From: Stegostoma tigrinum
Taxonomy: Eukaryota
Assembly (NCBI RefSeq): GCF_030684315.1
Contig: NC_081391.1
Span: 14,299,342 to 14,363,341 of the forward strand
Direction of reading: 5' to 3'
Length of the DNA: 64,000 nt
Shown here: positions 1 through 64,000 of the stretch, one piece after another
Position numbering within the stretch: the stretch's first letter is position 1
How the letters are laid out: the number at the start of each line of letters is the position of its first letter
Notes under the pieces: model-generated
The model's database searches: none
What the model was told of the DNA's origin: nothing
What the model saw: the letters and a program-made list of their open reading frames with translations, nothing else
Position numbers and translations under genes: made by a program

Positions 1-119
1 TTTTCAATCGGCTACAAATCTGTGATTCAAAACCGACAGAATTCAGCAAATCTGTGATGAGCGTGTCTTAACACATAACCTCAGATACAAAGGTAAAGGT
101 TCAGAGTCTATTTTATTCT

Positions 120-350
120 CATTTTCAGGGAGATGTACTTCCAGAATTTGTACTTATGCTGGAGGTCAAAGGTCATTCCGCAATTCCATCATCGACCAGT
201 TGTCAATTCTGATCATTTTCTGGATCCAATTCCCATCCTGCACTGATTGGACGTGGCAGCTGATCAACTGATTAACAAGAGTGATTGGCCATCACTGATG
301 ATGTCATTTCCTGCTTCATAAAATGATGGTCTGCATTGGGGTATAAATAA
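120..350 (+). promoter_or_regulatory. Proximal promoter of ferritin copy 1
   Basis: DR1 AGGTCAAAGGTCA 163-175, two inverted CCAAT boxes (GATTGG), TGATGTCA, TTCCTG, TATAAATA 342-349; the same block precedes every copy. Confidence 0.75.
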
Positions 351-436
351 TGTCCTAAGAGAGTGATGTTTTAGGTGTAGTTGGTTTTCTTTCCAAGTTT
401 GTTGTGCTGGGTTAGGAAAGCTGTTTGTGTCACAAG

Positions 437-3400
437 ATGGCCTCCCAGATCAGTCAGAACTATCACCAGGATTGTGAAGCTGCTGTCAACAAGCAGATTA
501 ATGTGGAGCTCACTGCCTCCTATCTCTATCAGTCTTTGGTGAGTGCTGTCCCTGTGGTGTTGAAGTTAAATCTGTTATGGTTAAGTCAACAGTTTTTCTT
601 GTTTGTAACTAACTTGGAACTACTGTAGATAGTGTTTTATATTTCCCTTCTATTTAAACACCAGGAGAAATCTAATGCTATTAGAAAAATGCGGTATGAC
701 ACTGATATACAGTAACTAGGCCCCTGTTGACTTTCAGTGACTGTCTGGTGGGTGAAGTGCTTTGAGAAATACATCTTGTAATTCACTGTCAGGATTGTGA
801 CTGGCAGTAACTGTCACTATCTCTGAAGATTATCATAACTTGACAGTATGTTAGAAAGAGGATAACGGAGTGTGGGGCTGGATGACCACAGCAGGACAAG
901 CAGCATCTCAGGAGCATAAAAGCTGATGTTTTGTGCCTGGACCCTTCATGCTGCTTGGCCTGCTGTGTTCATCCTGCCTGATGCTTTGTTTTCTTGGATT
1001 CTCCAGCTTTTGCTGTTCCCATTATTTGAGTCTTTTAGAAAGAAGCTGGGATAACCATTAGTTCATTAGCCTCCTGTTGTAATGTGTCCTGGTGTATCTG
1101 TTTTGTCTTGTGATGCATGTGAACAAACCAGGGTTATATTTCCTGTTGGAGAAAGGTGTCATAGTGACTGTCCAGAATAACCAAATCTGATTTGCCTCAG
1201 CCTTCAGGGTTGGGCTGTGACTCCCTACCTGTTTAAATAGGTTTCCAGTGAGGCCTGTTGGGCTTTTTGCTCTCCATGAGGTGGGTGTGACCCATTCTCT
1301 CTCAACCTACAGACAATTGATCTGCTGTAGTGTGATATATTGGAGACTCCTGGGTCTGCAGGAATGTGTTGAGCCAGTGAAGCAAGGCTTTTCCCATACC
1401 ACCTCTCCTGGTCTGAAACAAGCCCCCTTTCACCAGCTGGTGGTGTGCCTGTGCCCTTCCAAGGGGGAGAATATGTTTGGAAGGTGAGAGCTGCAGCGGA
1501 CCTAGTAGATAATGGACCCTGAAAGGAGGTGGTGAATGCAGTCCCCATGAAGTGGGTTGCTCTGTCCTGGATGGTGTCTGCTTCTTGCATGTTGTAGCTC
1601 CACTTCTCCAGACACATGGAGAATATTCATCACTCACTGGGCTTGTGCCTGTTGGAAGGAAGTCGTTTCCAATGACATGAGGATCAAGTCCCTGTAAGCC
1701 CACTTTGTGAGATGGGAACAGCTTTTCCTGCTGAACTAGGTGGGTTTTAATCACTGGCCAGTGTGCCTACTCAACAAGAATTGTGCTCATATAAAATCCT
1801 CACTGTTCTTCACATGTCACATCATGTAACAACCCAGTTAAATCACACTGTAATCCACCAAGGCAAATCGTCAAGAGCAACTTCTCACCAGGTTTCTTCC
1901 CTCAGAACAATCCTCATCTGCTTTATGAAGCAGCCTAAAGTGTTCACTGTTATTCCAGCTTGTTGTTCAAGTGTGAATGTCAGATTAGAATGAGTGCAAG
2001 GGGTGGGTCAGGTCTAGAATTTGACCTGTACAAATGGGTCAAATCAGGTTTTCCAGCTTCATGTTAACGAGTGACATGATCTGCAGAACAATAGTTCATC
2101 TCAAGGTCTCTCTGACCTTGCTTCAGTTTGTTTTAAGCAGTGATGTTTGTATGCAAGCTTCTGAATGTGAGTGTGCTACATAAATGGGTGTAGTAGCCTA
2201 TTGCAGTAACAACCGAATGGCTGTCACTGGGCAGGATTTCCTTTGCAGAATCTTGGTTCCACTTTTGCTCTTTCTCCCCCCATAATGCCAACAGCATCTC
2301 TTGCAGAGCTATCATCCAATCCGATTGATCTCCAGGTTGTAGAAGACTCGCTCCCTCCTGGCTATATTATTACAGCAGTGCCTAGTGTCTGTATGTTACT
2401 TTACCCCCAAAGGAGAAATGTAGTGTCGTGCAGCTACCCCACCCTGAGTCCATCCTGCACATCAACTCCTGGCCATTCCTCCAATTCTGTGACATCCATC
2501 AGTGGAAACATGAATTCAGCTTTTCTCAGCATACGCTGTGCCAGACCACCCCCCACCCTGAACAATTTGATAGTGCTTTCAAACCCAAACAGGGTATCTG
2601 CAGGAAGCTGGGTTTGTCTAGATTGACCCAGTTAACAGATCTGCCGGCAAATTGAACCACACTAGGTTCACAGGCCAATTTTGTGTAGCCGCACTTTGAC
2701 AGCTGGCCGAACCTTCAGTTTGCTTTTGAAGGATAAACCAGGTCTGCAGTTCTGAACTATATTCAGGCCCAGTGGTACATTTTAATGGGCTTTAACTTGT
2801 TCCCTCTCCCTTCCAGATGTCCTACTTTGACCGGGATGATGTTGCCCTCCCTCGTTTCTCCCGGTTCTTCAAAGATCAGTCCCAGCAGAAGCGGGAACAT
2901 GCAGAGAAGCTGCTGAAATTCCAGAATCAGCGTGGAGGCAGAGTCCTCCTCCAGGATGTGAAGGTTGGAGTTGGGAAGAGATGGTTGGGTAGGGTGAGGT
3001 TTCAAGTCAATGACCAGCATGTCTCACACTGAAAAGTGAGACATGCTACCATTTTGGCTTCCCAGTTTCTCCTGAAATACCAGAAATCCCACAAACAAGC
3101 CCTTTGGCCCACCATGTCTATGCTGACCCAACAAACACCCAACCACATTAATCCCATCAACCTGCACTTGGACTGCAGCCCACGATGAGCTGGCATTAAG
3201 TAGTTGTCCAGATGTTGCTGGAGTAGATGCCTTCACTCGGGTGTTGCATTTCACAAACCTACTTCTGTGTTTTAGGAGGAGTTGGAGGTGGTGGGTTTCC
3301 TCCGACCTGGAGCCTCACCTGCACCCCCCTCCAGTGTTTATCCTGTCCCTGTGATTGTGGTTCTGGTCACCACACTGGCCAGGTCAAAGATGGAAGACAA

Positions 3401-4847
3401 TGCTGCCTAGTTTCTGACCAGACTTGGGCCACCCAATAGGGACAGGCATCATGTAGGCCAACTTCACCCTCTGGTTGACCTTTGCTGATCCTTGAGAGGC
3501 CAAAGGTCTTGGGCACTTTGGTATCTCTGCTCCTTGCCATTAAAAACCCTGCTGTCCCTTGAATGAATCCAACAGTGATGTTTCTGATCCTGCTGCTCAG
3601 ACAGATATGAAACAAATGGCACAGGTGGGACTTCAACCTGGGCCCTTGTGTACCAGACACAGGGACAGTACCACAGCACCAAGAGCCCTTGGGATTAGGC
3701 TGTGCATGTCCTGATCTAAACTCCAGCAGATGGACACTGGTGTAATCCACACCAGGGTGCAAATTAAATCCTTATCCCCATGATGACATGGTCCTGGACT
3801 TCCTCATTCAGATCAAGGATAAATGGGGCAAGGTGAAAGCAGTTCCCAAGTAACTTTGATCTTCATGTGGACCTCAGGGATGGCACAGTGGCTCAGTGAT
3901 CAGCACTGCTGCCTCAGTGCCAGGGACCCAGGTTTGGTTCTGGCCTTGGGTGAATGATTAGAATTCACATTTCTCCCTGCATGGGTTTCCTCCCACAGTC
4001 CAATGATGTGCTGGTTAGGAGGATAGGTCATGGGAAGTGAGGGGTTGCAGAATTGGGTGGGAGTCTTTTCAGGGGGTATTGATGGTCTGAATGGCCTGCT
4101 CCCATGCTGCAGGGATTCTGTTTCTGAAGATTAACTGTACTTCTTTCTATCCTCAGAAGCCAGAGAGAGATGAGTGGGGTAACAGCCTGCAGGCAATGCA
4201 GGTTGCCCTGGATCTGGAGAAGAATGTGAACCAGAGTTTGCTGGATCTACACCAACTCGCCACAGCCCAGACTGACCCTCATGTAAGCTTCACCTCCTCC
4301 TCATTCTCATCACTGCTGGACCCTCAGGGCAACACTTCATTGGTTGGTCTTTGTGGTTTGGAAATTCACTGCTGAAACAGTTTTTGTCTGGATATGACAT
4401 TGCTATCACTGTATTCACTCCAGGTACAATGTCACAACTGCTCAGCAATGAGTGACATGGGGAATTTGGGTTATAATCTAGTGGGAGTGCTGAAGTGATA
4501 TTGGCCACTGAATTCCCATTCGGGGCCACTCGAGTTGAAATACTAGTGTCCTCACTGGCACAAATTCTCCAGCTATCGGCTGCACTTTGAGGACTGTCTG
4601 GAGTTAGTTATGGCTGAGTCTCTTGCAGTGGGAATTCTGAAATTGTCCTGTGCCATGTTAATGCACAAGTTGTCATGGTCCTCTGTTGCAGCTGTGTGAC
4701 TTCCTGGAGACCCACTATTTGGATGAGGAGGTGGAGATCATCAAGCAACTTGGGGACTACATCACCAACCTGAAGCGCCTGGGAGCCCCTGAGAATGGGA
4801 TGGGAGAGTACCTGTTTGACAGGCTCTCCCTGGAGGACAGCAGTTAG
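437..4847 (+). CDS. Ferritin heavy/middle-subunit-like gene, copy 1 (intact, 176 aa)
   Basis: Exons 437-538, 2817-2963, 4157-4282, 4692-4847 with GT-AG phase-0 introns. Translation [45 protein letters not shown]...[20 protein letters not shown].../KPERDEWGN...[14 protein letters not shown]...[14 protein letters not shown] matches vertebrate ferritin motifs and exon structure. AATAAA at 4975-4980. Confidence 0.96.
861..1026. mobile_element. Penelope-derived fold-back (inverted terminal fragment) repeat in copy 1 intron 1
   Basis: Inverted arms GCTGGATGA..CACAGCAGG..AAGCAGCA / TGCTGCTTGGCCTGCTGTGTTCATCC; same family as 38368-38510 and 44510-44656. Confidence 0.6.
3878..4125 (+). mobile_element. 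HE1-like tRNA-derived SINE ending just before exon 3 of copy 1
   Basis: GGCACAGTGGCTCAGTG A-box-like head, GGTTC B-box-like region, CR1-like tail GAATGGCCTG...GGATTCT; orthologous copies at about 14850-15105, 30848-30921 (remnant) and 40715-40966. Confidence 0.75.
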
Positions 4848-6453
4848 TGTGGCCTGGAGTACTGTCTGCTTGGTCTGAATGCATTCCCCACTTCACCCTG
4901 GACAACCTGTCTCCTTCCAGGGAGAAGGGACTTGGAGCAAAGAATGTAATGGCTGTACCAGCTGAATGAAAATGAATAAAATCATGTGTTGATCTTGCTT
5001 ATTGCCCATCATTCAGAGCCCTGTATAATTTTGGTAGTTATCCTGAGAGATTCAAGCATTAATTTTTCTGCAGTTTGATTTTGCTGATCAAATTACTAAT
5101 TGGGCTAAACATCTCATTGGTTCTATCCTCCATCCCACTCCGTCCTCTGTCAGACAGGGATTACAAGAGGAGGTTGCTCTGGCCTGTGAATCAATGATAT
5201 TCCTCCAAGCAGAACTTGAGGATATTGGGGTTTTGTCGGGTGGAACTTGCTCTTTGCAGTTGTGTTTTTATAAAATTACGTTTCTGGATGTGATGCATAC
5301 AATGGGAGGGGGGGAAAATCTTCCCTTTTACGGGAAGGGAGTTCTCCTGCTCTATACAAGGGAAGACGAGACACCCAGTCTCATGAATATCTGACAACCC
5401 TGTTTCCACGTTCACCTAGTCTGTCAAAGAGCTTTGCTTTTTCCCCCCTCCCCCACATGCAAAGATTTATTGCTGATGTGAAAGGAAAATGCCAATTTGA
5501 AGACAAAGCTAAGTGAGCTGGTACTGCAATAGTTGCTGTTACTGTAGGCCTAACCATGGAGGTGGTGGGATGAGCTCATTGGGCAACAATGCCATCTTTC
5601 TTGGGCAGGGGAGAATACAATGACAGTAAATTGTCCTGGCGCTGTTAGGATTCACCTATAGATGCAGCTTCAGGCAGAGCTAAGGGTCAAACCAGCCCTG
5701 GGACATGCACTATTGGTTGTGGGTTTTCCCCTTTTTTTTTTTCCTTCCACACTCACCCACTAGAGCCTCCCTGATCCTGCCATTAGCAATTGGGCAGGTT
5801 CGCCAGCTCATGCCTCCTTCGTCTGAGATAAATATGCTGGTCCTACTGGTCGCTTTGATTCAGTACCCACTGGAATCAGGGAGTCAATTCCCCCATCGGG
5901 CCATGTTTCCCAGAAGCAACCCAAAGTTGTCCTGATGTGGCTTATTCATTCCTGTTTTCTTTGCCTGTTTATAGGATTCACTCCAACAACCAGCCACTTC
6001 AGAATCAGCACATTGTCTCATTGCCACCTACACCAGGAGAGGAGTGGCCTGGGAGTAACTCAGCAACGCTCATCGTTACATGCTGCTGTTTGATTGGCTC
6101 TTGCTGCGAAAGCCAGCACTAAGTGCACTCAGCTGCTCCCTACGTTCCTCTGAGCTTCCCCCTGTTCTGCAGGTTGCCTTCTCCCAGTGATGGAGAACGA
6201 GCAGCGATTTCTGTTCAACTTGGGAATGGTGTGACTTAGGGGAGGTAACCTGGACCTGCATACCATCCTGTACGGCTGTTTACTTCAGCATTTGAGCTGT
6301 CAGTGACGTTCTGGGGATTACCACTGCGTTTTGCAGCTCCTGTGCAATACAGCCTATGTAGGGGGCATGGTTCTTATGTGACTCAACATATCTGTTACAT
6401 GACAGAAATCCTTTTTATTTTGACCAATCTTCATTCTTGGCGATGGTGTCCCT

Positions 6454-8936
6454 CGTAGACCATAAGACATAGGAGTGGAAGTAAGGCCGTACAGCCCATC
6501 AAGACCACTTCCCCATTTAAATCATGGCTGATGGGCATTTCAACTCCACTTCCCTGCACTCTTCCCCCTAGCCCATGATTCCTTATGAGATCAAGAATTT
6601 GTCGATCTCTGCCTTGAACGCATCCAACGTCCCGGCCTCCGCTGCACTCTGTGGCAATGAATTCCACAAGCGAACCACTCTCTGGCTGAAGAAATGTCAT
6701 CTCATTTCGGTTTTAAATTGACCCCCTCTAATTTTAAGGCTGTGCCCACGGGTCGTAGTCTCCCCGCCTCACGGAAACAACTTCCGAGCGACCACTTGTA
6801 AACCATACATTATCTTATAAGTTTCTATTAGATTTCCCCCTCAAACTTCTAAACTCAAATGAGTACAGGATCCTTAGCCGTCCATCATACATTAAACTTA
6901 ATATTCCTAGGGATCATCTGTCTGAATCTCCACTGGACACGCTCCAGGGCTAGTATGTCCTTCCTGAGGTGTGGGGCCCAAAATTGGACACAGTACTCTA
7001 AATGGGGCCTAACTAGAGCTTTATAAAGCCTCAGAAGCCCTTCACTGTTTTTATATTCCAACCCTCGAGAGAAATGACAACATTACATTCACTTTGTTAA
7101 TTACGGACTCTACCTGCAAGTTAACCTTCAGAGAATCCAGCACCAACACTCCCCGATCCCTTTGTACCTCTGCTTTGCGAATTTTCTCACCATTTAGAAA
7201 ATAGTCCATGCCTGTATTCTTTTTATTCTAAAGTGCAAAACCTCACCTTTACTCACATTGAATTTCATCAGCCACTTCCTGGACCGCTCTCAAACTGTCG
7301 AAATCTTTCTGCAGCTTCCCCACCTCCTCAGACTACCTGCTATTCCACCTATCTTCGTATCATCGGCAAACTTCGCCAGAATGCCCCCAGTCCCTTCATC
7401 CAGATCATTAATATACAAGGTGAACAGTTGCGGCCCCAACACTCAACCCTGCGGGACACCACTCGTCACCGGTGGCCGTTCCGAAAAAGAGCCTTTTATC
7501 CCAACTCTCTGCCTTCTGTCAGACAGCCAACCATCAATCCAAGCCAGTAGCTCACCTCGAACACCATGGGCCCTCACCTTGCTCAGCAGCCTCCCGTGAG
7601 GCACTGTATCAAAGGCCTTTTCAAAGTCTACACAGATAACATCTACTGGGTTTCCCTGGTCTAACATACTTGTTACCTCTTCAAAGAATTCTAACAGGTT
7701 TGTCAGGCACGACCTCTCCTTACTAAATCCATGCTGACTTGTCCTAATCTGACCTTGCACTTCCAGGAATTTAGAAATCTCATCGTTGACAATGGATTCT
7801 AGAATTTTACCAACTACCGAGGTTAGGCTAATCGGCCGAAAATTTTCCATCTTTTGCCTTGATCCTTTCTCAAACAAGGGGGTCACAACAGCAATTTTCC
7901 AATCACCTTGGACTTTCCCCTGACTCCAGTGCCTTTTGAAAGATCACGACCAAAGTCTCCACTATTTCCTCAGCCACCTCCCTCAGAACTCTAGGATGTA
8001 GCCCATCGGGGCCAGGAGATTTATCAATTTTTAGACCTTTTAGCTTTTCTAGCACTTTCTCTTTTGTAATGCCTACCATACTCAACTCTGCCCCCTGACT
8101 CTCCCTAATTGTTGGCATACTACTCATGTCTTCCACTGTGAAGACTGACGCAAAGTACTTATTAAGTTCTTCAGCTATTTCCTTATCTCCCATCACTAGC
8201 TTCCAGCATCATTTAGGAGCGGCCCAATGTCTACTTTTGCCTCTCGTTTGTTTCTTATGTATTGAAAGAAGCTTTTACTATCATTTCTAATATTACTAGC
8301 TAGCCTACCTTCATATTTCATCCTCTCCTTCCTTCTTGCTCTCTTTGTTATCCTCCGTCTGTTTTTGGAGCCTTCCCAATCTCCTGATTTCCCAGTGCTC
8401 TTGGCCACTTTATGGGCTGTCTCTTTTTCTTTGATATATTTCCTGACTTCCTTTGTCAGCCATGGCTGTCTAATCCCACCCCGGATAATCTTTCTTTTCT
8501 TTGGGATGAACCTCTGTACTGTGTCCTCAATTATACCCAGAAACTCCTGCCATTGTTGCTCTGCTGTCTTCCCCGCTCGGCTCTGCTTCCAGTCGATTTT
8601 CGTCAATTCCTCTCTCATGCCCCTGTAATTACCTTTATTTAACTGTTACACCATTACATCCGATTTTGCCTTCTCTCTTTCAAACTGCAGACTGAACTCG
8701 ACCATATTATGATCGCTGCCTTCTAAGTGTTCCCTTACTTTAAGGTCTTTTACAAAGTCTGGCTCATCACATAACACTAAGTCCATAATAGACTGCTCCC
8801 ATGTGGGCTCCATCACAAGCTGTTCCAAAAAGCCATCCTGCAGACACTCCATGAAGACCCTTTCTTTGGGTCCACTGGCAACATTATTCACCCAGTCCAC
8901 CTGCATATTGAAGTCCCCCTGATCACCGTGACGTTG
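6454..8936 (-). mobile_element. CR1/HER1-type LINE, 5'-truncated, frameshifted ORF2
   Basis: ORF pieces with FRPISLTSVVGK, QHGF, SCLTNLLEFFEEV, GVPQG and endonuclease SDH motifs; CATAAGAC-type tail at the left end; absent at the paralogous site near 17280. Confidence 0.93.
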
Positions 8937-8949
8937 CCTGTTGTCCAGG

Positions 8950-9250
8950 ATGAGGCCATTTGGCCCGTGGAGGATTGAATCTCTTCACCCCATCCTGTTC
9001 AGACCCACCCCATTCCCTTAACGCTGTGTTTCCCATGGCTAATCCAGCTCGCCACTTGTCACTGTCAGCAATTTAGCACTGCCTATCCACTTAACCTGCA
9101 AATCGTTGCACTGTGGGAGAAAACAAGAACATGGGAGACATGGGAAGAATATGCAAGCTCCAGACAGACAGTTCCTGAAGGCTGTAATGGAACACAGGTC
9201 TCTGGCGCTGGGAGGTAACCGTGCGAACCACTGAGCTACCATCACACCCT
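8950..9250 (-). mobile_element. HE1-like SINE in the inter-gene spacer
   Basis: Reverse complement of the tRNA-like head (AACCACTGAGCTACC) and body; paralogous copies at about 17295-17590, 25548-25865, 33490-33760, 43445-43720 and 53140-53428. Confidence 0.7.
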
Positions 9251-9284
9251 AATGTACCAAACAAAGGAATATGCTGATGCATTC

Positions 9285-9600
9285 TATGAGAGTCATTGAG
9301 TCATACAGCCTGAAAACAGACCCTTCAGCCCAACCTGTCCATGCCGACCACGTTTCCGTAACTGAATGAGTCCCACTTGCCCACGTTTGGCCCATATCCC
9401 TCGAAACTATTCCTATAAATGTAAATCTCTAAATGTCTCTTCAACGTTGTAATTGTACCCACTTCTACCACTTCCTCTGGCAGCTTATTCCATATACACA
9501 TCAACCTATCAGCGAAAAAGTTGTCCCTCAACAAGTTCTCCTTTTCGAATCTTTCCCCTCTCCCCTCAAACCGATGCCCTCTAGTTTTGGACTCCCCTAC
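9285..9600 (-). mobile_element. CR1 LINE 3' fragment duplicated with each array unit
   Basis: Minus-strand translation WNKLPEEVVEVGTITTLKRHL, a typical CR1 ORF2 C-terminus, plus 3' tail; paralogs at about 17625-18350, 25920-26210, 33797-34080, 43755-44040 and 53465-53775. Confidence 0.8.
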
Positions 9601-10177
9601 CCTGTCCCAGCATGCCTTTTATATAAAGTCAATCTTGAGTGTGCCAATGGCAAGGCTACATTTAGTGCTCAGCAACTGTTACACTTCAGGAGGTGGTGAT
9701 GAGCTGCTTATTACTGTCCACCTGGTGTAGCAGAGCCCGGAATGATGCTGCTGCCGCTGCTGAGGAGGGGCATCTGGGATGTTCATTCACAAACAGGGAT
9801 AGTGTTCCAAGTCAGGATGGTGACAGATTTACATGGAGCTGCTTGAGTGTCGTTGAGGCTGTCTTGAGCCAGAACATTGTAAAGTCATCCATCACACTTC
9901 CTAACTTCAGTCTTGTTGATGGTGGACAGGCTTTGGAAAGTCAGGAGTTGATTGATTCACAAAAGAATTCCCAGCCTCTTCCCACATTCTGAGCTGTTTG
10001 TTCTACAGGGTGCAATATAAACAGGACCAGAACCTCCCGTTTAGAAACACGCTGCAGTTAAGCGCTTGTTGTCCTCGGAGCAGGTAAAAGCTGAACACAG
10101 AAATAGAAATATTGAATGTGCGATATATTTCCAGCACCTGATACCTCAGCAGTTTAGCTGGCAAAATCAGCCCATTT

Positions 10178-10305
10178 CTGAAGAAGGGTCCCAACCCGAA
10201 AAGTCAGCCTTCCTGCTCCTCTGAAGCTGCCCAGCCTGCTGTTGCCCTCCAGCTCCACGCTGTCTTATCTCTGACTCCAGCGTTGACAGTTCTTACTACC
10301 TCTGA
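10178..10305 (+). mobile_element. Penelope-derived terminal fragment with degenerate hammerhead motif
   Basis: CTGAAGA-AGGGTCCCAACCC-GAAA-AGTC; paralogs at 34675 and, as an inverted pair, at 26604-26845. Confidence 0.55.
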
Positions 10306-10764
10306 GGGAGTTAAGTGCTCGTCATTCTTGAACTGACTAAAAACTGAACACTGAGATAAAAATGCTGAACATGGAATATATTTCTAGCGGCTGTCACCTG
10401 GGCTTTTTGGGTATAGACCCTGAGGCCTACTCCCACACAGCACATTTTCGAATTTGATTTTCAAACTGGACTTACTACGATCCAAAGTCAACGAGGTCCT
10501 GGCAGATTCTGAATGGATCCATAGCCTGTAGGTACCTGTATTAAATGACCCAAAAGCACATGAATTCTGTTGCTGCACACCAACAGGAAAATGTTTGCTG
10601 TCAACAAAATCTTGCCACTTTTCAATGGGCTCCAACACCGTCGTTCAAAAGGTACAAAGACAAACCCCTCAGAGTAACAAACTGACAGAATTCAGCAAAT
10701 CTGTGATGAGCGAGTCTTAACACATAACCTCAGATACAGAAGTTTCAGAGTATGTTTTTTGCCA

Positions 10765-10995
10765 TTTTCAGGGAGATGTCCTTCCAGAATTTGCACTTGT
10801 GCAGGAGGTCAAAGGCCATTCAGCAATTCCATCATCGACCAGGTGTCAATTCTGATCAGTTTCTGGATCCAATTCCCATCCTGCACTGATTGGATGTGGC
10901 AACTGATCAATTGATGAACAAGAGTGATTGGCCATCACTGATGATGTCATTTCCTGCTCAATAAAATGAGGACATTCAAGTGAGGTATAAATAGT
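10765..10995 (+). promoter_or_regulatory. Proximal promoter of copy 2
   Basis: DR1-like 10806-10818, CCAAT boxes, TATAAATA 10986-10993. Confidence 0.72.
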
Positions 10996-11092
10996 GTCTC
11001 CACGCGACTGATGTTTTTGGTGTAGTTGGTTTTCTTTCTAAGTTTGTTCTTTGTTTGTGAGGAAAAAGGAAAGCCCCTTTTCTCCTCATAAA

Positions 11093-14000
11093 ATGGCCTC
11101 CCAGATCAGTCAAAACTATCACCAGGATTGTGAAGCTGCTGTCAACAAGCAGATTAATGTGGAGCTCACTGCCTCCTATCTCTATCAGTCTTTGGTGAGT
11201 GTTGTGTTTGTGAGGTTAAAATTCAATCTATTGTTCTGAAGTAAGCTATTTCCCTTGTAGATTGTGTTTCATATCTCTTACCTATTGAACACATCAGGAG
11301 AAATGTGATGTTATCATATCAGTGGGCTATGATCCTGATGTACAGTAATGGTGGACCCTGTAGGTCTTCAATGATCTCTGGAGGGTGAAGTGTTTTTTTG
11401 ACTTAATTCAAAATTCCCTGATAAAACTATGCCTGGCAGTAATTGTCACTCCCTCACTAAGATTATCAAAAAGTTATCTAATTTCTGAAGGAACTGGAAT
11501 AACATTGGCTAGTTACTGGCTTCTGTTTTTAACTTCTTGCTTTCTGTTTATTTAGTGATGCATGTCATTGAACAACATGCTGACTTAGTATAGTAGTAAG
11601 GCATTGTGGTAGCTCTTTCCAATTAACCAAATCTGATCTGACACAGCCTTCAGGGTTTGGGTGTGACTATTAGCAGCTCAAATAGGCCTTGTTGGGGGGC
11701 CTACTGGGCTTTGTGATCATTATTGAGATTGGTGTGGCCCTTCCCATAACACTTGACACGAAGTTGATCTGCTGTGGTGTGTGAAGTGAGATGCTGGTGC
11801 TTCTGGAATGTGCTGAGGGTATTGCCCCAGTGACAGTGATGAAATGGATTGTTCCCAGACCAACTATCCTGGTCCTGAAACACACTGGCCCCTTAGACCA
11901 GGTGGCAGAGTGCCTGTGCCTGTCTAAGGGGTAGAATGTGTTTGGAAGTTGTGTTGAAGTAACCTTGGTGAGTGCTGCAGGGGACCTGGTAGATAATGGA
12001 CCCTGAAAGGAGGTGGTGAATGCAGTCCCCCTGAAGTGGGCTGCTCTGTCCTGGATGGTGTCTGCTTCTTGCATGTTGTAGCTCCCCTTCTACAGACACA
12101 GGGGGAATATTCATCTCTCTCTGGGCTTGTGCCTATGGGAAGGAAGTTGCCCTGATGTAAGGATGGAGTCAGTATAACCTCCATTTGGGAGGTGGGAACA
12201 GCTTTTACTGGTGAACCCGTTGGGGTTTAATCACTGGCCAGTGTCCCAGCACAACAGGGCATTATGTACCAATCAATAAGTCCCCACTATTCTGTCTTCT
12301 GCAACTTTGAGCTACCCAATTAAACCATACTTTTTTGCCTCACTTTGTATTTGAGGGTTGAAGTAGCTTTTCCCACCAGGTTTCCAGCAGTGTGTTTACT
12401 GGTGACATTATCCATAGAACAAGAGTTGATCTAGAGATCAATTGTCTGTCTCCAACATTTCACTTTTCTTCAGTTAGTTCTGACAATTTGTTTTATCGGT
12501 GTGATTCTTATTTGCAAGCTTCTGGATGTGAGTGCACTCAATAAACAGGTGTGTAATAGTCTTCTGCGGCCACAATCCAAAGGCTGTAACTGGGCACGCT
12601 TTCCTCACCAGAATCTTGGTGCCACTTTCTCCTCCATGCTGCAGACAGCATGTCCGTAGCGCTAAAATATATGGTACATCTAATGCCATTAGTCTTGTGG
12701 TTGCACAACTTGCTTCCTCCTGATTGTCCTGTTCGAGTAGTGCTCAACATCTCTAAGAGATACCAAGGTCGGGAGATGTTTGAGCGCAGCAGGCCAAACA
12801 GGAAATCTGACACTATGGGCTAACATTTGTTTGCCACCTTCTCCCCAAAGGAGAAATGCAGTGCCTTGCAGCTGCCCCACCCTGAGTCCATTCTGCATAT
12901 CAGCTCCTGGCACTCGGTTAAAATGTTAGTCCATCCCTAGTTTCATTCAATCCTGATGAGTGTTCAACAAAGGAAACATGAATTCAAGTTTACTCTCTTA
13001 ATGCTGTGCCAGACCCCCTGAGCATTGTACTGTGTATCTTAAACCAAAACACATGGTATGCACATCCTCCCTGGAGGAAGCTGGGTTTGTTCAGATTGAT
13101 CCAGTTCAAGGATCGTCTGGCTAATTGGACAACACTAGGTTCATGACCAGTCATGTACCAGAACATAACAGCTCGTGGCATTCTGGATCAAACTGACAAT
13201 TCTAAACCTTCTATCAATTTCTGAGATCTACAACTGGCTCCAGTGGAGCATTTAATGGGATTTGACATGTTCTCTCTTCCAGATGTCCTATTTTGACCAG
13301 GATGATGTTGCCCTCCCCCATTTCTCCCAGTTCTTCAAAGATCAGTCCCAGGAGAAGCGGGAACATGCAGAAAAGCTGCTGAAATTCCAGAATCGGCGTG
13401 GAGGCCGAGTCCTCCTCCAGGATGTCAAGGTTGGGGTTTGGTTTGGGTGAGGGTGGGTGGTGACAGGTGAAAAATGTCAGCTCTCATGGTGAGGTTGCAA
13501 GTCAGTGACGAGGACTTCACATCCTGATGGGAAGTGACAAATATGTTCTTCTGTTTGGGTTCCCTGTGTCCTGACTCTCTGAATTCAACAAATCACAGAA
13601 ACAAGCCCTTTGCCCAACATGTCTATGCTGACCCACCAAATGACATTTTGCTGCACTTGGTCTACAGGCTACTCTGCCCTGGCATGAAGTACTTGGCTAG
13701 ATGTTGCTGGAGTGGCTGTCTCATCCATATTTCTACCATCCTCTGGTCGGGTTTGGGGCAGGGGTGAGGGAGGACACTTCCTCAAACCTGTGCCCTCTGG
13801 TCTTGGTGCCTGCCATGGCAAAGACCTCTGTCCTTCCATCTTCCAACTGCCTCAGCCTCTCAACCTCCAAGGAAAATCCCAGCTTCTGGAACCTGTCTTC
13901 AATGGATTTTCAGTCTTGAGGCAACATCCAGTATTCTTTACCTGCAGCCCTTCCAGTGCCATCCTGTCCCTCGGATTTGGGGTTCTGGTCACCACCCTGC

Positions 14001-15848
14001 ATTCTGTCCTTGGCCTGGCTCATGTTGCAAAGCTTGGTACAAGACTGAGCTCTGTACTGTGCCCCAACTGAAGGGGGCAAACATCATGTCAGCCACCTTC
14101 ACCAGCCTGTCTACCTTCACTGAGCCTTGAGCTATCTATGGTCTGGATGTTGTTATCTTAGTTCCTTTTATTCTAAAAGCTTTGCTGGCCCTTCAATGAA
14201 CTGAGTTGCAGTGATGTTTCTCATCCTGCTCGTGAGGAGGAGGACATGGCCTCGCGGTATTATTGATGAACTGCTAGTCAGACCCAGGCCATGTTATCGG
14301 GTCACATGTTTGAATCCTGCCACAGCAGGTGGAATTTTGACTCCACTTAAATAATCTGGAAATAAGAACTGAATGATGACCATGAATCCATTGATTGTCA
14401 GAAACTCATGGGGCTCAATATCCTTGTTTAGGGAAGTAAATTTTATCTCGTCTGAACTACATGTGACTCCACACCCACAGCAATGTGGTTGACTCTTTAT
14501 TGCCCTCTGCAGAATTAGGGATGGGCAATACATGTTGCCTGGTCAGCAAGCCCTCTCCAAATCCCACCAATAAAGGGGACATGGAATGCTGCCATGAGCA
14601 CAGGTGGGACTTCATCCTGGGCCTTGTGCTCCAGATGCAGGGATATTACCATGGTACCACAAAAGGCCTTGGGAATTAGGGTGTGACTGTCCTGCTTGGA
14701 ATTCCATCAGAGGGACACCAGTACAAACCACTTTGTGCCAATTTAATCCTTCTCCCCACAATGACCTGTTCCTGAGCTTCATGCTTCAGATCCAGGATAA
14801 ACAGCAAAGTGAAAGCAATTCAAATAACTGTTCCTCATCTGGGCTTCAGCGACAGAATAGTTGCTCAGTGGTTCGCACTGCTGCCTCAGTGCCAGGGACA
14901 CAGGTTGGATCTGGTCTCTGGTGGCTGTTTGGAACTTACACACACACCCTCCATGGGTTACCTCCACAGTCCAATGATCGCCAACTCGAACCTGGATATG
15001 GGAAATGCAGACCCACATGAAAAAGGTGAGTGGAATTGGGTGGGATACTACTGAGGTAGTAGTTGGTCTCAATGGGCTGAATGGCCTGCTGCAGGAATGC
15101 TGTTGCTGAAGCTTACCTGTCCTTCTTCTCTTCCAGAAGCCAGAGAGGGATGAGTGGGGTAACAGCCTGCAGGCAATGCAGGTTGCCCTGGATCTGGAGA
15201 AGAATGTGAACCAGAGTTTGCTGGATCTACACCAACTCGCCACAGCCCAGACTGACCCTCATGTAAGCTTCACCTCCTCCTCATTCTCATCACTGCTACA
15301 CCTGCAGGTCAACACCTCATTGGCTGTTCTTTGTGGTTTGGAAATTCACTGCTGTAACACTGTCTGTCTGACATTGGGCCTGAAGTGATCATGCTGAGGA
15401 TCTGTTCAGCAGTTGTTTCAAATGGGAATTTGGATTATTATCTGGAAGGAGCGTTGAACTGATACTGGCCACTGAATTCTCGTTTAGTATCATTCTGTCA
15501 AAATCCACTTCCACTCCATTTCACCAACAGCAAGATGGAGCAGCTGAAATCCTATTGTCCTCACTGGTACAAATTCTCCAGGTGCCGGGTTGAGTTTTCA
15601 AGGCTGTTGAGAGTGGGTATGGTGAAATAATTTGCAGTGGGAATTCTGAAGTTGTCTTTAATAGTGATTGCAATTTCTTTCTTCCACTGCAGCTGTGTGA
15701 CTTCCTAGAGAATCACTATTTGGATGAGGAGGTGGAGATCATCAAGCAACTCGGGGACTACATCACCAACCTGAAGCGCCTGGGAGCCCCTGAGAATGGG
15801 ATGGGAGAGTACCTGTTTGACAGGCTCTTCCTGGAGGACAGCAGTTAG
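11093..15848 (+). CDS. Ferritin heavy/middle-subunit-like gene, copy 2 (intact, 176 aa)
   Basis: Exons 11093-11194, 13283-13429, 15137-15262, 15693-15848; canonical splice sites, open frame; AATAAA 15975-15980. Confidence 0.95.
12470..12915 (-). mobile_element. Old degraded Tx1/L1-like LINE fragment in intron 1 (copies 1, 2, 4, 5)
   Basis: Minus-strand translation ...ACP...[10 protein letters not shown]... resembles the C-terminal zinc knuckle of L1/Tx1 ORF2; heavily frameshifted. Confidence 0.4.
14240..14575 (+). mobile_element. Second tRNA-derived shark SINE family in copy 2 intron 2
   Basis: B-box-like GTTTGAATCC, body ATGATGACCATGAATCCATTG...ACATGTGACTCCA, A-rich end; a truncated paralog lies at 39127-39327. 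Confidence 0.6.
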
Positions 15849-17872
15849 TGTGGCCTGGAGTACTGTCTGCTTGGTCTGAATGCATTCCCCACTTCACCCT
15901 GGGCAATCTGTCTCCTTCCAGGGAGAAGGGGCTTGTAGCAAAGAATGTAATGGCTGTACCAGCTGAATGGAATGAATAAAATCATGTGTTGATCTTGCTT
16001 ATTGTCCATCATTCAGAGCTCTGTATAATTTTGGTAGTTAGTCTGAGAGATTGAAGCATTTAATTTTTCTACTGTTTGACTGGTTGATCAAATTACTAAT
16101 TGGGCTAAACATTTCCTTGTTTCTACGCTCAATCCAATCCATAATCTGTCAGACAAGGATACCAAGAGCAAGTCGCTCTGACCTATCAATCAATGATGTT
16201 CCTCCAAACGGAACTTGAGGATATTGGGTTTGTCGGGTGCAACTTGCTCTTCACTGTTTTGTGTTTTTTTCAAAAAAAAATTACACTTCTGGATGCGATG
16301 CATACAATGGCAGGGAAAAAAGTCCCTTTTTGGGAAACGGCGTTCACCTGCTCTGCATAAGGGAAGAGGAGACACCCAGTCTCAGGATTATCTGACAGTC
16401 CTCTTTCCACATTCAGCTTGTCTGTCCAAGAGCTTTCGCTCACCCCTCTCCTACTAAATGGTACTAGCACCGTTAATATTCACCTGCAGATGTGGCTTCG
16501 GGTTATTGGGATGAGCTAAGGTTCAAACCAACCTTGGGACATGTACTATTGGTTGTGGGGTTTTTTCCCTGTTTTTCCTTCCCTGCTCACCCACCCAAGC
16601 CTCCTCTGATCTTGCTGTTAGCAATTGGGCATGTTGGCCAGCTCATGCCTCCTTCGTCTGAGATAAATATGCTGGTCCTACTGGTCGCTTTGATTCACTA
16701 CCCACTGCAATCAGGGAGTCAATCCCCTGTCGGGGCATGTTTCCCATAAACAACCCCAAGTTGTCCTGAAGTGGTTTAATCATTCCTCTTTTCTTTGCCT
16801 GTTTATAGGATTCTTTCCAACAAACAGCCACTTCAGAAGCAGCACGTTGTCTCATTGCCACCTACAGCAGGAGAGGAGTGGCCTGGGAGTAACACAGCAA
16901 TGCTCATGGTTACATGCTCCTGTTTGATTGGCTCTTGCTGCTACAGCCAGCATTGAGCGCACTCAGCTGCTCCCTACGTTCCTCTGAGCTTCCCCTGTGC
17001 TGCACGTTGCCCTGACCCAGTGATGGAGAACGAGCAGCGATTTCAGTTCAAGTTGGGAATGGTGTGACTGAGGGAGGAAACCTGGAGCTGCGTACCATCC
17101 TGTACGGCTGTTTACTTTATCGTTCAAGCTGTCACACATTCTGGGGATTACCTCTAACTTTTGCAGCTCCTGTGCAATGTAGCCTTTGTAGAGGGCATGG
17201 CTCTTATGTGTCTGAACATATCTGTCACATGACAGAAATCCTTTTAATTTGGAGCAATCTTAATTCTTGTCAATAAGTCCCTGTTGTCCAGGAAGCAGCC
17301 ATGTGGCCAGTGCAGTGTCGACACTCTACACCCCATCCTGTTCAGACCCACTCCATTCTCTTCACACTGTTTCCCATGGCTAATTCAGCTAGCCCCTTGT
17401 CATTCAGCAATTTAGTGTTGCCAATCCACTTAACCTGAAAATTGTTGGACCGTGGGAGAAAACTGGAGAACCTGGGAGACACGGGGAGAAAATGCAAACT
17501 CCAGACAGACAGTTTCCGAAGGCTGTAATGGAACGTAGGACCTTGTCACTGGGAGGTAACCGTGCTAACCACTGAGCCACTATCACACCCTAATGTACCA
17601 AACAAAGGAATATGCTGTTGCAGACCATGAGACTCAAAGAGGCATACAGCATGGAAACAGGCCCTTCAGCCCAGCCTGTCCACACCAACCACGTTTCCAC
17701 TACTGAACAAGTCCCACTTGCCCACATTTTGCCCATATTCCTCCAAACCAAATCTGTAAATGGAAACATCTAAATGTCTCTTCAATGTTATAATTGTAAA
17801 CACTTCTACCACTTCCTCTGGCAGCTCAGGCCATACACACACCATCGTCTCAGTGAAAATGTCCCTTTTAAA

Positions 17873-18331
17873 TCTCTCCCCTCTCCCCTCTCCCCTCTCA
17901 AACCGATGCCCTCTCCCCTCTCCTTTCAAACCGATGCCCTCTCCCCTCTCTCCCCTCTCCTCTCAAACCGATGCCCTCTCCCCTCTCTCCCCTCTCTCCC
18001 CTCTCCTCTCAAACCGATGCCCTCTCCCCTCTCCCCTCTCAAACCGATGCCCTCTCCCCTCTCTCCCCTCTCCTCTCAAACCGATGCCCTCTCCCCTCTC
18101 CTCTCAAACCGATGCCCTCTCCCCTCTCTCCTCTCAAACCGATGCCCTCTCCCCTCTCCTCTCAAACCGATGCCCTCTCCCCTCTCCCCTCAAACCGATG
18201 CCCTCTGCCCTCTGCCCTCTCCCCTCTCCCCTCTCCCCTCTCCCCTCTCCCCTCTCCCCTCTCCCCTCTCCCCTCTCCCCTCTCCTCTCAAACCGATGCC
18301 CTCTCCCCTCTCCTCTCAAACCGATGCCCTC
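17873..18331. repeat. Compound minisatellite: 12 x AAACCGATGCCCTCT interspersed with (CCCCTCT)n
   Basis: Counted directly; the motif is single-copy at the paralogous CR1 sites (e.g. 9568-9582). Confidence 0.95.
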
Positions 18332-19344
18332 TAGTTTTGGACTCCCCTACTCTGTCCCAGCAAGCTTTTTATATACAGTCAATCTTGAGTGTGCCAATGA
18401 CAAGGCTACATTTAGTGCTCAGCAACTGTTACACTTCAGGAGGTGGTGATGAGCTGCTTATTACAGTCCACCTGGTGTAGGAGAGACCGGAATGATGTTG
18501 CTGCTGCTGCTGAGGAGGGGCTTCTGGGATTTTCATTCGCAAACACTGATATTGTTCCAAGTCAGGCTGGTGACAGAGTTACATGGAGCTGCTTGACTGT
18601 TGCTGGGTCTACATGCAATCAGAAAATTGTACAGTGTTCCATCACACTTCCTAACTTCAGTCTTCTCGATAGTGGGCAGGCTTTGGAAAGTCAGGAGTTC
18701 AGCAATTCACAACAGAATTCCCAGCCTCGGGAAATTGAAATCAGCATTGAAACTTGTGGGTCAATCCAATAAGATAGTGCTAGATTGCAATCTGCTTTTG
18801 AAGCTGGGAGGCCAGTTGCTCAGCTCCACAATCTAGACAATGCAATGTAAACAGAACCAGAAACTCTCACTTGGAAACACGCTTCAATTGAGGGCTGGTT
18901 CTGTTTTGAAAAATTAAAAACTGCACATGGAGATAGAAGCGTTCAACGTGCGATACATTTCCTGCAGCAATTCAGTAGTAAGGCCTGAGGCCTACCGTGT
19001 ACCTGAAGCACTCAGCACATTTAGCATTTTGGTTTTCAAACCGTGCTTCCTCAGACCCAAGTCCAAACAGATCACAGTAGATACAGAATGAATCCACAAA
19101 GTAGATTGTTTTTCTGTATTAGATGGTCCAAAAGCATATGAATTCTGTTGATGCACAGCAATGGGAAAATTTTACTGTTAAGAAAATCTAGTCATTTTTC
19201 AATCGGCTACAAATCTGTGATTCAAAAGGTACAAAGACTAATCCCTCAGAGTCACAAACCGACAGAATTCAGCAAATCTGTGATGAGCGTGTCTTAACAC
19301 ATAACCTCAGATACAAAGGTAAAGGTTCAGAGTCTATTTTGTTC

Positions 19345-19578
19345 TCATTTTCAGGGAGATGTACTTCCACAATTGGTATTTATGCTGGAGGCCAAAGGTC
19401 ATTCAGCAATTCCATCATCGACCAGTTGTCAATTCTGATCGGTTTCTGGATCCAATTCCCATCCTGCACTGATTGGACGTGGCAGCTGATCAATTGATTA
19501 ACAAGAGTGATTGGCCATCACTGATGATGCCATTTCCTGCTTCAGAAAATGAGAGTCTGCTCCTGGAGTATAAGTAAT
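19345..19578 (+). promoter_or_regulatory. Proximal promoter of copy 3
   Basis: DR1-like AGGCCAAAGGTCA 19389-19401, CCAAT boxes, TATAAGTA 19569. Confidence 0.72.
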
Positions 19579-19673
19579 GCCCCAAGGAGGTTATGTTTTT
19601 TTGTATAGTTGATCTTGGTTCTAAATTGGTCACTTTTGTAGTGAAGAGAGTCAAACAAACTCCTCATCACAAG

Positions 19674-22600
19674 ATGGCCTCCCAGATTAGTCAGAACTAT
19701 CACCAGGATTGTGAAGCTGCTGTCAACAAGCAGATTAATGTGGAGCTCACTGCCTCCTATCTCTATCAGTCTTTGGTGAGTGTTGCCTCTCAGGGGTTTA
19801 ACATTTAAACTATCATGTCAAAGTGACTGGTTTCCCTTGTTTCTAACTAACGTGATATTCTTGTTCACTGACTGTAATTGTTCTTAACTGAACTGCAATT
19901 CAGGATGAATGTGATGTTTCCATAGCAATGGGCTATGGGACTGATGCCCCACTTGGCCTGCAGTGACACATTGAGGTGAAGTGTTCTTGGTGTTCTCAGA
20001 CTCCCTTAGACTGTTGTGACTGGCAGTAACTGTTACTCCCTCATTAGGGTTGTTGAAAGTGAAGGTTTGTTAGGCCTGTTCCTGGGGTTGCATGATCTAG
20101 TGTATTGGTGCTACTGGAATGTCTGGAGATTTTTCACTCTATAACAGTGAAGAAATGGAGATTCTGCTCTCATGCTGGCCCTATTTGAAACAGGCCTCTT
20201 TTGTCAGTTGGTGCTGTGCCTGTGACCACCTGAAAAATAGTAGCATTTGTAGGTGAGAGAGATAATATTAAGTGCAGATGCAGGACAATCTGTTTATAAC
20301 AAGGTGTTGAGCGAGAATAACAGCAGGCCAAGTGGCACCTTAGGAGCAGGAAAGCTCCTGTTTCAGGACTCAAGGGTCTAGGCCCGAAGCATTAGCTTTC
20401 CTGCACTGAAGATGCCACTTGGCTGGCTGTGTTGTTCCAGCTCTAAACCTTGTTATCTTGGATTTATGTATGCAAGGTGTTATTCTTTTTTTCAGTGAGG
20501 GGAAAACATCATGCCTTGCGATTGCCTCACGTTTGTTTTTTATTCTCCAGTAGGATTGACTGTAGAACAGTACAGGCCCTTCAGCCCTCGCCGTTGTGCT
20601 GACCTGTCATACCGATCTGAAGCCCATCTAACCTACACTATTCCATATGTGTCTAATGATGACTTAAATGTGCCTCAAGTTGGCGAATCTACAACCGTTG
20701 CAGGCAAAGCATTCCATTCCCTTCCTACTCTGAGTAAAGAAACTACCTTTTGACATCTGTCCTATATCTTCCAACCCTCAGTTTAAAGGTAGGCCCCCTC
20801 GTGCTTGCCGTCTTCATCCTAGGAAGAAGCCTTTCCCTATCTAACCCTCTGAATATTTTGTCTCAATTAAGTCTCCTCTCAACGTTTGTCTCTCTGTTGA
20901 AAACAGCCTCAAGCCCCTCTGCCTTTCCTTGTAAGATGTTCCCTCCATACCAGGCAACATCCCAGTCAATCTCCTCTGCACCCTTTCCAAAGCTTCCACA
21001 TCCTCCTTATAATGCAGTGACCAGAACTGTACGCAATACTCAGTGTGGCCACAGAGTTTTGTACAGCTGCAGCATAACCTCTTGGTTCCAGAAAACAATC
21101 CCTCTGTTAATAAAAGCCAAAACACAATGCCTTAACAGCCCTGTCAACCTGGGTGGCAACTTTCAAGGACCTGTGTACATGGACACCAAGATCTCTTTGC
21201 TCATCAACACCACCAAGAATCTTACCATTAGCCCAGTACTTTGCCTTCTGGTTACTCCAACAAAGTGCATCACCTCACACTTGGCTGCATTAAACTCCAT
21301 TTGCCACCTCTCAGCCCAGCTCTGCAGCTTATCTATGTCTCTCTGCAACCTACAGCATCCTTCGTCATTATCTGCAACTCCACCTTAGTGTCGTCTGCAA
21401 ATTTATTAACCCCTCCTTCTACGCCCTCATCCAGGTCATTTATAAAAATGACAAACAGCAGTAGACCCAGCACTGACCCTTGCGGTACACGACTAGTAAC
21501 TGGTCTCCAGGATGAACACTTCGCATCAACTACCACCCTCTGACTTCTTTCAGCAAGCCAATTTTCATTCCAAACTGCTATATCTCCCACAATTCCATTC
21601 CACTACAGTTTGTACAGTAGTCTATTGTGGGGAATGTTATCGAACGCCTTGCTGAAATTCATATACACCACATCAACCGGTTTCCTCTCATCTACTTGTT
21701 TGGTCACCTTCTCAAAGATTGAGGGTCTGAGTGGCCTAATCCTGTTTGTTCTGATAACAGTTTTTGTTTCTTTGGTTTTTTAACTTTCTTTAAAAATGAA
21801 CCAGTGTCTTCAGGATTGCCTCTAATTATTTTGAACTGAATAGAAGCTGTCACTTTATCACAAGCTCCAACTTCATGTTCACCATGGAACCAAGTTTAAA
21901 TCTATATCTGCATGACTGACCAACACTCACTTCTCTCCCGTCCCCATATACCGGAGGTTTAACACCTTTATTGAATAGTCAGCCTGATCGGGAAGGCTTG
22001 CTTCTTCTCACCACTGAGACTGAACTGTGGCCAGTGATGTGTTTAATGGGCTTTTGGCTGTTTTCTGTTCCAGATGTCCTACTTTGACCAGGATGATGTT
22101 GCCCTCTCCCATTTCTCCCGGTTCTTCAAACATCAGTCCCAGGAGAAGCAGGAACATGCAGAGAAGCTGCTGAAATTCCAGAATCAGCGTGGAGGCCGGG
22201 TCCTCCTCCAGGATGTGAAGGTTGGAGTTGGGAATATATGGCTGCTCTTGTCATGTGGCTTCAAGTCATCAGTGGCAGGCTGTTTGCCTCCTCTCAGGAG
22301 AGTGAAGAGTTCTTTCAGTTTGGTTTCTAAGTTTCATCTCCTTGAAGTCATGCAGTGTATGGGAAAAGCCACTTGCCCCCCCATAAACAGAACTACACTA
22401 ATCTGACTTGCTTGCACTTGGTCCACAGATGACTATACCCTGGCATGAAGTACATGTCCAGATACTGCTGGAGTTGCTATCTCCACTGCCATCTCTTCCC
22501 CTCCCCACCCAGACCACGGTTCAACTCTTATCTTGATCAGCCTCCTTTTTGGGAATGTGGTTTCCTATAATTGCCCCTCTATAACCTGCTTACTCCTCAA

Positions 22601-23985
22601 ACCTGTGCTCTCTGGTCTGTCTTCCTCATGGCCCACATTCTCCCCATCTCCTGTCCCAACTTCTCTCTGCTAACTGCCTCAGCCTGTTTGTCCTCCAGCC
22701 AATCCAACACCTCAATGGATTTTCCACCTGAGGGACCTTCCTGTCCTTCTGATAGTGGTCCTGTTCACAACACCATTGCTTCTTTGACCTGGCCAAAATT
22801 TGAGTGGAAGAAGAAATGGCTGGCCTTGGGGTGTGGCTTCCATTCATCAGTAACAGGATGATGACATCCTGAAGGCAGGTGCAGGAAGTGAAGTGCTTCT
22901 GTCTTTCACCCATCATTCGGTCTACATCTTGTGCAAGAACTATACTGTCTAAATTCTGCGTGATAATCTCAAACTCATTGCTTTGTTCCTGGCTTCGGTG
23001 AAATCAAACATACACTCAGGTTGAAAGTTTAAGGTCTGCTGCTAATAACGTGGCTGGACTCTTTTAGTTTTAAAGCAGTTCTGTTTGTACCAAGTACAAT
23101 CAGACAAGATCCATGTGTCTGTGCGCTCCTACCGTTAGACATGCCGACAATGATTGCTTTCCCTTTACATGAAGGGTTAAGGTTCAATTGTTGAACAAGG
23201 GTGCTGCATGTAATGGGGAATAGTGAGGTTTGTCCTGGAGCTTAGCTGTCCTTCTTTCCATCCTCAGAAGCCAGAGAGGGATGAGTGGGGTAACAGCCTG
23301 CAGGCAATGCAGGTTGCCCTGGATCTGGAGAAGAATGTGAACCAGAGTTTGCTGGATCTACACCAACTCGCCACTGCCCAGACTGACCCTCATGTAAGCT
23401 TCACCTCTTCATTGTCATCACTGCTACACCCTCAGGGCAACACTTCATTGATTGGTCTTTGTGGTTTGGAAATTCACTGCTGTAACACTTTGCCTGGCTG
23501 ACATTGGACCTGAAGTGATCATGCTGAGGATCTGTTCAGCGGTTATAAAAATCAAGTCAGATGAGAATTTGGATAATTATGTCGAAGGAGTGTTGAACTG
23601 ATACTGGCCACTGAATTCTCGTTTAGTATCATTGTCCATCACAATCCACCTCCACTCCATTTCACAAACAGCAAGATGGAGCAGCTGAAATCCTATTCTC
23701 CTCACTGGCAAATTCTGCAGGTGCTGGCTAGTTTTTTCAGGGCTGTTGAAAGTGGGTATGGTGAAATGTTTTGCAGTGGGAATTCTGAAGTTGTCTTTAA
23801 TAGTGATCGCAATTTCTCATCTGTTGCAGCTGTGTGACTTTTTGGAGACTCACTATTTGGATGAGGAGGTGGAGATCATCAAGCAACTTGGGGACTACAT
23901 CACCAACCTGAAGCGCCTGGGAGCCCCTGAGAATGGGATGGGAGAGTACCTGTTTGACAGGCTCTCCCTGGAGGACAGCAGTTAG
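19674..23985 (+). CDS. Ferritin heavy/middle-subunit-like gene, copy 3 (intact, 176 aa)
   Basis: Exons 19674-19775, 22074-22220, 23268-23393, 23830-23985; canonical splice sites, open frame; AATAAA 24112-24117. Confidence 0.95.
20296..20464. mobile_element. Penelope-derived fold-back repeat in copy 3 intron 1
   Basis: Inverted arms ATAACAAGGT...CAGCAGGCCAAGTGGCA / TGCCACTTGGCTGGCTG...ACCTTGTTAT with a central AAGGGTCTAGGCCCGAA remnant. Confidence 0.6.
20560..21716 (-). mobile_element. CR1-type LINE, 5'-truncated, in copy 3 intron 1
   Basis: RT motifs [29 protein letters not shown]; flanked by GATTGA at 20554-20559 and 21717-21722; empty site in copies 6 and 7. Confidence 0.92.
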
Positions 23986-26603
23986 TGTGGCCTGGAGTAC
24001 TGTCTGCTTGGTCTGAATGCATTCCCCACTTCACCCTGGGCAATCTGTCTCCTTCCAGGGAGAAGGGGCTTGGAACAAAGAATGTAATGGCTGTACCAGC
24101 TGAATGGAATGAATAAAATCATGTGTTGATCTTGCTTATTGTCCATCATTCACACCACATATTGCTGTTGGTAGATGATGCTTGAAACCATTGATGAAGA
24201 CATTGTACAGCTAATCAATCTAACTTGGACATGTGACTGGATAGTTGTTAGTCTCTCCCTTCCCATTTCGGTTGGGTCATGGCTAACTAGGCTTAGGTAA
24301 TACAAACTGTTCCCACCTGGAATGTCAAGTTTCAGTTTACAGTCTGCATACCAAGATTAGCTTATTTCTGGGTGTGATGTGCACGATTGCTCTCAAAATA
24401 ATTTGCTTTCACCTTTTGGGTGACAGGACCTTCCTCTAGTCTGCAAGAAGGGAGACTAGACATTCACCTGTTTCTAATTTCATACTCACTTCCACATTTC
24501 CCATAGCATTGCTTACTATCAACTTCCATGAAAATGTATTCCTTTCAGCGGCCACCAACTCAAACCACACCATCTGTCTGGTGTGGGTCAATTTCCCCTC
24601 ATGCAAAGTGTCAAGGAGGAGGTCAATCAGTCAGTGGCTTTCCCTCCCTAAGCAGGGAATGATACAATCACAAAATGGCAGGTGTAGTGCTCCAAGGGAC
24701 GCTAACATGACCACTATCTTCCATTTTAAATGTTACTGTTTGTGATGGTGTTTTGTCTCTGGACATGGCAAAGGATCAGATGGGCACAAATGTCTTGTTT
24801 ATAACCATCAGCAATTGGGCACTTGCAGGAATTCACTCCCTCTCTCATGTGTGTACACACTGCACTCCAGTTAAACAAGGAATCCACCCATACTCTAGGG
24901 GGGGCAAGGGGAAACAGTTGGTTGAAAGCAATAACAAGTTATGTCACTGTAGCTCGCTCATTTGACTGTTTCCTTCTCATCCAACTGAGCCCCTGCACTT
25001 TCTTCAATAATCTGCTAGCCCAAACACTTACAACAGGCACATTCTTGGGAGTCCGATCAACCAATTCTCCTGAAACTGTATTGGTTTAGAGGGCAGGGTC
25101 TTGTTGCCACTTACACTATATTAATAGCGACCTGGGAATTACATCACCCATGGTTAAATGCTGCCATTTGATTGACTCTTGCTGCTAAAGCCAGCATTGA
25201 GCGCACTAAGCTGCTCCCTTGGTTCCTCTGAGCTTCCCCCGACTGTGAGGGTTACTCCTGATGCAGGTTGACTTCACCCAATCACATTGAAGGAGCAGTG
25301 TGACTCGGAGAGGAGACCGGGAGATGCTGACCTTCCTGTACAGCTGCTTCCTTTATCTTTCGAGGTATCGGGGGTTAGGGAGGGGGTAATCAGAGACGTC
25401 CTGTTTCAGGGAGTTTTGTAGCGAGTGCACACTGCAGCCTTCATGGAGGGTGTGGGTCTTTGAGGCACTGAATGTGTTTGTTCCATCATGGGAATCTTTT
25501 TATTTTCACCAACCTTAAGTCTTGGCCATAGTAATCCTCAAGGGCAGGAACAGGCCATTCGGCCCATTAAATCTGCATTGGCCCTATGACCAGCATCATG
25601 TTCAGACCCTCCCCAGTCCCTTTGCCCCACATTTCCCATGGCTAATTTACCCAGACTGCATGTCCCCTTGTCACTAATGGCAATTTAGCACAGCTAGTAC
25701 ACCTACTCTACATGTCATTTGACTGTGGTAGGAGACTGGAACACATGAAGGAAATCCACATAGAAAGGAGGAGAATGTACAAACTCCACACAGACTGTTT
25801 TCCCCAAGGCTAGAATCGAACTCAGGTCCCTGTCGCTGTGAGCTAACAGTGCTAACTGCTGAGGCCTGAGGATCCGTCAACCCCTAAGCTACCAAACAAA
25901 GGAGGAGGCTGTTGCAAAGTCAGAGCCATCCATCATGGAAATAGACTCTTCAGCACAACATGTCCTTGCAGACCAGGTTTCCTCAAATTGTGTCGTGCCA
26001 TTTGCCTACATTTGGCCCAAATCCCTCTAAACTGTTCCATCCCATATAAATGTCAAAATGTCTTGTAACTGTACCCAAACCTACCGTTTCCCTTGGCAGC
26101 TCATTCCATACACACTCCACCCTCTGTGTGAAAACATTGCCCCTCCCATCCCTTATAAATCTTTCCCCTCTCCCGATAAACCGATGCCCTCTCGTATTGG
26201 ACCCCCCTACCATGTCCCAGCATGCTTTTTTTATACAGTCAATCTTGAGTGTGCCAATGGCAAGGCTACATTTAGTGCTCAGCAACTGTTACACTTCAGC
26301 AGGTGGTGATGAGCTGCTTATTACAGTCCACCTGGTGTGGGAGAGACCGGAATGATGCTGCTGCTGCTGCTGAGGAGGGGCTTCTGGGATTTTCATTCGC
26401 AAACAGGGATAGTGTTCCAACTCAGGATGGCGTTAGATTTACATGGAGCTGATTGAGTGATGTAGGGGCTGCACTGAGTCAGAAAATTGTGAACTGTTCC
26501 ATAAATATTTATTAACACATCCTGACCCCAGTGTTATCCATTGGGGACAGGCTTTGGAAAGTCAGGAGTTGAATCCACTCGGAAACATGCTGGAGTTAAG
26601 CAC

Positions 26604-26845
26604 TAACACAGTGTGGAGCAGGATGAACACAGCAGGACAGGCAGCATCAGAGGAGCAGGAAAACTGACGTTTCAGATCAGGACCCTTCTTCAAAAAAGGG
26701 AAAATCCGCCCATTTCTGAAGAAGCATCCCAACTCGAAACATCAGTTTTCCTGCTCCTCTGATGCTGCCTGGCCTGCTGTGTGCATCCAGTTCCACATTG
26801 TGTTATCTCTGACTCCAGCAACAGCAGTTCTTACTATCCGTGAGG
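26604..26845. mobile_element. Penelope-derived inverted pair with two degenerate hammerhead motifs
   Basis: Arms about 26604-26692 and 26716-26806 are reverse complements; each inner end carries a CTGAAGA...GAAAC-like sequence. Confidence 0.65.
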
Positions 26846-27319
26846 GAGTTCAGCGCTGGTCATCCTCGAAGTGATTAAAAACTAAACACGGAGATAAAAA
26901 TGCTGAACGTGCAATATTATTCTCACAGCTATCTCCTGGTCCATTTACGTATACAGCCAGAGGCCTACTGTGTGTCTGAGACACTCAGCACCTTTCGCAT
27001 TTTGATTTTCAATCTGGCCGACTGAGATCCACAGTTGACGAGATCCCGGCAGATTCAGAATGGATCCACAATGTACATCAGTTGCCTGTATTAAATGTTC
27101 CGAAAGCACATGGATTCTGTTGGTGCACACCAATAGGAAAATGTTTACTGTCAACAAAATCTGGCCATTTCTCACTGGGCTCCAACACTGTCGTTCAAAA
27201 GGTACAAAGATAAATCTCTCAGAAGAACAAACTGACAGAATTCAGCTAATCTGTGATGAGTGTTTATTAATGAAAAGCCTCAGATACAAAAGTGAAGTCT
27301 TGGAGTGTATTTTATTCTC

Positions 27320-27550
27320 ATTTTCAGGGAGATGTCCTTCCAGAATTTGCACTTGTGCAGGAGGTCAAAGGTCATTCAGCAATTCCATCATCGACCAGGT
27401 GTCAATTCTGATCGGTTTCTGGATCCAATTCCCATCCTGCACTGATTGGACGTGCCAACTGATCAATTGATTAACAAGAGTGATTGGCCATCACTGATGA
27501 TGTCATTTCCTGCTCAATAAAATGAGGGCTTGCAACTGACGTATAAATAG
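27320..27550 (+). promoter_or_regulatory. Proximal promoter of copy 4
   Basis: Perfect DR1 27362-27374, CCAAT boxes, TATAAATA 27542-27549. Confidence 0.72.
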
Positions 27551-27647
27551 TGTCTCATGAGAGTGATGTTTTAAGTGTAGTTGGTTTTCTTTTTAAGTTT
27601 GTTCTTTGATTGTGAGGAAAAAGGAAAGCCCCTTTTCTCCACCCAAA

Positions 27648-30600
27648 ATGGCCTTCCCAGATCAGTCAGAACTATCACCAGGATTGTGAAGCTGCTGTCA
27701 ACAAGCAGATTAATGTGGAGCTCACTGCCTCCTATCTCTATCAGTCTTTGGTGAGTGTTGTTTGTGAGGTTAAAATTCAATCTATTATTCTGAAGTGAGC
27801 TATTTCCCTTGTTTCTAACTAACTTGACCCCCTTGTAGATTGCGTTTCATATCTCTTACCTATTGAACACATCAGGAGGAATGTCATGTTATCATATCAG
27901 TGGGCTATGGTCCTGATGTACAATAATGGTGGACCCTGTCACTCTTCAATGATCTCTGGAGGGTCAAGTATTTTTTTTTCTGACTGACCTAATTCAAAAT
28001 TCCCTGATAAGGTTGTGCCTGGCAGTAATTGTCACTAGGATTATCAAAAAGTTCATCTAATTTCTGAAGGAACTGGAATAACATTGGCTAGTTACTGGCT
28101 TCTGTTTTTAATTTCTTGCTTTCTGTTTATTTAGTGATGCATGTCATTGAACAACATGCTGACTTGGTATAGTAGTAAGGCATTATGGTAGCTCTTTCCA
28201 ATTAACCAAATCTGATCTGACGTAGCCTTCAGGGTTTGGCTGTGACTGGTAGCAGCTCAAATAGGCCTTTTTGGAGGCCTACTGGGCTTTGTCTTCGTTT
28301 ATTGAGATGGGTGTGGCTCTTCCCTTCAAACTCAACAGGAAATTGATCTGCTGTGGTGTGTGAAGTGAGACGCTGGTGCTTCTGGAATGTGCTGAAGGTA
28401 TTGCCTCAGTGATAGTGATGAAATGGATTGTTCCCAGACCATCTATCCTGGCCCTGAAACACACTGGCCCCATAGGCCAGGTGGCAGTGTGCTTGTGCCC
28501 TTCTAAGGGGTAGACTGTTTGGAAGGTGTGTTTGAAGTAACCTTGGTGAGTGCTGCAGGGGACCTAGTAGATAATGGACCCTGAAAGGAGGTGGTGAATG
28601 CAGTCCCCATGAAGTGGGCTGCTCTGTCCTGGGTGGTGTCTGCTTCTTGCATGTTGTAGCTCCACCTCTCTAGACACATGGAGAATATTCATCTCTCTCT
28701 GGGCTTGTGCCTGTTGGAAGGAAGCTGCCTCGATGTAAGGATGGAGTCTATATAACCTCCATTTGGGAGGTGGGAACAGCTTTAACTGGTGAACCACTTG
28801 GGGTTTAATCACTGGCCAGTGTCCCAGCACAACAGGGAATTATGTACCAATCAATAAGTCTCCACTATTCTGCCTTCTGCAACTTAGAACTACCCAATTA
28901 AACCATACTCTTTGGCCTCACATTGTATTTGAGGGTTGAAGTAACTTTTCCCATCAGGATTCCTTGCTTGTAGCAGCTCTCATGCATCAGCTTCTGAAGA
29001 AACAGCCAATGGACGACGTACTTTTATTTCAACTGAAGCTGTAGCCCTCCAATGTTGAATTGTGAATGTCAGTTTCAGACATGAGTAATTATGGGTGGGG
29101 AAAATTAAGCATTTTGCATGTTCAACTAGGTGAAATGAACGTTTCCAGCAGTGTTTACTGATGACATTATCCATAGAACAACAGTTGATCTAGAGATCAA
29201 TTGTCTGTCTCCAACATTTGACTTTTTTCTTCAGTTTGTTCTTACCATTTGTTTTCAGTGTGATGCTTGTTTGCAAGCTTCTGGATGTGAGTGCATTCAA
29301 ACTAGTGTGTAATAGCCTTCTGTGACAACAATCCAAAGGCTGTTACTAGGTAGGCTTTCCTCACCAGAATCTTGGTGCCACTTTCTCCTCCATGCTGCAG
29401 ACAGCATGTCCTGTAGCGTTGAAATACATGGTAGATCCAACCTCATTAATCCTGAGGTTGCAGAACTTCCTTCCTCCTGGTTGTACTGTTAGAGTAGTGA
29501 TCAACATCAGTATAAGAGATACCAAGGTCAGGAGATGGATGAACACAGCAGGCCAAACAGGAAATCTGACACTATGGGCTAACATTTGTTTGCCACCTTA
29601 GCCCCAAAGGAGAATTGCAGTGCCTCGCAGCTGCCCCACCCAGAGTCCATTCTGCACACCATCTCCTGGCACTTGGTTAAAACCTAACTCATCACTAATT
29701 TCATTCAATCCTGATGAGTGTTCGACAGAGGAAACACAAATTCAATTTTTCTCTCTGCTGTGCCAGACTCCCTGAGCATTGCACTGTGTATCTTAAACCA
29801 AAACACATGGTATGCACATCCTCCCTGGAGGAAGCTGGGTTTGTTGAGATTGATCCAGTTCAAGGATCGTCTGGCTAATTGGACAACACTAGGTTCATGA
29901 CCACAGTAACGTACCAAACATAACAGCTAGTGGCATTCTGGAGCCAACTTTTAATTCTAAACCAGGCATCAATTTGAGATCTTCAATTGGGCCCAGTGGT
30001 GCCTTTAATGGGATTTGAAATGTTCTCTCTTCCAGATGTCCTATTTTGACCAGGATGATGTTGCCCTCCCCCATGTCTCCCAGTTCTTCAAAGATCAGTC
30101 CCAGGAGAAGCAAGAACATGCAGAGAAGCTGCTGAAATTCCAGAATCAGCGTCGAGGCCGAGTCCTCCTCCAGGAAGTGAAGGTTGGAGTTGAGAAGGGA
30201 AGGCTTGGTGGGATGGGGTGGAGAAAAGTTAGCTGCTCTTGTGGTGAGGTTTCAAGTCAGTGACAAGAATTAACATACTGATAACTAAGTTGTTCCTCTG
30301 TTTGGGTTCCTGCTTTTTCATTTTGAAATGCCAGAAATCTCTCAAGCCCTTTGGCTGCCCATGTCTATGCTGACCCAACAAACAACAAACCACACTAACC
30401 CCACTCATCTGCACTTAATCTACTGCCCACTATGCCCTGCCCTAGTTGTCCAGATGTTGCTTAAATTTTGGAGTAGCTGGCTGCTCCACTTTTTTTTCTT
30501 CCCCCTGATATGCTGCATTTCACATTCCCACCATCCTCCTCTAGGGTGATAAGAGGGGAGCAGAGTGGCTTCCTCCAACCTGTGCTCTCTGGTCTTGATG

Positions 30601-31615
30601 TCTGCCATGGGGAAGACATAATCCCCATCTGCTGTGCACTCCCCAGTCTTCCATGCTTCCATCAGATAACTGTCTTCCCAACCACATCATTTCCTCAAAG
30701 GAAAATCCCAGCCTATCCAACCTCTGATCAATGAATTTTCCATCTTGGGGCAACATCCTGGTGACCCTCCTTGGTGATTCTGTCCTTTTGACCTGGCCAG
30801 TGTCAGTCACAGGTGAAATACAATATTGCCAAGTTTGTGACAAGACTTGGGTGGGAGACTTTTCAGATGTTATTGGGAGGGCTGAATGGCCTGTTCCTAT
30901 GCTTGCAGGAATTCTGATTCTGAAGCTTACCTGTCCTTCTTTCTCTCCAGAAGCCAGAGAGGGATGAGTGGGGTAACAGCCTGCAGGCAATGCAGGTTGC
31001 CCTGGATCTGGAGAAGAATGTGAACCAGAGTTTGCTGGATCTACACCAAGTCGCCACTGCCCAGACTGACCCTCATGTAAGCTTCACCACCTCATTCTCA
31101 TCACTGCTACACCCTCAGGGCAACACTTCATTGGTTGGTCTGTGTGGGTTGGAAATTCACTGATTTACACTTCTTTTTGTACAGATCACATGGATCACTT
31201 CAGATCCATACTGATTACAAAGATCATTGCTGAGCAGTTGAATCAAAGTATGTATTTTAACTTGTAAACCTGTGGGAGGACTGAGGTGATATTGGTCATT
31301 GAACTCTCATTCAGGACCATTGCAGTGGAATGACTTTTATCCATCACATTAACTCCGCTCTAGTTAACAATCTCCCGAGTATGCATGTTTTTCAGTGGGA
31401 ATTGTAAAATTGTCAGGGATAGCGTTAATGCACCCAGTTGTCCTATTCCTCTGTTGCAGCTGTGTGACTTCCTGGAGACTCACTATTTGGATGAGGAGGT
31501 GGAGATCATCAAGCAACTTGGGGACTACATCACCAACCTGAAGCGCCTGGGAGCCCCTGAGAATGGGATGGGAGAGTACCTGTTTGACAGGCTCTCCCTG
31601 GAGGACAGCAGTTAG
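27648..31615 (+). pseudogene. Ferritin-like copy 4, frameshifted in exon 1
   Basis: Exons 27648-27750, 30036-30182, 30951-31076, 31460-31615. ATGGCCTTCCCAG versus ATGGCCTCCCAG in most other copies (+1 T) gives TGA at 27687-27689. Remaining exons are open. Could be an assembly indel. Confidence 0.85.
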
Positions 31616-34280
31616 TGTGCCCTGGAGTACTGTCTGCTTGGTCTGAATGCATTTCCCCACTTCACCCTGGGCAATCTGTCTCCTTCCAGGGAGAAGGGGC
31701 TTGTAGCAAAGAATGTAATGGCTATACCAGCTGAATGGACTAAATAAAATCATGTATTGATCTTGCTTATTGTCCATCATTCAGAGCACTGGGCACTGAG
31801 GAAGGTGTCTGAGCTTGAAGCCAGTTCTTTCTGTAACTTGGCTGATTGAATTACTAATTGGAAGAGTGAGCACTTACTGGATTTTTTTACTGTCACATAT
31901 GGGACAGTAGCAAGAAGGAGGTCTGTTTTTTTTTGTAGTCCCATAAGGTATTCTCATCCAAATAGGATGGCGTTGGGATTTGCTGACTGAAATCCAAGAG
32001 TCTAGAGGACAATTAGCACATATCTGTATACGGTGGGGTCAAATATCAGACAGGAAGTTCGCATACCTTCTCAAGGGTAAAACTAGACACCCAGTTCTGT
32101 GGTATCTTGGATTTGGAATATTTATGTGCAATGGCAGCTTTCCCTTAAAATCACCTTCTCTTCCCCCACCCTTGCCCCACCTCAGCCACCCTGAACAATA
32201 AACCCTGTGGGCCAAGTGGCAGACATGGCACTATGAAGGCGAACCTGTGATCTGATGCCTGGATCAGTTGAGAAACAGCTGAAGGGAGGAGGTGCATCAG
32301 CCACTTGGATCCTGGTGGAGGAACCAGCTCAGTTGGCAAAGAGTACACCTCGATTTGTACTTTTGGTCTCGCCTCCCCACTACAACCCTACCCTCATCAA
32401 TATAATCTATTCTCAAGATTGTTGCTTTGTTTCCCCGGGGGATGCAGCCCAGGGGTTGTTGGGAGCCTGGTAAGAGGTCAGACCAGGGCCAGTGTTTGGA
32501 GGCAAGGGTCACAGCCTGTCACCTCCACACCGCCTGTTGCCGCTAACTGCAGTGGGTAACTCTGACTGGTTGGATATTTCTCCTTTTTTCATTCTGGGCT
32601 ATGTATACTTCCTCCAGGGGTCCTTGTTTTAAATACGCACCTCAGCACAACAAATCTAGCCACACTGGGCTTGCGATTTGCCCAGAAACAATCCAAAGTT
32701 GTCCTTATGTGGCTCCCTGACTTTGCTTTCTTTCTATATCCCCGCACTCACGCCAAGTTGCCAGGTCTACTGAAATATAATCTTCCAGCCTGCCAGCCCA
32801 CATCTGGGGAAATTCAGCCCAAACCTTCACAGCAGCAACGTTCGTGGGAATCAATTCAAGAAATTCCCCTGAACTAAATTCAATTACAATACATTGTCTC
32901 ATTGCCACTGACAGCAGGATAACAGGAACCTGGCAATAACACAGCAATGCTCATGGTTAAATGCTGCCATGTGATGGGCTTTTTGCTGTGAAAACCAGCA
33001 TTGAACGCACTAAGCTGCCCCCTTCGTTCCTGAGTCTCAAATGAAGAGGGTTACTCCTGAAGCAGGCTGATGATACTCAGTGATGGTGAATGAGTAGGGA
33101 CTTCCAGTACAGAGGTATCGCGGCGTGAAACATCAGCTTTTGTGCTCCTAAGATGCTGCTTGGCCTGTTGTGTTCATTCAGCTCCACACTGTCATCAGGG
33201 ACTTCCAGTGAAGTTGGGAACCATGTAACATACTGAGGAAAGCTGGAGATAGCAGATTTCCTGTACAGCTCCTTTTCCCTTCCAGGTGTCAGGTCATGGG
33301 TGCGTGAGGGTGCTATCAGAGACATCCTGGGGATTGTTTCAGGGAGCTTTGTAGCGAGTGCACACTGCAGTCTCCACGCAGCGTGTGGGTCTGTAAGGCA
33401 CTGAACATTTGTTCCACCTCGTAGAAGTTAATTTTTACCAATCTGAAGTCTTGGCTACAGAATGAATCCCTGCAGTGCAGGAAGAGACGATTTGCCGATG
33501 AACTCTGCATTGGCCCACCCTCCACGCTTACCTTCATGTTTCCCGTGGCTAATTTACCTAGCCTGCATTCCGCCTGTCGCTAGCAGTGGTTTAGTATTGC
33601 CAATCCACCGATTCTGCAGATCATTGGACGGTGGGAGGAAATCCAAACAGACAAAGGACGAACGTGCAAACTCTGCACAGACAGTTTCCCCAAGGCCAGA
33701 ATCAAACCCAGGCCCCTGGTGCTGTGCGGTATCAGTGCTCACAACTGAGCCACCATCACACCCCAAAGTACCAAACAAAGGAGGAGGCTGTCGCAAAGTC
33801 GAGTCATATACAGCATGAAAATTGACACTTCAGCCCGACCAGGTTTTGAAAATGTGGAGTACCATTTGCCTGCATTTGGTCCATATTCCTCTAAACCAGT
33901 CCTTTCCACATAAATGTCCAAATGCCTTTTAAATGTTGTAACTATACCCACCTCTACCACTTCCTCTGGCAGCTTGTTCCATACATGCACCACCCTCTCT
34001 GAGGCAATGTTGTCCCTCGTGACCCCTTTAAATCTTGCCCCTCTCCCCTCAAACCAATGCCCTCTAGTTTTGGACCCCCTCCCCCCCCCCACCGTGTCCC
34101 AGCATGCTTTTTATATACAGTCAATCTTGAGTGTGCCAATGGCAAGGCTACATTTAGTGCTCAGCAACTGTTATACTTCAGGAGGTGGCGATGAGCTGGT
34201 TATTACAGTCCACCTGGTGTAGGAGAGACCGGAATGATGATGCTGCTGCTGCTGCTGCTGAGGAGGGGCTTCGGGGATTT
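30848..34280 (+). repeat. Segmental duplicate of about 40895-44238 (exon 3 to downstream spacer, copies 4 and 5)
   Basis: Near-identical by eye across intron 3, exon 4, 3'UTR and spacer. Confidence 0.88.
33109..33196 (+). mobile_element. Penelope-derived short insertion with 13-bp target duplication
   Basis: AGGGACTTCCAGT at 33096-33108 and 33197-33209; the same insertion is at about 43163-43249. Confidence 0.65.
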
Positions 34281-35259
34281 TCATTCACAAAGAGGGATAT
34301 TGTTCCAAGTCAGGATGGTGACAGAGTTACATGGAGCTGCTTGAGCATCATTGGGGCCGTCTTGAGCCAGAACATTGTAAAGTCATCCGTCACACTTCCT
34401 AACTTCAGTCTTGTTGATGGTGGACAGGCTTTGGAAAGTCAGGAGTTGAGTGATTCACAACAGAATTCCCAGCCTCTTCCCACATTCTGAGCTGTTTGTT
34501 CTACAGAGTGCAATGTAAACAGGACCAGAACCTCCTGTTGAGAAACACGCTGCAGTTAAGCGCTTGTTGTCCTTGGAGCAGTTAAAAACTGAACACAGAA
34601 ATAGAAATATTGAATGTGCGATATATTCCAGCATCTGATACCTCAGTAGTTTAGCTGGGAAATTCAGCCCATTTCTGAAGAAGGGTCCCAACCCAAAAAG
34701 TCAGCCTTCCTGATCCTCTGAAGCTGCCCAGCCTGCTGTGTTACTCCAGCTCCACGCTGTCTTATCTCTGACCCCAGCATTGACAATTCTTACTATCTCT
34801 GAGGGAGTTAAGTGCTCGTCATTCTTGAACTGACTAAAAACTGAACACCGAGATAAAATGCTGAACATGGAATATATTTCTAGCAGCTGTCACATGGGCT
34901 ATTTGGGTATAGACCCTGAGGCCTACTCCCGCACAGCACATTTTCTAATTTGATTTTCAAACTGGACGTACTACGATCCACAGTCAACGAGATCCTGGCA
35001 GATTCTGAATGGATCCATAGCCTGTAGGTACCTGTATTAAATGACCCAAAAGCACATGAATTCTGTTGCTGCACACCAACAGGAAAATGTTTGCTGTCAA
35101 CAAAATCTTGCCACTTTTCAATGGGCTCCAACACCGTCGTTCAAAAGGTACAAAGACAAACCCCTCAGAGTAACAAACCGACAGAATTCAGCAAATCTGT
35201 GATGAGCGAGTCTTAACACATAACCTCAGATACAGAAGTTTCAGAGTATGTTTCTTGTC

Positions 35260-35490
35260 GTTTTCAGGGAGATGTCCTTCCAGAATTTGCACTTGCGCGG
35301 GAGGTCAAAAGTCAATCAGCAGTTCCATCATCGACCAGGTGTCAATTCTGATCGGTTTCTGGATCCAATTCCCATCCTGCACTGATTGGACGTGCCAACT
35401 GATCAATTGATTAACAAGAGTGGTTGGCCATCACTGATGATGTCATTTCCTGCCCAATAAAATGAGGGCTTGCAACTGAGGTATAAATAG
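35260..35490 (+). promoter_or_regulatory. Proximal promoter of copy 5
   Basis: DR1-like 35302-35314, CCAAT box, TATAAATA 35482-35489. Confidence 0.7.
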
Positions 35491-35587
35491 TGTCTCACGA
35501 GAGTGATGTTTTAGGTGTAGTTGGTTTTCTTTCTAAGTTTGTTCTTTGATTGTGAGGAAAAAGGAAAGCCCCTTTTCTCCTCACAAA

Positions 35588-38500
35588 ATGGCCTCCCAGA
35601 TTAGTCAAAACTATCACCAGGATTGTGAAGCTGCTGTCAACAAGCAGATTAATGTGGAGCTCGCTGCCTCCTATCTCTATCAGTCTTTGGTGAGTGTTGT
35701 GTTTGTGAGGTTAAAATTCAATCTATTATTCTGAAGTGAGCGATTTCCCTTGTTTCTAACCAACTTGGCCCCCTTGTAGATTGTGTTTCATATCTCTTAC
35801 CTATTGAACACATCAGGAGAAATCTGATGTTATCATATCAGTGGGCTATGATCCTGATGTACAATAATGGTGGACCCTGTCAGTCTTCAATGATCTCTGG
35901 AGGATGAAGCGTTTTTTATTTTTTGACTTAGTTCAAAATTCCCTGATAAGGTTATGCCTGGCAGTAATTGTCACTCCCTCACTAGGATTATCAAAAAGTT
36001 CATCTAATTTCTGAAGGAACTGGAATAACCATTGGCTAGTTACTGGCTTCTGTTTTTAATTTCTTGTTTTCTGTTTGTTTAGTGATGCATGTCATTGAAC
36101 AACATGCTGACTTGGTATAGTAGTAAGGCATTATGGTAGCTCTTTCCAATTAACCAAATCTGATCTGACACAGCCTCCAGGGTTTGGGTGTGACTGTTAG
36201 CAGCTCAAATAGGCCGTGTCGGAGGCCTACTGGGCTTTGTGATCATTATTGAGATGGGTGTGGCCCTTCCCTTCACACTTGACACGAAGCTGATCTGCTG
36301 TGGTGTGTGAAGTGAGACGCTGGTGCTTCTGGAATGTGCTGAAGGTATTGACTCAGTGATAGTGATGAAATGGATTGTTCCCAGACCATCTATCCTGGCC
36401 TTGAAACACACTGGCCCCTTAGACCAGGTGGCAGTGTGCCTGTGCCCTTCCAAGGGGTAGAATGTGCTTGGAAGGTGTGTTGAAGTAACCTTGGTGAGTG
36501 CTGCAGGGGACCTGGTTGGTAATGGACCCTGAAAGGAGGTGGTGAATGCAGTCCCCATGAAGTGGGCTGCTCTGTCCTCAATGGTGTCTGCTTCTTGCAT
36601 GTTGTAGCTCCCCTTCTACAGACACATGGAGAATATTCATCTCTCTCTGGGCTTGTGCCTATTGGAAGGAAGTTGCCTCGATGTAAGGATGGAGTCAGTA
36701 TAACATCCATTTGGGAGGTGGGAACAGCTTTTACTGGTGAACCAGGTGGGGTTTAATCACTGGCCAGTGTCCCAGCACAACCGGGAATTATGTACCAATT
36801 AATAAATCCCCACTATTCTGTCTTTTGCAACTTGGAACTACCCAATTAAACCATACTTTTTTTTGCCTCACTTTGTATTTGAGGGTCGAAGTAGATTTTC
36901 CCACCAGGATTCCTCGCTTACAACATCTCTCATGCATCAGCTTCTGAAGAAACAGCCAATAGATGACTCACGTCTCCTTCAACTGAAGCTGTAGCCCTCC
37001 AATGTTGAATTGTGAATGTCAGTTTTAGACATGAGTGATTATGGGCGGGAAAATTACAGTATTTTGCATGTTCAACTAAGCTAAATGAATGTTTCCAGCA
37101 GTGTGTTTACTGATGACATTATCCATAGAACAACAGTTGATCTAGAGTTCTATTGTCTGTCTCCAACATTTGACTTTTCTTCAGTTTGTTCTTACAATTT
37201 GTTTTATCAGTGTGATGCTTGTTTGCAAGCTTCTGGATGTGAGTGCACTCAATAAACAGGTGTGTAATAGCCTTCTGCAGCAACAATCCAAAGGCTGTTA
37301 CTGGGCAGGCTTTCCTCACAAGAATCTTGGTGCCACTTTCTCCTCTATGCTGCAGACAGCATGTCCTGTAGCGCTAAAATATATGGTACATCTAACGCCA
37401 TTAATCCTGAGGTTGCAGAACTTGTTTCCTCCTGGTTGTACTGTTAGAGTAGTGCTCAACATCTCTATTAAGAGATACCAAGGTCGGTAAATGGATGAAC
37501 ACAGCAGGCCAAACCGGAAATCTGACACTATGGGCTAACATTTGTTTGCCACCTTAGCCCCAAAGGAGAAATGCAGTGCCTTGCAGCTGCCCCACCCTGA
37601 GTCCATTCTGCATACCAGCTCCTGGCACTTGGTTAAAACCTTACTCCATCACTAATTTCATTCAATCCTGATGAGTGTTTGACAGAGGAAACATGAATTC
37701 CATGTTTCTCTCTCAATGCTGTGCCAGACCCCCTGAGGATTGCACTACGTATCTTAAACCAAACCACATGGTATGCGCATCCTCCCTGGAGGAAGCTGGG
37801 TTTGTTCAGATTGAGCCAGTTAAAGGATCATCTGGCGAATTGGACAACACTGGGTTCATGACCACAGTAACGTACCAAACATAACAGCTCGTGGCATTCT
37901 GGAGCAAACTGTCAATTCTAAACCAGGCATCAATTTGAGATGTACAATTGGGCCTAGTGGTGCACTTAATGGGATTTGAAATGTTCTCTCTTCCAGATGT
38001 CCTATTTTGACCGGGATGACGTTGCCCTCCCCCATTTCTCCCAGTTCTTCAAAGATCAGTCCCTGGAGAAGCGGGAACATGCAGAGGAGCTGCTGAAATT
38101 CCAGAATCAGCGTGGAGGCCGAGTCCTCCTCCAGGATGTCAAGGTTGGAGTTTGGTTTGGGTGAGGGTGGGTGGTGACAGGTGAAAAATGGCAGCTCTCA
38201 TGGTGAGGTTTCAAGTCAGTGACGAGGGCTTCACATCCTGATGGGAAGTGACCAATATGTTCTTCTATTTGGGTCCCCTGTGTCCTGACTCTGAATGCAA
38301 TAAATCACAGAAACAAGCCCTTTGCCCACCGTGTCTATGCTGAATCACCAAATGACACTTTGCTGCAGTGATAATGGGAGCTGCCGATGCTGGAGAATCC
38401 AAGATAATAAAATGTGAGGCTGGATGAATACAGCAGGCCCAGCAGCTTTTGTGCTCCTGAGATGCTGCTGGGCCTGCTGTATTCATCCAGCCTCACATTT

Positions 38501-41500
38501 TATTATCTTGGACACTTTGCTGCACTTGGTCCCCAGACTACTCTGCCCTGGCATGAAGTACTTGGCTAGATGTTGCTGGAGTGGCTGCCTCTTCCATATT
38601 TCTACCATCCTCTGGGTGGGGTTGGGGCAGAGGTGAGGGAGGACACTTCCTCTAACCTGTTGATTCCTCAAACCTGTGCCCTCTGGTCTTGGTGCCTGCC
38701 TTGGTGAAGACCTCTGTCCTTCCATCTTCCAACTGCCTCAGCCTCACCTGCTCCAAGGAAAATCCCAGCTTCTGGAACCTGTCTTCAATGGATTTTCAGT
38801 CTTGACGCAACATCCTAGTATTCCTCACCTGCAGCCACTCCAGTGCCATCCTGTCCCTCTGATTTGGGGTTCTGGTCACCACCCTGCATTCCATCCTTGT
38901 CCTGGTTCTCGTTGCAAAGCTTGTAACAAGACTGAGCTCTATACTGTGCCCCAACTGAAGGGGACAAACATGTCAGCCACCTTCACCAGCCTGTCTACCT
39001 TCACTGATCCTTGAGCTATCTATGGTCTGGACATTGTTATCTTAGTTCCTTTTATTCTAAAAGCTTTGCTGGCCCTGCAACAAACTAAGTTGCAGTGATG
39101 TTTCTCATCCTCCTCATGAGGAGGAGAAGGACATGGCCTCACGGTATTATTGATGAACTGCCAGTTCAGAACCAGACCATGTTATCGGGTCGTATGTTTG
39201 AATCCTGCCATGGCGGGTGGAATTTTGACGCGAGTTAAATAATCTGGAAATAAGAAGAACCTAATGATGACCATGAATCTATTGATTGTCAGAACCTCAT
39301 CAGGCTCAATATCCTTGTTTGGGAAGGATGGGTTCACACTGGGTTCACAAACCAATTTTGTGTATCCACACTTTGACAGCTGGCTGAATCATCAGTTTGC
39401 TTTTGAAGGATTAAACCAGATCTGCAGTTCTGAACTACATTCAGGCCCAGTGGTACATTTTAATGGGCTTTAACTTCTCTCTCTGGTCCAGATGTCCGAC
39501 TTTGACCGGGACGATGTTGCTCTCCCCCATGTCTCGCGGTTCTTCAAAGATCAGTCCCAGGAGAAGCAGGAACATGCAAAGAAGCTGCTGAAATTCCAGA
39601 ATCGGCGTGGAGGCCAAGTCCTCCTCCAGGATGTGAAGGTTGGAGTTGGGAAGGGATGGTGGGGTGGGCTGAGGTTTCAAGCCAGTGACAAGAATTTCTC
39701 ATACTGCAAAGTGAGAAGTTCTCCTGTTGGCTTCCCTGTTTCTCTTCTGAAATGCCAGAAGCAAGCCCTTTGGCCCACCATGTCTATGCTGACCCAGCAA
39801 ACACCCAACCACATTAATCCCATTTACCGGCACTTGGACTGCAGCCCACGATGAGCTGGCATTAAGTAGTTGTCCAGATGTTGCTGAAGTAGTTGTTTGT
39901 TCCACGTTTCCCCCCACCCCCCCCCATGCTGTATTTCACAAATCTACCATCTTCCCATTTTTCCCAAGAGTTGGAGTTGATGGTTTCCTCCAATCTCCTC
40001 AAACCTGTGCCCTGTCCTCCCCATGGCAGACTCCAAGACCATTATCCCTCTGTACTGTCCAAACGCCCCAGTCTTCCCGACTGCCACGAGATAACTGCCT
40101 CACCCCCGCACCACACCCTCACCTGCTCCAAGGAAACTCCCAGCTTCTCCAACCTCTGATCAATGGATTTTCCACCTTGGGACAACATCCTGGTGGCCCT
40201 CCCCTTCCAGTGTTTGTCCTGGCCAGGTCAAAGATGGAAGACAATGCTGCATAGTTTCTGACCGTACTTGGGCCACCCAACAGGGACAGGCAGCATGTAG
40301 GCCACCTTCACCCCCTGGTTGACCTTTGCTGATGCTTGAGGGACCAATGGTCTTAGGCACTTTGTATCTCTGTTCGTTACCATAAAAACCACGCTGTCCC
40401 TTCAATGAATCAGTGATATTTCTGATTTTGCTGCTCAGACAGGGTATGACACAGCAAAAGTGGGACTTCAACCTGGGCCTTGTGTACCAGGCATGTGGAC
40501 AGTACCACAGCACCAAGAGCCCCTAGATTAAGCTGTGCATGTCCTGATCCAAACTCCCACAGATGGACACTGGTGTAATCCATCACCTTTTGTGCAAATT
40601 AAATCCTTATCCCCTCAATGACATGGTACTGAACTTCCTCATTCAGATCAAGGATAAATGGGGCAAGGTGAAAGCAGTTAGCAAGGAGCTGACTTGATCT
40701 TCATCTAGACTTGAGGGATAGTACAGTGGCTCAGTGATCAGCACTGCTGCCTCGGTGCCAGGGACCCAGGTTTGGTTCTGGCCTTGGGTGAATGATTGGA
40801 ATTTGCATGTCTTCTCTGCATGTGCTTCCTCCTACAGTCCAATGATATGCAGGTTAGGAGGATAGGACATGAGAAATGAGGGGTTACAGGAATGGGGTGG
40901 GAGACTGTTCCAATGTTATTGGGAGGGCTGAATGGCCTGTTCCTGTGCTGCAGGAATTCTGATTCTGAAGCTTACCTGTCCTTCTCTCCATCCCCAGAAG
41001 CCAGAGAGGGATGAGTGGGGTAACAGCCTGCAGGCAATGCAGGTTGCCCTGGATCTGGAGAAGAATGTGAACCAGAGTTTGCTGGATCTACACCAACGCG
41101 CCACAGCCCAGACTGACCCTCATGTAAGCTTCACCACCTCATTCTCATCACTGCTACACCCTCAGGGCAACACTTCATTGGTTGGTCTGTGTGGGTTGGA
41201 AATTCACTGATTTACACTTTTTTTGTACAGATGACACGGATCACTTCAGATCCATACTGATTACAAAGATCATTGCTGAGCAGTTGAATCAAAGTATGTA
41301 TTTTAACTTGTAAACCTGTGGGAGGACTGAGGTGATATTGGTCACTGAATTCTCATTCAGGACCATTGCAGTAGAATGACTTTTATCCATCATGTCAACT
41401 CTGCTCTAGTTAACAATCTCCCGAGTATGCATGTTTTTCAGTGGGAATTGTAAAATTGTTAATGCACCCAGTTGTCCTATTCCTCTGTTGCAGCTGTGAG

Positions 41501-41649
41501 ACTTCCTGGAGACTCACTATTTGGATGAGGAGGTGGAGATCATCAAGCAACTTGGGGACTACATCACCAACCTGAAGCGCCTGGGAGCCCCTGAGAATGG
41601 GATGGGAGAGTACCTGTTTGACAGGCTCTCCCTGGAGGACAGCAGTTAG
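35588..41649 (+). pseudogene. Ferritin-like copy 5 with duplicated exon 2 and premature TGA in exon 4
   Basis: Exon 1 35588-35689, exon 2a 37997-38143, exon 2b 39492-39638, exon 3 40998-41123, exon 4 41494-41649. Exon 4 begins CTG TGA (41497-41499) instead of CTG TGT. Confidence 0.85.
38368..38510. mobile_element. Young Penelope-derived fold-back insertion
   Basis: Perfect 49-bp inverted arms 38398-38446 and 38464-38512; 14-bp direct repeat GACACTTTGCTGCA at 38354-38367 and 38511-38524; empty site in copy 2 near 13642-13655. Confidence 0.8.
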
Positions 41650-44509
41650 TGTGGCCTGGAGTACTGTCTGCTTGGTCTGAATGCATTCCCCACTTCACCC
41701 TGGGCAATCTGTCTCCTTCCAGGGAGAAGGGGCTTGAAGCAAAGAACGTAATGGCTGTACCAGCTGAATGGACTAAATAAAATCATGTATTGATCTTGCT
41801 TATTGTCCATCATTCAGAGCACTGGGAACTGAAGAAGGTGTCTGAGGTTGAAGACAGTTCATTCTGTAACTTGACTGATTTGAATTACTAATTGGAAGAG
41901 TGAGCACTTACTGGATATTTTGTCCCTCACATATGGGACAGTAGCTAGAAGGAGTTCTGGTTTCTTTTTTTGTTTTTGTAGTCCCATAAGGAATTCAAGG
42001 TATTCTCCTCCAAATAGAATGAGGTTGGGATTTGCTGACTGAAATGCAAGAGTCTAGAGGACAACTAGCACATATTTGGATACGGTCGGGTCAATTATCA
42101 GACAGGAAGTTCCCATACCCTCTGTAAGGGTAAAACCAGATAACCCAGTTCCATGGTATCTTTGGATTTGGAATATTTATGTGCAATGGCAGCTTTCCCT
42201 TAAAATCACTCCTCCTCCTCTCTCTCTCCCCCCCCCCCCCCCCCCCACCCGAGCAAAAACCCTGTTGGCCAAGTGGCAGACATGGCACTGTGAAGGCGAA
42301 CCTGCGATCTGATGGCTGGATCAGTTGACAAACAGCTGAAGGGAGGAGGTGCATCAGCCGCTTGGATCCTGGTGGAGGAACCAGCTCAGTTGGGAAAGAG
42401 CACATCTCGATTTTGTGCTTTTGGTCTCGCCTCCCCACTACGACCCTACCCTCATCAATATAATCTGTTCTCAAGATTGTTGCTTTGTTTCCCCGGGGGA
42501 TGCAGCCCAGGGGTTGTTGGGAGCCCGGTAAGAGGCCAAACCAGGGCCAGTGTTTGGAGGCAAGGGTCATGGCCTGTCACCTCCACACCACCTGTTGCCG
42601 CTAACTGCAGTGGGTAACTCTGACTGGTTGGATATTTCTCCTTTTTTTTTCATTCTGGGTTATATATACTTCCTCCAGGGGTCCTTGATTTAAATACCCA
42701 CCTCAGCACAACAAATCTAGCTACACTGGGCTTGAGATTTGCCCAGAATCAATCCAAAGTTGTCCTCATGTGGCTCCATGACTTCGCTTTCTTTCTGTAC
42801 CCCCGCACTCACTCCAAGTTGCCAGGTCTACTGAAATATAATCTTCCAGAACTCATCTGGGAAAATTCAGCCCAAGCATTCACAGCAGCAACGTTCCTGG
42901 GAATCGACTCAAGAAATTCCCCTGAACTAAATTCAATTACAATACATTGTCTCATTGCCACTGTCAGCAGGATAACAGTAACCTGGCAATAACACAGCAA
43001 CGCTCATGGTTAAATGCTGCCATTTGATTGGCTCTTGCTGCTAAAGCCAGCATTGAATGCACTAAGCTGCCCCCTTGGTTCCTCTGAGTCTCAACCGAAG
43101 AGGGTTACTTCTGATGCAGGCTGATGATACCCAGTGATGTTGAAGGAGTAGGGACTTCCAGTACACAGGTATCTAGGCCTGAAACATCAGCTTTTGTGCT
43201 CCTAAGATGCTGCTTGGCCTGTTGTGTTCATCCAGCTCCACACTGTCATCAGGGACTTCCAGATGGGGCTATCAGAGACATCCTGGGGATTGTTTCAGGG
43301 AGCTTTGTAGCGAGTGCGCACTGCAGTCTTCACACAGCGTGTGGGTCTGTAAGGCACTGAACGTTTGTTCCACCTCGTAAAGTATTTTATTTTTACCAAT
43401 CTGAAGTCTGGGCTACAGAATGAATCCCTGTAGTGCAGGAAGACACGATTTGCCGATGAACTCTGCATTGGCCCACCCTCCACGCTTACCTTCATGTTTC
43501 CCGTGGCTAATTTACCTAGCCTGCACTCCGCCTGTCGCTAGCAGTGGTTTAGTATTGCCAATCCACCGATTCTGCAGATCATTGGACTGTGGGAGGAAAT
43601 CCGAACAGACAAAGGACAAACGTGCAAACTCTGCACAGACAGTTTCCCCAAGGCCAGAATCAAACCCAGGCCCCTGGTGCTGTGCGGTATCAGTGCTCAC
43701 AACTGAGCCACCATCACACCCCAAAGTACCAAACACAGGAGGAGGCTGTCGCAAAGTCGAGTCATATACAGCATGAAAATTGACACTTCAGCCCGACCAG
43801 GTTTTGAAAATGTGGAGTACCATTTGCCTGCATTTGGTCCATATTCCTCTAAACCAGTCCTTTCCACATAAATGTCCAAATGCCTTTTAAATGTTGTAAC
43901 TATACCCACCTCTACCACTTCCTCTGGCAGCTTGTTCCATACATGCACCACCCTCTCTGAGGCAATGTTGTCCCTCGTGACCCCTTTAAATCTTGCCCCT
44001 CTCCCCTCAAACCAATGCCCTCTAGTTTTGGACCCCCCTACCCTGTCCCAGCATGCTTTTTATATACAGTCAATCTTGAGTGTGCCAATGGCAAGGCTAC
44101 ATTTAGTGCTCAGCAACTGTTACACTTCAGGAGGTGGTGATGAGCTGGTTATTACAGTCCACCTGGTGTGGGAGAGACCGGAATGATGCTGCTGCTGCTG
44201 CCGCTGAGGAGGGGCTTCTGGGATTTTCATTCACAAAGTATTTATAATTATTTGGGAAAGCAGTTTTATTAGAAATAGTCAGCATGGCTTTGTGGGGAGC
44301 AGGTCATGTCCCAAGCCTTATTGAATTCTTTGACGATGTGACAAAAATGCATTGATGCAGGTCAATCTGTGGATGTGGTGTACATGGATTTTAGTAAGGC
44401 ATTTGATAAGGTTCCACCTGTTTTGAGCACATCAGCCTGTTTCACACTGTCCTCAAACTACTAGGTTCCTGTCAGGTGAATACTGAAACAAAGTCAGTCA
44501 AGGCCTCTG

Positions 44510-44656
44510 AGATAATAAAATGTGGAGCTGGACGAACACAGCAGGCCCAGCAGCATCTCAGGAGCACAAAAACTGACGTTTCCGGCCTAGACCCTTCATC
44601 AGAGAGGTTTATTATCTTGGATTCTCCAGCATCTGCAGTTCCCATTATCACTGATA
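44510..44656. mobile_element. Penelope-derived insertion carrying a hammerhead motif
   Basis: Same family as the other fold-back repeats; imperfect 15-bp direct repeats at 44495-44509 and 44657-44671. Confidence 0.7.
44573..44604 (-). ncRNA. Minimal type I hammerhead ribozyme motif (Penelope-type)
   Basis: Minus strand CT-CTGATGA-AGGGTCTAGGCCG-GAAA-CGTC-AG: CUGANGA and GAAA core, stem II, palindromic ACGT stem III, GUC cleavage triplet. Confidence 0.6.
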
Positions 44657-44700
44657 CAGTAAAGACCTCTGCTATCTCCAACTCCACGCACACAAGTACC

Positions 44701-45104
44701 CTGCTGTCAACAAGCAGATTAACGTGGAGCTCACTGCCTCCTATCTCTATCAGTCTTTGGTGAGTGCCCTCTGAGGATAAAATGTAATCTGTTATGTTGG
44801 AGTGAGCTGTTTTCCTTGTTTCTAATTAGCACTAGTTGGCCTGTTGTGATTTATTGAAGTGAAGTGTTCTTAGTGTTTATTTTTTTTCTAAGTCCCTGAG
44901 ACTATTTGTTTGACTGGCAGTAACTGTCACTTCCTCAAGATTGTCAAAACTGAGAATTTGTTGGGTTTTTAAGGGTGCCCTGGTGGCTCAATGGTTGACA
45001 TGACTCAACAGTGCTGGATACCTGGGTTTGACTTCAACCTTAGGGAAATTGTACAAACTCAACAAATTCTCCCTGTGTCTTTCTTCCCACTGTCCCAAAA
45101 TGCT
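44701..45104 (+). pseudogene. Orphan 3' half of ferritin exon 1 plus start of copy-6-type intron 1
   Basis: 44701-44759 encodes ...[19 protein letters not shown] followed by GTGAGT; the whole stretch is near-identical to about 46309-46713; no ATG or promoter. Confidence 0.9.
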
Positions 45105-45957
45105 TGATATAGTTCCAAGTCAGGATTGTGACAGATTTACATGGAGCTGCTGGAGCAATGTAGGGGCTGCATTGAGCCGGAAAATTGTACAGCGTTCCGT
45201 CACCCTTCCTAACTTCAGTCTTCTCGATAGTGGACAGGCTTTGGACAGTCAGGAGTTCAGCAATTCACAACAGAATTCCCAGCCTTGACTTGCGCTCATA
45301 GCCTTGGGTATTCATAAGGTTTGACCTCTGATTATGGTTAGTGTATAATATTTAAACTTGTACGTCAATCCAATAAGATAGGGCTAGACTGGAACCTGGT
45401 ATTAGAAGCTGGGACACCAGCTGCTCAGCTCTACGTTCTAGAGAATGTAATGTAAACAGAACTACAAACTCTCACTTGGAAACACGCTTCAATTGAGGGC
45501 TAGTTCTGTTTTGCAACAATTAAAAACTGAACATGGAGATAGAAATGTTGAACGTGCGATACATTTCCTGCAGCAATTTAGACTGGGAGGCCTGAGGCCT
45601 ACCGTGTGCCTGAGGGACTCAGCACATTTAGCAGTTTGGTTTTCAAACCGGGCTTCCTCAGATCCAAAAGTCAAAGAGATCACAGTAGATACAGAATGAA
45701 TCCACAAAGTAGATTGTTTTTCTGTATTAAATGGTCCAAAAGCATATGAATTCTGTTGATGCACAGCAATAGGAAAATGTTTACTGTTGACAAAATCTAG
45801 CCATTTCTCACTGGGCTCCAACACCGTCATTCAAAAGGTACAAAAGACAAATCCCTCAGAGTAACAAACTGACAGAATTCAGCAAATCGGTGGTGATGTT
45901 ATCTAATATATACCCTCAGGTTGAAAAAAGGTGAAGTTTTAGGGAATATTTTATTCG

Positions 45958-46162
45958 CATTTTCAATTTGCACTTGTGCAGGAGGTCAAAGGTTATTCAG
46001 CAGTTCATCGTCGATGGGTGACAATTCTGATTGGCTTCAATTCCCATCCTGCACTGATTGGATGTGGCAGCCGATCAATTGATTAACAAGAGTGATTGGC
46101 CATCACTGATGATCTCATTTCCTGCTTCATAAAATGAGGGGCTGCTCCTGGAGTATGAATAG
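45958..46162 (+). promoter_or_regulatory. Degenerate promoter of copy 6
   Basis: DR1-like 45983-45995, small deletions relative to the other promoters, TATA mutated. Confidence 0.6.
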
Positions 46163-46579
46163 AGTCCCAAGGCTGTCATCTTTTATGGTGTAGTTGATAC
46201 TGCTCTAAATTTGTTGTTTTGGTTAGTAAGCCTAATAAAACAGGCTACTTGCTACTCCTCACAAGATGGCCTCTCAGATTTGTCAGAACTATCACCAGGA
46301 TTGTGAAGCTGCTGTCAACAAGCAGATTAATGTAGAGCTCACTGCCTCCTATCTCTATCAGTCTTTGGTGAGTGCCCTCTGAGGATAAAATGTAATCTGT
46401 TATGTTGGAGTGAACTGTTTTCCTTGTTTCTAATTAGCACTAGTTGGCCTGTTATGATATATTGAAGTGAAGTGTTCCTAGTGTTTATTTTTTTCTAAGT
46501 CCCTGAGACTATTTGTTTGACTGGCAGTAACTGTCACTTCCTCAAGATTGTCAAAACTAAGAATTTGTTGGGTTTTTAA

Positions 46580-46870
46580 GGGTGCCCTGGTGGCTCAATG
46601 GTTGACATGGCTCAACAGTGCTGGATACCTGGGTTTGACTCCAACCTTAGGGAAACTGTACAAACTCAACAAATTCTCCCTGTGTCTGTCTTCCCACTGC
46701 CCCAAGGTGCCTGGGTTATGGAGCTTGGGCAATTCACTATGCCCATAGTGTCTAAGGATATGAAATGCCTCATAACTGATGTGGTAGGGGTATGGATTTA
46801 GGTGGGATGCTCTTCATTTGGTTGGTGTAGAATTAATGGGCTGAATGGTGTACTTTAACATATGTTCTAT
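46580..46870 (+). mobile_element. Old HE1-like SINE in intron 1 of copy 6 (paralog about 55712-56028 in copy 7)
   Basis: GGTGGCTCAATGGTT head, CCTGGGTTTGACTCC B-box-like region, GGGCTGAATGG tail. Confidence 0.55.
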
Positions 46871-48496
46871 AGCTCCTATCTTCCCTTCTAAAAAATGATT
46901 TGGGCCAACTGTTGAAATCAAAGCACCCATTGGATAGTCACTTTTTTTGGCTATTTGAAAAAACTTAGTTTTGTGGTCATCCTAGATAAACATGATGATT
47001 TGAATATTAAATAAGGACTTGTGGCAATGATTACCAGTCAGATCTTGCTTAGCTGACCACTTTAAGGCCAGGCTGTGATTTGGGCCCACTTATGTGGGCC
47101 ACAACTGTGGTCTCCATGTTTTTGCACTTACTATTTGAGGGGTGGTCATAGTGAGGTGGCTATTTATATGGCTCATCACTTCACTTCACCTGGAGAAGGT
47201 GTTGATCTGTAGTGTATTGGTGATGTTAGAATGTCCTGAAGATATTTGGCCCAATCTCCATGAAGAAATGGAGATGCTGGCCTAACTTGAAACTGGCCCT
47301 CTTTGACAGTGGCTGTGCCCACAGCCACCTAAATGGTAGGATTTTTCTAAGTTTGAAAAATTGTTGAAGTTTCCTTTTTTAGGGGAAAATGTGAATGCCT
47401 TGCAGTCACCTCCAGAGCTACTTCAATCCTTTTTAAGTAGGATTGAGGGACTGAATGGTGTAATCCTGTCTTGATCAGCTTTGGTTATCTGTTTCATTCA
47501 AAAATGAACCAGTATCCTCAGAATTGCTTCTAGTTAACTTTGAACTGTGTAGATTGTATTTCAGGTGTTATCTTCCAACTACATGTTCACTTTGTCAAAA
47601 GCTCCAACTGAATGTTCAGCATGGAACCAATTTAAATCTACATCGGCATGACTAACTGAACAACACAAACTTCTCACCCATTTCAATAAACCAGAGGCTT
47701 AACACCTTTATTGAACAGTCAGTTTGATCTAGAATGCTAAAGAGTTCTCTTTTTCAGAATTAGAAAAGAGGCCAAAGATATAATGGGATGTAACATGTTC
47801 TCCCTTCCAGATGTCCTACTCTGACCGGGATGATGATGCCCTCCCCCATGGCTCCCAGTTCTTCAAAGATCAGTCCCAGGAGAAGCAGGAACATGCAGAG
47901 AAGCTACTGAAATTCCAGAATCAGAGTCCTGCTCCAGGATGTGAAGGTTGGAGTTGGGTGGATATGGCTGGTCTAGTGACATCAGCCTTATCAGGGACAG
48001 GATTCTTCACCTCCAGGAGCGTGAAGAGTTCTTTCAGTTTGGCTTCTGTTTCATCCCCCTCCAAGTCACTCAGTATAGAATCCAGTCTTTGGCCCACCAT
48101 GTTTATGTTGACCAACAAATACCAAAATACAATAATCCCATTCATCTGCACTTGGTCCATAGACTATTATACGCAAGCATTAAGTAGTTGTCAAAATGCT
48201 GTTTAAATGTTGCTGGACTAGCTGCCTCAACCACCATCCCTTGGGTGATGCAGTCCATATTTCTATTGCCCTCCCTTTGGAAGATTTCCTCCAATCCCTT
48301 TTATCTGGCTTACTCAAACCTGTGCCTTCTGGTCTTAGTGTCTGCCAGACTCTCCAACCTTCCACACTTCCCTCAGCCTGTGTTTTCTCTCGGAAAATCC
48401 CAGCCTATCATCTCTCAATGGATTTTCCACCTTGGGCAACATCATGCTGCCCCTGCAGTACCATCTTGTCCTGCCAGGCCAGGGATGCAATAGTAA

Positions 48497-48782
48497 GAGA
48501 TCAAAGTGCAAAGCTGGATAAACACAGCAGGCCAAGCAGCATCTTGGGAGCTCCTGAAATACTGCTTGGCCTGCTGTGTTCATCCAGCTTTGCACTTTGA
48601 CCTTGGATTCTCCAGCATCTGCAGTTCCCACAATCTGTGATCACAAGGATGTGATGGTGTTGTGACCAGGACCACTGTTTTTATATGAGGTGGTGGGTTC
48701 AGAAAAAGGGCCTAGGCCTGAAATGTCAGCATTGTTGCTCAGCTTGCTGTGTTCATCCAGCTCTAAACCTTTATTATCTCAT
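48497..48782. mobile_element. Penelope-derived fold-back fragments in copy 6 intron 2
   Basis: Inverted arms TCAAAGTGCAAAGCTGGAT...GCAGGCCAAGCAG / CTGCTTGGCCTGCTG...CTTTGCACTTTGA plus a second fragment at about 48700-48782. Confidence 0.6.
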
Positions 48783-48814
48783 TCCAAGCTGAATATTTGT
48801 CTACTACCATCCTC

Positions 48815-50660
48815 TGTCATCTATTGGACAGCCAAGTCTATATCCAGACAGCCAAACTACCCTGCCTCACTACTTTGAGTCTACCATGTGGAACCTTATC
48901 AAATGCCTTACTAAAGTCGACAGCCACAGATTGACCTACATCAATGAATTTTTGTCACCTTGAATTCTTTAAGGCTTGGGGCATGACCTGCTTCTCCCAA
49001 AGCCATGCTGATTATTTCTAATAGTTTTTCCAAATAATTATAAATACTACTACCTCTCAGATTCCTCTCCAGTAACATGCCCACCTCAGAAGCAAGACAG
49101 ACTGATCTATAATTCCAAGGATTATCCCTTTCCCTTTCTTGAACAAGAGAATGACATTTGCCAGCCTCTGATCATCTGGCACTAGTCCAGTGGACAGTAA
49201 GGACACAAAGATCCTTGCCAAAGGTGCAGCAATCCCTCCTTGCTGCTTGTAGTATCCTTGGGTATATCCCATCTGGCTCAGGGGACTTGACTGTCCCCAT
49301 GTTTTTAATCCCTTGCATATCCTTTTCCTAACACCAACCTGTTTTGAGCACCTCAGCCTGTTTCATGCTGTCCTCAAACTACTCAGTTCCCCTCTGTTGA
49401 AAAATGAAACAAGGTCATTAAAGACCTCTGCTATCTCCTTCAACTCCATGCACCCAAGCACCCTCTCCTACCCCCAATTGGCCCTAAAGCCACTCTGCCC
49501 ATCCTCCTCTTCCTCACAAGCTTAGAATGCCTTGGTTTTCCTTAGTTCTACCCATAAGGCTTTTTCATATCTTCTCGCTCAAGTCCATTCTTCAGTCCTT
49601 TTCTGGCTACCTTCTAGAGCTGTCTGATCCTTGCTTCTTCCTGACTGGATGGTCCACATGTCTTGTTATCCAAGGTTCCTTCACCTTGCCATCCCTTCCT
49701 TGCTCCAGGTGGGACAAACCTGTCCAGCACCATAGCAACTGCTCCCTAAACAATTCCACATTTTTTTTGTCATGCATTTCCCTGAAGATCTGTTCCTAAT
49801 TCATACTTGTCAGGTCTTGCCTAATAGCATTCTAATTCCCCCCCCCACCCCCCACTATAAATGTTTTCCCGAACCATCTGCTCCTATCCCTCTGATTTAA
49901 AGTCAGGGAGTTGTGATCACTAGCACTGAAATGATCTCCCACAGATCTGACACCTGACCTGGCTTGTTGCCCCATCTTGTTGGTCTAACTACATAGTCAG
50001 AAATCCTTCTTGGACACCTGACAAACTGCTCCAGCCAAAATATTTGCACTAAGGAGGTTCCATTGACTTCAGAATTTGAAGTCACCCATGATGGCAACAC
50101 TATTATTTCTTCACCTTTCCAAACTCTACCTCCCAATCTGTTCCTCAGTGCCTCTTGCTGTTGGGGTTGGTCTATAGACTTTGCCCAATAAAGTGTTTCT
50201 GACTTCCACCCACACTGTCTCAGTAGACAAACCCTCCCTAGCTGTAGAAATGGGAGTTGCTGTAATACCGTCCCTGCATTAATAATGCTACTCCCCACCT
50301 CTTTTACCTCCCCCTAGTTCTTATTAACATCTAAACATCAAACAACCATTCCTGCCATATTATCCAAGTCTCTGTAACTCTGCATGCTGTATCTACCCAT
50401 AGTACCTGTTCCCCATCCTCTGATCTATAGCTCTGGATCCCATTTCTCCTTCCAAAAGTTACACCCTTGAAGAGCTCAAACATCCTGCCCAGGATGTTCA
50501 GGCCCATCCCTCTACAGGTCCCACCTTCCCCAGAAGGAATCCCAATGATCCACACCTGAGAGCCTCCCTTTGACACCAGCTCTGTAGTCACATGTCCAGC
50601 TGCACTTGCTCTCTATTCCAAGCCTCACTACTCCATGGCACCAGGAGTAATCCTAAGGTA
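48815..50660 (-). mobile_element. Old degraded CR1-type LINE in copy 6 intron 2
   Basis: Minus-strand remnants FSKAFDKVP and IAAPLARIFVSLLSTGLVPDD..LANVILLFKKG; many indels. Confidence 0.7.
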
Positions 50661-53600
50661 ACTGCTGATCACAATCTCTACTCTGGATGTACAGAGAAAG
50701 CAGAGGGTTGACTATTAAACAAGGGTGTTGTAAATAATGCAAAACAGTGAAGTTGTTTGCTCTGAAGCTTACCTGTCCTTCACTCATCCCTCTCTGGCTT
50801 CTGAGGATGGAGAGGGGTAACAGCCTGCAGGTTGCCCTGGATCTGGAGAAGAATGTGAACCAGAGTTTGCTGGATCTACACCAACTTGCCACAGCCCAGA
50901 CTGACCCTCATGTAAGCTTCATCACCTCATTGTGATCACTTGGTGTTAATCAGGTGAAGTGGGTTGAACATGCCCATGTGGTAAATGAAGGGTGGGGGTG
51001 TTGGAGCAAGGGGTGTTATCCCAGTGACTTGGTCAGTTAAAGGATTCAAAGTAATCTGTAAAGCTGCACTGAGCACACTAGTCTTTTCCCCAGTAACAGT
51101 CACTAAAGTAGGAAAAAATTTGCCAGCAACATTGCTGCAGATTCTGAACCAGTGAGCATTGAAGTAGAGTTCTTTTAACTGACATGTGATTTATCTCAAG
51201 ATACATTGTCATGAAATCAGGGGAAAATCCCCACCACAAATTGTGGTTCCTCTTGCAATGTTTGACACTTGCCTTCCTTCCAGCTGTGCAACTTCCTGGA
51301 GACTCACTATTTGGATGAGGTGGAGATCGTCAAGCAACTTGGGGACTACATCACCAACCTGAAGCACCTGGGAGCCCCTGAGAATGGGATGGGAGAGTAC
51401 CTGTTTGACAGGCTCTCCCTGGAGGACAGCAGTTAGTGTGCCCTGGAGTACTGTCTGCTTGGTCTGAATGCATTCCCCACTTCACCCTGGGAAACCTGTC
51501 TGCTTCCAGGGAGAAGGGACTTTTGTAGCAAAGAATGTAATGGCTGTACCAGCTGAATGGGAATGAATAAAATGTATTGAGCTTGCTTATTGCCCATCAT
51601 TTGACTACTGATCTAATTTGGTAGATAATTCCTGGCTTGCAGCATTGTTCAGCCAATCAAAATGCAGATCAAGTCACATCAAACCAAAACACTTCACTAG
51701 ATCTTCCTGTGAGACCCCCCTCTTATTGGAAAGGGATAATTAGATGATGCTCCTCTATAGTGAACAAGGAAATTCAAATTATTCACAAGTGGAATGTGAG
51801 GTCAGGGTTTGCAGTCCAGGAGAAAAGTCTTTCTTTGTACAAGCTAGTCCAGTTTGGGACACTGTGTGGTTACTATTGCAGTTAGAAGGGATTGTCTTCC
51901 ATTGTGCAAGGAAGATTCCCCTACTTTTTATACAAGGAAAGACAAGATATCCAGGTTAATAACCCTCCCGGCACTGATTGCATGTTTGCTTCCAGCTTTC
52001 CCTTCAAACAGTTACCCCTCAGCCTCAATGAAAAAAGCTCTTTCATGTTATTCATAAATCACAATGTGAAGACAAATTACATGATCTAGCCATGGGATCA
52101 ATTCATCTCACCCAAAGTGCAAGGGAAGAGAGAGAGATCAATCAGGCTGTGATTTTTTTTTTTCTACCCAGGAGGTGGAACCATCTAGTCTGGGGATGAT
52201 GCAATCTCCATGGGGCTTTAACATGACCTGCAGAGTCTATTCTAAACACCGCTGCTCCCTCTTCCACTCTGCACCAGACCTAAGACTCCAGGGAGCTGGT
52301 TGGGGCTCAGACCAGCACAAGGCCCTAAGATTGTCAATCTTTCCCTTAGTTATAAACCCTCAGCAATTGGGCAGTTTCACCAGTTTCTTCCTCAGTTTCA
52401 GTTCCACACTGCTGCTTGGTACCATACCCATCCCAATCCCAGTTCAGCAAGGGATTAATCAAATTAATGAAACACCCTTGTGGGGAAGCTTTGATTGGCA
52501 ATAGTGTCAAAGTTGCTCATTTTGTTTCCCTCTCCTGGGACTCCTGACTCCCATCACCACGTCTGCACTTACTGCAATGATCTTCAAGCCTCCCAGCCTA
52601 AGGCTGGAAAAATACAGTCTGAACGTTCACAGCAGTCGGTTCAAGACGTTCTCCTGAACTGTATTGGATTATATTGCAGTGTCTCAGTGATTTATAATGC
52701 AGTGTCTGTCTCAGTGCCATCTACAGCAGGCTAACAGTGACTGGGATTAGCACAGCAATGCTGCCATTTCATTGGCTCATGCTGCTCCCTTGGTTCCTCT
52801 GAGCTTCCCACACAGTGAGGGTTACTCCTGATGCAGGTTGATTTCACCCAGTGATGTTGAACAAAGTGATATTCTGTTCAACTTGGGAACAGTGTGACTG
52901 AGGGAGGAAATCTAGAGTTGTAGATGGTCCTGGATCCTGTACAGCTCCTTCCCATTTCCTTCCTCCCCATCGGAGACAACATCCTGAGGATTGTTTCAGT
53001 GAATTTTATAGGAAGTGCACCTGACAGTTTTTGTGAAGGGGGGGTTCGTTAAGGCACTGAATGTACTTGTTCCATCACAGACGTCCTTTTTACTTTAAAC
53101 TATCCCAACTTGTGGCTTATAGAATCCCTGCAGGTCAGGAACAGGCCATTTGATTCATTTAGTCTGCATAGAGTCTCTGAACCCCATGCTGCTCAGACCC
53201 ACTCCATCCATGTTTCCCATGGCCAACGCACCAAGCTTGCATATCCCTGACACTATCTGCAACTTAGCATTGTCAACTCACCTAACTTGCAAACTGGACT
53301 GTGGGAGAAAACTGGAGCACAAGGAGAATGTACAAACTCCACACAGACAGTACCCGAAGTCTGTAATGGAACACAGGCCCCTGTCGCTGGGAGGTAACCG
53401 TGCGAACCACTGAGCTACCATCACACCCTAATGTACCAAACAAAGGAATATGCTGATGCATTCTATGAGAGTCATTGAGTCATACAGCCTGAAAACAGAC
53501 CCTTCAGCCCAACCTGTCCATGCCAACCACGTTTCCATAACTGAATGAGTCCCACTTGCCCACGTTTGTCCCATATCCCTTGAAACCATTCCTATAAATG

Positions 53601-55004
53601 TAAATCTCTAAATGTCTCTTCAATGTTGTAATTATACCCACTTCTACCACTTCCTCTGGCAGCTCGTTCCATAAACACACCACCCTCTGTGTGAAAATGT
53701 TGTCACTCATGTCCCCTTTCAATCTTGCCCCTCTCCTCTCAAACTGATGCCCTCTAGTTTTAGACTCCCCTACCCTGTCCCAGCATGCTTTTTATATACA
53801 GTCAATCTCGAGTGTGCCAATGGCAAGGCTACATTTAGTGCTCAGCAACAATTACACTCCAGGAGGTGGTGATGAGCTGCTTATTACAGTCCACCTGGTG
53901 TGGGAGAGACCAGAATGATGCTGCTGCTGCTGCTGCTGAGGAGGGGCTTCTGGGATGTTCATTCACAAACAGGGATATTGTTCCAAGTCAGGATGGTGAT
54001 GGATTTACATGGAGCTGCTTGAGTGATGTAGGGGCTGCACTGATCCAGAAAATTGAAAAGTATTCCAGCACTATTCCTAATTTCAGTCTTATAGATAGTG
54101 GACAGGCTTTGGAAAGTCAAGACTTGAGAATTCTCAACAGAATTCCCAGCCTCTGACTTGCTCTCATAGCCATGAATGTTCATAAGAATTGACCTCCAAT
54201 TATGGTTTCATGTGTGATATTTATGCTTGTAAGTCAATCCAATAAGCTAGGACTAGACTACGTCCTGGTATTTGAAGCAGATATTGAGTAAAAGTAACTT
54301 GCTTCCACCAGTCTGTACATCAGTGCTGTGATCATACTTGAACATTCATTGGGGATCCTCAATTCCCAAAGCCTCACAGACCACCAGTCCATGGGAGGCT
54401 GCTCCATTCAACACAATCAACTTCAGGTTGAGAGACAGAGGCAGGTACGGACCAAGGGTGGTTGGGAGGACAGTTGCTCACTTGTGCATTCTAGAGAATG
54501 CCATGTAAACAGAACCAGAAACTCTCACTTGGAAACACACTTCAATTGAGGGCTAGTTCTGTTTTGAAACAATTAAAAACTGAACATGGAGATAGAGACG
54601 TTGAACGTGCGATCTGCTTCCTGCAGCAGTTTTACAAGGAGGCCTGAGGTCTACCGTGTGCCTGAGGCGCTCAGCACATTTAGCATTTTGCTTTTCAAAC
54701 TGGGCTTCATGAGACCCAATGTCAAGGAGATCACAGCAGGTTCAGAATGGATCCACAAAGTACATCAGTTACACGTACTAGATGACCCAAAAGCACATTC
54801 ATTCTGTTGATGCACAGCAGTAGGAAAATGTTTAATGTCAACAAAATCTAGCCATTTTTCAATGGACTCCAACACTGTCATTTGAAACATATGAAGACAA
54901 ATCCCTCAGAGTAACAAACTGACAGAATTCAGCAAATCTGCGATGAGCGTGTCTTAATAGTTAACCTCAGATACTCAAGTGAAGTTGTAGAGTATATTTT
55001 ATTG

Positions 55005-55236
55005 TCATTTTCAGGTAGATACTTACAGAATTTACTCTTGTGCAGGAGGTCAAAAGTCAAACAGCAATTCCATCATCGACTAGTTGTCAATTCTGATTGG
55101 TTTCTGGATCCAATCCCCATCCTGCATTGATTGGACGTGGCAGCTGATCAATTGAGTAACAAGAGTGATTGGCCATCACTGATGATGTCATTTCCTGCTT
55201 CATAAAATGAGGGTCTGCTCCTGCAGTATAAGTAAT
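55005..55236 (+). promoter_or_regulatory. Proximal promoter of copy 7
   Basis: DR1-like 55047-55059, CCAAT boxes, TATAAGTA 55227. Confidence 0.72.
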
Positions 55237-55331
55237 GTCTCAATGATGTTATGTTTTTTTGTCTAGTTGATGCTGGTTCTAAGTTTGTCACTTTTGTTGT
55301 CAGTAAAGTAAAACAAACTCCTCATCACAAA

Positions 55332-58300
55332 ATGGCCTCCCAGATCAGTCAGAATTATCACCAGGATTGTGAAGCTGCTGTCAACAAGCAGATTAATGTG
55401 GAGCTCACTGCCTCCTATCTCTATCAGTCTTTGGTGAGTGTGGCTTCTAAAGGGTTTAAAATTTAATCTATTATTTTGAAGTGAATGGTTTCCCTTGTTT
55501 TGCGTTAACTTGACACCCTTGTAGGTTGACTTTTAGTTGTCCATAACTAACTCAATTCAGGATGAATGTGACTGCTATCAAAGCTGATGATAGCTAGTGA
55601 TAAATGGAGAATGAAGTGTTCTTTACTGTTAGTTTACAGGTAACTTAAATAGTTGTGCCTGTCATTCCCTCTCTAGGATTGTCAAAACTGGATATTTGTT
55701 AGGCCCCCTTTTGGGGTGGTGTGGTGTCTGTGGTTAATGCTACCTCCCAGTTCTAAGGGCCTGTTTGATCTGAAATTTGGGCAAATCTACAAATTGTAGA
55801 AAGATCTTTGTCTCTCCTCCCACAATCCAAAGATGTGCAGAGTGGGTAGGTTGGACAATTCAGCATGTCTACGGTGTCCAAGACTGTGCAGCTCAAGTGG
55901 GTGGACCATGTGACATGCATATGACTGACAAGGTTGGGTGTGGATTTGACTAGGATGCTGTTTCTGGGGTTGGTGTGGTCTTGATGGGCTGAATGGCCTA
56001 CTTCAACACAGGTGTTCTAGGGTTCTGATTTTCCCTTTTTAGAAACACTATTGGATTAACTATATTGATGGAATAGAAGTGCCTGTTGGCTAGTCACTCT
56101 CTCTTGGCTGTTGTACATTAACTTGACTCTTAGTTTGAGGTGATCCTAGATAAACATGATGCTAACTTGGATCTACAAAGATTGCCAGTCAGATTTTCTT
56201 TTGCTTGTCTGACCTAAATAATTTAAGGCCAGGCTGTGACAGTGGGCCACAATTGTGGTCTAGATAACTTATTTCCTGCACGTACTATTTGAGATGGGTG
56301 TCTGTAGTGAGGTGATTATTTCAGGCTCATCCCTGCACCAGGAGGAAGAGTTGATGATCAACGGTGTGTTGGTGCTGCTGGATTGTCCTGAGATATATGA
56401 CCCAATAACAGTGAAGTACTAGAGATTCTGTTCCTATGCTGGCCAAACTTGAAACCGGCCTCTTTCTCCAGTTGGTGCTGTACCTGTGACTGCCTAAGTG
56501 GTAGGATTTCTGGGTGTGAAAAGTTTGTATGATCCTTCCTCAGTGAGGAAAACATTGTCTTGCAATAGCTCATGGTTGCTTTATCCTCAGGATTGAGGGA
56601 CTGAATGGCCTAATCCTGTTTTGTATTGATTAGTTTTGTTTCCCAATTCTACATTCAGAAAAATGAACCAGTGACCCGAATTCCTTCTGGTTAACTTTGA
56701 ATTGAGTGAGGTAGGTTGTACTTACTCCAGTTCTTTCCAACTGAGCTTTCACTTTGTCAAAAGCTCCAACTTAATGTTCAGCATGGAACCAATTTAAACC
56801 TACACCTGCATGACTGACTGAACAACGAGCTTCTTGCCCATTTTAATATACCAGAGGTTTCACACCTTTATTGAATAGTCAGTTTGATCTGGATTGCTAA
56901 AGTTTTCTAATTCAAATGAGAACTGAGGCCACAGATATAATGGGATGTAAATTGTTCTCTCTTCCAGATAATCTACTTTGACTGGGACGATGTTGCCCTT
57001 CCCCATTTCTCCCGGTTCTTCAAAGATCAGTCCCAGGAGAAGCGGGAACATGCAGAGAAGCTGCTGAAATTCCAGAATCAGCGTGGAGGCCGAGTCCTCC
57101 TCCAGGATGTGAAGGTTGGTGTTGGGTGGATATGGCTTCTTGTCGTCAGTGACAGGATTTTCACATTCTCAAGAAATTTTTTTTAAAAAGCTCTTTTCTT
57201 GGCTTCCCTGTTTGTTCTCCGAGTCAGGCAGCATAGAAACAAACCCTTTGGCCCACCATAACTATGCTGCCCAAAAACCCCCAAACTGCACGAATCCCAT
57301 TTACTCCACTCTGTCTGTACCGTACTTGTCCAGATGCTGTTCAATGTTGGAGTAGCTGCCTCATCATTCCCCCCACCCCCTCAGGTGGTACATTCAAATT
57401 TCTAGCAACCTCCTTTTGGGAGTGTGGTGGGGGAGGGGGAAGAGAGGTGTTGGGAAGAACTCCCCCCAGTCCCCTCTAACCTGCTGACTCCTCAAACCTG
57501 TGCGCCCTCATCTTGGTGTCTGCTGCGGGGAAGACATTCTCCCCATCTACTGTCTGGACTCCCCAATCTTCTATACTTCTAACTTTGTCAGTCCCTTCTC
57601 CAAGGAAAATTTCTGCCTATCCAACCCCTCAATGGACTTTCCACCTCTAGCAATGTTCTGGTGACCCTCGCTGCCCTCCCACCCCCTGTAGGTGCCATCC
57701 TGTCCTACTGATTGTGGTCCTAGTCATAACACTCTTCCATCTGTGATCCGGCCAGAGTTTTGTGGGAGTGGGGTGGGGTGTGGCTGCCCTTGTGATGTGG
57801 TTTATGTTCATGTTAACTAATTATTGCATCCTAAAGGCAGGTGTAACAAGTGAAGTACTTCTTTGAACTTCACCTATTATCTGTCTCCATGATGTGCAAG
57901 CACTATACTGTATCGGTTCTGAGTTAATCTCCACTGTGTTCCTGTGTTAGTGGTTTCAGTGAGATCAAGTGTACACTCAGGATCTAGGATCTAGGTTCAA
58001 GGTCTGGTGACAACGTGACTGGACTCAGTTTTTAAAGCAATTCTGTTTGTACCAAGTACAATCGGACAAGATCCAAGTGTGTGCTCCTTCTCTAACTTCA
58101 TTAGACATAACAGCAATGATTGTAGAGGGAAAGCATAAACAGTCAAGGGTCAACTGTTGAACAAGGGTTCTGCATGTAATGGGAAACAGTGAGGTTTGTC
58201 CTGAAGCTTACCTGTCCTTCTCTCCATCCCCAGAAGCCAGAGAGGGATGAGTGGGGTAACAGCCTGCAGGCAATGCAGGTTGCCCTGGATCTGGAGAAGA

Positions 58301-58962
58301 ATGTGAACCAGAGTTTGTTGGATCTACACCAACTCGCCACAGCCCAGACTGACCCTCATGTAAGCTTCACCACCTCATTGTAATCACTTAGACAGTGTTA
58401 ATTGGGTGAAGTGGACTGAATATGCCCATGTAGGCTGAAGGCCCAGCTCCTTGTAATACCCAGAACAAGGGATGTTATCCCAATGTCCTGGCCAGTTGTT
58501 AAAGGATTTAAAAAGTTGTCTATAGAACTGCTGTGCGCACAGGGCTTCTTCCAGTATTAGTTACTAGAATAAGGAAAAATCTAGCCAGTGATGCTTCAGC
58601 AGATTCCAAATGCCAATCTTTGCTCTTTAGCACCCTTTCTCTCATGCACTGAATATTCCAAGCTGATTGTTCCCAATGAGCTTTGAAGTTCAGTTTTAAT
58701 TAGTTGGTAGAATGACCAGCTGAAAGTGATACTCACTGTGAAATCAGTGGAAGTGTCCTGCCACATGCTAACTCTTGCAATATTTTACTGCCTGCCTCCC
58801 TTCCAGCTGTGTGACTTCCTGGAGACTCACTATTTGGATGAGGAGGTGGAGATCATCAAGCAACTTGGGGACTACATCACCAACCTGAAGCGCCTGGGAG
58901 CTCCTGAGAATGGGATGGGAGAGTACCTGTTTGACAGGCTCTCCCTGGAGGACAGCAGTTAG
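55332..58962 (+). CDS. Ferritin heavy/middle-subunit-like gene, copy 7 (intact, terminal copy)
   Basis: Exons 55332-55433, 56968-57114 (starts IIYFDWDD), 58234-58359, 58807-58962; open frame; distinct 3'UTR with AATAAA at 59055 and 59085. Confidence 0.93.
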
Positions 58963-60889
58963 CGTGGCCTGGAGTATATTGTTTTCTGTCAACTTTCTCC
59001 AGGTAGAGTTGGAAGCAAGTAGTCAATGTCACACTTTTTTTTGTCAGAACTTGTAATAAAGAATCACTTGCTCTACCTCATTGAAATAAAATCTTTGATC
59101 TACCTGTCCACTGGTCATAACACTGACATCACAGTTTAATCTGCCAGCTATTGGAGTCCACCTTTCTCCTTGAGGCATATGGATGTTAAGTCAACACTTG
59201 TCTACCTCCCGTCTTCCTTTGTGAGAAGAACATAAACTGTTGTGGTTTGTGGTAGTAGCTCAATAGGTGTTGGGTCCTGTTTTGGAGAAATGAACTGAAT
59301 AAGCATTCCTACTATATTTGCAACATTGGCTTAAAATTAAACCGCTGCAAATCTCTTGTTGTCCCTAACTAGACTTTCAAATGACCAATTCTAGACACTG
59401 ATTATGCTACGTAAGGAATTAAACAGATATCTTTCTTTATTTAGGGGAAGAAAACATAGTCCCTTTTTTAAATAAGTCTTTTCAGGTCCTTGTCTGTATT
59501 TTGGGTGACTATCAAGTTAAAGGCTACATAAGAATAACAAAACTGGCCACCTTTTTAAGGGTTTTCTCAATACATTGTTTGAGTGACCCAACACAGATGT
59601 GGACTCCTTTTTTGGTTCAATACAGACAACTACAATGTGGTCATACTCAGGTCGTAATATTTCTAACTTGGCTTTCTACTGTCCAAAGGGTGTGGAGGAT
59701 TAAGCTTAGAGCTTTGCAAGCTCCCTGCCCTGTTGGCAGCAGCCCAGCTCCCTTTGCTTTGAAAGCGTGTTCCAAAAACAACCCCAAATCTGAGTGTACA
59801 GCTATGCTTTCTGTTTGATTCCCTGGCCTCTGTTACCATTCAACATCTGCTTCAATTATAGGGTCTTTGTGACTTGCTAGAACAATCTTATTTTCAGGTA
59901 CTGACCCCACTTAATAACTTTAATTTGTGCATTTTTTTAAATGCAATGCTTTTCTTGGTGTCACTAGATCTGTAGGAAATGCTTTGGTTTAGAACTTGGC
60001 CTTCATTTAAACCCTAGGCTCTTCAAACAAAGCCTGTTGGCTTTTTTCAAAAATACATTTAAACAGTGTCAAACAAAGATTGGCAGAGAAATGCAAAATC
60101 AGCAAGAGTTCTGCTGAGCATCCACAGTGCCTTAGGTCGGGGGTTGGTGTTTGGAGCTGACCTTTCTCACCCACGTCCCTAATTTGTATTGCCTACTGTG
60201 CTAGCCCAGTTCTGGTGACATTCATTCTATCATATGGCTGAAGTTCCAGAGTCACCAAGACTAGGCAAGGGACTGGAGATACCTTTCTCTGAAGGACGTT
60301 GGTAAAGTAGGTGGAATTTTGATGACATGTCAGCAGTTGCATGCTTAAAGTGAGAAAACGTTGGTTTTAACACCACACCATAACATGGAGCTATTGGAAT
60401 TCACTGCCTCTCCCTTCCCATTACTAGAAGATGAAACAGAAACTATCTCACAGTGCCTGTCCCTGTTTCCCTTCAGCCTGAAGAGACCTATGTTTGGAAT
60501 AATTCACAACCAGAATCTGTTCTCCTATGGTCTTGTGACAGTAGTTTATATTTTTTAAAAAATCAACTCCACACTGCCATGAGATATTTCTGCCTGACCT
60601 TGGAACGTATACTCTGTCACATGTCACCATATATGGCTGTCTTTTCATGTGCTTCAGCTCCTCACTGATCAGTAGGAATGTTTCCAAAAGGAGCGGTTTG
60701 ATTAATGTTAGGTTAGCGCCATCCTTTGGGGACAGGGTGAAATGTTGAGGCTAATGTGCTTCTAAGATAAACTGTGATGTAACCATGATCTGATAACTTG
60801 CTGGGAGATCAGAGCCTGAACTTGCGGCTCTATGGCCTTAGCACTGTGTAAGAAATGTTGCTTAAAAGTAACCTAGAAATTAGTCCTGA

Positions 60890-61415
60890 TCTAGTGTGAA
60901 GACTGAAGGATCACTGGCCCTGAAACATTAACTCTGATTCCTCTCCGCGGCTGCTGCCAGACCTGCTGAGATTTTCCAGCAACTTAAGTTTCTGGTCCTT
61001 GTCAGGACGTATTCGTTTGTTTACAATCTGTCAACAAACTTCCACCTTGGATCCCACATCCATCTGCACCTAAGATTTGATTTATTATTGCTCCCGGAAA
61101 CTGAAATACAGTATTTATTTTGCACGCTCCACAATCAGGTCCTACATACAAATTGCATCAGGGCTGCAGAACAGAGCGCAGATTCGTGTTACAGCCATAA
61201 AGGGAGATCCGAATTAACATTGGACAGGTCTGTTCAAAAGTCCAATAGCAGCAGGGAAGAAGCTGTTCTTGAATCTGTTTGGACAAGTATCGAATCAGAT
61301 GATTGGGAAGTAGTAACAAAAACAGAAGTTGCTGGAAAAGCTCAGGAGGCCTGGCAGCATCTGTGGAGGAGAAAACAGAGTTAACGTTTCAGGTCTGGTG
61401 GCCCTTCCTCAGAAC
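60890..61415. mobile_element. Two oppositely oriented Penelope-type terminal fragments (about 60890-60995 and 61315-61415)
   Basis: GCTGCCAGACCTGCTGAG..TTTTCCAGCAAC and its reverse complement; hammerhead-like cores. Confidence 0.55.
61380..61415 (-). ncRNA. Minimal type I hammerhead ribozyme motif, second Penelope family
   Basis: Minus strand GTT-CTGAGGA-AGGGCCACCAGACCT-GAAA-CGTT-AAC; GTT/AAC forms stem I and the core is intact, but stem II is weak. Confidence 0.5.
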
Positions 61416-61789
61416 GGGAAGTAGTTTCAGTTTGCTGAGTGCTTATCTTTGAACTGAAAGTCATAAATCACAATTTGCACCCAGATGTTAAAGTGCACCT
61501 GTCTGAAATAGACACAGCCTTTCCTCTGTTGGGGTCTTAATTATTTACGGTGGTTGTCCATTTCTATTCAATGGGCATCTGATCCACCTCTTAATCCTCT
61601 GGTCCCTGGAGTACGCTCCAGAGCCTTTGTTGACATAGCCCCATTGCTATTTCCCTGGAGGCCTCCACGCACAGAGCTGGAGAAATTCCTCTCTCAAGTT
61701 CACAGCAGCAATATCCCAGGAGCTCTGACGTAGAGAAAAAAAATCATTCTTTAATGATCCTGACCAGAACCATATTGGATTACAAAATT

Positions 61790-64000
61790 TCATCCAAGTC
61801 ATCTGTCAGATCAGGCAGATTCTTTGCTTGCGAAGATCAGTTGGGAAGAGATTCGTCAGCGATTTCGTTGGCACAACCGTTGGTGGCTGTAGAGTCCTAT
61901 CCTGGACCTGCAGATCCTGGGGCAGTGCGGGCAGGGGAATGCTCCGGACAGCGGGGCTTGAGATGAGGGCTCCTTCCTGCGTTTCCGTCTGTCCTCTGCA
62001 GCTGCTCTCCTCGAACATTCGAACTGCTCCGTCGCCGTCGTGGTTTTCTTCCGCCATACGTCCCTGTCAGAGGCCAGCTTTTGCCATTCCGTTGAGGCAA
62101 TGCCGGCCTGAGACAGCCGTTGCTTCAGTTGGTCCTTGTAGCACTTGCGTGGGGCGCCGCAGTTTCTTTTGCCGTCGCAGAGTTCCCGAAGAACACTGTC
62201 TTGGGTATTCTGGTGTTGTCCATCCGCGATACGTGACCCGACCATCGAAGTTGCTTCAGGAGATGCTGGGGAGCCGGGCCTTTTCCAGCACTTCGTTGTT
62301 AGAGACGCGGTCCTGCCAGATGATGCCCAATATAGAGCGCAGGCAACGTTGGTGAAATCGTTCCAGCAGCTGCATCTGTTTCCGATACAGAACCCAGGCC
62401 TCGGAGCCGTAGAGCAGTGTAGTGATGACCGCGGCCTTGTAAACCTGGATTTTCGTCGACATGCCTATCTAGTGGTTTCCCCATACACGCTTCCACAGTC
62501 GCCCAAAGACGCTACTTGCTTTCGCAAGGCGATTGTCGACGTCTCCTGTGACTGTAGCATCGTTGGAGATTCTGTTTCCCAGGCACGTGAAGCGTTCGAC
62601 CGTGTTGAGGGGGTGGCCGTCGATCGAGATTCGAGGTGGGTTGTATGCGCTGCAAGGTGGCTTCTGGTACAGGATCTCCATCTTCTTCAGACTGATCGTT
62701 AGCCCGAAAGCCTTTGCAGCTTCGGAGAAGCGCGTCACTGCAGTCTTCAGCGCATCTTCTGTGTGTGTGAGTAGGGCGCAGTCGTCCGCATACAGCAGCT
62801 CCATGATGGGCTCCCGTGTTGTCTTCGAGCGAGCGAGGAAGCGGTGCAGATTGAAGATATTGCCGTCCAGGCGGAAGCGAATGTAGATGCTGTTCATGAT
62901 GCCCTCCTTCACTTCCTGCAGCATCATGTTGAAGAGGATGGTGAAGAGCTTTGGTGCCAAGACGCAGCCCTGCTTCACGCCGTTGCTGATGGGGAACGGG
63001 TGCGATAGGTCACCGTTGTATTTCACCTTGCCGCTCTGACCTTCATGAAGTTGCTGTAGGATGGTTAAGAACTTAGGAGGGCATCCGAGCTTCCCCAGGA
63101 TTTTCCATAAACCGTTGCGGCTGACAGTATTGAAGGCTTTGGTGAGGTCAATGAATGCCACGTACAGCCCAACGTTCTGGTCACGGCATTTCTCCTGAAG
63201 TTGGCGTAGTGCGAAGATCATGTCGGACGTGCCTCTATTCGCTCTAAAACCACATTGACTTTCTGTTAGGTTGTCCTCCACAATGGTGGGGATTAGTCTG
63301 TCCAAGAGGATTCTGGAGAGAATCTTCCCGGCCGTAGACAGCAGAGTGACACATCTGTAGTTCGAACAGTCCGATTTCTCACCCTTGTTCTTATACAGGG
63401 AGACTATCACAGAGCCACGTAGATCAGCTGGCACCTCACCCTGTTCCCAACAGAGTGCAAATAGGTTGGTGAGTTCATTCAGGAGCGAAGCTCCTCCAAA
63501 TTTGTATACTTCTGCAGGGATTCCGTCGATACCGGGGGCTTTGTGGAGTTTCAGCTTAGAGATGGCAGATTGAACCTCATCCAGTGTTGGTGGACGGTTG
63601 AGTTCGGATCTGATGTCCTGCTGCGGGATTCTCTCAATGGATGCTGTTTGTACTTGGCAATTGTCCTCGAAGAGGTTCTCGTAGTGTTCTGTCCATCGCT
63701 CCATGATGGCTTCTTTGTCAGTAAGCAAACTGGCACCGTCAGCAGAGCGCAAAGGGGCCTGAAGTTGGCGGGTCAGTCCATACATCGTGCGCAGAGACTC
63801 ATAAAAAGCTCTGGTGTTGCCAGTGTCTGCATACTGCTGTGTTTGTTCTGCATTTGTTTGACCACGAGTCATTCTGCATCGTTCTGAGGTTGGCTTGCAG
63901 GGTACCGCATGCAGCTCTCTATTCTGCTTTAGCTGTTTTGTCGTCAGATCTGGAGAGCAAGGTCTGATGGGCAGAGTGTTTCTCCTGGAGGAGAGTCTGT
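61790..64000 (-). mobile_element. RTE-clade (BovB/RTE-like) LINE, reverse transcriptase region, continues beyond window
   Basis: 467-aa ORF 62469-63872 with KAPGIDG, QCGFR, FIDLTKAF, GVKQG and LLYADD; frameshifted C-terminal part with LLYGSEAW and CPHCPRICRSRIGLYSHQR zinc finger; very short 3'UTR. Confidence 0.93.

What the first reader, a model, noticed from the sequence alone, without database searches (positions are those of the whole stretch)
1..59100. Seven-copy tandem ferritin array in a cartilaginous-fish-like genome
Seen: seven intron-containing ferritin units in tandem, four intact and three disabled in different ways. Known: extra vertebrate ferritin copies are often processed retrocopies; tandem families such as mammalian Fthl17 have specialised roles. 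Inference: a lineage-specific amplified ferritin subfamily under birth-and-death evolution. Its shared loss of ferroxidase ligands and of the IRE (separate findings) hints at a job other than ordinary iron-regulated storage.
Basis: partly seen in the sequence, partly recalled or inferred. Interest (0 to 1): 0.8.

Follow-up and report, generated by a model that had tools for sequence, protein, structure and literature searches.

The report
Shark tandem ferritins lacking ferroxidase site
This is part of a known large cluster of iron-storage (ferritin) genes in sharks, but these copies carry the change that switches off iron oxidation in our own ferritin light chain, and they appear to keep their coding sequences alike by copying from one another.

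Summary
In detail: seven four-exon ferritin genes in tandem, four intact (176 aa) and three broken. They are not assembly duplicates: intron flanks differ by 10-36%. The window matches zebra shark (Stegostoma tigrinum) RefSeq models. Seven is a window artefact: 12 further exon-2 variants of the same type occur in models from that contig. Tandem ferritin expansion in sharks is already published (PMC13214024; bioRxiv 2024.09.09.611499, which reports ovary-specific expression). Two points were not in the papers I searched. (1) These copies form a shark-wide clade (100/99) with Lys at ferroxidase position 62 in 23 of 24 records from 8 species, plus Gln141Glu in carpet sharks. Both are tetrapod L-chain marks. 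A larger sister clade on the same contig keeps the site. Best trees imply convergence; L orthology is not rejected (AU p 0.10-0.46). (2) Exons and 3'UTRs are homogenised by DNA-level gene conversion while introns diverge, so birth-and-death is only half the story. No IRE. Best guess: an L-like, IRE-free, high-dosage partner subunit, probably ovarian. Activity, assembly and expression are untested.

The parts
30..436 (+). C1 promoter and 5'UTR: conserved upstream block with two inverted CCAAT (ATTGG) motifs, TATAAATA at 342-349, no IRE. The same block lies before all seven ATGs.
   Evidence: (9-18% differences between copies, 5.7% for C2-C5), 34 alignment; motif names from recall
437..4847 (+). 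Copy C1, intact K-type ferritin (exons 437-538, 2817-2963, 4157-4282, 4692-4847); K59, E138, private E58Q; poly(A) signal 4975-4980
6461..8930 (-). Degenerate LINE (RVT_1; CR1-like by recall) private to the C1-C2 spacer
11093..15848 (+). Copy C2, intact (exons 11093-11194, 13283-13429, 15137-15262, 15693-15848)
17874..18332 (.). CT-rich tandem repeat (7- and 28-bp periods) expanded only in the C2-C3 spacer
19674..23985 (+). Copy C3, intact (exons 19674-19775, 22074-22220, 23268-23393, 23830-23985). Introns 1-2 resemble C6/C7, 3' part converted to C2 type.
23235..24152 (+). Two-ended conversion tract shared with C2 15106-16015 (91.6%), covering exon 3, all of intron 3, exon 4 and the 3'UTR
27648..31615 (+). 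Copy C4, pseudogene: +1 insertion in codons 2-3, first stop at codon 13 (exons 27648-27750, 30036-30182, 30951-31076, 31460-31615)
35588..41649 (+). Copy C5, pseudogene and chimera: C2-like to about 39326, C1-like 39335 to about 40800 (second exon 2 at 39492-39638), C4-like from about 40883; TGA at codon 127 (41497-41499)
44701..45106 (+). Orphan duplicate of the 3' part of exon 1 (44701-44759) plus the intron-1 start; 96% identical to C6 46309-46713
46266..51436 (+). Copy C6, pseudogene: 11-nt deletion in exon 2 (47811-47946), lost exon-3 acceptor, 9- and 3-nt deletions. Its exon 4 plus 3'UTR (51278-51601) is still 92-93% identical to C1-C5.
55332..58962 (+). Copy C7, intact (exons 55332-55433, 56968-57114, 58234-58359, 58807-58962). 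Exon 2 and upstream frame match Stegostoma RefSeq model P0010.
58963..59100 (+). C7 3'UTR, 35-37% different from the other six (AATAAA at 59055 and 59085); internal control for an unconverted UTR
61856..64000 (-). Young LINE (509-aa open RVT_1 frame, C-terminal zinc finger in a second frame; RTE-like by recall), runs off the window end

Best explanation
The window is a 7-gene slice of the zebra shark's tandem ferritin cluster, and these genes belong to a distinct, old shark subfamily ('K-type'). SHOWN: ferritin four-helix fold; Lys at ferroxidase position 62, with Glu107 kept; Glu at 141; intact 3-fold channel residues; no IRE; TATA-type promoter; purifying selection on exons 1, 3 and 4; exons and 3'UTRs homogenised by two-ended DNA tracts while introns diverge; chimeras from unequal crossover; a ferroxidase-intact sister subfamily ('A-type') on the same contig. 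INFERRED: Lys62 fills the di-iron site and pairs with Glu107 as in L chains, so the subunit cannot oxidise Fe(II) but stabilises the cage. It co-assembles with A-type or H subunits into mixed 24-mers, playing the L-chain part of ordinary iron storage. With no IRE, output is set by gene dosage and transcription rather than by cytosolic iron, which suits bulk iron loading of oocytes or yolk. The L-like state arose by convergence inside the shark cluster.
For: Ungapped alignment to frog M ferritin places K59, E138 and I141 on E58, Q137 and D140. Model pLDDT 88.9, TM 0.94 to frog M ferritin (model of database protein P0008, 169-172 of 176 residues identical to the intact copies). K59 in 8 of 8 window exon 2s and 14 of 14 in Stegostoma K-type models, in 23 of 24 K-clade records from 8 species and 17 of 17 tetrapod L rows, against Glu in 70 of 76 A-clade records. 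Review passages: E62K is 'sufficient to abolish' ferroxidase activity (PMC7760355); the K62-E107 salt bridge is an L hallmark (PMC11396501; PMC2603009). K clade support 100/99. K+A sister at 88/86 to 93/76 in 3 of 4 final trees (unresolved). K and A models share contig length in 8 of 8 species with both (read). Intact copies vs consensus: 2 N / 12 S changes in exons 1, 3, 4, omega about 0.04. Conversion: 4-fold sites differ 2-15% vs 10-36% in 60-nt intron flanks, Fisher p<0.05 in 19 of 21 pairs; 3'UTR 1.5-7% among C1-C6, pseudogenes included, vs 35-37% to C7; two-ended C2/C3 tract includes a whole intron. Ovary-specific expression of the largest Greenland shark cluster (bioRxiv 2024.09.09.611499 passage).
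Against: No expression, activity or assembly data for these genes. The ovary result is from another species and does not separate K from A copies; PMC13214024 reports some copies expressed in fin and blood. Five of seven ligands remain (four in C1). The cavity-facing acidic patch of L chains is only partly present (E53 is D/H, E56 is Q; E57 and E60 kept), and this part of exon 2 is the least constrained (15 N / 8 S, omega about 0.5). One K-clade record has Glu59 (P0019) and one A-clade record has Lys59 (P0064). K+A support is never starred, and K+L is not rejected (p-AU 0.457, 0.101, 0.173). No K-type among fetched hits of 7 chondrichthyan genera (Rhincodon, Scyliorhinus, Heterodontus, Pristiophorus, Pristis, Hemitrygon, Callorhinchus), so it may be dispensable, although only the top 120 cluster representatives per search were seen. 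No CPE-like motif seen by eye in the 3'UTR. The 21 pairwise tests are not independent.
Confidence: 0.5

Rival explanations
1. The K-type is the true shark orthologue of the tetrapod L chain: Lys62 arose once before sharks and bony vertebrates split, and sharks amplified the gene. Function as in the best explanation, history different.
For: AU tests do not reject K+L. K and L share majority states at 8 positions (34, 49, 57, 59, 116, 134, 138, 169) against 3 for K and A. Tetrapod L and M models share contig length in 8 of 11 species where both were listed (misses: Emydura, Pleurodeles, Caretta; read by eye), mirroring K and A linkage in sharks.
Against: All 4 final ML trees keep L apart, at 100/99-100. 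Removing 7 trait columns widens the gap under LG+G4 (delta lnL 3.0 to 12.3). E138 and R169 are absent from the 5 non-carpet-shark K rows, so those two at least are parallel. PMC13214024 assigns a different shark gene, on the FTH1a chromosome, to FTL (its tree figure not seen, its sequence not obtained).
Confidence: 0.2
2. FTHL17-like germline or regulatory protein: a ferroxidase-dead ferritin with a job unrelated to mineral storage (nuclear, structural or signalling), with exon 2 diversifying.
For: Same E62K change, multi-copy arrangement and germ-cell expression as FTHL17 (PMC7760355 passage). No IRE. Exon 2 has more amino-acid change than the other exons (Fisher p=0.0055), and variable sites 50, 54, 57, 58, 60, 65 fall on the published nucleation list.
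Against: 3-fold channel residues H115, D128 and E131 are intact in all four functional copies and exons 1, 3, 4 are almost invariant, unlike a low-stability FTHL17. Exon-2 omega is below 1, and 4 of its 15 changes are flagged CpG transitions. The gene has introns and lies outside the H clade.
Confidence: 0.15
3. Passive by-product: a recombination-prone cluster keeps generating copies, conversion from a few functional genes keeps exons looking intact, and most copies, perhaps all four intact ones here, contribute little.
For: 3 of 7 copies broken; chimeras and an orphan exon; many Stegostoma models are fused or truncated; pseudogenes are homogenised too; no K-type among hits from 7 genera.
Against: Some K-type source must be under selection: the clade is kept in 8 species with 77-93% protein identity to C1. 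Synonymous changes exceed non-synonymous 12 to 2 in exons 1, 3, 4 of intact copies. Promoter and splice signals are intact in 4 of 4.
Confidence: 0.12
4. Assembly or haplotype artefact.
For: Coding exons are 91-100% identical to C1 in the non-C6 copies.
Against: Introns unalignable or 2-23% divergent; private LINEs; no gaps; comparable clusters in independent shark assemblies.
Confidence: 0.02

Closest known systems
Shark ferritin tandem clusters ('FTH1b', Yang et al. 2026 PMC13214024; 'FTL/FTH1' clusters, Sahm et al. bioRxiv 10.1101/2024.09.09.611499)
   Same: Tandem, multi-exon ferritin copies, tens to over a hundred, with truncated members; sharks generally high; S. tigrinum among the species analysed; stated to be at least 250 My old; largest Greenland shark cluster ovary-specific.
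   Different: Neither main text contains 'ferroxidase' or gene conversion, and the PNAS text lacks 'IRE'. The PNAS tree used one FTH1b representative per species and treats the copies as H-like. Here the cluster splits into site-intact A-type and site-blocked K-type. That this window is the orthologous cluster is inferred, not shown by flanking genes.
Tetrapod ferritin L chain (FTL)
   Same: Lys62 with Glu107 kept, Glu141, Arg-Leu at 172-173, Leu ending exon 1; linked to site-intact paralogues.
   Different: Keeps E27 and H65, which most L rows lose (E24 in 3 of 17, H62 in 3 of 17); partial nucleation patch; no IRE; multi-copy; separate clade in all 4 final trees; 64-66% identity to reptile L vs 66-69% to most amphibian M hits.
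Amphibian and fish M (H') ferritin
   Same: Best PDB matches by sequence and fold (about 70% identity, TM 0.94); same 176-aa length; RefSeq often names these 'middle subunit-like'.
   Different: M keeps E58, Q137 and D140; here K, E and I. Not in the M clade.
Mammalian FTHL17 / Fthl17
   Same: E62K with most other ligands kept; six-gene family in mouse; germ-cell expression.
   Different: FTHL17 is H-like and, by recall, an intronless retrogene. These genes have 3 introns and sit outside the H clade. No FTHL17 sequence was in my trees.
Hadal snailfish fthl27 array (PMC10746142)
   Same: Tandem ferritin amplification in a fish, 14 copies, read as a dosage adaptation.
   Different: Species-specific and tied to ROS protection; ligand state not given in the passages read.

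Membership tests
Eukaryotic ferritin (PF00210) | Ferritin domain, four-helix bundle plus short E helix | tested here: met
   Pfam hits on 4 of 4 exons (1 of 4 above the gathering score alone); P0008 E=6.7e-36; model with 5 helices, TM 0.94
Eukaryotic ferritin (PF00210) | 24-mer cage assembly | not testable with these tools
   Only a monomer was modelled; 3-fold channel residues are conserved
H/M-type (ferroxidase-active) subunit | E27, Y34, E61, E62, H65, E107, Q141 all present | tested here: not met
   E62 is K in 8 of 8 exon 2s; Q141 is E in 4 of 4 intact copies; ligand list from PMC2603009
H/M-type (ferroxidase-active) subunit | Groups with the H or M clade | tested here: not met
   Own clade 100/99, outside H (98/96) and tetrapod M (99/88)
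Tetrapod L chain | Lys62 with Glu107 available for the salt bridge | tested here: met
Tetrapod L chain | Glu141 and Leu-lined 4-fold channel | tested here: met
   E138, L166, L170; L170 also occurs in 14 of 21 A-type rows, so it is weakly diagnostic
Tetrapod L chain | Cavity nucleation carboxylates (E53, E56, E57, E60) | tested here: inconclusive
   E57 (3 of 4 intact copies) and E60 kept, E53 is D/H, E56 is Q; L rows themselves vary at position 54
Tetrapod L chain | Orthology (one clade with FTL) | tested here: inconclusive
   Apart in 4 of 4 final trees; AU p 0.457, 0.101, 0.173; no flanking genes in the window
Tetrapod L chain | 5'UTR iron-responsive element | tested here: not met
   transcription starts inferred from TATA boxes, so an unseen upstream non-coding exon cannot be excluded
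Tetrapod L chain | No ferroxidase activity; heteropolymer with H | not testable with these tools
   Needs biochemistry
FTHL17 | E62K | tested here: met
FTHL17 | Derived from mammalian FTH1, intronless (recalled) | tested here: not met
   Three GT-AG introns; outside the H clade
FTHL17 | Germ-cell expression, partly nuclear | not testable with these tools
   No expression data
Shark tandem ferritin cluster | Tandem multi-exon copies in a shark, sharing a contig with many other ferritins | tested here: met
   16 of 17 fetched Stegostoma ferritin records list the 26,869,179-bp contig; P0010 matches C7
Shark tandem ferritin cluster | Microsynteny with the Greenland shark cluster | not testable with these tools
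   No non-ferritin host gene found in the window; no eukaryote genome collection available
Processed retrocopies | No introns, poly(A) remnant | tested here: not met
   All seven units have introns

The most novel reading that the evidence does not exclude
Sharks invented a ferritin light chain of their own. Before squalomorph and galeomorph sharks split, a duplicate in the ferritin cluster took the same Glu62Lys step as tetrapod L and mammalian FTHL17, and carpet sharks later added Gln141Glu and Arg172, retracing L-chain evolution. Freed from the IRE, amplified and kept uniform by gene conversion, K-type and A-type arrays set the catalytic-to-structural subunit ratio of oocyte or yolk ferritin by gene copy number. 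The published shark 'heavy-chain' expansions tied to ferroptosis and longevity would then partly count catalytically dead genes.
Probability: 0.3. Interest if true: 0.68.

Novelty: new variant of a known kind. Interest (0 to 1): 0.47.

Why it matters
The array itself is expected in a shark. The added value is threefold. First, recent genome papers count these clusters as ferritin heavy-chain expansions and link them to ferroptosis and longevity; if a sizeable share of copies cannot oxidise iron, copy number has to be re-read by subtype. Second, the K clade gives an apparent stepwise series (E62K alone in four non-carpet-shark species, plus Q141E and R172 in carpet sharks, E27 and H65 still present) for testing how an L chain evolves from an active subunit, and whether L arose once or more than once in vertebrates. 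Third, exon-limited gene conversion means coding-sequence trees and Ks dates understate the age of these duplicates, and short RNA-seq reads will mis-map; 5'UTRs and exon 2 are the usable copy tags.

Tried and rejected
Assembly duplication: rejected. Retrocopy origin: rejected, introns present. RNA-templated conversion, suggested by identity dropping at splice sites and near the poly(A) site: disfavoured because the C2/C3 tract contains all of intron 3, C1-C5 share about 100 nt of intron 3, and no intron loss was seen. Selection on a 3'UTR structure as the cause of UTR identity: the 2 converted-type UTRs folded gave z = +0.29 and +0.48, and intact C7 has a UTR 35-37% different. Rfam miRNA and lncRNA hits (4 of 4 below gathering score): the two best are imperfect inverted repeats, treated as chance or repeat-derived. 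tRNA scan: 0 genes. Single-sequence structure prediction failed (pLDDT 42) and was repeated with a 73-row alignment. FCH and PAD_porph domain labels on fused model P0006 overlap ferritin repeats and give no synteny clue. Cluster membership lists could not be obtained, so per-species copy numbers stay unknown; the 45 members of the P0008 cluster may include other species or annotation versions. No complex prediction was run, because a ferritin pair would pass by likeness to solved cages. Literature searches: (ferritin, shark, gene duplication, ferroxidase) 0 papers; one off-topic paper each; nothing describing a shark E62K subfamily in the listings; one search gave the snailfish paper. The library lacks most subscription papers, and bioRxiv supplements were closed, so the Sahm supplement could hold subtype or expression detail I did not see. 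Rows left out of trees: unnamed records, records with implausible source labels (P0123, P0145, P0194), fused or partial models and redundant rows; 82 of 252 database proteins were used and 34 of 252. No human, teleost M or frog 'lower' subunit was in the trees.

Full report
Observation. Taking the four exons of the first copy by coordinates and searching the window found seven complete four-exon units on the + strand, plus one extra exon 2 and one exon-1 fragment. C1, C2, C3 and C7 have GT-AG introns and give 176-aa proteins. C4 has a one-base insertion in codons 2-3. C5 has TGA at codon 127 and two exon 2s. C6 has an 11-nt deletion in exon 2, no acceptor at exon 3 and two further deletions. 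The exons match Pfam Ferritin. The window has no N runs and its best long internal match is 96% over 989 bp; LINE insertions are private to single units. The copies are therefore paralogues, not assembly duplicates. No IRE was found by Rfam, by loop pattern in the 5'UTRs or by folding the four intact-copy 5'UTRs. Every copy has a TATA-like box about 90-110 nt before the ATG, within a conserved upstream block. Transcription starts are inferred from these boxes.

Source and extent. Exon 4 is 100% identical to Stegostoma tigrinum RefSeq ferritins on a 26,869,179-bp contig. One model, P0010, contains C7's upstream frame and its diagnostic exon 2 at 100%, then continues into exons of a copy that is not in the window. 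Ten Stegostoma models of this type hold 14 exon-2 peptides, 13 distinct, of which 1 matches a window copy. At least 12 more such exons therefore lie outside the window, some surely in pseudogenes. Exact counts could not be had because cluster listing was unavailable.

What is already known. PMC13214024 (section 6 read whole, passages, supplement search; figures not seen) reports that sharks generally carry many 'FTH1b' copies, 59 in two tandem clusters in the Greenland shark, with S. tigrinum among the species compared, and some copies expressed in fin and blood. bioRxiv 10.1101/2024.09.09.611499 (passages only; supplements closed) reports ferritin clusters shared by Greenland and white sharks, at least 250 My old, the largest expressed specifically in ovary. 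A 14-copy fthl27 array is known in hadal snailfish (PMC10746142, passages). A tandem ferritin array in a shark is thus expected. Neither shark main text contains 'ferroxidase' or gene conversion, and searches listed no paper on a shark ferroxidase-deficient subfamily. The library is incomplete.

The protein. An ungapped alignment of P0008 (172 of 176 identical to C1) with frog M ferritin puts Lys59, Glu138 and Ile141 on frog E58, Q137 and D140. In H numbering, E27, Y34, E61, H65 and E107 are kept, E62 is Lys and Q141 is Glu; C1 also has E61Q. Lys59 is in 8 of 8 window exon 2s. Review passages state that E62K suffices to abolish ferroxidase activity and is found in FTHL17 (PMC7760355), and that the K62-E107 salt bridge replaces the iron site in L chains (PMC11396501; PMC2603009). 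All 17 tetrapod L rows have this Lys and 15 of 17 have Glu138. The L nucleation patch is only partly matched. The model is an ordinary ferritin subunit (pLDDT 88.9; TM 0.94 to frog M); side-chain distances were not measured.

The subfamily. Of 116 named chondrichthyan records fetched, 27 are K-type, from 8 species: Stegostoma, two Chiloscyllium, Hemiscyllium, Cetorhinus, Carcharodon, Mustelus and Heptranchias. Lys59 is present in 23 of the 24 that cover the site; P0019 has Glu. Glu138 is in 21 of 21 carpet-shark records and 0 of 6 others. The 83 A-type records have Glu59 in 70 of 76 and Gln138 in 81 of 83. No K-type appeared among the hits from seven other genera; only top-120 lists of 90% cluster representatives were seen. 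K and A models share contig length in all 8 species (read by eye). In an 86-row tree the K-type is a clade at 100/99, tetrapod L a clade at 100/100, and K is sister to A at 93/76. With seven trait columns removed K+A scores 88/86 and 91/82; one tree left it unresolved. Forcing K with L is never rejected (p-AU 0.457, 0.101, 0.173). The best tree needs two changes for Lys59. I favour convergence at roughly 3 to 1, with orthology open. The presence of Heptranchias dates the clade to before the squalomorph-galeomorph split (taxonomic placement recalled; 250 My figure).

How the array evolves. Four-fold degenerate sites differ by 2-15% between copies, while the 60 intron bases beside the splice sites differ by 10-36% (random 46%). 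The flanks are significantly more divergent in 19 of 21 pairs, which are not independent. Whole introns of C1/C3, C1/C7 and C2/C7 mostly do not align. The 3'UTR differs by 1.5-7% among C1-C6, pseudogenes included, but by 35-37% from C7, although C3 and C6 are closest to C7 in introns 1-2. C2 and C3 share a two-ended 0.9-kb tract from just before exon 3, through intron 3, to about 165 nt past the stop, so the exchange is DNA-level. C5 is C2-like, then C1-like, then C4-like, which explains its second exon 2 as an unequal crossover. The window's proteins group with the other Stegostoma row apart from the bamboo-shark rows, with weak support (96/55). The units are thus old and their exons are repeatedly homogenised: concerted evolution on top of birth and death. 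Against consensus, the four intact copies show 2 non-synonymous and 12 synonymous changes in exons 1, 3 and 4, but 15 and 8 in exon 2 (Fisher p=0.0055). Many variable sites are on helix B positions listed as cavity nucleation residues. This fits relaxed constraint plus CpG decay; positive selection is not shown.

Mechanism. Shown: fold, the Lys62/Glu141 state, loss of the IRE, selection on most of the protein, conversion, and a site-intact sister array nearby. Inferred: the subunit is ferroxidase-null and stabilised by a K62-E107 bridge, joins A-type or H subunits in mixed cages as L chains do, and is supplied by gene dosage independent of iron-regulated translation, most plausibly in oocytes given the ovary report. 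I put this at 0.5. Rivals: true L orthologue (0.2, same function), FTHL17-like non-storage role (0.15), mostly passive copies (0.12), artefact (0.02). It works like an L chain by sequence. It is not filed as FTL, because orthology is unresolved and the IRE is absent, nor as H, M or FTHL17.

Verdict. Real, and a member of a published shark expansion, with an apparently undescribed L-like subfamily and clear gene conversion. New variant of a known kind; interest 0.47.

Noticed in passing
database records P0136, P0139, P0158, P0171, P0180: A third shark ferritin clade (100/99), site-intact, few members per cluster, sharing contig length with the big clusters where a contig is listed; P0136 alone has ENA support. 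It may be the ordinary somatic member of the locus.
   Followed up: partly
database clusters P0037, P0040, P0056, P0091: A-type clusters hold 127, 180, 138 and 69 member sequences, larger than K-type clusters (76, 45, 43, 19); whether A-type genes have an IRE is unknown.
   Followed up: no
window exon 2 copies and P0008: All four combinations of F/V at residue 48 and D/H at residue 54 occur (C1, C3, C4, P0008), a four-gamete pattern six codons apart suggesting conversion breakpoints inside exon 2.
   Followed up: partly
window 491-493 and equivalents (residue 19): K-type and A-type both have Lys where H, M and L rows have Arg. By recall this is the FTH1 Arg23 needed for NCOA4 binding, which would bear on the ferritinophagy reading in PMC13214024.
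   Followed up: no
window about 378-383 and equivalents: An invariant TAGTTG lies about 35 nt after the TATA box in 7 of 7 copies while its surroundings vary, and CANNTG boxes lie upstream. By recall TAGTTG is a NOBOX site and E-boxes bind FIGLA in oocyte genes; short motifs, untested.
   Followed up: no
window 61856-64000 (-): Young, CpG-rich LINE with a 509-aa open reverse-transcriptase frame (RVT_1 E=6.5e-34) and a C-terminal zinc finger in a second frame.
   Followed up: partly
window 6461-8930, 21477-21716, 44268-44416, 48802-49022: Fragments of an older LINE family, the longest in the C1-C2 spacer and others in C3 intron 1, the C5-C6 spacer and C6 intron 2.
   Followed up: partly
window 38398-38512, 26588-26820, 20296-20456: Self-complementary stretches of 115-234 bp, with related pieces elsewhere in the window; probably paired short repeats or MITE-like elements. 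Two gave sub-threshold miRNA hits.
   Followed up: no
window 17874-18332: A 28-bp CT-rich unit expanded about 14 times in one spacer only; a single copy lies near 9550 in the C1-C2 spacer.
   Followed up: no
database records P0123, P0145, P0194: Vertebrate-type ferritins labelled giant panda (reptile-L-like), Aeromonas veronii and a nematode; likely contamination or mislabelling, left out.
   Followed up: no
database records P0009, P0010, P0026, P0041: Stegostoma RefSeq models fuse exons of neighbouring copies (exon 3 spliced to the next copy's exon 2), so automated copy counts for this cluster are unreliable.
   Followed up: partly

Follow-up and report, generated by a model that had tools for sequence, protein, structure and literature searches.

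To our knowledge, fish are usually described as having heavy (H) and middle (M) ferritins only, with the inactive light (L) chain a feature of tetrapods. The L chain is reported to be stabilized by a salt bridge (Santambrogio 1992), which we take to be the one between K62 and E107, and mammalian FTL carries a 5' iron-responsive element (IRE). In active subunits E62 bridges the two irons of the ferroxidase site and Q141 lies in the second iron site; the accessible text of two papers describes a human H chain with E62K and H65G as ferroxidase-null (PMC6929972, PMC4029007), the mutant evidence being that of this double mutant only. In the sections available, Lee 2014 (PMC4117605) regards the M subunits of teleosts and the L chains of tetrapods as orthologues, with no mention of sharks; further background of the same partial kind is found in PMC11719527 and PMC13701976.

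Large ferritin expansions have been reported in sharks. Sahm 2024 (bioRxiv 10.1101/2024.09.09.611499) counts 155 'FTL' and 179 'FTH1' shark copies, and Yang 2026 (PMC13214024) describes 59 FTH1b copies linked to ferroptosis, the functional similarity of FTH1a and FTH1b being inferred there from their fold. The word 'ferroxidase' does not occur in the main text or supplement 1 of Yang 2026, and the extracts of both reports neither examine active-site residues nor single out K62-type copies. No description of K62 or E141 in shark ferritins was found in the literature searched, which covers few subscription journals; within that scope the expansion of shark ferritins is known, and the loss of the active site in the copies described here is apparently new.

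Ferritin genes of the window and the surrounding array

The window, the whole stretch of 64,000 nucleotides that was analysed (C50:14299342-14363341), contains, all on the + strand, seven ferritin genes of four exons each, together with a stray exon fragment. Copies 1, 2, 3 and 7 are intact (four of the seven genes), and copies 4, 5 and 6 are broken. The features are listed below by position in the window; X10 is a sequencing run treated in a later section.

437..538, + strand, copy 1 exon 1: 34 codons with E27 and Y34; X10 splice joint 538/2817
2817..2963, + strand, copy 1 exon 2: D57, Q60, Q61, K62, E64 and H65; from sequence and X10
2889..2891, + strand, K62 codon AAG of copy 1: bridging glutamate of the di-iron site replaced
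4157..4282, + strand, copy 1 exon 3: E107 codon at 4217-4219; from sequence and X10
4692..4847, + strand, coding part of copy 1 exon 4 including stop: D131, E134, E140, E141 and I144; from sequence and X10
4728..4730, + strand, E141 codon GAG of copy 1: H and M chains have Q
4975..4980, + strand, AATAAA, likely poly(A) signal of copy 1: from sequence; X10 contigs extend to about 5015
11093..15848, + strand, copy 2: four exons, intact
19674..23985, + strand, copy 3: four exons, intact
27648..31615, + strand, copy 4: exon 1 frameshift through a 1-base insertion
35588..41649, + strand, copy 5: exon 2 doubled (37997, 39492); stop within exon 4
44701..44759, + strand, stray 3' fragment of exon 1: sequence match
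46266..51436, + strand, copy 6: deletions in exons 2, 3 and 4; also D131N
55332..58962, + strand, copy 7: four exons, intact

Residue numbering was checked against the human H chain (PDB) and frog M, window residue n being human residue n+3, and this places the lysine at ligand position 62 and not elsewhere. The motif S-x-[E/Q]-K-[R/Q]-E-H recurs in all eight exon-2 copies of the window, copy 1 additionally having E61Q, and LDEEVEII in the seven exon-4 copies, where copy 6 reads LDEVEIV through a 3-base deletion. The original prediction of two L-like substitutions, E62K and Q141E, is correct and extends to the whole array: K62 is present in 168 of 169 exon-2 copies (the other is a deletion; none has E62) and E141 in 165 of 167 exon-4 copies (the other two are gapped; none has Q141). 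It had also held that E27, Y34, H65, E107 and the channel residues D131/E134 are kept. This stands for most array copies (E27 in 167/169, with the remaining two not covered; Y34 in 159/169; E107 in 166/167), and D131 and E134 are invariant across the 85 distinct intact coding sequences (CDS), but copy 6 has D131N and H65 is kept in only 150/169. Position 144 is isoleucine in 167/167 copies. The acidic patch of helix B, whose nucleation positions we take to be 57, 60, 61, 64 and 67, reads D/H57, Q60, E61 and E64 in the array, with E67 in 84/85 intact CDS. An artefact or misalignment as the source of K62 and E141 is ruled out by the PDB numbering, the array counts and spliced RNA.

The array spans C50 12,987,143 to 14,403,990, that is 1.42 Mb of head-to-tail genes; the predicted amplification is thus borne out, at about 165 tandem copies. 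The region 12.96-14.42 Mb was read gap-free and gave 167-169 matches per exon, falling into 169 gene groups, 164 of them with four exons in order, at a median gene spacing of 8.5 kb. Blocks of near-identical sequence repeat at about 127 kb. Under a strict intactness test (a 531-base frame and GT/AG sites), at least 94 of the 164 four-exon genes are intact and 70 (43%) fail; the 94 yield the 85 distinct CDS, with a mean identity of 96.6%. These intact genes, together with spliced RNA, rule out a pure pseudogene array. Distinct variants, scored relative to the commonest codon, give a pN/pS of 0.40 for intact genes and 0.60 for broken ones, and selection on the array genes is purifying but relaxed. 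Since intact copies do not vary at 99 of 176 columns, the invariance of K62 within the array says little by itself, and its fixation here could be due to descent and homogenization. In the flanks of the array (127 kb left, 118 kb right) the long open frames are repeat-like, and the five that were scanned against Pfam gave no match.

A second array on the same contig, judged from its residues, has its ferroxidase site intact. It lies at C50:19.95-21.55 Mb and in part on C216, with no fewer than 150 exon-2 matches, and a sample of 22 loci shows E62 in 18/18 and Q141/M144 in 21/21 motifs. Two single ferritin genes follow it at C50 21.59-21.61 Mb, one of them with an IRE, and FTH1 is a separate gene on C20 (18.05 Mb) with E62, Q141 and an IRE.

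Distribution and ancestry of the K62 subfamily

Exon 4 is 100% identical to Stegostoma tigrinum proteins titled 'ferritin, middle/heavy subunit-like', and copy 1 differs from the stored zebra shark protein P0004 at four residues; the shark origin assumed in the original prediction is correct. The K62 subfamily was recovered from 10 shark genera, with K62 in every one, and represents a genuine variant, found across sharks, of a family already known. Stegostoma, Rhincodon, Chiloscyllium and Hemiscyllium combine K62 with E141 and I144, whereas Heterodontus, Scyliorhinus, Mustelus, Carcharodon, Cetorhinus and Heptranchias have K62 with Q141; on the assignment of genera to orders that we assume, the E141 state is confined to carpet sharks and K62/Q141 occurs in four shark orders. 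The Heptranchias member has R or C at position 65, and one Heptranchias protein on the other shark scaffold (P0060) also has E62K. No K62 protein from Pristiophorus, rays, chimaera, coelacanth or ray-finned fishes is present among the best 120 of 266, of 4799 and of 1892 matches. In a set of 238 stored proteins with lengths of 150-200 residues, positions 62/141 read KE in 85, KQ in 27, EQ in 117 and EE in none, so that E141 is found only together with K62; these entries are related by descent, and the tally is equal to two origins of E141. This distribution dates K62 to no later than the common ancestor of living sharks, and places E141 afterwards, in carpet sharks.

Protein trees rooted on lamprey were built from rows hand-picked from about 300 stored proteins, with chimeric models and most near-copies excluded. 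The K62 subfamily (bootstrap/SH-aLRT 100/97) and the L chains (100/100) are well-defined clades, while the base of the tree is poorly supported. All 10 L chains of the tree set have K62, and a lungfish 'light chain' protein with E27, K62 and E141 groups among them. On the best tree position 62 changes once and position 141 twice; with E141 confined to carpet sharks, Q141E is convergent with the tetrapod L chain. The alternative posed by the original prediction, a state ancestral to L chains or convergent with them, thus divides by residue, as E62K is shark-wide and leans to a common origin with L, although short of firm support. Its 'M-type scaffold' stands as a description of overall similarity and not of kinship: close kinship to M is disfavoured, tetrapod M being sister to the K62 subfamily in 3-4 of 1000 bootstraps (<1%), although the AU test leaves both this pairing (p 0.18) and one with fish M (p 0.07) standing. 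Nor can the subfamily be read as half-way from H/M to L, given that E27 or H65 is likewise retained in the L chains of lungfish and several amphibians.

Two accounts of the origin of E62K have to be weighed. We see an even chance that sharks have in the K62 subfamily their orthologue of the lungfish and tetrapod L chain, with E62K arising once before the split of sharks and bony fishes and the gene lost in ray-finned fishes; a chance just short of even goes to a shark-specific duplicate of a gene of the M/L locus that arrived at the L state on its own. When columns 62 and 141 are left out, the sister of the K62 subfamily is L in 497 (LG+G) and 735 (C20 model) of 1000 bootstraps for a first 41-row set and in 738 and 746 for a second such set with other taxa, and besides K62 the two share L37, S52 and L173; a K62/E141 L chain in lungfish also fits orthology. 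The joint branch has support of only 50/50 and 74/7, however, both stems are long, a 46-row tree with columns 27, 60, 61, 65 and 144 also dropped leaves the two unjoined, and an AU p of 0.465 on 32 rows counts against a firm grouping. C9, K22 and T125 tie the K62 subfamily to the other shark array, a relationship that the AU test leaves standing (p 0.265, as it does one with the IRE-bearing gene, 0.15), but the second array, whether or not the T gene is included, is sister in only 33-224 of 1000 bootstraps. An independent origin would ask little of mutation, E62K and Q141E being one base change each; Q141E is convergent already, and E62K recurs in Heptranchias P0060 and, in the accessible text of PMC8395497, in a sponge ferritin. 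The absence of K62 proteins from rays, chimaera, coelacanth and ray-finned fishes among the best 120 matches of each search weighs against orthology.

Gene order bears on both accounts. C50 also carries RUVBL2 (18.55 Mb), a neurotrophin gene (19.46), a GFO/IDH/MocA gene (26.38) and BAX (26.43), genes that neighbour FTL in human; glycogen synthase genes lie on C20 and C33. By human gene order, C50 is the FTL chromosome segment, as orthology to L would have it, and all its ferritins belong to the M/L lineage with none singled out: BAX and RUVBL2 lie 4-12 Mb from the K62 array, and the neighbourhood is common to three other ferritin classes, members of which lie nearer RUVBL2. A search for a tetrapod-like FTL adjoining FTH1 gave none: of 444 candidates for an axolotl L exon, the best 150 all lie on C50 or C216, though a divergent gene could escape this search; the available part of Yang 2026 (PMC13214024) reports an FTL gene beside FTH1 in the species analysed there. 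We put membership of the K62 subfamily in FTL at about even and make no claim to it; the subfamily may be the oldest known relative of the light chain.

Expression and predicted function

Four of 14 sequencing runs, none labelled RNA on record, were examined. Over window positions 200-5200, run X10 has GT..AG joints at all three introns of copy 1 and a depth of 0.3-4.6 million in exons versus 0-100 in most intron bins, with higher values in two bins that contain repeats, contig depth being a measure of neither expression nor copy number; the joints and the contrast between exons and introns indicate that X10 is RNA rich in transcripts of the K62 array. Intron coverage in X11 and X12 is DNA-like, and coverage in X1 is small. 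One X10 loose end has matches at 17 loci of the second array and at one C17 locus, with no match in the K62 array, which hints weakly that a single sample expresses both arrays. In the part of the Greenland shark study available (bioRxiv 10.1101/2024.09.09.611499), the largest ferritin cluster is ovary-specific, its subfamily unstated; by analogy, the K62 subunit is probably ovarian in expression.

A search with the Rfam IRE model gave no match in the window, at two further K62-array loci (L033-L034) or at four second-array loci, and matched the positive controls, FTH1 and the single C50 gene. In the rest of the array, an IRE pattern with a folding check found loop-like matches in 12 of 167 upstream regions, with folding unlike the controls. 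Output would then be set by gene dose and transcription, and not by iron level.

AlphaFold models the subunit as an ordinary ferritin bundle, with a pLDDT of 87.6 and a TM of 0.93-0.95 against frog M, and the protein is predicted to fold and assemble normally. With a lysine at bridging iron ligand 62 it likely works like a light chain, and from its residues we consider it very probable that the array encodes an L-type, ferroxidase-poor subunit that stores iron and oxidizes it poorly. K62 would pair with E107 and close the di-iron site, and the lumen acids D/H57, E61, E64 and E67 may help core nucleation, the patch being weaker than that of mammalian L owing to Q60 and the frequent H57; as E27, Y34, H65 and E107 are kept, one iron site may still bind metal. 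On what is assumed from the ferritin family, the K62 subunits quite likely sit in mixed cages with the active-site-intact subunits of the second array, co-assembled probably in oocytes. Taken jointly, a ferroxidase-poor subunit, ovarian expression and cages mixed with the second array have a somewhat better than even chance of all being right.

The ligands retained in most copies, and the confinement of E141 to a K62 background in the 238 proteins, could instead point to a remodelled site at which E141 replaces the lost E62 and useful ferroxidase activity persists. We hold this to be quite improbable: K62 stands with Q141 in four shark orders, Heptranchias has R or C for H65, and K62 with E141 is the state of inactive L chains. 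A different view is that iron handling is not under selection and that the array is a largely passive product of unequal crossing-over, or a bulk supply of iron-poor protein; the 43% of four-exon genes that look broken, the near-identical blocks at about 127 kb and a pN/pS of only 0.40 would fit. The channel residues invariant in 85 intact CDS, the retention of the subfamily in 10 genera and the abundant transcripts in X10 argue to the contrary and make this view unlikely. The preferred reading remains an L-type subunit of mixed egg cages. More tentatively, and with somewhat less than an even chance, the L chain could be as old as jawed vertebrates and have begun as an egg ferritin; sharks would keep its orthologue, amplified more than 100-fold and outside IRE control, next to an active partner amplified to the same extent, in an egg-specific heavy/light system, and carpet sharks would have repeated Q141E, showing that Q141E follows E62K.

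On either account of its origin a shark-wide K62 matters, as it would either move the origin of L back to the first jawed vertebrates or constitute a clean natural repeat of L evolution, with the K62/Q141 and K62/E141 stages both alive today and easy to assay. About 165 copies of this genome annotated as heavy or middle subunits are without a core ligand, and the published shark expansion needs rereading; the loss also bears on the ferroptosis-longevity idea, which rests on copy counts.

Comparison with known ferritins

The published shark expansions are, in the text available, large one-chromosome tandem clusters that are old and common among sharks, as is the array described here. The H-clade gene FTH1 has a complete di-iron site and an IRE, whereas in the K62 array the site is incomplete and no IRE was matched. 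Bullfrog M (PDB 1mfr) is the best PDB match in sequence and fold, at about 70% identity, but M keeps the full site (E27, E62, H65, E107 and Q141), including the E62 and Q141 that the array lacks, and is not its sister in trees. The engineered human H mutant E62K/H65G shares E62K and differs in that H65 was also removed. In the portion of PMC8395497 available, the sponge ferritin HdF2 shares with the array E62K and a site predicted no longer to bind iron, and atypical sponge ferritins mostly have no IRE; HdF2 is nevertheless of independent origin, with E27Q, E61S, H65S and E134A, and its expression is minor.

A further resemblance is to FTL, in the form of the amphibian and reptile 'light chain, oocyte isoform' and lungfish XP_043939310.1, with which the array has in common K62, E141, E107, a hydrophobic residue at 144, four exons and probably a chromosome neighbourhood (BAX, RUVBL2), at 62-68% identity to the L chains of alignment A2. 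Mammalian-type L loses ligands 27 and 65, while the array keeps E27 and mostly H65; this loss is not universal among L chains, as lungfish and some frog L chains keep E27, and axolotl and Xenopus L keep H65, like the array. What sets the K62 array apart from FTL is its roughly 165 tandem copies, the lack of an IRE match, Q60 and a separately gained E141.

The second ferritin array and its neighbours

A second ferritin array and two single ferritin genes lie on the contig that carries the window, C50, the former also having copies on contig C216, and an open frame lies beyond the K62 array, in which Lys replaces the bridging Glu 62 of the di-iron site:

C50:19.95-21.55 Mb and C216 (loci L071-L082, L222-L231), both strands: second array of ferritin genes, with 150 copies or more
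L213:6671 to L214:6906 and L215:2265-4459 (C50:21.59-21.61 Mb), opposed, facing each other: two single ferritin genes, adjoining the end of the second array
L209:1310-3049, 80 kb right of the K62 array: open frame of 580 codons, with no match in Pfam

The di-iron site of the second array is complete, with M144, and no iron-responsive element (IRE) was found in the four loci scanned. This array is probably the active partner of the K62 array. One single gene resembles Heptranchias P0117 and lacks an IRE match; the other has an IRE and forms a loose cluster with fish M and H chains.

Duplication and upstream motifs in the K62 array

Between 13.68 and 14.04 Mb of C50, coding sequences are repeated identically at offsets of 127,027-127,028 bp and at other long offsets, reflecting either recent segmental duplication or assembly duplication. 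In raw counts without shuffle control over the 300 bases 5' of exon 1, a CCAAT box occurs in 153 of 167 upstream regions and a CAGCTG E-box in 112 of 167; TATAA, likewise a raw count, lies ~100 bases 5' of the ATG in ~92 of 167. E-boxes of this CAGCTG kind are known from oocyte promoters.

Ferritins elsewhere

Long ferritin matches running across exons, with stops, on C2, C5, C11, C13, C17 and C43 (L083-L088, L091) are probably processed pseudogenes. Several database entries appear mislabelled (P0239, P0242, P0119, P0137); the labels Salmonella, on K62 ferritins of white-shark type, and giant panda and a nematode, on lizard-type L chains, look wrong.

The di-iron ligand H65 is also lost, to C or R, in Heptranchias K62 ferritins (P0236-P0238, P0023), an additional step beyond K62 towards the L state. 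Gene models of alligator and Leptobrachium (P0139, P0218) combine exon 1 of M type with exons 2-4 of L type, and the accessions of the lungfish M, M and L proteins are near-consecutive; M and L genes are therefore likely to be tandem neighbours in these three lineages.
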